Assembly (NCBI GenBank): GCA_024137785.1
Contig: JAHRHZ010000048.1
Location: 10,448,168-10,512,167 of the forward strand
Reading direction: 5' to 3'
Length of the DNA stretch: 64,000 nucleotides
From: Ginglymostoma cirratum
Lineage: Eukaryota
How positions within the stretch are numbered: the first letter of the stretch is position 1; the number at the start of each line of letters is the position of its first letter. Below the pieces are notes generated by a model. The model was not told the DNA's origin, searched no databases, and saw only the letters and a list, made by a program, of their open reading frames with translations. Positions 1 through 64,000 of this stretch are shown piece after piece. Both the position numbers and the translations under genes were made by a program.

Positions 1-3000
1 TTTGATTTACTGAGTGGGGAGGGGGTTGGATTAACAAACCTTGCAATAAATATTATAATGTAAAATTTTGAGGATTGTAAATGATACTTTACAATCCAAT
101 ATTTCCATGCAATTTCTGTTTATTAGCCCAAATACAGCAGGAACATGAGCATGGCTTGCTATGTGCTATTATATTTAAATTCCTACAGAACTGTAAATGC
201 CAATTTGCTGTCACCATGAAGAAATAAATTAATACAACTCAATTTAGACAATGTTCCTTCCAAGAATAATTTTCCGCTAATAACATACTTATACAATTCA
301 CAATTTTCAATATGTTCGGGCTGAGCTTTGCAAGGTTCACAAATGAAGCCAAGTGTTCTTTAGAAATGGCGGACTTTGCAGTCGATAGTTTGAAAAGAGA
401 GCCAATTCTGCTTTTTCTTTAGCCTTTGATTTCAAACATTCGTTCTGCATTTAGCTCCTAACTCAAACAAGTAAATACGAAAAGCAAAGACTATTTGCTG
501 TTCTCTAAAGGGTTTATTTTTTTGAAGGGATAGTACCAAGTTAATTCTTTGTTATTAAATAAATGTGACAATATTTGATAGCAATACCGATAAACAGTGG
601 AAACCAGTAAATGAATCATTTTGAAAGCACCATTTTTTCCAAAATAATTCATGCATACATATTTTGGGTTATCAGTATTTTAATTCTTGTTTCACTGAAT
701 CGACTAACTAACATCACATTGTTACCCTATGCATTCTGGACTGTTAACTGAATGCAATGAGTATCACAACATAGAGAAAAGACATACTTGATTGTAAAAT
801 TTTGTATACATATTTATGTATACTATCATTACAAAACATTTACATCGGACTCGATATTATTGTGCAGTGAGGTTTCAATTGAGTAAATACTAAACATCTT
901 CCCATTTCAGTTCTATCAATGAATAATTAAAAACCCTAATGTACTCAGGTCATTAGGGTTCATAGTGGAGTCTTAGCATAGTAGAAAATGTCTCTCCTTG
1001 TGGTGTGTTTTATTTTTCTATGCAATTTAAAATTCGGTGCCAGGTTCAGGGAAGAGCCAGGACTTGGCACAGATTTTGCTGTAATTTGCAATCTGCAGCG
1101 TATGCTAGCTAAGACCCTTTCCTTCAGCTTGCTTGGTAGAGTCAATAGGGGGCATCCCTCATCTGTCGTAGAGAAAAAAATAGCTGAATTCTAATTAGCA
1201 TTCTATTTGTCAGCAGTAAGGTTGCTGTCGTTAGATTCAGGATTTCATTGTTTCAGATAGATTGCCAGCTATTCTTTTTTTTCATACTCCTGGCATGAGA
1301 GAACTGGTGCCTTATTTCATGACCAATAGACTCAGGCTGAGGGAATGCCGGTGGAATGTGAGTCCTGAGCTTAAAAATGCCAACCGTGCTTTTCAGTGGC
1401 TGCTTTCATCCTGGCACTGTTGCCAAGGGCTGGCAAAGCTTCTATGCTCCTTGTGACTCAATAGAGTGCAACTGAAAAACTCGGGGATGCTTCAAATACG
1501 TCAACGAAGCTTTGGATCCTAACCAGAAAGGATCTTGCTTTGTGTCAATGATGGGACCACAAAAATAAACCTCACCATTTTCTTTTAATACTTTTCTTTC
1601 TTTTGTCTGTGTTAAAAGGAATAAATGAATATAATAGTAGGCTCCAAAATTGCAAACATTTCAGATAATCTCCAAGGGGGTTTGCAGTTTTCACAATGTA
1701 CAATGTATTGCTTTGCGCAGATTATAAATTATTATATAGTGCACCAACAAGTAAAAGATGACACGATTTTGCTTAAATTGACAGGATTAACTTTCATTAA
1801 GAATACTCAATGAAACATTGTTAGCACTAAACATACAATAATGTTTTTGTATTATATGAAACCTCCATGCTAAGTATGTTTCATATTCTATTAAAATATT
1901 TCAAGAATTCTCCATTCTCTGCCAATATCTTAATTAATCAATATTCAGGAATAAGATGCTTATCTGAGCAACCACACCACCTATAATGAATGGCACAGAA
2001 AAACATTTGAAACTACAAATATATCCATCATTAAAAATCAAACAAATTTAATATAGCAGCGCTTGAATTATACATTTAAAATGGCAATGATTCGGAATAC
2101 ATGAGCACCAATATGTAATATCTGATTCTTAGGCCGTTTCAAGGTATAATAGATTGAAAATAATCTATTTTTAAAAAGTCAGATTTCAAAATTTGTGCAG
2201 TTTATACAGTTAAAATTCCTTGAAAGATGACAATAAGTTAGAACATTTAAGCAGTAGTTGTTTGAAAGTGATACAAATCCTACGACAAGGAGTGACAGTT
2301 TGGATAAATTTTCTTACCTCTTAATATATATGGCACATAGAAAGGGGGTTTAATATAACTGGACAAAAAAGCTTTGTGATTTATTAACTGTCTGAAGAGT
2401 TGACTGTTGATGTGAAATTTACTGGTAATTTATCTTGTCTGAACAAGGTTTGTGTTTTTGTTTGCATGATAAATTTGTAATTCATAAATTGTAGTCAGCT
2501 TTGGATTTTGTCAGCGTGAGCATTTTAAGGGCTAATGTCAATGAAGGTTTCAAGCTGACACACAAACAGGTTTTATCATTCTCTCACATCTATCAACAAA
2601 GAACCCTGCAATAGTAGAAACCCACACACCATTTTCTAATAGACTCTGAACTTAACATTTTATTAGGTTTTTCATTTGGTATGTGATCCTCAAAAAGCAA
2701 GTAAAACAAATGGCTCCCTGTCAACAAAAACTCTGTGCAATCAAAAGTTGAGAATAACCAAATATGTTGAATATTTTTCAAAGTCATTTTTTTTTGCATA
2801 ATGAATGCATACTTTGCAGGATAGTTCTCTATTTTCATGTCATTGGAGAATTCCATATCCAATTTGTGAAACGTGCCAGATGGCATCGAAATGGAATGAC
2901 CTGTGTGATCATGACCATCACCAGCGGAGGCCACCACTAATCCACAGAATTTGTTTTGTTGAACTTGCTTAAATTTCGCTGTTGCCTCCTCATTTCATCC

Positions 3001-6000
3001 CTTGCTGATGGTTCCTTTGAGCTGGTGAGCTGTACCAAGCATCTCTGCAGCCCTCTTGTCACCTTCTGAAGAATTAAGTCAAAACGAAAGGCAGGCAGAG
3101 GAAAACAGCTTTGACAAAATGTGTCCTTTTTTCAACAATGCTCAACTTCTGAGGCACTAATTGACTATTTTGAGAGAAAATAATTACATTGTTTGCTTAA
3201 TATCTGCTTCTATTAACCTCCATTCCATGTTATTGAATTTATTTGGTGCGATGGAAAATATATGAACCATGAAATTGGAGAGAATGCCCAACCCAACTTC
3301 TCAAAAGTTAATATACTGTGCCATTTTTATTTACAGATGCTACTTTATCAATAATTAGTGTAACACAGGCAAATCTGTTTGTGAGGAATTGTTTATATTC
3401 CATATAATTTATTGATTGTTGCATTGCTACTTATCCCAGCTTCTGGTTAGCATGTTCAAGTTTGCAGAAGGTTTTAACTCATAGGTTTGTACGTTGAGGC
3501 AAAGGAACATATGTATGCTGTGTGAATACTGCTTGCTAAATAATTGTCAGAAAATAGAGAAGTTTATGAAAGTCTGGAGTTACTCTTAACCCACCCATTT
3601 TCAGGGAATAATGCTTTCAAATAATTAAGTTAATTGTTTGTTGCTGGTATCATCATGATGGTTGACATTTATAATATTTAAAACTAAAATTTTAGGAATA
3701 TTTTGCTCCATAAAGATTTAGCTCTCCATTAAAAATGAAGACAAATAATTTGTGATCAAATTTAGATTCTGCATCTACAGATCATCGCAATTCATGTATA
3801 TTTTGGTCAATATGAATATCTGCTAATAGTTTAGCAAATCATAGCAGAGGCATAATGTTTTTACTTTATCTGGTGTTATAAGACTCCTGGCTTGCCAAGT
3901 ATGGAAATTAAAATTATCTTCCATGGTAAAGATATTGCCACTGCACTACTTCCCTATGAGATCTCCTCTGCACTCTGCCTCCTCATTAGCTGTGTCTTCT
4001 TATCCCCAATGTGTTTCCACCAATAAACCACCATTGCCATTTAAAGGTAGCCATCAGCTCCACTTTATTATGTATTGTGGTGAAAGCGTTAAAATATATA
4101 TATATGTAATGGAACCCTCATCCCAAATGAAAATCTCAAATCTACATTTGAGAAGTTCCAGAAATTGTGTTAATAATCTTACAATAACTTATTATGTAGT
4201 TTTAAATAGTTCTTCTTGATCAACATAAAAACCAGGTTATCACTGAGTTAACATTGAGGCTGGGCCCAGTCCTACACTTATCACTCTAGTCTTCTTGGCT
4301 TATAATTCTGTTCCTTCCCATCTCAAACTAAAATTGGAGTTGTGTTATTTTTATAAAATGCGTTTAATTAGATTTATCATCTACAGTTACGGAATTTTGT
4401 TTATTAAGTCTTTTTGTGTTGCTTGGCATTAAGTCAATCACATCTGGTTTTACTTTCGAGCTAACCGGACAATCTCCCCTCAAAACATAATTCCCCACAG
4501 ATATGCTATCAATAGGCAAAATTCCAAAATGTAGCAATTTTTCAAACACCACTTGTTTTGCAATTTTTTTAATCCTTTCATATATGCAGCCAATTTTGGG
4601 AACTTAACGTTGCTGAAATTCATCCTAATCCATGACAGAAATTTCAAATGGGAGTGAGAGGACTTTTTTAAAAAGTAACCATTTGAGCACTTTTGTGTTT
4701 ATTGCTTTTTTTTTAAGACAAACAAATTTGCCTCGTATGACCAAATGTTTGTCTTTTGTGTCTGTGTGGCTTTAAAGCTGAGGGAGTAACAATGGAGAAG
4801 CAACTAATTAGGGTCTTTTGAAAAGGTTCGTGGACCAATAACCTTCATCTCTGTGTCATTTTGTTAAAATGCGGGAGTAAAGAATTAGTCAGGGGAGAAA
4901 AAGCACAGGGTATTAACCCTGATGGTGAAGTGGCCATCTGGGGAGGTATTTTTTATTTGTTTTTATTTGCTAAAGGTAAATTGCAGAACCCATGCTCTTG
5001 CACAATAATTCCAATTTCCCTAGTGCTAGGAGGAATGACACAAATGGTGGCCCCATCATTACCACCTCATTTAAATATTAATGCGCTACCTACTTGCAGC
5101 TATTTCCAAATTGGTGCAATGGTGCTGAAAATAGCAAATATATGAGGTGCAAGAAGGTGGAAATTATGCTTGTCCAGCATTGATTTTTTTTGAGGGGTTG
5201 GAGGGAGAGTAGTAATTGTTTGGGGAGGGGGAAATATGTCTTAACATTGTTAATATTCATTTATGTTAAATGAGCTTGTTTTGCTGAGAGTATATTTCCC
5301 CCTGCATTGACTTTGCGAAAACAGTGAGAAGCAATGAGGGTCTGAAGGAGATTCATTACCTCACACCTCTTTACTGAGTCCAGTTTGGATTCTAACAAAG
5401 ACCAAACACTCCAATCTGCCCTCCTTGTACATGGTGAGTTAACCAGGAGGCACGACAAGGCACCCACTCAACATAAACTTGCTTGTCAATGCTCTGACAA
5501 AAGCTCTGTAGATTGCTTCATACTAAACTTATAGAGTGACGTTCTTTGTAATATTAAGCCGATTAATAGACCAGTATTATCCTCAGAGCTATGAAGAATA
5601 TGCGGTTTTACCTCCATTGTTCTTCCTGTTGAATGTATGTGCGCAATGTTGTGAAGAATGAGCTACATTGTGAAGAAGATGGGTGTTGGAGACCATTGCA
5701 ACTGTGCTATGCAGAACATGATTGCTTAAATTATGACAGCCTTCAAGGAAATCTTTTAAGAAAATAACTTGCTGATTGCTGTAGCTTTAAGATTAAGTAC
5801 GCAACATTGCTTTAAATGAGGGGGCATTAAATTTCAGACCTGTGCGTAAGAAAAATATCCTCTGGGTCAGAAACCTCCAACACACAAATAAAGCAATGAG
5901 TGTGCTTATCCATAAGGGAAAAGAGGAAACAAACTTCAACTTGAGCTTCAGGACAATAAACTGCAGATTAAACCACCTTCTCAATTAACACCTCTCATGA

Positions 6001-7994
6001 AAATCCTGACTGGGGTCAACATTCTCTTCTGCGACATTGCCTACCTGTCTTGACTGCCTGAACATATGCCTCTGCTGACTCCAGAAATAATGCTGTCTTC
6101 ATGCCAGGACTCTGTGACTCACAACAGATTATGTCCGTGTGCAAGGGAGATATGATAAGAGCTGCTGATGAGGGTCTGAGGTTAATATTTAAATGCGGTT
6201 GGTATTGTGCTGTACATTCATTCTCTTTACTCTGAATTAAACTGATAAACATTTTTTTGGTCACCAGTCTAGCTAAGTTCCAAAGCATCCCAAACTTTCT
6301 TTTTGCCTGTTACTTATTTGTTTCCTTGTAACACTCTGCAACACTCCTAAATGCTTTGAATAAGACAGCTGATGTGCAAACCACACACTATCTATCCGCA
6401 GAAAGAAGCTAATTTTTCAATTATCCAACAGCAGTATTTCTGTATCCTGCTGTGAGATAAGACAAGGTTAGCAATTTTCAGTTTAATGATGGGATACCAT
6501 TATTAAAGCAATGTTCCTGGTGAAGTGTTGTTTATTTTTATAGCATTCATGATGATAATTATACCTATTATAATTTGCAAAGTTATTATGTGTGCAGAGC
6601 ATCACTATGCTGCACCATTTTATATTAATACTTAAAGCAGGTATGCTTAATTCAACAAAAAGAGACAAAAGAAAATCGATATTTGGACTCTTAGAAAAGT
6701 AAAATTTGAAATTCTTTCTACCTGCAAACAATATTCACTAGATTAGTGCGTGTATTATCTTGGGCAAATATATATGTGAAGCCTGTACACTTCATGAAAA
6801 AAATATATTAGAATAAATGCATTTCCCTCACTTATCAGACTTTTTTGTTGTTCAATTGCTCAAAATCATCAATTCACATTAACGTAACTGGTTTTGTCCT
6901 TGTGTGTTTGTAATAAATAGGACCAAATCCATGCAGCTGATTTATCAATACAGGCTAACAGATCATTGGACCTTAAGCAATTAAATGATTTTCAGAGAAT
7001 AACGATTGCTCTCAAAGCTTACCCAAATTACGTAAAGTTTTGATTTTCTTATTTGTCCCTATAATGATGGAGAGCTTTGTAACACTTTTATATTTAGAGA
7101 GATCAGAGGTTGTTATCATTTTTGATTTGGACATTTCTGACATTGGGTCATAGGACACTGCACTTGTAATTTAATTGGCGTCGCATCAGTATTTACTGGA
7201 AACACGGTTGTAGTGGATCGTTGCTTTAGGCACTGAGAGAAAACAAAATAAAGTGACTCTAAAGTATTGTGGCTTGGTTCCATTGTGCATTCAGGTATAA
7301 CAAATAAACCTTATGCTTGGACATGTAACTCAAAGCAAATTTCATGCATAGCATAATGGCATTTTTTTAGGAATAGGAAAATTACAAAGCCATCCTGTAA
7401 CTAAAACAATTGTATGTTAATTGCAAAAATGGTATATGATATTATTGACAAGCTAAAAATAATGAAAAAGCTTACAAGAACTGTTAGGTTCCACAGTATA
7501 CTGTCAGCTCATTTATTGCAATTTTATTGAATGTAGAAAGACTATGGTTGTGCATATCAATTTATCATAAAATCAATTTTAGAAAGTGTATACTATAACA
7601 AATACAGCATGCAGTATCTAACAGAATGATGCCATTAGTTTTATTAGTAACAGTTGTTGAAACTGACAGCACTAAAGAGAGGACTCTGCAGTACATTACA
7701 TGATAGTGACACTTCAAAAGGTTCAGTTGATGCTTTAAACCAAGAGAGTGAGACAGGAATGGTTAATTAACATCTTCTCAGCTTTAAGATGAGGCACTGC
7801 TATGGAATGTATTTGAGGTCAGCTTTCATTTATAATTAAATACGCTTCATAGTTTGCATTTTAAGCTTTTTGGGGTTTTATAAATTTCAAATTTTAATTT
7901 TTTATGGCCCCCAGGCTTATAACATTGCCAGACTCCTGCATTCAGTTCATGTGATTTAACTAGTCATGATTTCTGAATATATTTTGCCTTTAGT

Positions 7995-8170
7995 CTTTCA
8001 TGGGATCTTGGCATTGCCAGCAAGGCCAGAAGTTGTTGCCCATCCCTAATTACTCTTGAATTCATTGGATCATTGAGCCACTTGAAGAGCAATTAAAGTC
8101 AGCTGCATTTCTGTGCTTCTAGAGTCATATGTAGACCAAACTGAATAAGGAGACTTCCTTTCCTGCGGAG
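7995..8170 (-). mobile_element. Partial 3' half of tRNA-derived SINE (same family as 28742-29050 and 62412-62755)
   Basis: Aligns by eye with the 62412-62560 copy (catgggat...gcccatccctaatt...gagtcatatgtagacca); head missing. Confidence 0.7.
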
Positions 8171-8179
8171 CTTCACCAG

Positions 8180-8343
8180 ACCTAGTATCCTTCCTCACAA
8201 AGACATTGATTTCCTTTTTAATCAGAGGTGCTATGCCCTACCCTTTCTTTTTATTGTCTGTCCTTTCAAAAATCTGAAAATCCCTGGACATTCAGTTCCT
8301 ATTCCTGGTCACCCTGCAGCCATGTCGCTGTAATCCCTACTAT
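8180..8343 (-). mobile_element. CR1 LINE ORF2 endonuclease N-terminal fragment (inverted relative to the adjacent piece)
   Basis: Minus strand reads IVGITATWLQGDQE*ELNVQGF then KDRQ and IAPLIKKEIN, matching the APE motif region DIVGITETWL...GGVALLIK; degenerate. Confidence 0.7.
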
Positions 8344-8870
8344 GGGAGCAAAAACAAGAAGGCAAATAATTATATGAATAGCAATAGATAAAGAGAGATG
8401 CAACGAGACTTGGATTCCTCGTACACTAGTTGTAGAATGTAAGCACACAAGTGCAGCAAGTAACAAAGAAGGCAAATGGTATGTTGGCCTTCATAGTGAG
8501 AGAATGTGAGTACAGGAGCAGGAACATTTTGCTGCAACTGTACGGAGCCTTGTTAAGATTAAACCTGGAATATTATGTGCAGTTTTGGTCTGCTTATCTA
8601 AGGAAGGATGTGCTGGCTATTGAGAGGATACAGAGTGCAAAGAATCCTAATTCTTGGAATAGTGGCACGGATTTACAGGGAGATACTGGATCAGTCAGGA
8701 CTATATTCACTAGAGTTTAGAAGAATGATGGGTATCTTATAGAAACCTATAAAATTCTAACATGATTAGACAGAGTAGATGCATGATAGATATTCTCAAT
8801 GACCGGCAAGTCCAGAACCACAAGTCACAATCTAAGGAAAAGGAGTGGGCCAGTTAGGACAGAGATGAGA
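8344..8870 (+). mobile_element. CR1 LINE ORF2 C-terminal fragment
   Basis: QVQQVTKKANGMLAFIVRECEYRSRNILLQLYGALLRLNLEYYVQFWSAYLRKDVLAIERIQ is the typical post-RT CR1 motif (LYxxLVRPHLEYxVQFWSP); followed by LIETYKI and SRTTSHNL. Confidence 0.9.
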
Positions 8871-9482
8871 ATTTGACTCTTGGTGTGTGTAAATTCTTCA
8901 ATGTTAAAACAGAAATTATTGTTCAAAACTATGTCTTCAGTTAGAAAACATTTTTGGATGTGCTGAGGACATGACAGCTTGAGTGTTAGAAGTAAGCTAA
9001 CAGGTGAAGAGATCTAAAATTTTTGTTTTTGTACAAATTATAATAAAGCTAACACATGTCTTTTTTCCCAAGTATATATGGAATAGTTAATCAGTGATGC
9101 ATTGACAAAATTGTAGCATCCAACATGAAAGGGAAGTTTGATTATGTATTCTATTAAAGCTTGAAGGTTAACCAATATGAGTCTGGAAACTTGCTGTTCG
9201 TGTTTAGCTTAATGTCTCCTATATTGAAGCATTATTGATCTGCAATTTTCTAAGTGCTATTTAGCATTGACTTGCACTTTTGCAAGTACAGTTTGGGGAA
9301 CTGCTGCGTGGGTTCCAATGACTACTTATTGCAAAGAGAGCTGCTGCTTACTTCAGGTAAAATTTGTTCCCACTCATGCCTTTAAGCAAATGGTTGTAGC
9401 TTCAAGTGCCACCTCAGGAACATGTGTCCAACATCTTGACGGATATTCCTCATGAAGCATCATGAAGTGCCAATTTATGGAT

Positions 9483-9727
9483 CAGATATTAAATTGAAGC
9501 ATTGTTTGCCCTGGATGTAAGAATCTCCAGTGCACTATTTCATAAAAGAGCAGGAATTTCTCTATTGTCTTCAATCAACATCATTAGAAATTTTGTCATT
9601 ATCACATTTGTGTTTGCGACATCGTGCTATGCACAAATTAGCTGGGTCTTTCCTATGTTACAACAGTGAAAATATTTCAATGATACCTCATTGGCTGTAA
9701 GAGGAGCTCTACAATTGCAAATCTTTC
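9483..9727 (+). mobile_element. DeuSINE-type SINE (SacSINE1/AmnSINE1-like), central and 3' part
   Basis: Deu-domain-like blocks ggatgtaag..gcactatttc..aagagcagg and gcacaaattagctg..ttacaacagtga..cattggctgtaa; homologous to 35770-36205. Confidence 0.7.
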
Positions 9728-9909
9728 CTACATCCATTAATTTTTCTGCTGTTTAGCATTTCAACTACAAAGAGTGGTCCAGTAAGGGCAGGAAAGGATT
9801 TCCTCTGATGTTAGTTAACATGCATGGTCATCAGTGTCCATTGCTATGCAACAGTGAATCCCCACCATATCAAACAGAGCTACCAGGAATTACTGAAGTA
9901 ACGCAACCA

Positions 9910-10790
9910 ATAAGGATGAGATTTATCACAGAAAGGCTGCAAAATAAACTGTGCCACAATCTTCAAAAGGACCTCGAGACAAGATCTAACTTTTGTACGA
10001 TGCTGCCAGTGATGTCAAAGTCACCTTGCTCTATTTTTAGGTGTCTAGCTCATTCCACATTAGTACTGAGGACATCTGCACTGTCAGCAGTCTGCTGTCC
10101 ACGGATATATCAAGGAGGTCAGAGCTGCATTATTCAACAGGGTCAATGACTTCATCACTGACCAACAGCAGCAATGTTATAGAAGAACATAATTGTACAG
10201 GTCTACTGGCTTTGTAAAAGCCAGGGATCATTGAGTGCCCTGATGTTGCCATTCAGGTCCCTTTACATGAAGTGAAAGAGATTTATTCTCTCAGCATCTA
10301 ATTGGTATGCGACCATCAACACAGAATAATGCATGTTCCTTGAAAACTGCGATGATATCTTCATTTAAAGGCAATTAAATCCGTCACACTTATGTGAAGG
10401 AAAAGTGAGACCAAAGCTATTATCTGCAGCTCTGGCTCATCACAAAATTTCAGTAATCACAAACAGAAGACAAACATAAGAAAATAACAAAATTCATGCA
10501 AAAGCCAAAATCATTGTTAAGGCTGTTACCAAAATCTTGAAGCAATGCAATAGGAGTCTTGACCTTTTCAGGAGTGCCTCACAGTACAATCCCCTAGGGC
10601 TTCACAAATAACTTTTGTCTATTGCATGCTCCATAACTTTGGCCTATAAAGGGCATAACCAGGTCGCAGAAGTGGCTGTCAAAGCAATGACAGAACAAGA
10701 TGATGAAAATGACAATGAAGAATTAGTTGCCAACTCAGCCATGCATTATGGAAGACTGGCGTGCCAGGCACTGATTCAACATTTCTTCCT
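9910..10790 (+). pseudogene. Decayed PIF/Harbinger (HARBI1-like DDE) transposase
   Basis: Frameshifted, collinear blocks: RMRFITE, LCHNLQKDLETRSNFCTMLPV, VKVT, SAVHGYIKEVRAALFNRVNDFI, GIIECPDVAIQ, RFYSLSI*LVCDHQHRIMHV, ILKQCNRSLD, SQYNP, YCMLHNF. Confidence 0.75.
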
Positions 10791-11599
10791 GTGCACATTA
10801 TAGAGTTCCAGTGTTTCTTAAAGGAACAATGTAGATTTGCAAAGTAACAGTCACAATCCACAAATTCCTACGCAATTCATCAAAGGCCATTTATTCGTAT
10901 TCTTTTGACGTGCACTATTCTAAACAATTATATCTAAATACTGGTACAATATTCCAATCAATGCAAACCATTTATTAAGTTTATCATATTATGTGTGAAT
11001 GTTGCAAGCATGATTTGTCACTTTTCTTCCCACCTGTAATCATGCTTGTTAATGGCAAGCGATATCTCATCGACTATTTTGTCTAATGATTTCTTTCATG
11101 GAAAGAGGATATGTTCTGGCTAACTGAGTACAGATCCTGTTGGGATTCTGTTACCTCTTGCCCTCACAGTGAAAGCCTTGTGCCTGAGTCAGCCATCTTT
11201 AGTGCAACTGGATTCAGATGTTCCTGGTCTACTTTCTGAAAACTTGAACTGTCACTTGCTGTAGGATACCAGTTGACTAAGATGCAGCTCAAATTGCAGA
11301 GGCAGTAGTTTTGTTCATAAACAGCCCAACAGGTTGCAGCTGCTGGGCATTTCCTCAGTGTTCCTGCTGAGACAAAAGCAGAGCTCTGAACTGTTACATC
11401 AGGATTGTTGTTCTGTGATTACCCAGCATGCTGAAGTTGGCCAAGAAGGCTTTGAGGCTCACAAATGAACTTTGCATCTCTATGACTACAGTCTGAATCA
11501 TTATGGCACATGCTTCACTGTGTCTCTATCCTTACCACTAATCCTCTGCAGAAGAAACAGAGGGGACTATGCATGTTATTGCCCAACGTTTGCAGACAC

Positions 11600-12150
11600 T
11601 GTCACATATTCATTGGACCACAGAGGACCATGCACAGTTCAGGTCCCCATGTTACATAAAAAGAGATATGGAAAGTGGAAAAAAATTATCAACACGTTAC
11701 CATAGATGCAAGGATACAATTAGCAGAAAAGACTGGAGAGCTGGGATTCTTTCCTAAAAAGGAGAAACACTGAGAGATGGCCTCACAGATCCCTGAAAGA
11801 TAGTGAAGGGGGCTAATTATGTAAATACAATGGAACTGTTTCCGTTTATGGTGAACCCAAAACTGGGAGCCATGAATATAAAATGGCCGCATATATATCT
11901 GATAAGAAATTCAAGGAAATGTTTTTGTTCCAAGAATTTGGAATTTGTTGCCAGGCACATGAATCTGTTGAGTAGAATCGCAGAGGTGTGTGTACGGGAA
12001 ATCTAGATACTGCAGGTATATTCCGGGAAAAGGAATATGATAGTATGTTGATAGGATGCTGTGAACTAAGATCGTAGGAGGCTCAAATAAAGTTTTAACA
12101 TGAGTATAGACTTGGTATAGACCAAAAGGCCTCTTTCTGTGTTGTAATTT
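11600..12150 (+). mobile_element. Old CR1 LINE 3' fragment
   Basis: AQFRSPCYIK, IVKGANYVNTMELFP and WNLLP remnants, then a CR1-type 3' UTR ending ccaaaaggcctctttctgtgttgtaa. Confidence 0.65.
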
Positions 12151-12198
12151 ATATATAATTGTACAGATCTGGGAAGTGGACAATTCTATGTTGTACAC

Positions 12199-12403
12199 AG
12201 GCAACGCAGTGTGGAGCTGAAGGAACACAGCAGGTAAGGCAGCATCAGAGGAGCAGGAAAGTTGATGTTTCAGCTTGGGACCCCATTTCTGAAGAAGGGT
12301 CCCAACCCGAAACATCAACTTCCCTGCTCCTCTGATGCTGTCTGACCTGCTGTGTTGCTCCAACTCCACACTGTATTGTCTCTGACTCCAGCATCTGCAG
12401 TTC
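12199..12403. mobile_element. Palindromic mini-element built from two inverted PLE 3' tails
   Basis: Arms about 12199-12283 and 12297-12381 are near-perfect reverse complements; the right arm starts within a hammerhead-like core. Confidence 0.8.
12289..12316 (+). ncRNA. Minimal type I hammerhead ribozyme-like motif
   Basis: CUGAAGA-A-GGGU(CCCA)ACCC-GAAA-CA-UC. Core and stem II are intact; stem I is weak here. Confidence 0.6.
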
Positions 12404-14437
12404 GTGCTACATCTGCAAATGTACATGGCGCTTTTTCATATCATTAACCAGAGTAGGGCCAAGAACTGTACAGCCCCTATGTTCATCAGATGTTTTTCAG
12501 CAGTCACATAATTGGCTCCTTTTCATCCATGTATTTCAATGCACGGTATTCCATCTAAATTTCCCAGGGTCTTGGAAGCTGTGCTGGTGCCTGGCACAAG
12601 TGGTGATAGTGTCAGAGGGCATACTGAGATTCTGGCTTTCATGCAGGGACACTAGTTGAGTTAACAGTCTGTTCTTTCAGTCCTAGCAAAAGTTATCACA
12701 ATGCAGCTTCTAATAAGCATCTTTAAGCCCTCCTCTTATTGCAGTATATTTTATGTGAAGCTACTGCAGTTGATTGAGTGCTTCTATGACATTCACACAG
12801 TAGGGTATAGCTATCCGCCTTACTCATTATGGTAATGTCCGTGAGCTCAGGGGAGGGCTCCAGCATCACTGGCCCTCTCTCCCCTGATGCTCTCAATTTC
12901 AATTATTTTCAGGGAGGTCTGGCCAAAAGCAGTCAATGGCTTAAATTGCTTAGGACCACCTCCTGTTTTGGACTGTTTGTTCCTATTAAAAACCAACTTT
13001 TCTGCAAGCAGGAGTGAAAGTACATGGCGGACCGTCAATATTACCCGAGTGCACATTGAATGTACATACACAGGGATATATTACATGCTAGAGATAAAGG
13101 ATATAAAGGCTAATAACATCTCCATCTAGGAACTTAGTTTATAGAGATCACTGAACAGAAAATTAGAGATCTGATCACCTTCATTTCCATCCATTCAAAT
13201 TAAAGAATGGAAAATCTCAGCCTGTAGACCCATGATTGCTAATCAGCATTTCTCTAAATTCAGCTCCTCACTGGGAGTTTATAATCTGGGATCTAACCTT
13301 CTCTATTCTCTATGGAAAGCCCTTTCAGAAATTGTTGTAACGCACACAAATTACAATGAATGCATGTGCAACTTGCATCCAAAACATAAAGCTGAAATGC
13401 AAACAGTTGAAACAAAGTATTGCTTGTCCTGATTCTACATTGGCAGAATTTCACCCAGGTAACCTACTGTGGCTGTTCAGTATCTTCCAGCATTAAGGGA
13501 TTAAACTATTCACAGAGATGATAATTTGTAAGCGTACATATTGTAGCTGTTTGTTATGTAGAGCTCTGCTGCTGGCGTACCTTAGCAAATTTGACACCTT
13601 CCCCATCTCTTTACATCTCCTTGTATGCCTGTCGCAATAACTATTTCTCAGATGAGTGACCATACAATATCTTCACCTTTCCAAGAGGCATCCAATGCTG
13701 GGTACATAAACATCACATTCATTACTGGTCATGCTCACTTCCACACTATTTTGGTTAGTTAGCATGTACTGTAGTCACTTCAGCACTTAAATCACATTTC
13801 ACAATTGTGTGGATTATAACACTTGCCGTGTTGACTGGCTTGCTGTACGCCTGCTTAAAACACATATTTAAGTGCACCAATTGAAACAGAAAATATATAA
13901 TTTGTTGATTCTATGGAATCTTGCTAACTCAAAAGTTATTCCCATGTAATCCTTCTAAGGGATAACAACAATTTCCAGACTATGCTATTTCTATCGTTTC
14001 ACATTAAACGAATGGACTCACATTTTGACAATGTTCTATTCAAACTGGCTACCAGCAGGATAGAATGCAATCCAGCTAGTGCTCCTGCAAACCACATTCA
14101 CATTTTCTGGTTTACTGTGTTTAAAATGCTAAATACTAGTTAACAGTATGGAGTCCACTTCCTTGACTTATTGTGGTTTCTTTACTCACTGTACTATTGT
14201 TTTTTTCCCATAGCTGTTGTAAATTGTTGTTTATTGCACAAACAATCATATTTTGTGATTAATGTCTTTGATGTTGCTTGTATCTGTCAGAGTCATATTT
14301 TACTATTAACATACTTTACTGCAATTTTTGTGATTTTAATAAATAAAATTATGTATTGATTAATGTTTCATCATGATAAATGAGAGATAGTAATCTGTAG
14401 TTTTAAGTTTGATTGAACATTAAGTTTCAGACATAGC

Positions 14438-14565
14438 TCTAAGAACACAGAACTTCAGAGCAGCAGGCCATTTGGCCTTTTCAGTTCTGTTCCATTATTC
14501 AATACGATCATGGCTGATCCGGTGTGGTCTCAGCCCCACTTTCCTGCCTATCCGCATAGCCCTGA
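14438..14565 (-). mobile_element. CR1 3' tail fragment
   Basis: Reverse complement of the tail seen at 25700-25840 (gatcagccatgatcgtattgaat...aaatggcct). Confidence 0.7.
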
Positions 14566-15182
14566 GTGCCTGGACAAAGTAAAGTAGATGCTAAACATTG
14601 ATGTCCTGAAGGCATGTGATGTTGTCTATGGAAAACCCACCATACATGTGCCAATCACTTTGCTGCTTGCACTGCCTGGGAATCATGTAAATTTGCAAGA
14701 TGATGACTGAATCAATTCAGTGCATTTTAAATTCATTTCTTCACTGAAACTTTATTCTATAAAGGTCTTTCATTCTGAAGGCAAAGAACAACATAGACCA
14801 TCATACGAAAGTTGTAGAAATCTTGTGAGAAAACCAGGAAGGAACTTCTCAACCTCAAAACCAAAAGGTTCCATTTTACAACCAAATATTTAACAGTGAG
14901 ACGAGATTGTCACTCGTGAGCAGTGAAAGACTGATTGCGAGCTTCTTTTGACATCTTTTAATACAGATTGCACGATACACATTGTTCTCCTGCCCATAAG
15001 CATCAGCAGCTTTTTCACCAAAACTGAGTGACTTCTAACTAATTCATAATTAGATTAAAACCTTGCAGAATGCACATTTTCTAAACAAAGCTTTGCTTAG
15101 TGCTGTGGCCATTTTACTTTTTCTTTCAAGCGGTCGCTCTGCAGCTAGAGTCCTTTGACTATTTTGTTGCTCTGAACAATGG

Positions 15183-15285
15183 CAACAGCAATTTGCATTT
15201 GCTCACTACCTTTAACATAACTCAATGTCCTAAGGCACTTACAAAAGCATTATTGGATGAAATTTTACACTGGTTTGCATAAGTG
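15183..15285 (-). mobile_element. L2 LINE 3' tail fragment
   Basis: caatttgcatttg..cctttaacata..tgtcctaaggcacttaca resembles the L2 3' end also seen at 51868-51960. Confidence 0.5.
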
Positions 15286-15611
15286 ATTGGCACGTTCACA
15301 GATGTTGGGCTGAACTTTCCCATTTTTAGTTGAAGCATTCTGTTGAGAAAGATTCATGGTGCCACATCCATCTTGGCTTATGGTGACTTTTCGCGAGCAG
15401 TCTTTCACTATCTATCTTATTAATTGTGTGACTGGACTCTTCCATGCCCTTCTTGCACAATTATGAGGTTGGAGAAGTGGTAGTTCTTGCTGCTGCCAAG
15501 ACTTCCTGGTGTTCATACTGCCAGCGCTGTATTTAAATCTCAACTACTTCAAATGCTAGAAGTCAGGAGTTGCCCCTATCTTTGTGGTGTTCATCAATTA
15601 TCTCTGAGGAC

Positions 15612-15797
15612 ATGGTTCAGAAAGTAAGGCTTGCTCTCTGCTTCTTAGACCTAGAGGTGCCCATGAACAAAGTGTTGGAGAGGCGGGCAGACATTTTTCC
15701 CTATGATGGTCGCAAGATCCACCAGATCCAGCTAGCTTAGGTCGACATAATGAACTGGGTGAGCACAGTGTCCCAGGCTCGAAGTAACTCCCAGAAG
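15612..15797 (+). pseudogene. Decayed Myb/SANT-like DNA-binding exon of a Harbinger element (NAIF1/MSANTD-like)
   Basis: MVQKVRLALCFLDLEVPMNKVLERRADIFPYDGRKIHQIQLA*VDIMNWVSTVSQARSNSQK followed by gtaagt donor; the stop sits where the conserved Trp (AW) is expected; GGGCTGAACTTT end motif upstream at about 15307. Confidence 0.6.
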
Positions 15798-16599
15798 GTA
15801 AGTGACACCACTTCCTCTCTGCCATTTCATACTCACAAGCCCATCACTCACTTGAACTCGGCCACTACTCAAAACATTGTACAAGGGTGCATTGACAACA
15901 ACTCTCTCTATTGCTTGCATCATATCAATACCATCACTCTTAACCACTTCATCCTCCCAAACTGCTAGCCTTTCAACTTCCTACTCACTCACTGAGGACA
16001 CCTCTCCACTTCTCCTGCTGCTGCATCACCACTAATTGCTTTTCAATTCACTCCCAGCATACACAATCCACTCTTTCTCTTAAAAGTTTGGCCTGAAGAA
16101 CTGAACGTGTCCCAACCCCGGACTACAAGGACATGGATCCCCAGATCAAGCTTTTGACTGACAATTACTGTGAATCTGGATTGAAATCAGAACAGCCTGT
16201 GACTGACTGTAGTCCCCTTGACTCCACTATTTGATGGCTAAACTCTGTCTTTCAGGCATGACCATTAGCTTGAAGCAGGTGCAATTGTGCTTGTTACAAA
16301 GGCTGCTGGATAAGCTGTAGGTGAAAAATTGAAGTAACCCAGTGCCACACAGTAACATATCCATCTCCATGACTGTTCAGTTTTCCCCACTATAACAGGC
16401 TAGCTGCTTCTCCCGCTATATGAAATAAAATGTAAGGCATTGAAGCTGGCAGCCTCCAAGTAAGTGCAAAGTAAGGAGCACTTAGAAAGCAAGCTGAGTA
16501 ATGATATAATTTAATAACTTAATTCCTTTATTTTTCTAGTTTAAATTAAGAAGGACTTTAATGTAAACTATTACCTCATTTATTTATTTTTCTACTTAT

Positions 16600-16795
16600 T
16601 CTGTGAAGGTAACACTACTTTTTAACTCAGCTTCTCTTACTTCTTGGTACCTGAGTTTTTTGTACTGAAGTACCTTTGTACCTAAGATGGCGCTGTGTGT
16701 AGCGACGTTATGCACTATTCACTGTACTCCCATACTTGAGTACATGAGGCAATTAAATCTAAACCTAAATCTAAATGCCATAAGATGCATCATCT
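16600..16795 (+). mobile_element. Non-LTR 3' UTR fragment with (CTAAAT)n-like tail, possibly Rex1/Babar-like
   Basis: gtacctaagatggcgc...ttgagtacatgaggcaattaaa then tctaaa repeats; homologous copy on the minus strand at 50318-50458. Confidence 0.5.
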
Positions 16796-17244
16796 AAAGA
16801 ATCCCTGCATATAAAGTGGCCTGGGAGAAGCATACAGGTCTTAGGTATCCCCAAGCTCCAAAGTAAAGAGTTGATGTTCTGAAATGGTGTGTGAGTTGGT
16901 TCAAAAACAGCCATAGTAATGTGGTGAGGCTGATGGCTTTTGGATACCAACTTGTAGGGATAACAGGTCAGGGAAGATAGCAGCACTGCTAGTTTCTTAG
17001 GGAAAGAGAGGAGACTTGTAAATGAGTCAGAAATGAGGCTAGTTGGGCTGAGACGCAAATGCATGAAAATTATTATTTGTGAGATCCTGAAGTCACTGCT
17101 TAAAGTTCAAGAGGAATTTGTTGTTGACATCTAGAGTCTGCTTTTACACATCCTCACAATATTTTCCCAGTTTTCTTACATTGCCCTCATCAGTCCAGAG
17201 AGGGAAACATTCCACCAGTTAACATCGATGACGGAATGCTCATA

Positions 17245-17475
17245 ATCTTAGCCAAAGAGGCAGGTTGTAGGTTGCATCTTAAAGGAAGAGAGAAAAGTAT
17301 TGAGACAGAGAGGTTTAGAGAAGAAATTCTAGAACTTAGGATTTTGCAGCTGAAAGGCTGAATATGATTGACTGATTGAAATTGTGTAAATATAAGCTGC
17401 CAGAATTTGAAGAATGCAGAGATCTCAGGTGTTTGCAAGACTACAAGAAGTTGCAGAGATGGAGAGGAAAGAACT
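17245..17475 (-). mobile_element. L2 LINE ORF2 3' fragment
   Basis: Purine-rich tract cttaaaggaagagag..gagaggtttag..gcagctgaaagg..ccagaatttgaag..gcagagatctc, collinear with 52000-52200. Confidence 0.65.
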
Positions 17476-19422
17476 TCAAGGTCATAGAGCCTCTCCCAAC
17501 TTTTTGTGCATATAGGTAAAGCATAAATGTAGACTTACATCAAACATCTGTACAAGGAAAATGCCATAGACAATTTACTAACATTATGATTTTCATTACA
17601 AGGGAACCTTGTAGTGCTTCTAGATATTTTCTAATTTTGTCTGTTGTTACTTGATCCCTAATGAGTTAATATAAATTATCCCTAAAGGTGCAGTATACCC
17701 ATTGGAACATAGCACTCCTTTCAAATCAATGAGGAGCACATTGGTTTGATTTTTGAGAGGATTTTAGTAATGCCTTTTTTTTCTAGCAACTTGATACAAC
17801 TTATTTTGCCAGCAGCAGAGTATTTGTCCGTATACTTCTTGAGAGAAAGGCAAATGTATCCATTCAATGGGGATGTATGCCATATTTCCATTCTTTGTGG
17901 GCAGGTAGTATTAGGAAATTGGTCTTTATGGGCTGAACTTTTGCTTTTACATTGGAAGTACAGATGTGAGGAAACAGCTTACACCCTTATCTCTCATCAC
18001 TCACTCTCCATGCCCCATCCATACCAATTCATATCGTCTCATGTTCCCTCCCATTCCCATGACATCTCATACCCTTATGTCAATCCATTCCTCACTACCT
18101 TTTCCCAGGATCCCTTGTATTTCCCTTTCTCCCTATTCCCTTTTACACACACTTCACTTTCCTCATACCCCCATGCCAACCTAGCTTCTGTACATACCTT
18201 GTTCCTATGACATCATGTGCCAACCTGTTCTCGTCGATCCATATCATTGTTACTTTACACTTTTGGTGTCAACTTAGTGCAAACTTATGCCAACACATGC
18301 CCCCACCCACCATTCCTGGCCATTAATAATTTCCACACCAGTTCAACCTGTCTCCACCATAGGCAGACTGAAAGAGCCATGCTGAAATGAAAATAATACA
18401 AAGCTCTTGTATATATTACAAAGATTGCTTTTTTTTTAAAAGAACTCTCATTCATATAAGAGCTCATTCAATAAATGTAAATTTCTTCAAGCATTTAATT
18501 CCTTATAAAAACAAGCATTTGATTCAACTACTTAATCTTTTAATAAAAGCAATCATTTGTATTCATCGACTCACATCAAATACTTTAAAACTGTGTATTG
18601 CTGTCATCAGTACTTCCTATGTATGCATTCCTCCAGGACTTGCGTGATGTAGAGTGGATGAGGACAGCCACTTTGTCATCTAACCAGAAGAGTCTCTTGT
18701 CATAAACATGATATAGTTTATTAAATCTCTATAATTATTTACACGTAATGAGGATTTAGTATACATTATATCCTGGTGTTAGGTCTGATGCCTTCAAGAT
18801 TATCAGTTCCATTCCCAGTCGTCAGGATATCATTGCAGGAGGTGGCGCTAATGGTACTCATTCAGTGTTAACACTTCCAGACCCTTTCAGACCCATATTC
18901 AACAATAACCACTCAAAGCTGTCATGCAAACTGTGAACCAATATGCACCCCAATGTACGAATGATTGGTTCCAGAATCAGTCATGTAGCATAAATCCTAT
19001 AATGAGAGCACTCAGGTCTATATCAATAACCTGAGGACTTTTTTAGAATATTTCCTCATTTTTACACTTCTTTTAATTTAAAAGGCAGGAGATTTAAATT
19101 CCTCAAAACTTAACAGTTTCTCAGTGGTTATCCATTTTTTATGCACATTCACATTTACACTTCCTAATTCCAATGTAAATCTTACGATTCCAATCAAATC
19201 CCCAGACTTCTTCAAAGGGTAACCTACTTTACAAATATCTTGACAACTTTAGATCTTTTCCTCAATGGTCTATTACCCAATGTTTCAGGTGTCCCATTAA
19301 CAAAGTCTGAACCCATATGAAGGCAGCTGCAGTTTTCAGTGTGCAGCTGCCTCCCTGAGCTATATCTATGCAAACTACAATCCTGAGTTTGTAGACATGC
19401 TCACTGAGCCAATGGGTTTGAT

Positions 19423-19464
19423 TGCAAATGTTTCATCATCCTGCTAGGTAACATTGTCAGTGCA
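19423..19464 (-). ncRNA. Decayed minimal hammerhead-like motif in the inverted pseudo-LTR
   Basis: UGCA-CUGACAA-U-GUUACC(UAGCAG)GAUGAU-GAAA-CA-UU-UGCA; G8 mutated. Confidence 0.5.
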
Positions 19465-19731
19465 CCTCCAGTGAAATGTCTCACTACACACGGACAACAA
19501 GGGACACAAATTCGACTGGGACATCACATCGATAATCACACAAGCCAAACAGAGACACGCCAGGGAATTCCTGGAGGCCTGGTGTTCCAAACAGAACTCC
19601 ATCAACAAACACATTGAATTCGACCCTGTGTACAAACCACTAAGAAACAAAACTGAAAGTGATACCAATCACCCCAGCAAACTGAGGCATATAAATAACA
19701 AGCGGGACAGAACATTGACATTTCACTGGAA

Positions 19732-19774
19732 GCACATTGACGATGTTACATAGCAGGGTGACAAAACGTTTGCA
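19732..19774 (+). ncRNA. Decayed minimal hammerhead-like motif in the Penelope 3' UTR
   Basis: UUGACGA-U-GUUACA(UAGCAG)GGUGAC-AAAA-CG-UU-UGCA; C3 and G12 mutated, ACGU palindrome kept. Confidence 0.5.
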
Positions 19775-20401
19775 ACTAAACCCACCGGTTCGGCAAGCAA
19801 GTCTACAACTTCATCCACAACCCGAGTTACAAATCTTCTCAAAAACTTTAAACTACAACCCTTCCATGTTATTCCCACCCCATTTCTGGTAAATTAAAAT
19901 GTGGTTACTTAGTCCAGAGGCAGGACTTCAGATTAGGGCTGTGACGCCACTTTAGCTAAACTAGAAACCTGTTCTGTCCTCATGTAATCTCAATTCTAAA
20001 AATGTCTTGAGGAGAGAGGAAACGGTTTTCACCTCATAAACAACCATGCTACTACTGAAAATTATTGAAAACCAGCCTCTGCATGCAAAAAATTATAATC
20101 TTCCATTTCCATCTTGACCAGCCGGATGCCTTGGCCAGACACTGTTCCTTCCAGGACACCCTCCTCCACTCCTCCATTTCCACACACTCCCATGACACCT
20201 TCCCATGCAATCGCAGAATGTGTAACTCCAGTCCATTAACCTTCACCCACCTCACCATCCAAGTCTCCGGGGCATACCTTCCATTTGAAATCCAGTTGCC
20301 TGCTGCTTCAAGACATCACCATGTTCCCTGACCAACATTCCTATTGCAGGCCTGCTTGCAGCGATCCAGCAAGCCTCAGTGCAGGCTCAAAGACCGCCAT
20401 C

Positions 20402-21093
20402 TTTGAAGTTCACGCCACATATAGACAGGGTGGTTAAAAAGACATTTGGCACGCTTGCCTTCGTTGCTCAGTCCTTTGAGTACAGGAGTTGGGAAGTCAA
20501 GTTGAAGTTGTACAGGACATTAGTGAGGCTGAACAGAACATTGGTAAGGCCTCTTCTGGAATTCTGTGTCCAGTTTTGGTCACCCAGTCTTAGGAAGGAT
20601 ATTATCAAGCTGGAGAGGGTTCGGGATGTTGCAGGTATGGAAGGTTTGAGTTATAAAGAAAGGTTGGATACGCTTAGACTTTTTTCACTGGAGTGTAGGA
20701 GGTTGAGAAACAACCTGATAGAAGTTCATAAAATGATGAGGGGTATAGATAGAGTTAATGGTAGTTATCTTTTCCTTAGAGTGGGAGATTTCAAGATTAG
20801 GGAGCATATTTTTAAAGTGAGGGGAGAGAGATTTAAACAAGACATAATGGGCAATTTTTTTACTCAGAAGGTGGTTTGCGTATGGAAGAAATGTCCTGAG
20901 GAAGTGGTGGATGTAGGTACAGTTACAACATTTAAAAGACATTTAGATAAGTACATGAATAAGAAAGGTTTGGAGGGATATGGGCAAGGAGCAGGGAGAT
21001 GGGACTAGTTTAGTTTGGAATTATGCTTGGCATGGACTGGTTGGACCAATGGATCTGTTTCCTTGCTGTTTGACTCTACGACTCCATGACTCT
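20402..21093 (+). mobile_element. CR1 LINE 3' fragment nested in the PLE
   Basis: Long open frame with VRPLLEFCVQFWSPSLRKDIIKLERV, LFSLECRRLRNNLIEVHKMMRG and FFTQKVVCVWKKCP..FKRHLDKYM; ends in a (GACTCTAT)-like microsatellite tail. Confidence 0.93.
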
Positions 21094-21445
21094 GTTTTAT
21101 TTTCCCCTTTGGAACCTTGCAGCCCCAAAGACTCAACATCAAGTTCAACAACTCTGATTTCATCCTTCCATGTTTTTTACCCATTCCCACAACCTGGTCC
21201 TGTCAAGACATGGGTTGCATTCAGCATAGCCTACCAATTTTCTCTTACTCCCAGCTGACATTATCATTTATGCAGCTTCTCTGCTGCCCTGGCCTACTAT
21301 CAATAATTCCTTTGTCTGCTTATCCCTGTCATATATCTCTTTCTCTGTGCTCCATCTCCAACAATCTGCTCACCCCTACCCCAATATCTCACAAGGTCCC
21401 CAACCTAGTCTTCAACCTAAGTACTATTTTTCTCCTGGCTGCTAT

Positions 21446-21484
21446 CAATTCTGATGAAGAGTCTCTGGACTCAAAAGGTTAACT
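21446..21484 (+). ncRNA. Decayed minimal hammerhead-like motif at the Neptune-like PLE 3' end
   Basis: CUGAUGA-A-GAGUC(UCUG)GACUC-AAAA-GG-UU-AACU; perfect 5-bp stem II, G12 mutated. Confidence 0.5.
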
Positions 21485-22926
21485 CTGCTTTCTCCCCACA
21501 GAAGTTGCCAGACTTCTGCCAGAGTTTTGCCAGCAATTTCTGTTTTAACTTCCAAAACTGATAGGCAGATTGACATGGTGATGCATGAACCAAAAAGTAT
21601 AATATAAGACATTCTGGATTTCCCCAAACAAGCAATGCTCCAGAAACAATTTCTGATCTTTACTGAGGTCAGATTTTTTCAGCTGCTGCTTTGAATTTTT
21701 ATGATCCTGTAGCACTTTATATCTAGAAATATCTACATTTTAATTGCATCGAAATATGTTTGTGGATTTGGATATTTTTCCGAGTCTTCCCGCTTTGTAC
21801 ATAAAATCCAATTTAGTTCAAGCTCAACTTTTAACCCAGCATGCAATTACTTTAACATTGAAAAATTCAGTCAGGCAAATGTTTATTCATTTTATCTTAA
21901 CCTTTAAAAGATACACTGATAAGTGTGACAATGGTCTGCTTAGGAGTGACGCAGTAAAGCTATTGTACCATCCTTGGGCTGCTTGGTATGTGCAGAGTTC
22001 ACCTGCAAGGTCAGTGGAGCTGGTGGCAGTATCCTTATATTGATTTTTAGTATACAATACTCGTCTCCTTGAGATGTCTATATATCTTCCATGGACAGTG
22101 CAAGGGGATTATGCAGCTTTGGAAGTTTTAGACACAGTTTCTATCAACACTGTTGTTACAAATAAGAGTAATCATTTTCAAAGTGCCATTGATAGACAAT
22201 AAAGTCACCATCGATCAAGAGTATGAACAATTGGAAAAGATTTCAGAGCTGTGCATACTGACATTAAATCCTTTGCATTCTCTTTGATAGTTACTTGGTT
22301 CTTTTCTTCTGTCCTTTACTTCAGCTTTACTTCTGAAAGATAAATATTTCCATTTATTCTGAACACTGTGCTACAGATTCTACTGTTCCTGACATGATAA
22401 TTCACTGCGCCAAAAGCACCAGCTGACTCTCTGTGGAACTGCTCAGACTGGGTTTGACATACGTGCAGTTTCATGTCATGTAATGTTCTTTTAAATGACA
22501 ATGGTTCTTCTCCAGAGGCATTGCATTCAGCCAAACAATGTGCAGTTTTGAAAGACAGTGACATTGTCTTGTATCATAGAATCATAAAATCGGGCAGCAC
22601 ACAACAAATTCACTTAGCCCATCACATCTGGGTCATTGCTCTGAAAAAGCTACAAATTAGACACAGTCCAAGCTATTTCCACAAAGTCTGCAATTTCTAT
22701 TTCTCCACACCCCCACAACCCCACAACCCGTTAAGTACAGCTCCAAATCCTTTTAAGAGTTAAGACCATATCGGCTGGAATCCAGATTACCACATGATAG
22801 GCAATGTATTAATCCAATAGAAAGTTGTCAGTGTTGTCAGTGTGCTGACAACACATTCCTTGAGGACCACAAGTATGATAGTTATAGAAAAGCAACGTAA
22901 TTCAGATGTTGCAGATATGAAATTTT

Positions 22927-23635
22927 GTTTGTGTGTGCTGAGATGGTTACTATTGAAGTTCAGTACCTGGTCTGTGTGTGTGGCTTTTCGGTGTACTTTT
23001 GTTTGCAGTTCCCCATTTGTCTTGCGCTCCACCATGACGTCCAGGAATGGGAGTTGTTTGTTCTTCTCCTCCTCTCTGGTGAATTTTATTCCGGTGGGGG
23101 TGTTGTTTATGAGTTTGTGCCTCTCTTCTAATTTGGTCTGTTTAATGATGACAAAGGTGTCGTCTACGTAGCGTATCCATAGTTTAGGTTGGATTTGCGG
23201 AAGGGCAGTCCTTTCCAGTCTTTGCATCACTGTTTCTGCTATGAGTCCGGAGATAGGCGATCCCATGGGTGTCCTATTGATTTGCTCGTATGTTTGGCTG
23301 TTGAAGGTGAAGTGGGTGGTCAGGCGTCATTCCAGTAGTTTAAGCAGGTTGTCCTTGGAGATGGTTTCACTGGGGTCGTGTTCTTGTTCAAGTAGTGTTG
23401 TCATTGTTTCCCTTACTAGTGGTATGTCTATTGACGTGAATAGGGTGGTGGCATCAAACGATATCATGGTCTCTTTGTCCTCTATCTTTATGTCTTTGAT
23501 GGAGTTGAGGAATTCTTGGGCTGAGTGGATAGAGTGGGGTGACTTGTTGACTAGGTGCTTGAGTCTTCTTTGTAGTTTTCAGGCTAATCTGTGCGATGGA
23601 CTGTCTGGTAGGGAGACTATGGGTCTGAGGGGGAC
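22927..23635 (-). mobile_element. Penelope-clade PLE reverse transcriptase segment (inverted 5' part of the insertion)
   Basis: VPLRPIVS..SFDATTLFTSID..YEQINRTPMGSPISGLIAE..WIRYVDDTF..LPFLDVMV..HRKATHT..NHLSTHK; two in-frame stops. Confidence 0.93.
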
Positions 23636-24467
23636 AAATGAAGCTGCATGCGAACAGTATTTAAAAGGGCAACAACACACTGCAGCAACACAGAACTATG
23701 CCAAAAGGAAGCAGAATACCTCTTCCAAGTGTTCAAGGATAATGGATATCCATTATATCCAAAGAACTGGGTCAGGAGATGCCTACAGGAACAGCATCAA
23801 AAAGATTCTACATGCCCTGACACACTCATCGCACTACCCTACATCAGGAACACGTCGGAACTCACCTCAAGTCTTCTACAGCTGCTGGGCATCAGAGTGG
23901 CACACAAACCCACATACGACAAGTGCTCACCCGAACTAAAGACCCACTCCCTGCCATGGACAAGACCAATGTCGTCTACAAAATCCCCTGCAGAGACTGC
24001 AAAAAACACTACATCGGACAAACAGGAAGGAAATTAACAACAAGAGTACATGAACACCAACTGGCTACAAAAAGACACGACCAATACGCACTCATCTCAA
24101 TCCTCATGGACGAGGAGAACCACAACTTCGACTGGGACAACACCAAGATCCTGGGATAGGCTAGGCAGAGACAAGCACTAGAATTCCTGGAAGTATGGCA
24201 CTCCACGAAGCAGGCTATTAATAAACACATTGAACTCGACCCCATATACATTCCACTACGGAGGAAACCCGGAAGTGAGGCAATCCATCGCGATGGACCC
24301 CAGAGTTTTAAAGCCAGGTGGGAAAACACACCAACGCTTCATCAGAGGCTGCACTGAGGATGTTACCAAGCACGGTAATGAAACATTTGCGGAACAACAA
24401 ACCAGCTCGGTGAGCCAACCAACCTCAACACGCACAACCCGGGCTACAAATCTACTCCAAAACCTTA
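23634..24467 (+). mobile_element. Penelope-clade PLE thumb, GIY-YIG endonuclease and 3' UTR (forward part of the same insertion)
   Basis: SCMRTVFKRATTHCS..NGYP..LPYIRNTSE, then NVVYKIPCRDCKKHYIGQTGRKLTTRVHEH..FDWDNTKIL..EFLEVWHS; frameshift and stops present. Confidence 0.93.
24349..24392 (+). ncRNA. Minimal type I hammerhead ribozyme-like motif in the Penelope 3' UTR
   Basis: Stem I CUGCA/UGCGG, core CUGAGGA (24354-24360), stem II GUUACC(AAGCAC)GGUAAU, GAAA (24380-24383), then CA-UU. Confidence 0.65.
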
Positions 24468-24765
24468 GAAATTTTCCCAAACGTCTGGCTTACCACTAAT
24501 CTTTGGCACATTGTATTTTTTTCTCTTTCAATGTGCTGTCGTTCTTAATTTCCATGCCTGGCTCAACCTATTCCTAGAATTCTTCTTTCTCACTGGAATA
24601 TGCCTTTGTTGTGAGTCATGAACTATCTGCTTAAACATCTGCCTTTGTTCTCGAACCATCTCCAGTCTACTCCAGCTGATTCTGCCTTCATTCCTTCGTA
24701 ATTACCCTTAGCTATGTTTAGCGTATTTGTTTCTAAATTCTGAAGTTTCTCTGAAGTGTATCAAG

Positions 24766-24892
24766 GAAAATACAGTGAATGCTAGAAATCTGAAAAAAAC
24801 AGAAAGTTGGAAACTTAGCATGTCTAGCAACACCAGTGGAAAGTGAAACAGTTAACATTTTGACTCCAGCATTGGCAGTTCTTACTGTCTCT
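24766..24892. mobile_element. Fused, decayed PLE-tail fragments in opposite orientations
   Basis: 24766-24860 resembles 46700-46810 (minus); tgactccagcattggcagttc resembles 12383-12403 (plus). Confidence 0.55.
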
Positions 24893-25189
24893 GATTGAGT
24901 CCTGCTTTTGTCTCCAAACGGTAAGATTGCTACAGTTGGGCCTCCCAAAAGTCAGAAATTTACAGATTAGCTTCTGTTCATAAATCACTGCCCCTTCCCA
25001 ACATAGACTTATAAATAGTTGTTTCAAATGTCTGTGGCAAAGTGCCACCTTTTCACCTTTGACACCTCATCTCAGCTGAAGCTAAGAAGACACAGAAGAT
25101 AGTTAATAATTAACATGATTACTTACTCCAAGTTTTCTCCAGAGAAGACAGGAGCAACACATCCTCATTTAAACGTAATATGTAGGTAG

Positions 25190-25310
25190 ACAGAAGTCCT
25201 AGACAGATTTAACAGATGGAATTTTTAAAACGTCACCAGGTACTCTGATATTTATTCCAGAGTGTTAAAAGAGATGAGGGAAATTTTCTGAGGCATTGAT
25301 GATCATTGTG
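25190..25310 (+). mobile_element. CR1 ORF2 internal fragment
   Basis: KTSPG and IYSRVLKEMRE..EALMII resemble KSPGPDGIHPRVLKE. Confidence 0.5.
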
Positions 25311-25449
25311 AGGGAAATGTGCAACACCAAAGCTTGTTTGCCAATAGTTTGAGACACTATCCATTTTGATAAAATTGGACAAAGTAGCTGTAGACCATGA
25401 CAAAGCCTTTAAATGTATATTAACACATTAAAGAATAGAACTAATTTTT

Positions 25450-25840
25450 TATCGAGACTTATAAAATTCTAACAGGACTCGACAGGGTAGATACAGGGAG
25501 GATGTTCCTGATTATTGGTGTTTCCAGAACCAGGGGTCACAGTCTGATAGTTTGGGATAGACCTTTTGGGACGCAGATGAAGAGGCATTTCTTCACCCAA
25601 AGAGCGGTGAGCCTGTGGAATTCATTACCACAGGAAGTAGATGATGCCAAAACATTGAATGTATTCAAGAGACAGCTAGAAATAGCACTGGGGTTGAATG
25701 GGATTAAAGGTTATGGGAGACAGCAGTACTGAGCTATTAAGTTGGATGATCAACCATGATCATGATGAATGGTGGAAACTGCTCGAAGGGTTGAATGGAC
25801 TCATCCTGCTCCTATGTTATATGTTTCTATGTTTCTATGA
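25450..25840 (+). mobile_element. CR1 LINE 3' end
   Basis: IETYKILTGLDRVD..SRTRGHSL..FFTQRAVSLWNSLPQ..FKRQLE; 3' UTR with (TATGTTTC)n tail. Confidence 0.92.
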
Positions 25841-26059
25841 CCTTTTCAGGAAGTAGAATCCTGAGTTCAGTATGCTTCTTGATGGGCTTAGAATTGTTTC
25901 AACTATTGTCTGTACATTAAGCTAATTAAAAGAATGTAATGATGTAAAGGTAAGCAATTGTCCAGAAAAGAAGCTCTGAACTAAAAAAAGACTGTACCAT
26001 AAAGTACATACATGACCTAAGTACGCATGTGATAAGGTCTATTGTCCTAAATTTTTGTT

Positions 26060-26880
26060 GGCCCTTGAAATATCCTTAGGTAGTTCTAACTTCTTTCAGT
26101 GTTTGCCATGTTCATCTGCACTAGCAGGGCACATATTCAAACCTCGGAAATCTTTGACCCCTTTATCTCCAGAGAATCAAGGCAATAATATAGTCCTCAA
26201 ACTTATTAACCTGGTAATGGGATTGAGTTGGCTGCTTCAATGAGCTCCGCAATGTGTGAAGTGTGCGGCCACAAGCATCATTGGCTGTTTTCTCCAGGCC
26301 ATGATGTGTACATCATGGAGTCAGGGTTCTGCCAGCTCCTTCTTCAGCACTTTAGACTCTGGGAATTGGGTGAGGATCTGTTGCATTGGGAAGCCAAACT
26401 GTGTGTCGGGACACAACCTGTCATGAAAATTGGGTCATCTGCAGACAACAGGTGAGTTCAGGGACAGACTGCACATGGAGGTGGGCATTGCTGGGGTATT
26501 GGCCCAGCCATTATAAAGGTAACAAACAGATGCAGACTCTCAAGAGGCCCAGGGTCGCAGAATATATCGGGCATATTTAACCATCGAGAAAATGAACAGT
26601 GTGGCACAATTCAAAAAGAGATTTTGCAAATGAAGGCAGAATGATAACCAATGTTGCAGCTGTTTCTGTTATTTGGGGTGATTGACTGACCACAACTCAG
26701 GACACAGTGCAGAGAGTTAGCTCTGAGCATTCTGATAAGAATAATCCTGATAAATTCACTTGATCGGGACCATTGTACCCTGGCCGTAGATGGTTGCACA
26801 GGCGAATGTCTGTGGAGGACTATGTCTTTGGAACTTGGATGAGTTAGGTTCTGCTGTCAGCTTACCATTGAAGACTATTT
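26060..26880 (+). mobile_element. Probable highly decayed Harbinger remnant
   Basis: aacctggtaatgggattg (about 26208) resembles the reverse complement of about 33255-33275; weak similarity to a transposase N-terminus near 26555-26620. Confidence 0.35.
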
Positions 26881-27889
26881 CCTCAAAGAAGAGAAGCTAG
26901 AATTCTTACTTCAGGAAGTTAAAGTTTGAAGGATTTTGTGGCTGAAACTGGTCCTCAAATTTGCAAATTTGTTAGTCTCTGCAGGAATCATAACATTGCC
27001 TACTTACATTAAAGTAAGTGGAAAGTAAAATCAGGTGCAACGTAAAACAAGTTAGTGATCCAACCTCAAATATTTTCTGCCAAATGGATCAGGATAAAGT
27101 TACATTTCTGCTTTCAGGCAGTTTACAAAAGATATCTGTTCATAAACACTACTGCAGGAAAAAACAGGATTTTGTCTAATGAGGGAAAAAAGACGTGAAT
27201 TTACTTTGATCAGAACAGAATGATATCTTGTTAAACATCTTACTGTAAAGGTGTGATAACTTGCGGCCACAACAGAAATTTGTTGCAACATGTAACAAAT
27301 GAACAGATTTCTGCAATACTTAATTGTTTAACATAAGCTATCAGTTAGGGTACATCTGCAGCTAGGTGGGACTTCAAGATGTCCCGGGATGCCTTGTCCA
27401 ATTGATTCAGGTAGCTTTTCTAACCTCGGATCATTTACAGGTGAGAGGCTGACTCTCTGGCCTCTGCTGGGAATTTATGCCCATCTGTAGCAGTGATTTG
27501 CACAAACAAGCCTCGTGGGCCTGACATAGCAGAAGAAAAGAAACAACTGGCAAATTGCCTGATTAAATGAGGTGCTTGCCATAAAAAATATGTACTTTTG
27601 GCAGTGGGCCCTATGCATGAGAGAACCAGGCCTGGCCTCTCTTCATTTTTCTCCTCAAAATCCCTTTCACCAACCTCTGAATGATGGGCTCCAGAGTTAC
27701 ACATGGAGAAGAATATAAATTTCAGAGATAAAAGTAATATTTAACTTCGACTCATGGGAGTTACTCATCCATAGGAAGAGGTGCTATGTCTTGTCTTTCC
27801 TGATTGTTGAAGAAGCTCTTAAAAGTTTTTTTCGTCAGAAGTCAATGCACTGACAATTAAATTAATTTAACCCTGCAACTGACATTTCT

Positions 27890-28190
27890 TTTATTCAGTC
27901 TTAGAATCTGGGCATTGTTGCCTGGGTAAGCATTTATTGCCTATCTCTGCTTGCTCTTCAGAAAGTGGTTTTGAGCTGCCTTCTTGAACTGCTGTCGTCC
28001 ATTTGTTATAGGTACACCCATAATGCTGTTCAGGAGAGAATTTAAGCAGTCTGACCCAGTGATACTGAAGGAACAGCAATGTATTTCCAAGTCAAGGTGG
28101 TGCGAGTCTTGGAGGGGAACTTTCAGGAGCTGGTGACCCCACACATATCTGCTGCTCTTATCCTTCTACATGGCAGTGGTCCTAGGTTTG
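27890..28190 (-). mobile_element. CR1/L2-group LINE 3' end (second family; SINE partner)
   Basis: SFSITGSDCLNSLLNSIMGVPITNGRQQFKKAAQNHFLK plus short 3' UTR; homologous to 59150-59385. Confidence 0.8.
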
Positions 28191-28741
28191 TAAATTTCTT
28201 TTCCAAATGGTTCTATGGAGATTTCAACAGGCATTTAAATCATGAAATTAGCTGAAAACAAAACCTATTTGCTATGTACGTCATTTTTCTTTTGTAACAG
28301 TTGGCACACACCGCCCCATATCTTCTTGAACAGAATGATACAAAGAACTGTCAATTAAAGGGAATTATATCTTTATTTGAATGTTAGCTACTAAGCATAT
28401 GCAGAAGGAGCAATGTCATAGTGAAATCAGATTATGTGGAACCGGAGCTTAGGTCTGTATGGTTCCGACTAAGATGTCTTTTCTTACCATCTTCTATTCG
28501 GTCTTGCCTGTTATTTCAGTATTGGATACTGTGATGGTCATTAACAATGGGAACTTATGGTATGGGACTGTTGGTGAATGGTATTACATTTGAGTTAGTT
28601 CTTCATGGATAGGTCAGGCAGAAAGCAGCTACCTCAGTTGTTTCCCTGCTTCCTCTCTCTTGTCCAGTCTCCTCCTCCTCATCTTTGATGCTCTTGATTC
28701 TTCACTATTTATCACACAGCTGGTGTGCTTTTTGTAATCCA

Positions 28742-29050
28742 GTATGGGATGAGGGCATTGCTGGCTAAGCCACAATTTATTACCTATCCCTAACTGCCCA
28801 TAACAGTCAACCACATTGCTGTGGAGTCACATGTAGGCCAGAGCAGTTTCGGATGAGAGTTTCCTTCCACAAAAGGACATTAGTGAAACAAATGGGTTTT
28901 TATGACAATTGACGATGGATTCATAGTCATCATTAGACTCTTCATTCCAGATTTTCATTTAATTCAAATTGCACAATCTGCTATTGTGGTATTCGAAGCT
29001 GCGGACCCTGGACATTACCTGGGTGTCTGATTTAACAGCTCAGCAATAAT
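28742..29050 (-). mobile_element. tRNA-derived SINE, near full length
   Basis: Collinear with 62412-62755; B-box-like CTTCGAATAC on the minus strand near 28990. Confidence 0.85.
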
Positions 29051-29659
29051 GAAGCAATCTTCACATATGCATAGCCTGCACACCACAGCCATAAACCTTT
29101 CTCATTACACATCCCTCACCTCTGAGTAGTTACCCTTTGACATGTTAGCTCAAGTGCAGCTGGCAGAGTGAGCTGCAACCAAAAGAAGGCGTTTTCTTGG
29201 CTGTTACCAGGACAGTGGGCATGTCATTCATGATGATTCCTTTCCAGTGCAATATGAGAATGGACTCCCTTTTTGTGTATGGCAGAATTGAAAAGTGGCA
29301 CATGAAAAGTGATACATGAAGTGTAAATAGTATTGAACATTTTGGGACATCCTTCCTATCAAAACTATATACTCTACCTCCTGGTTTCTGGGACAAGAGA
29401 CTGTAATGTATTTGGCTCAATTTGAGTAGATAGCCTCAGGGCCATTCTTAAATAGTTTGGGCCTTTCTCTCCTATTCCCTCAATGGGCTTCGTCCAACAG
29501 CTCGTCCTTCTCTACTTGCCCTCTCCTCACTCTCCAAGTTATGCTATAGTGCAAGTGGAATGCTTACTAGTGCACCCAAGACTAGGAGCTACTAATTTGC
29601 GCAAAAGTTTCATAATCAGTAAAATATTCTTCAGCACCTGCTGCATGACTCTGTTGGTG

Positions 29660-29878
29660 TTGGTTTAGCTCATTTGGCTGGATGGTTGGTTTGTAAAGCA
29701 GTGTGATGCCAACAATGTGAGTTCAATTCACATCACTTGCTGAGGTTAGCAAAAAAAAAATTTCCTTCTCAACCTCTCTCCTCACCTGAGGTATAGTGAC
29801 ACTCAGGTTAAATCACCACCAGTTACCTAACTTTTTAATGAGAGAGCAGGCCAATTGTCTGGTAAGACCTTAGTTACA
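29660..29878 (+). mobile_element. tRNA-derived SINE (different family) followed by a short (CA)n run
   Basis: A-box-like TAGCTCATTTGG, B-box-like GAGTTCAATTC, internal hairpin cctgagg..actcagg. Confidence 0.65.
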
Positions 29879-30819
29879 CACACACACACCACTCTGGTGG
29901 ACATTTGTAGATTGAAAGAAATATCAAAGTACATGTGCAATTATTGTAACATCTAGGAAACACCAACCAAAAAGTAATCCCTCAATAGTTGATAGTCCTT
30001 ATAATTCACGCTGTACTTCCTGCTGTTCATCAAATGGTCAGTGGTCCAAGTTTACGGTTAAAAAATCAGCTAGAAAAATGAACTTCAAAAAGACACAGCT
30101 GGCATCAAATCAGCGTTGTGCTCTGCTGTCTGACTGCCCCTATACAGGGGTTAGCTGTGTATGCACTACCGCTCTCATTAAAATAGTGAGCGGCTTTCAG
30201 ACGCCATTTTAATTCTATGAATAGCTGGTTTTACCAAAAAAAAGGTTGCAACTGAGCCCAATTTCATGTCCAGCTACTCCCCTTTTCATTCAATGAGATT
30301 TTGTGTGGAAAGTGGGCTTTCGCTGTGCAAAGTTACACTGAGGGGTTAAATTGTTTCAAGATGGTTGAAAGCTGTCTTGCTTCAGTCAACAAGGATGACC
30401 TGATTAGGGGAAGAGCGACAAATTATATGGGAATTGGAATGACAGAGCCTGATTGTAACTGGTATTCTATATGTTCACCTTACTATGTAATAAAACAGCT
30501 TTACAACTCCATGATTGTCTCATTTCTTCAAGTAGTTTTTTTCTTTTGTGTTTAAGGTTGGAGAAGTACGCAACTGAAAGACACAATAATCCAGATCAGA
30601 TCACAAAGTAGCTACTGTCATCATATCCAATGAAAATTGGTCTCTTATGATTGATACTGGCAGGACAAATAATCTCTGGGACATGTTAGGAGCAGCCTAT
30701 GCTACCCATTAAAATATCTACAGCAGGCGTTAAACTTGGTACAGCTGTATTGATATGAGTAATCTGAATGCGCCACAATGAATTTTTCATTACACATATT
30801 TTGTAAAAGTTAATAAGTC

Positions 30820-30947
30820 TGTAAGACAAAGAAGGAGAAGTAGGCCATTCAGCCCATCAAGTCTGCTGTACTGTTTAATGAGTTTGTGACAGATCTGATC
30901 ATCCTCATCCTCAACTCCATATTCCTGCCTTTTCTCCATTGCCCTGA
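30820..30947 (-). mobile_element. CR1 3' tail fragment
   Basis: ggagaagtaggccattcagccc..gatctgatc..ctcaactccatattcctgcc is the reverse complement of a CR1 3' UTR. Confidence 0.7.
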
Positions 30948-32579
30948 TGTACAGACCTGTTAAGAAACCCGTAAATAGAGAATATCTTTCCTGGCAATAA
31001 TGTACTATCCTACAGTAGAATTGTAAACTAATACACATTGTGAATTACATGTATATTCTTCATTTCCTTCATTCAAAAATCAACTCCCAACTGTTCCAAT
31101 CATGTAAGAAGAGGTGAATTGGAACTGTTCATTTCAACCTCTTTAATTGGCCACAATAAAGATTTAATGATCATTTTACCACACAAGTATACCTCACTTC
31201 AACCAAAAATACAGTTAACTAGTTCACTAGAAACAAGTAAGGATCTGGTTACAAAGTTTTCTTGATTGAAAATTAGAGCAATTTTATAATTCACTAATCC
31301 TAAGAAAAATAAGAAACATCAAATTCAAATACAAACACGGGTATAATTTTTAAAAGGGTATACTGTCCAGCACAAAAAAGGAGATAAAAGAATAAACAGT
31401 TTAATGTCCTTAGAATATTCATGAAGTATCAGGTGCTAAACTGAAAGTATGGTTGGTTAGGGATATCCTGGATCAAAGATAGTTTTAATATTGAAGGTGT
31501 ACCTGAATTCTTGGTGATCAGATGTTTCTCTCCAGTTGTGATGTTGCCAGGTAATTTTTCCTTAAAGGGGCTTAAAGAAAGAAAGCAAGGGGAAAGAGAG
31601 AGAGGGATTTCTCCATTTCACCAATCCATCTCATTGTTTTTCCAAAAATAGCTCCCAGCAGTACAGCTGATTTTTATAGTCAAATGTTTCTGTTTCTTGT
31701 TTTCACGCTGGTTAATCACTGGTTTGTATTATCTCCTGTGAACTTTTTGTAAAGGTATCTATCAAACAGGAGATACTGATTGGGTTGACTTGCTTTAAAC
31801 TCTGATAATTTATTAACCTCAGCTCAGACGGCTTGTTGTTTATTGATGCCTTCATGAAGCTTGTCTCAATTGTAATCAGCTGATGAATGAAGCCATTTTT
31901 GGTCAGCATTTTCCCCATTGAAACCTGTTCAGGCCATAAAAGTCCAGTAGGTTAGAATCAGATGATAGATGCCAAAGATGATCTGTATTTTATTACAATT
32001 ATGACACAATAAATTAATAGAGAAATAAGAAAGCAATTTTGATTCAGTGCAGTAGTTCTTGCATTGTTCAAATTAGGTTATATCCCCAAAAACTAGATTC
32101 TTCTGGACTTCCTGTTATAATGCTCCAACAATTTTGAAATGAGTGTAAATGAAAACAAAAAAAATTAACTTTGCGACTTATTGATATGGTTTAATGTAGT
32201 CATTGTTAAAATGATATGTTTTGGACCTGAAAACATTCTCATACTTTGCCTTTATTTTTCATTGTTGCAATTTTAGACATTGATGAACAATTTTGCTTGT
32301 CAACAAAGAAGCCAAGCACTTCACCAAATTCTCCAAGGTATGTAGACAAGAGATAAGGTAGAGAAAAAGAAAACATTTGTAGGAAGTCTAGGACGAGGAT
32401 GTGCAACCTACTAATCATCGTCAGACCTTTCAGGAGTGATGTTGTGGAAAAAAAAATTTAAAGCCATCCCCTGAAGTGAGTTTTGAGATGGGAGGGCATG
32501 AGATGAGGTCGGACAGTGCTAGGTAAGTACCCTTCATCATAGGTACCCATAGCTAGAGAAAATCAGCTGTGTTTCTAAA

Positions 32580-33300
32580 TCCTTCACGTGAGCTGCAGCA
32601 TTGAACTCATCATTGTGACTAGTGTGATCTTACACAGACAACATTTGTCCTGAAGCATCTGTGGGTGCACAAGTGAGAGATTCCCCCACAGACCACCTGA
32701 CAATCTCTGGAAGCAGCCAGTCACAGAAAAGTTCAAAGTGGCTGTCATCTTCACACAACCATGGAGAGAGGATGGCCTCTCACTCCTGCAAGTCACCAGG
32801 TCTCGCTGTAGCAGCCAGCATAGTTCTGTCATGGTGTCCCATGGCACAGAATAGTGCTGTAGGCCATACAGAGCCTCTATCAACACTGCACCTTGCTGAT
32901 CCCCTGGAAATGTTTTTGGGGCCAACAAACTTTGGTCCTCCTGCAGACCGCATACATCCTAAGGGACACTGTGGTTGCCACCTCTGCCTAGCTGGGTGCT
33001 CCTCATCCTCCATGGTGATCAGCTGCTGCTCTTGGACTTGCTGCTGGCCTTGGATCTCTTGCATCCACCTTGATATTCTTAGAAAGGCAGCTACAAAGAT
33101 CAATATCTCACCAGCAGCTGGGTGCAGGACTCGCAGAGGAAATGATCTGCCTTGGAAATACAAGAGTTAAGGGCGATTGGAGATCTCAGAAGAGGTTTTG
33201 GTAGAATCTCTGCAGATGAGGGTTGGGCACACTGCTCAATACAATGTGACTTTCTGGATCCCAATAACCAGGCCAATGGTTCCACCATTTATTCAGCTTC
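32580..33300 (-). pseudogene. Decayed PIF/Harbinger transposase, 5' part
   Basis: DTMTELCWLLQRDL..VKMTATLNFSVTGCFQRLSGGLWG matches the HARBI1-like ELCxLL..VKVTxALNFxATGSFQ..GDLxG block and the 9910-10150 copy. Confidence 0.7.
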
Positions 33301-34194
33301 ACCTTCAGAACGAGTGGCAACTTGGTGAAGGTGATGTGCCAACTGAGTGACCAGCACATTACAGCATCCTTGCTGTGCTCCCAACCACTTCTCATCCCAC
33401 ATCCACAACAATCCTTCAACTTTGGATTTTTCAATGCATTCAGTGCATACCAACAGTAGATTTACATTTCAGGTGATGATGCAATGGTTGGCACCTCACA
33501 GCACCCTTGAAGGTTTCAAAAATAATGGTTTGCTTTTGGGCAGGGTTGGCTTGTTTTAATTTATTGCTGCAAACTTCAGCTTTGTTGAGATGCCAATTTG
33601 CAAATACCAGTCACGTAGTGCAAGTTGGCTTTGACCAGTATTTGACACTTAAACTTCACTCTGCATGCATAGCAAATGGTGATGAAATGGTTGCAAATTA
33701 AATGTTGGTGCATTTTGCAAACAGCTGCTTCATGTATTTGCCCCTTCGATGCCCTGTTGTCTAACAAATGTAGATCCTGCACTTTTGCCAATCAAACTGA
33801 CATGGATCCTCCCACCCTGGGCGTTATCCCAGCTATTTTCTAGTCACACTGTGATCTACAGAATGGCAGATATGCAACTCATGTTGGACACAGTCAGCGC
33901 CTGGTTGCCAGGTAGAGAGATTACTTGTCCCCTTATTACCTCAACAGCCCATTTCCATTGTTTCCCCACCCTCTCAATACTCCATGTGGAGACCTATGAC
34001 ATCAAACTAAGCCATTGAACAATATATCCTCCCTGCCCCTTGAACTGGTATGAAATGCAATAGAAAGACAAAAAGTGCAACTAGTTTTGAATATATTTCC
34101 AGAAAAAATACCTAATTTCAAATTTGAGGTCAAAAAAGCATATTCCTTCTTTCCAAAAGATTGTAACAGAATTTAACAGTTATACTAAAATTCA

Positions 34195-34350
34195 ATTATC
34201 TTCTGGCCATCTGTCATTATACTGTTTGTTCCTTTGCTTTATCTTATAGGTAACGTTTACTACATTGTAACAGTGAGTATACATTAACAGCTGAATGACA
34301 TTGCCTCGTGAGGTCACGTAAGGCAGCACACAGATGTTGAGTTGTCTCTT
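34195..34350 (+). mobile_element. DeuSINE-type 3' fragment
   Basis: ctacattgtaacagtgag..gtgaggtcacgtaaggc resembles the tails at 9650-9725 and 36100-36200. Confidence 0.45.
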
Positions 34351-35409
34351 CCCACAGATGATTATAATGGCAAGTGGACATGTGATTGTGGGGTTTATAT
34401 TCTTATGCTAGATTTATTTTACAGGCAAATAAAGAAATAGATCATAACTTATTTATTTTTGATGATATGGGAGGGCAAATTCTTTGCACATTCAGATAAT
34501 ATTCCCTTGATCACAATTTTAATGCAGATATTACGCCAGTTATGAGTTAGCATCTCCACTGCTATAGTGGACAAGGGAATGTATTATGCACTCGTTCCGT
34601 ATTATTAGCAACGGTAACTTCTTGGCTTACATCAGTAAATGATATAACAATTACTCTGTGGATTTAATTAGGGCTGGACTTCCCCCTTAGATCACCTTTA
34701 TTTATCAGAAAATGAATCACTGCAGGATATTCTGTCCCGTATATTCTTAGCAGGCTGTAGCCAGAGGGAGGCAGAAGTTGCCTGTTAAATTAATCAAGGC
34801 AGAAAATATTCAATTCTCTCAATGTTGCATCTTATTGTATATGACCATACTGAACAAGTGCCAAACATCATCCGTCACATTATATCACAAATTAGGGCCA
34901 AATTTAAGTCTCTGGATTGTCTACATTCTCTCTTGATTATTAAATTGCATCTATATCTAGAATACTCGCATAGTTCAATTAAACCATAGCGCTATTTATG
35001 CACATTTTAAATATGTTTAAGTTTTTACAGACAAAATTGACTTGAAATTTAATGCCAAGCATATTTCTGCAATCTTTACAAAAGGTCAGTATGCTTTTCA
35101 ATGTAAAAATCAAAATAAGTGTACAAAAGACTGAAAACATATTTCTCTTAGATATTCAGAAACTCACTTTAATTATATGAATGACAAGTGATCTTACCGA
35201 TAATTTTGCAAAAAATGTTGCAAGGATTACAAGGCAGGAAACTCTGTTTTATACTGATCTGGCTTTTTTTAAAATCAAGAATCAATGGAATTAATGAGTT
35301 TTTCCTTCCTTGTCATGTCACTAGCAAACATGGATTCAAAACAAGAACTTTGTTGAATTCGAATAGATCATTACTGATGCAGTTACTGAAATTATCAGTT
35401 TAGGATTGG

Positions 35410-35570
35410 TACAAAAACAGAAGTTGCTGGAAAAGCTCAGCAGGTCTAGCAACATCTGTGAAGAAAAATCAGATTTAGTGTTTCAGGTCCGGTAATGCTT
35501 CCTCAGAACTAATGACGGCCTTAGTTAAATGTTGCTGATTTACAGCATCCACAGTTCTTTTGGGTTTCTT
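35410..35570. mobile_element. PLE tail with decayed hammerhead (minus) plus terminal tail piece (plus)
   Basis: Minus strand 35510 to 35475 reads AGUU-CUGAGGA..GGACCU-GAAAC; ctgatttacagcatccacag is the reverse complement of the 46715-46732 type end. Confidence 0.65.
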
Positions 35571-35769
35571 TTGTTTTAGTTTCGGATTGGTCCCTGGCTT
35601 TCAATTACATGACGTTGAATATATTGTTAGTTCTGCAGTCTACCCAGGACAACCAGAGTGCTTATATTCCTGTGCACTATTTTGATCATTAACACCAAAT
35701 CCCTAATGTCAAGACCATGACTTATACCAAGATCATGGTTTTCTGTCTGTTAATGTTTTGTTAGCTGTG

Positions 35770-36205
35770 TTTGAGTGATAGCACTTGAGCCTAAAAGTGA
35801 GATCAAGTCTCACTCTAAAGAGCTGAGGACACAATCTAGACTGACACTTCAGTGCAGCACAGAAGGCCTGTGTCAATGTCAGATATACCATCTTTTGGAT
35901 GAGATGCTAAACCAATACTCTATCTGTCCCACAGCTGACTGTAAAACTCCTATGACGTTATGTGAAGTAAATCCACGCAGTTCATTTTCAGTCATGTGGC
36001 CAATATTTACCCGTCAAACAAAAACACTAAAACAGATAATTTACTTCTTAACACAGTAAAGTTTGTGAGAGCTCGCTGTGCTCAATTTGGCTGCCATTAT
36101 TCCTAAATTACAAGTGTAACTGCACTTCAAAAGTGCTTAAGTGACTATGAAAGACTTTAGGAATTCCTGAGGTTTTGAAGAGAACTATTTAAATGCCAGC
36201 CTATT
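35770..36205 (+). mobile_element. DeuSINE-type SINE, near full length, old
   Basis: Decayed tRNA-like head, then gactgacacttcagtgcagcac..ttttggatgagatgctaaacc..tggccaatatttac..cactaaaacagat..gctgtgctcaatttggctgcc..cacttcaaaag..cctgaggt tail. Confidence 0.75.
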
Positions 36206-39200
36206 TTTTATGTTAAACACTAAGGAGGTTTCATAATTCTCCTGTGGTGAAATTAATTATGTGCCAATGTTTTAAGCTTTGCCATTGTGTTATGTTAGAG
36301 TGAAGACCAACAGCGGCAAGAGAGTGTATCTCCTTGATGCCATATTGCACAGCACCGTTTCTATTGATATGAAACTGAAACTGACTTGCAGATACATGTA
36401 CTCTTAGTATATCTCACCTTTTAAACAAAATTGCCTATGTTGTAATGAAGAATCACTGAGTGCAGTTAAGTATGGGGAAGTGTATGGGAAATAACAATGC
36501 AATATGTTGATAAATCAATCAAAATACTTCAGGGAAACTGAGCAATAATTGTTTAATGATTAATCAGTCATTGACTATTGGTCAAGAAGAATTGATTGGG
36601 AAACATAATGATTAGTCTGGGTTTAATATAAACTCACGAAGTCTTTGTTTGTACTAAATACAGTCAGTAACTCTTGATCCAACACAGTGAGGTCTCTTAA
36701 TCTTTATACAGACTGTGGAATGTGAGCATTTCATTGCTTGACCAAGGAAGAAGGAAACTTTCTTTAACACTGCAACAAAAGAGCAATAAATTCTACCTTG
36801 CTCAAAATCATTAATTTTAAACCTTTTGATATTAGAGCTGACCTTGTGTACACGTCTTACTTGACAAGGATCATGCCAAGCAAAAGCTAGACTTCCTGAA
36901 GTGGTGTAACTTTCACATAAACATCAAGCAGAGTCGATGAGAGGGGAAAATGGGGAGTCATCAAAGGGCCGGAAGAGAAATTCTTGTTTTCCTCGAGTGC
37001 TGATTCATAAAATCAACAGACAGTTGTTTTAATAACTGAATTGTGGAGGTTCAGACTTCACTTTGGGGAGTGAAGAACAGTCTCCTCCAGATTTGTGTGC
37101 ACTCTCTCATATTAATTTAAATCCTGTTTCCAACAGCAGCCTCTCGACATATTCATTACCGCACCCATGTGTAGAATTTATCAAAGTGCTGATCAGGAAA
37201 GGTCAAATTTACTTGAGCAATTATTGTGTGCTTCTGAAATAAATAAATGAATGGACAGCTCTCTATACTGAGAAGGAAATCCAAACAATGGATTGGGATT
37301 CTTTTTGCAACACATAAGATCTTATTCTTATTTTCTATCTGAGGAACTCAACAAAATACCTTTCCTGTTGAAGTGACTCGATGTGAGATCTCCTCCCATG
37401 TTTCCTTCAATGCCTCTGGTTCGGAGACCTCTGGCACAACCCAAGATATCTACTTCCCTAATTTGTTTCCCTCACTTGGCATCCACGAATGTCTTTGTGT
37501 GAAGCAGGAGAGTTAAAATTTGGAACCGATTGCAAACTCCTAACTCACAGCTCTTTATTTCTCTTCTGATAATCCTCACCTTGTAAATTTCTCCCCTCCG
37601 TTCTCTTTCTGAATACATTGACTCTCAGTGGAGTGGGCGCCACAGACATCATTCATCTTCCAATCCCTCTCTCGAGTGGTCACTATTCACTAGTAAGCCT
37701 TGAGTGTAAGTGTCTGCTGGTGAAATGACCAGAGAGCTCAACAGTCCTCATCTGTATCCCCATACATCAGCTCCCAGCAGGGGCCACTGGACAGTTATTA
37801 GGAGCTTGAAATCTTGCTAACTCTCCCCACTCGAATCTAGGGCAAGTAGAAAGACACTACTGACACTCTGAAATCAGTTAGCTCAGCATGCAACCTTGGA
37901 TGCTCCTAATCTGGGTGGCTCAGTTACTTGTTGGATAAACTTATTAACCTACCAGGGCAGTTCCCACCATGTCACTCTATGAGGCATTGCATTACAGTTC
38001 AAAAGAACTGGGCATCCTGTTGCCTAATTATAGGGTGTTCAATTACATTTTACTTCCACTACGTGAAAAAGCTGACTGTTTCCTGAAAGAAAAAAGATTT
38101 AGCTCTAATATAGTACAGTTTTCTTATGTTGCGCAATGACTACTAAAACCTCTGAATCAAATGTTAGGCGTTGTAATATTCATTAAACTTCTTAAATTTT
38201 ATTAAGTAATCCAGATTTCTTTGAATTTGTTAAAATTAAGTCATTTCACAATCACAAGAGACAGATGGACAGCTGCTGATGCAAACACAGAGAAGAAAAG
38301 TGATCTCCTGCCCTGTAAATCCAGCAGCAATAGAGTAAAACTGATTAAACGCAAAGGTGAAAATTAACAAGTTTTCCACAGTTCCTCTAGCTGTTTAGCC
38401 CTGTTCATATGTGCCAAACTCTGCATCATATGTTGATTAATTTTACTAATCAACATGATACATTTTTGCCCTCAAATGTTTATTTTTCCTTCTAAAAATG
38501 GCTAGAGCTCCTTAGCCAAAAATAACGCAAAAGTTCAGCAAAGTATAAACACACAGCCCCATCCCTGACCCTCTTCTGTGTGTGCTGAGGTGGTGTTGTT
38601 GGTTTATCTGGGAGAAAATAGGCCATGCTTTCTTTAAGTGAAATGGGATTACTGCTATTGTCTAGTTTACAATGCTGAGGAGAATTAGCAATAGTTGTAG
38701 GCACTTAGTGAAGCTCTCAGGCAGAAGCTTATCCCAGATTTTGCACAATAAACATTTGAATATCAACAGTGTTTTGCAACTCCAGCGCAAATGTATAAAT
38801 TTCTTCCCTTTTGAACTGAAATCCCTTCAAATGGTAGCACACCTTCTATACAAACATCTTGCCACTTTTCTTCTCTTTCTTGCTGTTTTACAAATTGTGA
38901 AACTTGGTGTGTCTATTTCTCTGATATGTTGCTTGACGAAAAAGATAAGTTGTGAATCTTAGAAAAGAAAACCAAAATTCTTATTAAATATTGGCACAAT
39001 GCCGCTCAACAGACGCTACTTTTATTCCCCAGCATTTCACTTTGAGTGAACTTAAGGTTTGTTACAGTTTTAACCTGTTTCTTTTGCCATCTGCAGTGCT
39101 ACTCTTGGCCTTCAACAGCTCGAGTGGTTTCTACAAATTGAGACATAACTTTCATGTCCAGTGTTGTGGTTTGGTTAAAGCAATGCCCATTGAATTTGAT

Positions 39201-42200
39201 ACAATGATCCTGTAGATGAAGTTATCTGTATTACTGAATGGGATGGTGTCAGTGGGAGGGGAGAGACTGGGCCTGGAAAGAATGCTTTTTCTCAAATCCT
39301 GAAGGTCACAGTCCTGCTGCTCTGTGAGGCAAAAGGACACCATTGCACTGGACAAGCACAAGAAAGAAAGCACTGTAAATAGAGAGCATCTAGCAGGAGT
39401 TTTAGTGCTAAGCGACAGCTAATGCATTTTAGAATTTTCTTTCAGAAGGCACCTCTAGGTTATGCTCAATGTGGAACGTTATGAATGAAAAAGTAAGAGT
39501 TCCAACCAATTTTCTGAGAAAGGTTGAGAAATAAGACGCCACCATGTGTCAAAGGTAGGAAAAAAAGAGATAAAGATCAACCTCTCTAATTGTTTATTTC
39601 AAAGCATAAGGCTTTCTTGTAATTTGCAACTAAAGAATTCATATTCTTTTTAACTGTAGCTGAACATGATCATTTTTTTCTGCCTGTAACTGAGCCGTTC
39701 TTTAATGTTGTAGCAACCTCCCAGGACTGAACAGCCGATAGTACAACATGGAGCACTCTGCCAACAGTATCACTGATTTCTTTCAATTGATAACGGCACC
39801 TCTCCTGATTTGACAGGCATCAGACACACTGAGGGTTTAATATATTTTTTCATGTCAGTGCCTGTTTACACAGAGCAGGTCAACAAAAGGACTGCTCCTA
39901 TCTCTCAGAATATGTGATTAATGTTTGAACTGAGCCTGACAATACATTTCTTGGATGTCAGGAAATGCTACTCAAATGTTTAATCTGTTTCAAACCGCTG
40001 AGTTTTTAAGAAATTATTTTAAAGGATGTTTAGTATATAAGGTAGGTAGGAAAATCAATGCTATTGTCATTTATTCTCCTTTTTCGTCAAACCTTCTTTG
40101 AAGATCAAACATGAGCAAACAAATTAAACCCTCTGCCATTCAGGCTACTGTATCCACCACAGTGCATTGGTTTGGCAATAGTTTCATGAAGTTTTCTGAT
40201 TATAAGACTTTATGTATTTTGATAAACTTCTAAATTAGTAGGGCCTGCGTACCCTTGTTCAAATCGTTCAAATTGGCTTCAGATGCTGATACTTTATATA
40301 AGCTGATCAATAAATCATTAAAAATGAGGCACAGAAGCAGACTGAAGAATTTGCACTACTTAATGAAACCTTTCATTTCTACATGCCTCTTCTTCTAACG
40401 GAAGTGTGTCTGTTTTTAAATGTTACAATCACAGCAATAGTTTTGGATTTAAATTGTGAAATCAAATTGCTTAATTAGTTAGAATTGATTCATTGATAAA
40501 ACAATGAAAATCATTGGGAGATCATAAACTATTTTGCATCAATGTAGGTCAACATTTGAAATATAATCCTAAGGAGTGATATGTTCCCTTTTTCTTGACT
40601 TTCAAATCATAGTTTGAACTAAGAAACAGCTGAATGTGTGAAAAGCAAAAGCTATTCAATCTCCTTAGAGAAAACCCAAATATTCTCTGTGAAATAAAAA
40701 ACATTTTAACTGGATTTTATAGCTAAAAATGTTTTTGAGGGAGTATGCTCATTTTATGGACACTGTGATCACTTTTCCAACAATAAGTCCTCAATGTTGT
40801 GTTTTATTTATGTTCTTTCTGTCAGCAAGAAAATCATAAAAATATTACAGAGAGCTCAGAAATGGAACCATACTCTCTCCAAATGAAATTTTGTTTCTTT
40901 AAGTTGTAATCAGCAGCATCAATATATGAAATCAATCAAATAATTCAAAACACAATTTAGCGTTCAGCATTATGAAACAATTTATATGTTTCATTCATTT
41001 CATTTATAATTGTCTTTAACATTTGATTTAAACAATTTTGAGTAACAGTTAATGTTAAGATCTGCTTCTGTGCAAATTATTAGGCAGAGCATTAATATAT
41101 CTCATTTTTGATTTCCACTCTTGTCTCACAATTGTTGAATAACTATTTTTGCTTCTTTTAAACACTTTAATCTGGTGTAAGCATTGCAGTGTGTCAAGAA
41201 AGAATTCCAAATATTTAATTTTGGCTTTTATGTAAAGATAAGCTTGAAGCACATCTAATAAAATAGCTTTTCTGTGCACAAATATGTTTGCTGCCTTCTT
41301 TAGGCATTAAGGTGAGATATACTTAAATTTTTGTTCTAGTGAAAACTTAAGGAATGAACATTCAGCACGAAGCCATTTTTTTAACTTCAGTCCATTAAGT
41401 TAATTGTAATTTACATAAATGTCAACAAATTAGCACTGGCTTGCTGAGCAAACTTTCAACACTACGCTCTGCATAGTCATTTCACTTTCGTCGATATCAT
41501 CCTTAGCAAACCTCTGAAAGAAATCACTCTGAAATTAAATGCCTTAAGTGCTAAAAATATTCTACAGAGGACTACAATTAGCTTAAGTGCCTTTATGAAA
41601 AAAGAATTTATGATTTCCAATGAAAATCATGTTTATTTTCTTATTTGAAGGCAGATCATGGATTGCTCAAATTTTATTTATAATCGCTTGTAATGTATTA
41701 AAGAAAATTAATTTAATAGGTCATTTCAAGTTTTTCTTCAGCTTTCTTAGTTTTTCCAGCTTGTTCTTTTTAAAGTAGTTGAAGCATAGTCAGGTTTAAG
41801 TTTCTTCCTTGTTTACCTTATTAACTGACAGATGGTTAACTTTTGACAGCTAATTTAATCAGTTAATGATTATTTGAATACTTAGTTTAATGTTTATCTT
41901 TAAATTTGTACGCTAGAAGATTAGGCTATACTCCATATATTAAAAATATATTGGAATTTTCTGTATACATTTTACTGTATAAAATACCTGCCAAGAAGGA
42001 CAATAGAGATGTACCCATGAGATGTGATCAGATTTCCTCTGTATTAATTAAATCTTGACAAGAAGATGTTGGATAATCTACAACATTTGGCATCCTATTT
42101 TTAAGTTTCTGTCATTTTAGTATGATGGTCTAATAAGAACTAAACTATGATTGCAGACCAGAGTGAAAACACTAAACCAGTTAAATAAGATGGACTCAGT

Positions 42201-45059
42201 GTTAATCTTATTGCACCTTACTAACATTTTGTATGACTCAACTGAAAGAAACAGCAAATTTATGAGATTATTTATGCATGATGCATTGCTTTGAAGTAAG
42301 TTCCGCACATTGTTTTTCAACTGTGCAGATAAACAAATATTAAAAATTAATATTTCCATTTTCACTTCTAATTTAGTTATGTTTGTACTGAACGAAAGAT
42401 ACAAAAAATGTGTTGACATATATGTGGATTTCATAAAACCTCAAGTTAGAACACTATATAATACACTTACTTAAGTTTTAATATGTGGTTTGGATAGTTC
42501 ATAAAACATAAATTATTAACTAAAATAGTATGAACAGCTTTAATTTTGTTCAAAAGGAGCAAACGCAAAACTATTTTTTTACCTATAGTGGTAATCACTG
42601 CACTATGCCAAATTAAATAACAATTTCATGTTACATCAATGATTCAGAGTCTTCAACGTAATCTATTCACAGTATTCCAGGACTTTATGCCATGCTACTC
42701 ATGCAATCAGTTTGCAAGATAGCTTCCTAATTTCGAATTGCTAGGAGTGTTGAGTATCACAAAGGTTTAAGGAAGAATGGGGTGACTTAATTTGTGTCGG
42801 GAGGGTTTTTCTTCAATTCTTTCGCAACATTTTCAGATGTAGTTAAAATTAAAGTTTTTTTCAGAACTGACTGAGAAACATCAACAATCCTTTGGTGCCC
42901 ATCCCTGTGATAGTGTCCATTTCCAATCTGACATGAATGTGCAGTGATCACCTATGGAGCAAAACATAACTTACATAAAATTTCAAAAGTAAATCTGATC
43001 TCACATCAACAGTTCATACATTAACATTAACTAACATTTAACAAGTCACAATATCCTTTCTGGAACTGACCAGTTAAATAAGACCTGCCTTTGACCACAG
43101 TTCTCTTCAGGTTATATGATATGGTATAATCCCGACATTATTGCTACAAAAGTTAATGTTACAGTCAACACACAATTTTTAGGATGTTTATAATATAGAA
43201 AAAGACAAATAAGATACTATAACTCCTCAAACTTAAATTATTGGTGGAACATTTTTATAAAGTGCTCCAAAAGTTTACAAAGAAAATGCTTAGATTAAAT
43301 TATCTATCAATTGTTTCAGACAAACACAAATATGTTGACAATTTAAGCTGAGCATACATATGGGGGCTAAAATGTCATCCGATCACAATTATTCTAATGC
43401 AGCTCATTTTTGGAACTGCAAATGATTTGTTCATAAGTTCCTTGTTTTCAAGATTTTTTCCATACACAATCTGCTATGATAAATATTGTACACTTTATTT
43501 AAGTATCAATTAAATATTTCTCACTAGTTTATTAGATCTCTATTGATTACAATAGAAGAAGGAATTTAACTTGCTGCCACTTTATATCATACATAAAATA
43601 TTGTCCAACAACAGTGTTAACATCAAATCAATGTAATTGATAACTGAAACATATGTAATTATATTACACTGAAAACACTATATTTAAAATAGAAATGTGA
43701 ATTCTCTCTGATGGTTGCTCACCAATTGTGACCACTTTACTGAATTGTGTGATAACCACTTTCAGTAGGACTCACTTGGAAAGAGTTTAATAAGAGTTAT
43801 TGTGAATAACCCTTGAACAACGAGTAAAGGGAAAGAATCCTTTCTTCTGCTTTTGGCCCTTTATTTACAGCGAAGGAAAACCTGTACCGGGGAGTGAATG
43901 AAATTTAAAAACATTGAATAAGACCTCCAATTTATTTGTCTATTTCATATGTTTTATTTACATAATATATGTATGAATTTCTGTGTGTGATTTAAGTAAA
44001 CATCACAGTTACGTACATTTATAATTCTACTTTCAACAGATGAAGTTGGATAAAACATATCAAAATCATGGAGACTTGAAGAAAATGTTAAATAGCGTCT
44101 ACATATAATGTTTAAACAACAATGTTTCACTAACATTTTTATTAACGAAGAAGAGTTTTACACCTAGAAATATTTTACAGCAAACAACAGTGAGATTTAT
44201 TGACAAATTGTCTTTCATCGGTTTGCCTGCAGTGTGCCTGCTTCATGGGCCAATTGCATTGAGTTGAGGACTGTGGTGAGCAGATAGATAGAAGCTTAAG
44301 TCAAATGTGATCTGATGAGCAAGTTAAGCCGAGTATATCCCCCCCCCACGACAAAATTAAAAGCCTTTGCCGCAATTTTTGTCCTAATCGCATACGTGAT
44401 GCCATAATTGGTGATTGCCTTTAAAAAAAACCTACAGCTGCTGCTTGCAGTTCTCTGTCTGTCAGTGAGCAGCAGGCCATTTTATTTGATTTTTTTGAAA
44501 GGAAGTTCATGTTGGACAGCTGCATTCTGTTCCCCTCAACCCCTGTCACAAATGTTCTGCATAAATGTAAGTGATATGATGACTGGACATGGTGTCTCTT
44601 ATAATCATTGGTAATGATTATCTGGTTTTTGTGTAATGTGACACATGTGCAGTGAACGAGGCATAGGCAACATCTGGCATGGATTCAGCAATCTGAGGGG
44701 TTGGAGTCATTTGAATATGCATAGGGATTTGTTATTTTGCCTGCTTAGTGCCAGCTCGCCTAAGTCACAGCACAGCCCTGTGTTTGTATGAAGTATGAAA
44801 CAGGCCCATAAAGCTCCATTAAAGCTTGTTAAGCATTTTACCCATCGCTCCCTGTCTTAATGTCAGGCATATTCCTTATTTTACAGTTTCATCATTCAGA
44901 GTAAGCTTTACCAATGACCAGGCATCATTGCAGTCCTCTGACATTGGTCATATTGCTGACATGATCAGTATGAGAAGACAGCATTGTGGACCCCTGATCT
45001 GGTTGCTGACTGTCTCTGGTATTAGCTAACCCTGCCTCTTCTTTAACAGCAGAGACCGA

Positions 45060-45098
45060 ACATACACATATACATGTATCCATACATATACATATATA
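45060..45098. repeat. Imperfect (CATA)n microsatellite
   Basis: catacacatatacatgtatccatacatatacatatata. Confidence 0.6.
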
Positions 45099-46699
45099 AT
45101 CTGTTGTGCAGTGATGTGAAAGCTCTTTTAATCTTATTTGCTCTGCTGTATCCATTGCATTTCTAAAATATCTGAGGGAAGCTCTGACCTAAAGGTGTTA
45201 CAGCCATTTAAACTAGAGATCCTATGCTGTGCCCTTCATACTGCTGCTGGCTGAGTCTTTCACTAGGCCCAAGTGACAGAATTGACAATTTGGCAAGGCC
45301 CCAAATAAATGCAGATCTGGAAGAAAAACGTGTCTTGCAAATGTCATGTATGTCCTTGTGATCTGAAATTTTTGCAAGCAAAGATGGTAAAAAAGAGAAT
45401 GAATGTAGAAAGGGACAAATTTTAGTGAGGGATATAGAGCAAGAAGCAAACTATCAAACACCCCCGAAAAAAGTGTGGGGGGTGTGCAGTAGAATTAAGA
45501 GATGGGAGAAACTGTGACAGACACTTGAGAATATTGGATAGCTTTTATTTTAGGAAGTTTTTACACTCAACGACAATCTGGGACTGACCCACATTCAACA
45601 GCCACGATAGAAACTTCTAGAAAAGTATATTTCTTGTGGAAGGGAGATTGTTGTGACTGTGGTTTCTCATTTTTTTAATCATGGAAAGCCCTTTGTCAAT
45701 TGAGAACAAATGCATATGTGTCAGTTCTCCCAAATGATGTCATCAGCTTCACATGTTAGTCATAAATGAATGTCACTTTTGAGCTGTTTTCTGGCCCTTG
45801 GTTACTGACTGCAGTTCAGACTGAATCACTGTGAACTCTGATTGACCTATGGCCTCTATTGGTTGTTCAAAGTGTTGTTGCGAGAAAAAAACTATGATGG
45901 TTAATTCCATGTAACTTCAGAAGACGTTAAGGACTATTAGAGAGCTTACAGGGTGAAATGGATCGATTTATCTCCCCTAACCCACTTCAAAAGTACAAAT
46001 TCATCGCAAGATTGAGTTAAAGTGCTAGTTAAATGAATTAAAACATTTCCAAGAATAAACAGCACAGCTACGTAAATAATAAACAAGTTTCTGCTGTAAA
46101 GAATTGTATCTCTTCTTTTTAGAAATGATTACACGTATCTCATAGTTCCTGAATAATCATCTGCGCTCTTACCAAGCAGCATATCTTCCAACATCTCATA
46201 AAAAAAATCTGTTGGTACTTATTATAAAATTTAGATACTTCAACAATTTGCAAATTTGAGGTTTACTGGAGCAGACTAACTGGAACAACTAGTACCTAAC
46301 TGTGGTGAATAATGATGAGAAAGGTTGAGAATGTGCTTGAATTCTAGGCAAAAAAGTGTAGCCTCCTCTGTAACAGCCCTCCTCAGAGATTCAAAATCAG
46401 TTTATGTCCAGCCTCTGGTGGTTTTGTGGTTGGTATTCATTCAATGGGTCTAGTCAGTGATGATATTCAATATTGGTCTATATTCCCAGTGCTCACTGTA
46501 GAGTTGTGATTTTTGAAGTCTGAGCCTGGAAAACACAATTATCTTTCACCTCTTTGATCATTGTGTTATGCATTATAGCCAGCAGTTTAGAATTTTGCAC
46601 AACCTGCAAAGGATAAAAAATGATATGTTTAGTCTCATTGAAAATAACAAGATGAGATGTAGAACCAAGCCAAAACTGTCAGGGCAAAAGTCTTATATA

Positions 46700-46832
46700 A
46701 AATCCAAAAAAAGTTGCGGATGCTGTAAATCAGAAACAAAAGCAGAAATTGTTGGAAAAGCTCAGCAGGTCTGGGACCATCTGTAGAAAGACATCAGTAT
46801 TAATGTTTCAGGTCCAGTGACCCTTCCTCAGG
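46700..46832 (-). mobile_element. Solo PLE 3' tail beginning at a hammerhead-like motif
   Basis: Minus strand reads CUGAGGA-A-GGGUC(ACUG)GACCU-GAAA-CA-UU, then the tail homologous to 21480-21550 and 35410-35480. Confidence 0.75.
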
Positions 46833-48285
46833 ACAAAAGACTTTCCTTTTGTGATGACTGTAAAGAATCTTAAACAATTTTCGTTTGGATAGTTTGACTC
46901 AGTGCTTTAACGAACATTCTTCCAAAATGTAATGTAACAATACAATTGGTAATTTTCGCAAAACATGATCTGTGAAGATGTGTAGTGTGCGGAGCAAAGC
47001 AATGCTTCACTGATGCACTGAATAATGTCCTTCTGAAGACTAGGTTAAAGTACAGTGTAGAAAGAGCTTTTGCATTGCACCTAAACTAGTAGGCTTGGTC
47101 AGGAGGTTCTTGATGCTGACACTAAATGCAAAAGGTGGAAAATCCTCCATTCTCCAGCATTGCAATCTTTTATTTTGATGTGATTAATTTAGCTGCTAGT
47201 GAGGGAGCTGATTTCTCTTTTTTAAATAAAACATTAGCCTCGGCCATTCTGCTTTTTCAAGTGAACAGGTTTGGTGGAGATTTCTGCGACAAAACAAAGA
47301 ATCATTTTCGGGCTGAAATGGTAAACTTCCAGAATGGTGATCTGAACTCCCAGGTAGATAATAAATAAGTTGTTGGCTTAAGTAATTTTTGTATACCAAC
47401 GATAAATCATTAGGGTTTTCAGCAGCATCAAATTCTCAGGACTAAAAGGTTAATAGATTTTATTCCATTCTTTTTAGCTAAGATTTATGTAACAAAACAG
47501 AGGCACTGTCCATCTGCACAAAATAGATATATTACATTTAACAACTGTGTGTCATTGTTAATGGCCTTTTGCTGAATTTTAATCTGGCTATTTTTTGCAG
47601 CTCCCAACATTTACAAAAGGTCCAGGTTCTGTAATATTAGAAAATTAATTTCTTTGGTAAAGTTAAAATGATTCACTCTGCAACAAATGTTGCCATATTA
47701 ATAACAGTATTCATTAGAAAACACCAATGCTTTTAATTCTTGAATTTGTAATCCTTTTGGGTCTTTTGTCAAGCTATTTCTAATAGTACTGAACAAAGGA
47801 TATACTTGTTTCCAAGAACTTTGAGTCTACAGAAAACCCACACATGCTGACTGCTATTTGCATTTCCGATCACCACCCCACATTAAAGACTGAGATCATC
47901 AACTCACTGGTGGACAGAGTGCTTTTTTTCAGGGGATGTAAACCTGTTAGTGAAGCAGGGGCTGCAAAAAATCCGGGAGATTTGTGGGATCACACTTAAT
48001 CTGAGGAGCAGATTTATTTACCTTTATCAAAATGAAATTGTGTTACCAGCCTAATAAAGCTCACTTTGGACACGTGTTTGGGTGAGAGTGGACTTGATCA
48101 AAGCCATGTATGACAGGAGATACTGCTTTAGCTTACTATACCACACACCAGACTTCAACATTGACTGAAGTCAACGGAACTGAATGGGAAGCAGAATGTA
48201 TGATGGGTGACTGATGAAATCCCACCCATTTAACATCCAGACAGGTCCAAATTTAAACCCATGCTTCCTCCGGTTTAGAGCTAGC

Positions 48286-48430
48286 AAGAACTGCAGATGC
48301 TGGAGTCAGAGTCGATACAGTGTGGAGCTGGAAGAACACAGCAGGTGAGGCAGCATCAGAGGAGCAGGAAAGTCAATGTTTCAGGTCTAGAAACCTGACT
48401 TGCTGTGTTTCTCCAGCTCCACACTGTATC
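48286..48430. mobile_element. Palindromic PLE-tail mini-element with central deletion
   Basis: Same family as 12199-12403; gatacagtgtggagctggaagaacacagcaggtgagg pairs with cctgacttgctgtgtttctccagctccacactgtatc. Confidence 0.75.
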
Positions 48431-48819
48431 AATTTCTTCCAATTTGGGGTTCTTTTTATATTTGTTACACCACAAAGTATCATAAGGGAGGGATTAGAAG
48501 TCAAACTTGACTCTGCCATATGCCACAGAGCCACTGTGGAAGAATATTTTTTTTTGTTATTTTGGGTAAGGCTTCCATTCTTGTTTGACCTAAGTTTATA
48601 GTAACAGTATTACAAAGTTAATTCAGCTGATTCCTTGCTTAATAGTAAGCAAGTGCCAAAAACCAGTAAACCTAGTTACTGGAAAGTTTGTTCAGGGAGA
48701 AACATCAATTTAATTTTTGGAAGTGCTAGTTATATGTGTCTATATTGTATTCTTTACCAGTCTTTTAGGTTTCAGGTCATGCAGACAACAAAAAGGTAAA
48801 TAATACTCTGGGTTTTACA

Positions 48820-49165
48820 CTAGTTTAATCTCATTTGTCAACACTTTGCCCATAGCCTTGTATGCCTTGACTTTGCATGTACGCACCTAAGTATTTCCTA
48901 AATGTTATAAGAGTTCAGGCTCTACCACCTTTACAAGCAGTCAGTTCCAGAGTCCCACCACTCTCTGAGTGAAAACCTTTCTCATCACATCCCATCTAAA
49001 TCTCCTATCCATTGCCTTAAATTTGTGCCCCCGGTCATTGATCCCTCTGCCAAGTGCAAAGTACCTTCTTCTCTCTCCTATCTATGTTCCTCATAATTTT
49101 ATACATCTCAATCATGTCCCCTCTTAGTCTTCTCTGCTCCAAAACCAAAACTCAGATTATCCAAT
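48820..49165 (-). mobile_element. CR1 LINE 3' fragment
   Basis: Minus strand LEQRRLRGDMIEMYKIMRNIDR..TGGTNL..FSLRVVGLWN*L. Confidence 0.8.
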
Positions 49166-49651
49166 CTCTCATCACATCAAGGGATTGTAGACCCATAAGA
49201 AGAACACAATTAAGACTCATTAGAATGATTCACGAGTTAAAAGCGAAAGTTGGAAGAAAATTTTGAGAAATTGATATACTTCTCAGAGGAGGAAAAGTAA
49301 TGTGGATATTACGCAAGTTGGTGAGAAGTTTAAATAGTAAAACATTGCTATTGCTGGCTGACCTGCCACTCATTGATTGAAGATCACCATGACGACAACG
49401 GAAAGAAAGGCTGAAGAAACTTCATCAGACAGTTATCAGAACATGAAGCAGTGTACCATGACTGGCTTTTGAGACAGACTAAACTGAATGAAGTCAGCAC
49501 ATAAAACAATGAAAGGAAATGGGAGCAGGAAGCTCTGATTAAAGAGCTTGATGCCGCATAGACATAATTGACTAAGTGATATTCTTTGGTGTTTTATATT
49601 AGAATTTATGATTTCTATCATGCTAAAAACCCAAGCAGGCAAAAGTTATAT

Positions 49652-49754
49652 CTTGTAGCCCAGTGGTAGTGTCCCCATCTTTGGACCAGAAGGCCTGGAT
49701 TCAAGTCCCACCTGTTCCAGATGTGTCATAATACATCTGAACAGGTTGATTAAA
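49652..49754 (+). mobile_element. Short (about 100 bp) tRNA-derived repeat, monomer
   Basis: A-box TAGCCCAGTGG, B-box GGATTCAAGTCC, short body ending tgaacaggttgattaaaa. Confidence 0.65.
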
Positions 49755-50317
49755 AGGAATCTATAAACTGTTCAGGTCACATAACAAATGTACTGCTCAT
49801 GTGGGCAATGTGTTAATTGTTACCTTTAGTGTTTAATTGGGCGATTGGTAGTGGGTTTTTTTTAAAAGAGCTGGATTCTTCCTCAATAGGGAATTGGCTT
49901 CTGGACAATATAAGAGTGAAGAAGTGAAAGGTGGAAATTAGTATCCTTGCTGAACTATAAATTTACAATAAAACCTTTGTAAATCTCTGAAAGTCTTTTA
50001 CTGTCTAATTCATGGCATTCAGCCTGTTAAACTAAGTTTACATCTTCATTGCAAGTTACAGCATAACTGTAAGGTTAAGTTCTGATCAAACAGGACAAAG
50101 CATTGGAGATTCCTTTGGTACGCTCACCTCATACCAATTGGACTTGGCATTTAAGTGAAGCGTACCCTTGGTGTGGGAAAGGGATTACTAGCCTTGGAGA
50201 ATCTGCTGCAAATGTTTTCAAGAATGATACCATGATTACAAGGGTTAATGATGAATACAAGCTGTATGGTGAGATCTGTCCTCCTTGGCCATACAATATT
50301 AAAGAAAAAGAGTAAGA

Positions 50318-50458
50318 AGTAGAATTAGTTTTATCGTCACATGTACTCAAATTTACAACGCACCACTTTCGGCACTATCTTAGGTATAAGTGTACCTCGG
50401 TGCACATTCTTAAGTACAAATTCTTAGGGGATAATATTAGAGAAATAAAGAAATAAGG
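50318..50458 (-). mobile_element. Non-LTR 3' UTR fragment, same family as 16600-16795
   Basis: Reverse complement contains tacctaagatagtgcc and ttgagtacatgtgacgataaa. Confidence 0.5.
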
Positions 50459-50459
50459 T

Positions 50460-50785
50460 AATTGAATTTAAGATGTTAAGGTGATCAAAGGATTCAATAG
50501 GATAGATAGAGAGGACCTTTCTTCTGATAGGGGAATCTAGAAGGGAGCATAACCTTTTCCTAGAATTAGAAGTATGTAACTTCTTCAATGAAGGGTTAAT
50601 GCAAATCTGAAACTCTTTCCAACAAAAAGCTGTTGAGAGTACTACCGTTGAAAATTAAAGCAGTGAGCTTGACAGATTCTTGTTTGTCAGGGGTATTAAG
50701 GAACATCAGCCCAAGGCAGGTAAGTGGAGCTAAGACCCAGATCAGCTATGATCTAATTGAACTAAATGGTCTGTTCCTTCATAGT
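50460..50785 (+). mobile_element. Old CR1 3' fragment
   Basis: VKVIKGFNRIDRE, I*NSFQQKAVE and ELDRFL remnants plus gatcagctatgatctaattgaa UTR. Confidence 0.7.
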
Positions 50786-51494
50786 CCAAAGCCAGGTTTA
50801 AATAAGTGCCTATGTAGTCCTCTCCAAACATAAAATTTCCACAATATTATGAGAGTACAGACCCTTCCAGCAACATTCTTGGAACATAAAATCTTTTAAA
50901 ATGTCAATGTACATGGGCAGAGTTTTTTTTTCACATTGGGTGAGATTCACAGTCCACATTGCATGTGACGCAGTACAGACTGGCAGTATTATCTCACAGT
51001 AGAAATAGATAGCTCCTGCAGATAATGCGACTTATTTTGTATATATTACGCATTTGCGGCTTGCTATTGCCAGAGGATACAGAAGATTAATTTACTGGTT
51101 GATTTTCACTTTACCACTGAGACATTTCCCTTGCACATCAAAGAGATTGATTGTGAGTTTATCCGTTCTTAGCCTTTACTCTTTTAGCAATGGGTTTCTT
51201 AACTGCCATTGTTATGTTGGTGCATGCATCAGTTGTTATCAACTATTTGTTGAGTTTGTTGCTTTGCCAAAGGATCCTTGTCTTCCGTAGATGCAGTTAC
51301 ATCTGTTTTGAAATGCTAAATACAGAAGGCTGGAGTTTTCAGTCAACAACTATTAAGGATGTACTGCCAAGAATCCAGATTCTTGCCATATCTTCCAGTT
51401 CTGACTGAAAGCCCAGTAATATTTCAATTCCTGCTTCATGGCATTCTGCTGCTATTTATGACAGAAATATGAATATATCCAGAAAAAAAAGTTA

Positions 51495-51710
51495 GTGGGA
51501 AACTGAGGAGAATCCTTTCACTCAGCAATTTGTTATGATCTGGAATACACGGCCTGAAAGGATGGCAGATATAAGTTTCAAAAGGGAATTAAGTTTCTAC
51601 TTAAAAAGGTTACAGTTAAAGAACAGAGAGCAGGTCCAATCGGTCTGATCTCTCAGACAGCCAACAGGAATGATGGACAATATGGCTTCCTTGTGTCCTG
51701 TATGATTCTA
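51495..51710 (+). mobile_element. Old CR1 3' fragment
   Basis: LRRILSLS and MIWNTRPERMA remnants; tail gatggacaatatggcttccttgtgtcctgtatgattct. Confidence 0.6.
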
Positions 51711-51867
51711 AGAAGGAGGTCTGATTGTCTAGTCCAGTTAAATACGATTGGGAAAGGAAATTCATGCTACCACTGTAAATATGTGGCATGAATTCAGAAA
51801 TTTACCATTTCTTAATAGGCATTTAACATAAAAATTACAACAAGGTAGTCACCCCACCTTATCAACG

Positions 51868-52450
51868 GCAACAATGATTTGTATTTACATTTTTAATGTA
51901 GGAAAGGATAAGGGTCTTCAAGGAGAGTTGTCAAACAAGATTTGTCACTGACCTACATAAGGAAATATCAGGACAAATAAAGCTTTGTTAAACAGTAAGA
52001 CAGTTCTAAGGAGTGCCTTAAAGGAGAAAAGTCAAGAGGAATTTCGGGGATAAATTTCCAGAGATTAACAGATGTGGTGATGATGGAGCATTTAAAATTA
52101 GTAGTGGTCAAGCAACCAGAATTGGAGAGTGTGGCTGCCTCAAATAGTTGTTGGTCTGTCGGAAACCAGAGAGATGTGCAGGGGTGAAGACGTGAAGGGA
52201 TTCAAAAACAGAAAGGAGAATTTTACAATCAAGCCATAGCTTAACTGGGAGACAATGTAATTTGGCAAGAACAAGGGCCATGCAAGATGAGTGGGACTTG
52301 TTGCAATTTCAACATGGTCAGCAGAGTTTTGGATGGTCTCACATGTATCTCAAGGGGGAGCAACTTGACACATTTGGCAGGAGAGATTGGAGTAAACAAA
52401 TTTAGAGGTGATTAAGGCATGGATGTTGGTTTCAATAGGAGAGACAGGGA
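51868..52450 (-). mobile_element. L2 LINE 3' fragment
   Basis: Tail caacaatgatttgtatttac; minus strand includes IHALITSKFVYSNLS, matching the L2 motif IHAFVTSRLDYSNALL; collinear with 17245-17475. Confidence 0.75.
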
Positions 52451-54019
52451 CTGCCAAGTGGCCTATCACTCTTTATGTCCATTCTGTAATCATTAATGGT
52501 GGAGAGGAATCCAGAAACTGCTCTTCTACAGTATTGCATGTCATGGGAAGTAGGTGGGCAAACTGACAACCCAGTGAACATAAATCCAGTTCAGGATTTG
52601 CAGCGACTACTGGAGGAGCTCCATAGGATTTTGAGACATGGCAGCTTGTCCAGCGCTGTGGCATTCAGTGATGACTCTTAAAACATGTTGTAGCTGAACT
52701 GGTACTTTGAGACAATTAAAGTTCACATCACAAACACCACTAATCACAGAAATACAGTAGCTGGTACAGCAAAGGTGGCCAAAGAGGTGTGAAATTTTGA
52801 CGTGCGGGTCTAGACAAGAGTAAATTATTCAGCGACTATGTTTTAACATTCTACAAAAATAAGCCCTGTTTCTATTATGATGTCAACAAAATTGCAGGAT
52901 GTCAACAGTGATTAAATGCACTTAAGCTAATGCTTTTAACCCTTCTTTCCTCACCAAAGTGACTTTTGTCACCAAAATAGCATTCACTTCAATGAATTCT
53001 TTTCCAGCAAGGGGAAGGGTTAATAGGATATTTTAAAAAATTGAGAGAAACAATAAGACCAAGTTAATGGCAAATATATCACGCTGCAATCAATTTAAAA
53101 AAAAACTTTAAAATGTAATGTTGAGCTTGAAATTGGGCACAATTGAGGAATATTTCACTTCAGAGTAACAGAGGGGCAGTCACCTTTCTTGTAGTTTCAG
53201 TTCATTGTTTCTTAATCTTCCCATCAGAAGATTGATCAAGAAATTAAGAGAACAATAAATTGCTATTAATGGTTAAAAGCTTATGAATTTGTAAGGCGAT
53301 AACTTTCATTTTTCTGCATATATGTATTTAAATGGGCATAGAGATTTGAGCAACAGGGGCTGATTTACCTCTCAGCATAAAGAATCAATTTATGAGCAGG
53401 CTGATGGACCTCAGCAGATTAATACTAATTAGAGCAACCAGTGATCTGTATCTACTTTGGAACACTCTTAGTGACCAGGATCACAGCAATTGAAAATCTT
53501 CAACAGCCATCACTTGCAATATTGCTAATATAAGGCCTATATGTTTAAGGTAAGTGAGAAAGATCAAAGCGAGCATCGACTTCAACTTAAATAATTTATG
53601 AAACTGTAACTTGATTTTTTTCCTCTCTTTTACATTTGTTTAGTGATCTTTAGGGATACTGATAGATTTAGTTCATTGGTGGATATTATTTTGTTTTGAT
53701 GATGAGTTTTGCAACTCCTTGCTGTCTGTAATAATCAATGCCTTCACTTTGATGTTTAAATGATTGCCAATAGTATGAGTGTATTTGCAGCAGTACCTTT
53801 GAAAGACAAAACCAAATGATGGATGGTACAGATTGAGAAACAGTACATGTGAGTGGTGCCATGTTTTTCCTTTATCTGTATGGCAACAACTTATATCCAG
53901 TCACCAATCTGGCTTCAAATTGACCAAACTGTAATGTTCTTCATCTGGAGGTAAAGAATGTGAGACTCAACATTTCCAGAGCAAGTAATTTCTTTCTAGC
54001 ATTCTGCACATATAGAAAT

Positions 54020-54088
54020 GCCTTTGACTTTAGTTCTTCCATTGATCTCAAAGACATCCCAAAATGTTTTTCAACCGAGTACTTTTGC
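54020..54088 (-). mobile_element. DeuSINE/L2-type tail fragment
   Basis: Reverse complement aaaagtactc..aaacattttgggatgtctttgagatcaatggaag resembles 36130-36185. Confidence 0.4.
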
Positions 54089-54107
54089 TGATTGGCCATT
54101 GCTGCAG

Positions 54108-54326
54108 ATATTTTTAATCAACCAGTTTGGACATGTGATGACACATGTTTGAGGCAGGTGGAACTTAAAACTAGACCTTCTTATCCAGAGGTAAGGACAC
54201 TACTTTTGCATGTTATTCATATTTTTAACCAATCTCTTCAGACAGGTTATGAAAAACCTCTAGGCAGGGAGGACTTCAACCCATTTCTTCTGGTATAAGG
54301 CTAGGGAACTATCACTGCACCACTAG
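54108..54326 (-). mobile_element. Head-to-tail dimer of the short tRNA-derived repeat
   Basis: Two units (about 54108-54210 and 54220-54326), each homologous to 49652-49754; the upstream unit keeps TGGTGCAGTGA and GGTTGAAGTCC. Confidence 0.6.
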
Positions 54327-56569
54327 AGCTCCTGGCTACTCTTGTACTCTGGTTAAATAAAGTAGCCAATGTGCTTACGGTCATGTTTCATGTATAGCAA
54401 TGAGATTTGAGGGAATGTATTGAGATTCTGTAATTGGGTTAATTAAGATTTATGATGTCAGTCTGAATGCCCTAATCCCCACATCCCACCTTCTGCACTG
54501 ACTTGGCTTACTAATATAAATGGTTTTTCTCACTGCCAATAATTAGTTTGTGCCTTAAATAAAAGGTTATGGATGCAGCGACTCATTGCTGGAGCGTGGT
54601 CAAATATAGACAAGTTATTGTTTTCACTATCAACTTTAACCATTCCTTAGTGGTCAACTACTGAACCATTTAAAACAGGAAGTTCCTGGTTTCATAGTGA
54701 CTAGGGTATGTAGAATGGTTGCTTCCACAAGCTACTGGGGTCTTTTGGAGTATGTGCAGCCTTCAGCTACAGGGGAGGAAGGGATTGTAAAGGCAAATTA
54801 AACAAGACAATAAGTATGATATCATTGGCATTCAAAAATGCAAAAAAAATAGCTCACAAAACTCCTAGAAGAAATGGAACTAGAAGTGGGACTAGTTTAC
54901 TGGTGCAAAATGGCCCATTCCATTCCAGAGCACATAGCCTAGAATATTGTGTCGTGACAGCAAAAACTCCCCATTTGAATCAAGACTGCAGTAACCAGAA
55001 AGCGATCTCTATTACTTGAGCTAGTTATCTATGTCAGTGTAAGAAATAAAATTCAGTGACAGCAACACAGCAACATGTTTGTTCAGTTCCAAATGAACAT
55101 TTCGTATGCTGGCAGCAAGGCCCCCACTTCTACGAGTCTCACTTACTGAGAAAACCTGTTTACTGATAATGCTGCTGTCTGCAATCCTGCTCCCTGAATA
55201 CAGAAGTTCAGAGACAGAGTTAACCATCTTCTGTTGAAGCTGGGCTGTTGGAGCATGCATTAGGCCATGGGAAGTCTCTGGACGTGCCCTTGTCACCCAG
55301 CATAAATTCTCAAGGCCTTTTTCGCACTCTCAGCAACTACCCAAGTCAATTCCGTGAGAAATCTGTCCTCATTAGCGCTGCCCCAGCTGCACCCTGTTGT
55401 CATGCCACCTAATATACAAAAACAAAAACTAACGGTGGTGGCAGCTTTGCGGAAGAGATATAGTGGCCCTGGGGATTGCAGCAGCATGGAAATTGTAATG
55501 CTGACCTTCTGAAGAACAACATGACATTTCAGCATATAAATAAAGAAGCAATCCAGGCAAGCAATAAAGAGAAGCAGGGACAGCTTTAGTTATTTAAAGT
55601 GGAGAGGAACAGGAGAAGTAAAGTTGTGAGAAATTTGTACCAATAAAGGATGGCATGTGCAGATGTGCTGCTGTTCATGATAGTGTCACATTGTAATGGG
55701 ATATGTTTTGTATTGGACTTCACTTTGAACCCTTTGGTTTTACCATAATTACAATATAATTAATCATTACTGATGTCATTAGTCCATAGTGTGATCCATA
55801 TTGTGTAAGGAATATTAGTATTGAATGGGTTAATATGTTATTGTGAAATTTCTTTCATCTATTATTATAATAAATCCAGGAATTCATTTATTTGAAATGC
55901 CTTCATTAAAATAGCAGATGGAGGAAATTGCTTAGAAATATGTGATGCATTTGTTAATACAACATCTGTATTTGTGAAAAACAATTTTCATTCCACTTCT
56001 CAAAGAGAATATATTATTCACAAGAGCCCATCATCCATCAAATAAAACAGAACTCAAAATTCAGCAGAATGGGACCTTGGCAATGGCATTGTCCCACTGG
56101 TGTTCTCTTGCCCCAACCCTGCCACAGTTTGCTGGATCGTTGACAGAACATTTAATTTTCATCCAGCAGGCATGTGTAACAGGGCCAAATCTCTAGCATT
56201 CATGCAGTTACAAGTTTTGTTGCTTGCATGCAGTGACATAACCCCAGCCACACCTTCCTTGACTGCTTGCATAAGGAAAGCAACCTAATCAGCTAATCCA
56301 TTCAGGGACTGGGTCACCTCCCTAGATTGGACTTCAACCATGTGACCCAATCTTGATATACACTTGCATTCATTTGGTGTGTTGGCCTTTGATAGAGTCG
56401 GTTTTAACTGAGCCACAGGAGCAAGAATTCAGCATAGAGAATTCTTCCAACACCCAACCATCGCATATGTTATATACTTTGTATAGATAGAGAGAAGATC
56501 AGTCCATACAAGTAACATGCCACAGCATAACTAGACCTTTGTCTTGAGAATAGACCAATATTCCATCCA

Positions 56570-57697
56570 GTAGAATTGCATAGAAATTGCAATAAAAAAA
56601 AACAAGCTTTTCACCCCCACAAACTTTGTGTTTATCCTCCTATGTCACTAATCCAATTTCCCTTTCCTTCAACTATTTAAAATATTCAAATGGAAACTCT
56701 GCTTCAGTTATCAAGTCTGGTAAGAATAATGTACAGTTTCAATAATATCTGCTTAAAAAAAAGTTCCTGTCCTCTTTCCTGAAGTCTTTTGCATTTAATC
56801 TTATATCCATGTTACTCATTTTAGAGCTGAAACCTCCTGAGAAATGCCATTACTTCTCTATCCTGTCACATCTCTTCATAATTTTAAACACTTGTATCAA
56901 ATTGCCCAGTGTTCTTTTTTTTTATCTGTGATAAAGCACTGATGTTTCATATTTGTATTTGTTTATACTAGACAGCAAACTAATAAATTTGCCTTGCATC
57001 GTCTCTATTTCCCCAATACTCTGCCCGCAGTGTGAAACCCGGAGCTATGCATAACATCGACAGTGGCCTTATTAAAACTTCATGAAGAATCACCATTATA
57101 TCTCAACTTCATATCCCAAAGCCATTGCCATAAAATCTGATCTTTCTTATAGCCTCAGGCATTTGAGATACTATGTTTAATGTCTTATGATCTCAATCTC
57201 CCAATTCTCTGTTCTTCCAGAATACTCACACTTTTCACAGTTTCTGTTTACTGCTTTCATTTTCTTAAATGTACTGTTCCAAACTTACAGATATGGATTT
57301 CAATTGCAACATTTTTTGTCAATTTCACCATCTTACCCATATCTGTTTCAACTTCTTCTTGTATTCGGAATTATTCACTGTACCTCAGATTTTGGAGTTC
57401 TCTGCAATATGTGACCCTCTATAATTCAATCATTGGTGTATATAATTACCAGAAGGAGTCTCATAGCAGGTCCCATGGAATACAGATTCCTATTTCCAAC
57501 TACTCTGAGAAACTGTCCTTACCTGTTCTTCCAGTTTCGGTCTTTCCTGAATTTTGTGGTGTTTAATCTTTTCTAGCAGTCCTTTGGAAGTTACCTTATC
57601 AAAGGCTGTCTGAAAGTCCATGGTGCATCGCGACCAATTCAATTTGTTCAAAATATTTATCACCTCCTCAAAGAAATCTTGGAGATTTGTCAAGCAA
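56570..57697 (-). mobile_element. Old CR1 LINE RT-to-3' fragment with deletions
   Basis: CLTNLQDFFEEVIN..MDFQTAFDKV..LLEKIKHH near 57500-57697; LIQVFKIMKRCDR near 56880. Confidence 0.75.
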
Positions 57698-58439
57698 ATT
57701 ACAATGGTCGAAGACTTGCGGAATTTCAGCCCCTTGCTTACAATGTATTCATGGCCTGTATTCTACTTCTAGGGTGTATGCACATGACATTTAGATTAAG
57801 AATTAACAAAACCATTCATATTAGAACTATGGCTCCATTGTGCAACTTGAAGTAGTATATGGTAATATCCTGGAATAGTTAGGCAATTTATCCCACTCAT
57901 TTTGGGATTCTGTACATTCAATAGTTGATAAAACTTGATATTGGAGGGAATCTTTATTTCAATTTATCTTATTATGGTACAATTATGGAATTTTTATAGG
58001 GGTAGGGACGCCTGTCAGTTATTTCTATGGATGCGGCAAGGCAGCCATTGTGATGAGGGAAATACTGCTGTTATTCAGAATGAGTACATTAACTTTTAAA
58101 GAGCTAGATGCAAACACAAATGAAGACTCACAAAACAATACAAACGTTCTCAATAAAATGTTATTAATATGAGACATAGTAAACATGGAAAATTATGAAG
58201 TAAAACATATTAATCCAATTTTGCATTCTTACATCTGTACATTTTTCATTTAACTCATCGTGGTTATGCAGCATCTGAACTAACACTGATTATCTTTTAT
58301 TAAGTTTGCAATTAGTGTTTAATATTCATATAGTCTAAAAATAAATATATTCAAGGTGAAAAAAAGAACACAGATACATACTTATTTAGTAAATTTCTTC
58401 AAGGCCTGATACAAAAAAAATGGTGGATGTAGTAGTTCT

Positions 58440-59385
58440 GACCTAACTACAACACTGGCATCTCCCAGACAATATGGAAGTTTTCCTAAATAGGTGCTGT
58501 CCACAAAAAAAGTAGGATTAGCACAGAGGAAAATAATTGTGGTTGTTGGACAACAATTGTATCAATCCCTGGACTTCACTGCAGGCATTCCTTAACTCAT
58601 GTCATATAGAGCTAAACATCTTCAGCTATTTCGTAAATATCCTTTCCTCCAAAATAATGTCATAACTGGGAATGATAACTGATAATTACAATATTCACTC
58701 CCATTCACAAATCTCCATCACTGAAATAGTCCATGCGAGGGACAACATTTAGGCCTAAGGTGATAAGTGACAAATAACCTTGGCACAAGGCAATGTCCGT
58801 CTCCAAAAAGAGAGAGCCTAACCATCTACCCTTGATATCCAGTGGAGTAACCATCGCTTAAAAGTCCATTTTCATTATCATGGCAGTTGCTGTTGACTTA
58901 AAATTTGACTAGGCATATAAATATTGGGATTAATGAGGTTAGAAACTTTGCAGCATGTTATTCATCTCTAGTTTCCAAAAAACTTTTTTATCACCTGTAA
59001 GGCACAAGCCTCCACTACTTTAAGCATTCACTCTACGACAGATGTACATGGCAGCAACATAACATTGTCTGCAAGATGAATGACAATAACTTGCCAAGCT
59101 TCCTCTGACAGCACATTCCAAAGTCATGATCTTCACTATTAAAAGGGCAAGGGAAGTAGAAGTATGGGACACTACCAGCTGCAAATTCCCCTTCCCAAAT
59201 CACACATCACCATTCCTTTGCTGTCTCTGGGTCAAAGACCTGGAACTCCCTCCAACACCACAGTTGGAGTGTTTACACAGCATGGATTGTTCAAGCAGTT
59301 CAAGAAGGCAGATCACCACCACCTTTTCAAATGCTTTAATGGATGGGGAATTAATGCTACCTTGGCCAATGATGGTTACATTCCA
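58440..59385 (+). mobile_element. CR1/L2-group LINE RT remnant with internal deletions and 3' end
   Basis: YNTGISQTIWK..AVHKK, LAQRKIIVVVG..DFTAGIP, IFSYFVNILSS..GMITDN (decayed FADD), then WNSLQ and VGVFTQHG..QFKKADHHHL. Confidence 0.72.
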
Positions 59386-61539
59386 ATAGCTGCCAAATCT
59401 GAATTGTTGAGATCACATTGATTTGCAACTTGAAGACTTCACACATGAAAAGAAATAGCTGCTGAAAATTTGCCGCTGTTGCTTATAGCAACCCCTTCCA
59501 GGGGATCTTCTGTCAAGATATGCCACACTCACATGTCTTGTGCCATCCACAGACATCCACTGCAGCTTGTCCGCAATCACACTGTGGCATCTGTCATTCA
59601 AGGATCCTTAAGATGACCCCTTTATCTGCTGCCTTTCTCTGTATCCCATAGAAGACAGTTGTTTTATAACTCTAGTCAAATGACCAAAACATTGACATTT
59701 TCAGAAATTGGTATTCACACTTTTAATAACTTCACACAACATTCTTCTCTAATATTTTGAACTGAAGTGGTAACTTTAAATTAATGGGTTGGCTTCAGTT
59801 GTTAAAATAGTAAGAAATGCTATGTGAACACGCTCAGCGTTCGTCCATATTGTCAATAATAATTTCTCCAACTCTTATCAGAATAAAATATCGCCAAAAT
59901 ATACCATCACAGTGAACCTTGGTATCAGTTGTTTTGCTCTCCTATAATTCAGTGATAAATTTTGAGGAGAATGAAGGACAAACTTAAAGTAAGCATTTCA
60001 TCTCATGCAAGACTAGAAGATGCATTGCCACTGAAAGGTTTTACATTTTAGAAACACTCTAAAAACAGGTTTATTCATTAATCCATTCAAAACTTAAGAT
60101 CAAATGTAAGAACAGGAGTCACTGGATTCTAATCAGTCTTGTGGTAATAACCTATATTAAAAAAATTATTAATTATAGGCGCCTATATTGTCCACTTAGT
60201 AATCAGGCAATTAAAAACAATGCTATTCCCTACTGTTGTCTCATACCAGAAGTGATCAAAGAGCTGGAGAAGGAGAGAGGAATGTCTCTCATCATGGGAT
60301 GGGTCTTTTGCCTTGGGCTACACTGCCTCATTAAAGACAGAAAGATGCTGTTGATCGCCAATTAACCTGATTTGTTGGAACTCTGATAGAGACCTCAGAT
60401 GAAGCCAATTTTCTTTCCTAAATGAATGACAACAGTTATTGACAAAAATGCAGCGCTCACTTAAAAGGAAGATAAAGGAACCAGTGAATTATATGTATGT
60501 TTAGGAGAATTCAGAATGAAAGTATAAACAGCCTTTGATAAAGGAATATGTGCACTGCAGGGTTTAATTAGCGTGGATGGCTGCTCTGCAGTCCTGAAGC
60601 ATCAAGGAAGGATAATATGATTTGTGAAGGCAATGAAAATGAATGTTTTTATTTATATTTCATAACTGTTATTATTTAAGTTTCAACGCAGGTTTTCAAG
60701 GGTATTTTATGGAGTTACCTATTGATCGTCTTCTTGTAAAATTTTACAAGTCAATAACTTTTCCTTTCAGCCACTTTGTAGTGGGAAAATGATTATTGAA
60801 AAGAAAATGCTAAAGATTTACATTGTAATTATGGCCATACCATAGTTATTATAACATCCTAAAACATATCAAGATGAAAGGATGTTTAGTCGTGATTGTA
60901 TTTTTACAGCGTTCTCTTTTCTGTTTGCTCCTTTGTGTATCATAACGAGAAAACCAAGTAGTCCAAAGATTAAATAGTTATAATGGAAATTATATCAATA
61001 TAGCAGCTGAACTGGACTGTCAAAGCCATATACTACAGTTTTCATTTGCAGTGAGTTCATGTTCTTTATTTACAGTAAAATTCATAAAATTAGATTGATG
61101 AGCCACATGTATTACTAAATTAATATCTTCTGATGAATTGGTCATACATGGTGTAGTGTGGATTATAGAATCTAAACAAGGAAGTGAATGGTCGCACTGT
61201 GTATTTGTGAGCAAACATGAAGAAAATAATCAGCACTATAATTGTTAATATTTTTCCAATGATGTGATTCAGGAAGATAATACATAGACAATGAATGAGC
61301 AGTGTGAAGTTAGCATGTAATGTTATGAAACAAACCTGGAAAGTGTTTATGCTTGAAAAATACTTCCAAACAACAGAATCTTGAATTGGAGGAAAATGTA
61401 AACATCCCACAGCAAGTATTTACAGCATCAAGGTTAGAAGAGCTGAAACATGCATTTTTTAGTAAAAGTTCATCTTTAAAAGCATTAGCGTTTGGCCACA
61501 GCTTCAAAATAAATTGTCCAACAAAAATATTCTGTGGCG

Positions 61540-62390
61540 ATGATCTGTGTGTGGAGAAGACTGGAGGTGGTAGGAGCTGGAAGGAGTGGATGGATAGATG
61601 AATGACTGTGAGATAAGTTGTTGGTTTCCATGACTGTTCTTCAGCAGTCAGAATGGAAAAATCTTTCCAGCAGAAGGATGAAATCAGCCAGACTGAACCA
61701 GGAAGCAATCATGGAAACAGGTGGAGCAATAAGAATCAAGCTTCAAGAATGGTGTTATAAAAGATACTGTCAGCAAAACCATCCTGGAAAAGTCAACACG
61801 ATTAACCTGATGAAATGATAAACAAAAACACTGGGGACAATAGTTTTATGGCAATGCCTTAATTAATCAGAGTTGGCTTTCCAATCAGCATCCTTTTCTC
61901 ATACAGTACAAATTATTGTTACCTTTGAAATTTGGCATTCTTGAGCCTGTCCTGATGAGTGCAGTGTGAAAAATTTCAACAGTATGTCTTTTTCTTTAGC
62001 ACAAGAGAAGAAAGTAAGGAGAACGGCTAAGAGGATGAGGGGAAGTGAAAGATTCACAGCAATTGGCCAAGTAAAGTGAGAGTAAGTGAATGATAAAGAA
62101 ATAGGAGAGATCAGTGAATCAATAAAGACTAACAAGGTTTAATCAATGGAAATTACTCCAGGAGACTGATTTCAAGTGTTGAAAATGAGCTAAATCACCA
62201 TGGTCACGCAAATGAATGATCTGAAACTGTCTGCAGTAGCAGTGATATGTTTCAGTAACAGTAACAATGATATGTTTCAGTAATGAGGTGCTAGATGGCA
62301 TCAAATTCAGCATGAGATAGAATTTAGAGGAATCAGCAAGACTGCCCGCTGAAGCAATGTGGGAGTCAACAGTATTAGCCCAGATTAGTA
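61540..62390 (-). mobile_element. Possible very old L2 RT remnant
   Basis: Purine-rich plus strand; minus strand has TIL and ASWFS near 61690-61760, resembling DHTILL..LAWFHSY. Confidence 0.25.
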
Positions 62391-62411
62391 ATATTTTTAA
62401 AACTCTTTTTA

Positions 62412-62755
62412 ATTCATTCATGGGATGAGGGCATCACTGGCTAGGCTTGCATTTATTGCCCATCACTAATTGGGAGTTAAGAGTCAACCACATTACTGTG
62501 GATCTGGAGTCACATGTAGACCAGACCAGGTAAGGATGGCAGCTTTGCTCCCTAAAGGACATTAGTGAACCAGCTGGGTTTTTCCGACAATCATCAATGA
62601 TAATCAACATGGTCATCATTAGACTCTTAATTCCAGATTTTTATTGCATTCAAATTCCACTATCTGCTGTGGCTGGATTTGAACGCAAGTCCCCAAAACG
62701 TTACCTAGGTCTCTGGCTTAACAATCAGTGACAATACAATTAGGCATTGCCTCCC
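62412..62755 (-). mobile_element. tRNA-derived SINE, full length
   Basis: Minus strand starts GGGAGGCAATGCCTAATTG (A-box-like), has B-box GTTCAAATCC (62675-62684), and ends gatgggcaataaatgc..gatgccctcatcccatgaatgaat. Confidence 0.88.
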
Positions 62756-62857
62756 TGCAACTGATTGAAATAAGTATGCAATTGATTGAAATGGCATAGA
62801 ATGGCCAAATGGAACGGACAAGCGCAAGTTAGTCATCTTGCTGATTTCTCCCATGTT

Positions 62858-64000
62858 TACAAGGGTAGTAATCTCTGGATTACTCCCGGTGTCAAGTGCT
62901 GGTGTGTGTAGGAAGAGGAAGAAAGGGCAGATGAATATGTGAGAGAGGAAGTGGTGCAGGAGGCAGGGATTCAGAATTTTGGGTCATTGGGATCATTTCT
63001 GGGGCAGAATTCACCTGTACAAGAAGGGCAGGTTCCCCTGAACTGGAGGAGGTACAATATTCTGGCAGGGAGATTTACCAGAGCTACTCGGGAGGGTTTA
63101 AACTAGCCTGCAGGGGATGGGACACTAAGCAGCAGTGAGATAACAGAGAAGGTTGAGGCTGGTACAGAAGGTTAAAGAGAGTAAGTTAAAAATACAAGAC
63201 AGACAAGAGCATGGCAAAGAATGAGGGAAGACTGATGAATTAAAGTGCATTTATTTCTATGCAAGACACCTGACAGGTTAGGCAGATGAACTCAGGGCAT
63301 GTTTGAGAAGATGGCACTGGGATATCTTAGCTATTACAGAAATATGTCTGAGGGAGGGATAGATCTGGCAGCTCTGGGATGCAGACTCTACAGGAAGGAC
63401 AGGAGGAGAGAAAAGAGAGGGAGGAGTGCTGCTTTTGATTATGGAAAACGTCACGGCAGTACTTAGAAACGATATTCCTGGGAAATTGTCCTGTGAAGCT
63501 ATATGGGTTAAACTGAGAAATAAGAAGGAACTGATTATTATGAAGGGATTGCATTACAAGCCCCTCAATACTCAGTGGGAATTTGTGGAGCAAATATGCA
63601 GGGAGATTACAGATAGCTGTAAGAATAATAGGGTTGTGACAATAGGGGATTTTAATGTTCCAAATTGCCATAATGTTAAGTACTTGGATGGGGAGGAATT
63701 TCTTAAGTGTGTTCAAAGAAATTTTCTCAGACAATATGTAGGTGGCTGTACCAGAGAAGAGAGAAAATTCAACCCCCTTTTGGGAAATATGTCAGGGCAA
63801 ATGACTGAGGTGTTTGTGAGGGAGCACTTTGGGACCTGTTAAAGTTTTAAATTGAGGCTAGACCAATTTTGATGGTATTAGACAGGAACTTTCAAAAGTA
63901 GATTGGGAGATGCTGTTTGCAGGAAAATGAATGTCTGGCAAATGGGAGGCTTTCAAAAGCGAGAAAATGAGAGTTTGGGGGCAACATGTTCCTGTTAGTG
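62858..64000 (+). mobile_element. CR1 LINE fragment spanning the ORF1 end (SGNH esterase-like) and ORF2 APE endonuclease; runs off the window
   Basis: RVVISGLLPV..KWCRRQGFRILGHWDHFWG..LYKKG..LNW..ILAGRF..GLN*; then CIYFYAR..WDILAITEICL..RKDR..GGVLLLI..EAIWVKL..VTIGDFNVP. Confidence 0.9.

Follow-up and report, generated by a model that had tools for sequence, protein, structure and literature searches.

Short Penelope-like element ends in Ginglymostoma cirratum as probable run-off copies of an uncut, hammerhead-bearing RNA

In the window analysed here, 64,000 nucleotides of a Ginglymostoma cirratum contig (JAHRHZ010000048.1), decayed minimal hammerhead motifs lie within the terminal repeats of Penelope-like elements (PLEs) of Neptune and Poseidon type. 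The short Neptune copies are probably run-off cDNAs, halted where the uncut RNA of the element had its 5′ terminus. Seven sites, with the first C of CUGA at 12289(+), 19460(-), 19737(+), 21452(+), 24354(+), 35506(-) and 46831(-), are, judging by their sequence, derived from the minimal type I hammerhead and are PLE ends, four of Neptune and three of Poseidon type. A sequence-only reading of this DNA had marked seven such places, had assigned them to two PLE clades and had taken the short repeats for PLE ends. All the places exist, its numbers lying a few bases off the low end of each motif; the two clades are supported, and longer copies of the same ends extend upstream into PLE coding sequence. 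The arrangement itself is known: hammerhead-derived ends, or min-HHRs, are described in the terminal repeats (pLTRs) of metazoan PLEs, among them Xena, Poseidon and Neptune of fish (Cervera and De la Peña, 2014; PMC4209133).

The same reading had credited all seven motifs with CUGANGA, a paired stem II and GAAAC-NUH, which holds for three of them (12289, 24354 and 46831) and fails for the other four. These three fit a loose descriptor (CUGANGA, a 4-bp stem II and GAAAC-NUH) that had no match when the window was dinucleotide-shuffled 100 times. A strict descriptor, which further requires G16.2 (from the ACGU palindrome), G10.1-C11.1 and two base pairs in helix I, is passed by none of the seven, and the family's ACGU helix III is likewise retained in none. 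The core has become CUGACAA at 19460 and UUGACGA...AAAAC at 19737, AAAAG-GUU replaces GAAAC-GUH at 21452, and at 35506 stem II is broken and the strand reads GAAAC-ACU. An Rfam search of the window gave no hammerhead match at E≤5; its miRNA-type matches on the long hairpin fell far below the gathering score and were taken as hairpin artefacts. Because none passes the strict test, G16.2 included, the window copies are read as decayed min-HHR members and would be inactive or nearly so. Any suggestion of working ribozymes in the window is also at odds with the copy at 12196-12414, which folds as one long hairpin that buries its motif, and with the lack of a visible tandem partner for any hammerhead copy there.

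Among the Neptune-type features, the palindromic stub of family A1 at 12196..12414(+), for which 40 of 4339 candidates in its own genome were scored, joins a short inverted arm (12293 to 12196, minus) to a long arm (12281-12414) with the hammerhead and a 35-nt tail. Its hammerhead (12285..12320, +) has an Inr-like A at 12285, CUGAAGA at 12289, stem II GGGU/ACCC and GAAAC-AUC, has lost G16.2 and has a predicted cut after 12316. The flanking duplication of this stub is weak. In a second A1 palindrome (48277..48430, -), whose arms start at +17 and +53, the hammerhead was lost at the inversion joint. The family B stub at 35411..35567(-) is homologous from the A 4 nt ahead of CUGAGGA (35506); its inverted arm is tail only (35530-35567), and it lies in a 16-nt duplication alike at 14/16. 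A solo B stub with a long tail (46697..46834, -) starts 3 nt ahead of CUGAGGA (46831), and its 16-nt duplication (14/16) overlaps the 5′ end via microhomology. The longer Neptune copy (20059..21546, +) retains linker/endonuclease remnants at 20059-20390 and 21090-21150, around a LINE fragment inserted at about 20390-21010, then a 3′ UTR, the decayed hammerhead at 21452 (stem II GAGUC/GACUC) and a short 3′ end. Old remnants at 24779..24893 combine a B-type arm (minus, 24779-24869) with an A-type tail fragment (plus, 24861-24893) and keep no hammerhead.

The Poseidon-type features comprise an inverted P2 arm (19384..19480, -) starting about 20 nt ahead of its core at 19460, a P2 3′ end (19475..19853, +) with the end of the endonuclease, TATAAATA at 19690-19697, the hammerhead remnant at 19737 and a tail, and a P1 copy with a 5′ inversion (22927..24467, +). 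In the P1 copy the minus strand carries pieces of the RT (22927-23578) and the plus strand the thumb and GIY-YIG (23642-24357), a hammerhead at 24354 (GUUACC/GGUAAU, GAAAC-AUU) and a tail reaching 24467; an 8-nt flanking duplication is visible by eye. Pfam on the broken frames of 22787-24159 gave RVT_1 at 29.0 bits (E=1.1e-6, against a cut-off of 29.6 bits) and GIY-YIG at E=0.013, below cut-off; an endonuclease lies upstream of P1 ends in 29/30 P1 loci. No Pfam match was obtained for five Neptune upstream frames, nor any above cut-off for 27 window frames searched for a host gene. The Neptune clade is marked by a CX2-5CxxC linker between RT and endonuclease, as described in PMC8557442, and C-x4-C-x2-C is found in the upstream frames of L041, L049, L054, L059 and L060; it is degenerate in the window Neptune copy, which matches L041 at 34% over 79 aa (E=2e-7), and absent from the P1 frame. 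As Nematis also has this linker, the Neptune name is an assignment by motif only.

At family level, A1, A2, B and P1 each have a majority sequence with the CUGANGA and GAAA core, stem II and NUH. The P2 majority (20 query-biased copies) reads AAAAC through CpG decay, although some of its copies retain GAAAC; G16.2 of the vestigial ACGU helix III is found in 10/14, 31/39 and 25/50 random copies. In core and palindromic helix III the predicted structures are thus those of metazoan PLE min-HHRs, and they share with the account in PMC4209133 CUGANGA, the extra base before stem II, G10.1-C11.1, a short helix I, a palindromic 15.2-16.2 without a loop, and a distribution mostly as single dispersed copies with some pairs on opposite strands. 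They differ from it in the decay of the window copies and in being far more numerous than in coelacanth and Xenopus (about 4,000 and 9,000 by another descriptor; PMC4209133): 780,507 readable bases of a random sample hold 51 loose and 28 strict motifs, extrapolating to roughly 0.9-2.8 x 10^5.

The four stem II sequences on which covariation had been proposed are all in the window, but the differences among the window copies are mostly CpG decay, with one real G-C to A-U pair. GACCU and GGUAAU do not represent covariation: the family majorities are GACCC and GGUAAC, from which both differ by CpG decay. At CpG sites of the motif 12-41% of cells are mismatched, vs 1-6% at other core sites. The true compensatory G-C to A-U change is probably a single subfamily event. 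Among 50 copies of B type, three of them from the window and the others 47 of the 48 listed, pair 10.2-11.2 is GC in 24, AU in 8, GU in 6 and other in 10, and the covariation score of 0.192, a level that related sequences may reach without selection, was matched in 5/500 shuffles. Lower divergence of core than tail was rejected as a sign of selection on copies, being confounded by the requirement that alignments cross the core and by subfamily mixing.

The random sample of 140 stretches of 10 kb (1,400,000 bases, 619,493 of them unreadable) contains 223 Neptune arms, of which 16 were excluded for contact with unreadable bases or an edge; long copies may be under-counted. Ends at -6 to -1 before CUGA account for 35/108 in family A and 33/99 in family B, and only three and seven, respectively, fall within -60 to -7. 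The predicted ribozyme cut site at +28/+30 (±2) shows no excess, with 5/108 ends in A (3.2 expected, p=0.22) and 4/99 in B (4.1 expected, p=0.58). Tail-only queries, blind to the hammerhead, placed ends at -8 to -1 in 7/23 (23 usable of 30 fetched) and 15/30 copies, with one each at the cut site. The 5′ boundary likely marks the start of the element RNA, not the ribozyme cut. Poseidon lacks such a peak: 1/20 P2 copies, sampled from 40 listed and mostly long, starts near the predicted start.

Two observations are added here, on the distance between TATA and Inr and on a junction that often carries an extra T. Each Neptune majority sequence has a single TATA-like site in the 200 nt upstream, at -35 (A1, A2) or -35/-33 (B), and an Inr-like A at -4 in all three, 29-31 nt downstream of the box, which is consistent with a putative Pol II start at this A. 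TATTTA stands at -35/-34 in 28/33 long A copies, and TATA/Inr-like motifs are also noted in rotifer pLTRs (PMC3846280; PMC8557442). Against such a start, TATTTAT and TATAAAC are each one base off TATAWAW, and D. virilis Penelope is described as having a TATA-less internal promoter and an intron ahead of the hammerhead (PMC2377424; PMC4209133). The 22 RNA runs, all of them contigs of presumed kind, cannot show where transcripts start; they contain the family and diverge where genomic copies do, as passenger transcription explains. The same pile-up could in principle reflect reverse transcriptase stalling on a longer RNA, at the far side of the hammerhead or at a C-rich tract, with the TATA/Inr incidental. 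In favour of this, the ends cluster right at the border of helix I, a run of C stands immediately upstream in family A, and the start at -4 is deduced from sequence rather than from RNA; the peak, moreover, is 3-6 nt wide (17 ends at -3 and three at -4 in A, a spread from -6 to -1 in B) and so does not pin +1. We nevertheless regard stalling as unlikely. Family B has the same peak without a C-run, a polymerase coming from the 3′ side should stop on entering the structure, not after leaving it, and the TATA-like box keeps its promoter distance in both families despite differing UTRs. Short A copies (n=48) match the upstream consensus at 0.96, 0.85 and 0.79 at -1 to -3 and at 0.35 or lower at -5 to -7, vs 0.94-1.0 in long A copies (n=33), and 16/48 short vs 1/33 long A copies have the extra T (p=0.0007), which points to an end-of-template event. 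An extra G from a cap at -5 shows no clear excess (7/48 in A, 8/38 in B).

The architecture of the stubs accords with run-off copying. By their flanks, with duplications of 9-18 nt, the stubs are separate insertions and not a SINE: a duplication score ≥9 is seen in 21/41 head-to-head palindromes of the random sample vs 0/300 shuffled flank pairs, and a clear duplication in only 11/50 solo copies starting at -8 to +7. On the 3′ side they all finish at one of two fixed positions some 30-35 nt apart, near +90-99 and +120-137, and 25/41 palindromes combine a long with a short arm. An inverted 5′ copy, a one-sided 30-40-nt tail and a short duplication are all found, as in the insertion unit of EN+ PLEs, in which an inverted 5′ pLTR, an optional 30-40-nt tail and a short duplication are described (PMC3846280; PMC8557442); head-to-head arms and microhomology joints are further points in common. 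Unlike those units, most Neptune insertions here are the last 100-135 nt only, with a sharp 5′ boundary just ahead of the hammerhead.

It is very improbable, and largely refuted, that these repeats instead propagate themselves as SINE-, MITE- or retrozyme-like elements with their own masters and working ribozymes. Copy number is high, the 30 best palindrome matches share their outer ends, the two arms of a palindrome agree in subfamily variants more than random pairs do (23 vs 16.1, p=0.0015), and non-LTR retrozymes, also non-coding and hammerhead-bearing, are described as coming from PLE ends (10.64898/2026.07.22.740005). Against this, central joints and arm lengths vary freely from copy to copy, with no SINE/MITE-type fixed internal sequence in the 30 best matches or the 41 random palindromes, the stubs lack the upstream TATA-like box, and the hairpin of the 12196-12414 copy buries its motif. 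Private variants common to both arms number only 1 vs 0.7, a test uninformative on whether one or two RNAs make a palindrome. Retrozymes are head-to-tail tandem units, whereas the stubs are solos or head-to-head pairs and no tandem arrays of them were seen in the window. Four chimeric two-family palindromes were inspected as a sign of two templates; two (L202, L305) are nested insertions, two (L237, L304) gave no clear answer, and the claim was dropped. Least probable is that the boundary reflects a splice acceptor, or the 3′ terminus of an antisense RNA that primes itself, as proposed for rotifer PLEs (PMC3846280): in D. virilis the 5′ border of helix I is where an intron terminates (PMC4209133), CAG occupies -5 to -3 in family B and palindromic joints are frequent, but family A has no AG at the boundary, short copies share no upstream exon (66/139 flanks are singletons, the remainder clustering as inverted arms or UTR), and priming in vitro was on sense RNA at the tail (PMC11167929).

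Run-off from the RNA 5′ end thus remains the preferred origin of the stubs. In vitro, the protein of another PLE, Anolis Poseidon PAc, introduces nicks in both strands of the DNA and begins cDNA synthesis at two positions within the RNA that bound the tail; the main template is uncut RNA, and in that account the cut site is not the endpoint of any read (Frangieh et al., 2024; PMC11167929). The Neptune families would resemble PAc in two start sites bounding the tail, in both strands being nicked and extended and in an uncut template; they differ in that the evidence here is genomic, PAc being a Poseidon studied in vitro with no transcription start given in that account. Two internal start sites would yield one long and one short arm. 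With a Pol II start at the Inr-like A, helix I would have the first four RNA bases as its 5′ strand, and a capped leader of 32-34 nt would be lost on cleavage. Reverse transcriptase would reach the RNA 5′ end after about 100-135 nt; a jump to the repeat at the RNA 3′ end may then give a long copy, and failure to jump a solo stub or a two-armed palindrome sealed by microhomology. The copies then decay, mainly at CpG, presumably losing activity. No partial tandem with a full-length ORF between two pLTRs was recovered from loci of 3 kb or 10 kb, partly unreadable, so the tail-to-ORF-start link and the template jump remain proposals; none of 164 flanks compared runs beyond the tail into common sequence. 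A bolder version, which we believe and doubt in equal measure, holds that in shark Neptune elements the RNA starts from a TATA/Inr promoter exactly at helix I, so that the hammerhead, at the very 5′ end, would be a decapping switch, and that several hundred thousand stubs would be ‘strong-stop’ cDNAs of capped, uncut RNA after a failed retrovirus-like jump to the 3′ repeat.

The open-access literature yielded no account of shark Neptune stubs or of run-off where PLE transcription starts, and the families may have entries in Repbase or Dfam. The motifs are ordinary and mostly dead; the value of the stubs is as a dense natural record of PLE copying, a cycle so far understood only in part. They point to a position for the RNA start, to uncut RNA as the in vivo template and to a hammerhead that would take away just a short capped leader. 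It also follows that a large group of so far unnamed short repeats and hairpins of cartilaginous fish should carry the annotation of PLE ends in place of SINE, MITE or miRNA precursor. If the bolder version is true, the genome would record the PLE start site in vivo together with the template jump, the step still missing from accounts of how pseudo-LTRs are made.

All seven hammerhead sites reported in the sequence-only reading are real, but in a descriptor scan of the window only those at 12289 (+), 24354 (+) and 46831 (-) fit CUGANGA, a 4-bp stem II and GAAAC-NUH, a combination found in none of 100 dinucleotide shuffles of the window. The other four are damaged: the pair at 19460 (-) and 19737 (+) has the first box or GAAA altered, 21452 (+) has a changed GAAAC, and 35506 (-) has an altered stem II and NUH. 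A strict descriptor that also demands the ACGU palindrome is passed by none of the seven, so the claim of at least seven intact motifs falls to three or to none. Rfam hammerhead models give no match, which is unsurprising where helix III is missing. Minimal hammerheads in the pseudo-LTRs (pLTRs) of fish Poseidon and Neptune elements, with single-copy dispersal and weak dimer activity, are described in PMC4209133, and the present loci are a new instance of these; the window motifs are real, known in kind and mostly dead. An AUG that overlaps the beginning of stem II in Poseidon is shared with Anolis PAc, and in the Poseidon-type families P1 and P2 a short hairpin-forming sequence adjoins helix I upstream, 18 to 5 nt 5' of CUGA (e.g., 24336-24349).

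The assignment of these sites to the ends of Penelope-like elements (PLEs) is upheld by linked RT, GIY-YIG and linker-coding sequence. The element at 22927-24467 is a 5'-inverted PLE whose minus strand carries RT fragments (RVT_1, E=1.1e-6) and whose plus strand carries what is left of a GIY-YIG domain (E=0.013); the endonuclease lies upstream in 29 of its 30 best relatives. No cysteine linker is seen in its family or in that of 19384-19853, and both are therefore named Poseidon-type, clade names being assigned here from motifs and not from a tree. Families A and B account for the short repeats at 12196, 35411, 46697 and 48277. Longer copies of these ends extend 5' across a UTR rich in pyrimidines and reach coding sequence that contains a C-x4-C-x2-C linker, which bears out the proposal that these SINE-like repeats are PLE ends. 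Such a linker is given as the mark of Neptune/Nematis in PMC8557442. The window copy at 20059-21546 matches one long linker-bearing copy (34% over 79 aa, E=2e-7), and the closest proteins (three matches, 42-50% identical) are unnamed ones from sharks and rays. This Neptune copy is split by a LINE fragment at 20289-21008 (+), without a Pfam match, which resembles a CR1-type RT end; kindred pieces lie at 8565-8609 and 25445-25732. A second dispersed family of about 300 nt (28732-29037 and 62408-62723, also 7988-8052 and 27889-27953; 71-87% alike) is probably a SINE and is unrelated to the hammerhead families.

The claim of stem II covariation does not hold as stated. The variants GACCU and GGUAAU, previously read as changes that preserve pairing, differ from their family-majority sequences by C-to-T decay at CpG; CpG sites of the motif are mismatched in 14/56, 19/156 and 79/192 cells, and non-CpG core sites in 4/140, 3/388 and 29/486. 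What stands is one true two-sided change, at pair 10.2-11.2 (of 49 distinct B-type rows, 24 have GC and 8 have AU), probably a single event in a master lineage. The B-type whole-structure covariation score is matched by 5 of 500 shuffles and is lower once partners are slid. Retention of the structure across families fits selection on masters; individual copies decay.

Across 140 evenly spaced 10-kb stretches of the genome (1,400,000 bases, 780,507 readable), 230 profile matches, 223 after merging and score filtering, give about 286 arms per readable Mb, which extrapolates to roughly 0.7-1.2 million arms. The hammerhead descriptor finds 51 loose and 28 strict matches in this sample and none in 8 shuffles; intact-looking copies therefore occur outside the window, whose own copies are older. 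The core is fully intact with ACGU in 7 of 30 P1 copies (loci L091-L120), many of which carry an inverted endonuclease segment upstream, like the window copy.

The stubs, short hammerhead-bearing ends found solo or as head-to-head palindromes of two arms, have two recurrent 3' ends, at about +90-99 and +120-137 (counting from the first C of CUGA), and a long and a short arm are combined in 25 of 41 head-to-head pairs. Flanking duplications of 9-18 nt (score >=9) accompany 21 of the 41 (null 0/300), and joints range from microhomology overlap to tens of bases of filler. A fixed SINE or MITE master is unsupported, as the joints vary from copy to copy. The anatomy is that of the PLE insertion unit already described in PMC3846280 and PMC8557442, and it agrees with the in vitro result of PMC11167929, in which each strand is nicked and then extended, with synthesis beginning at two internal sites that bound the tail. 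At loci L202, L305 and L055, A-family stubs sit within B-family stubs, in two cases in or close to the hammerhead; such nesting may reflect an endonuclease preference for pLTR sequence.

With 16 arms contacting unreadable sequence or an edge excluded, 35/108 A arms and 33/99 B arms have 5' ends 1-6 nt ahead of CUGA, and just 3 and 7 start in the next 54 nt upstream. Starts lying no more than 2 nt from the predicted cut (about +28/+30) show no excess over local background (5 A arms, p=0.22; 4 B arms, p=0.58). Copies recovered with tail-only queries start at -8 to -1 in 7 of 23 usable cases (7 of 30 dropped) and in 15 of 30, with one start at the cut in each set. The 5' flanks of short copies are singletons unrelated to one another, or else inverted arms, and of 50 solo copies that begin between -8 and +7, 11 show a clear duplication beside the boundary. 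At short A loci such as L227, L253, L276 and L279 the duplication runs straight into A and four T. All three Neptune majority sequences (A1, A2 and B) carry YYANWYY with its A at -4 and, 29-31 nt 5' of that A, the sole TATA-like site within 200 nt, the TATA and Inr patterns being textbook motifs. In B and A2 the four boundary bases can pair with the four following the cut, and the RNA would therefore begin with helix I. Four T replace the three of long copies in 16/48 short A copies vs 1/33 long (p=0.0007; seen in both subfamilies), a difference that may reflect slippage where the template ends. Poseidon TATA-like sites lie at -47 and -48, and the window arm at 19480 starts at -20; just 1 of 20 P2 copies starts near the predicted position, and a start-site claim is therefore withheld for the Poseidon families.

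With their fixed 3' ends, duplications, variable joints, decay and a 5' peak ahead of the core, with none at the cut, the stubs are probably run-off products, the peak marking the putative 5' end of the element RNA. Internal priming on two strands, a template that is mainly uncut RNA and protein-assisted cleavage are reported in PMC11167929, and transcription beginning within the pLTR of tandem copies in PMC2377424 and PMC8557442. Long copies would then require a jump to the 3' repeat, and cleavage would take off a 32-34-nt leader. Against an RNA start count the width of the peak (several bases), the imperfect TATA matches, the lack of a tandem master among the loci examined, and the D. virilis promoter, which as described in PMC2377424 and PMC4209133 is TATA-less, with an intron ahead of the motif. 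The family B tail (e.g., 46770-46795 (-)) runs from a pyrimidine tract through CAG to ATG about 20 nt past the predicted cut, resembling a splice acceptor; no donor to accompany this CAG was identified. No account of run-off at a PLE start site was found in the open-access literature searched, and the value of the boundary is as a testable lead about the PLE replication cycle.
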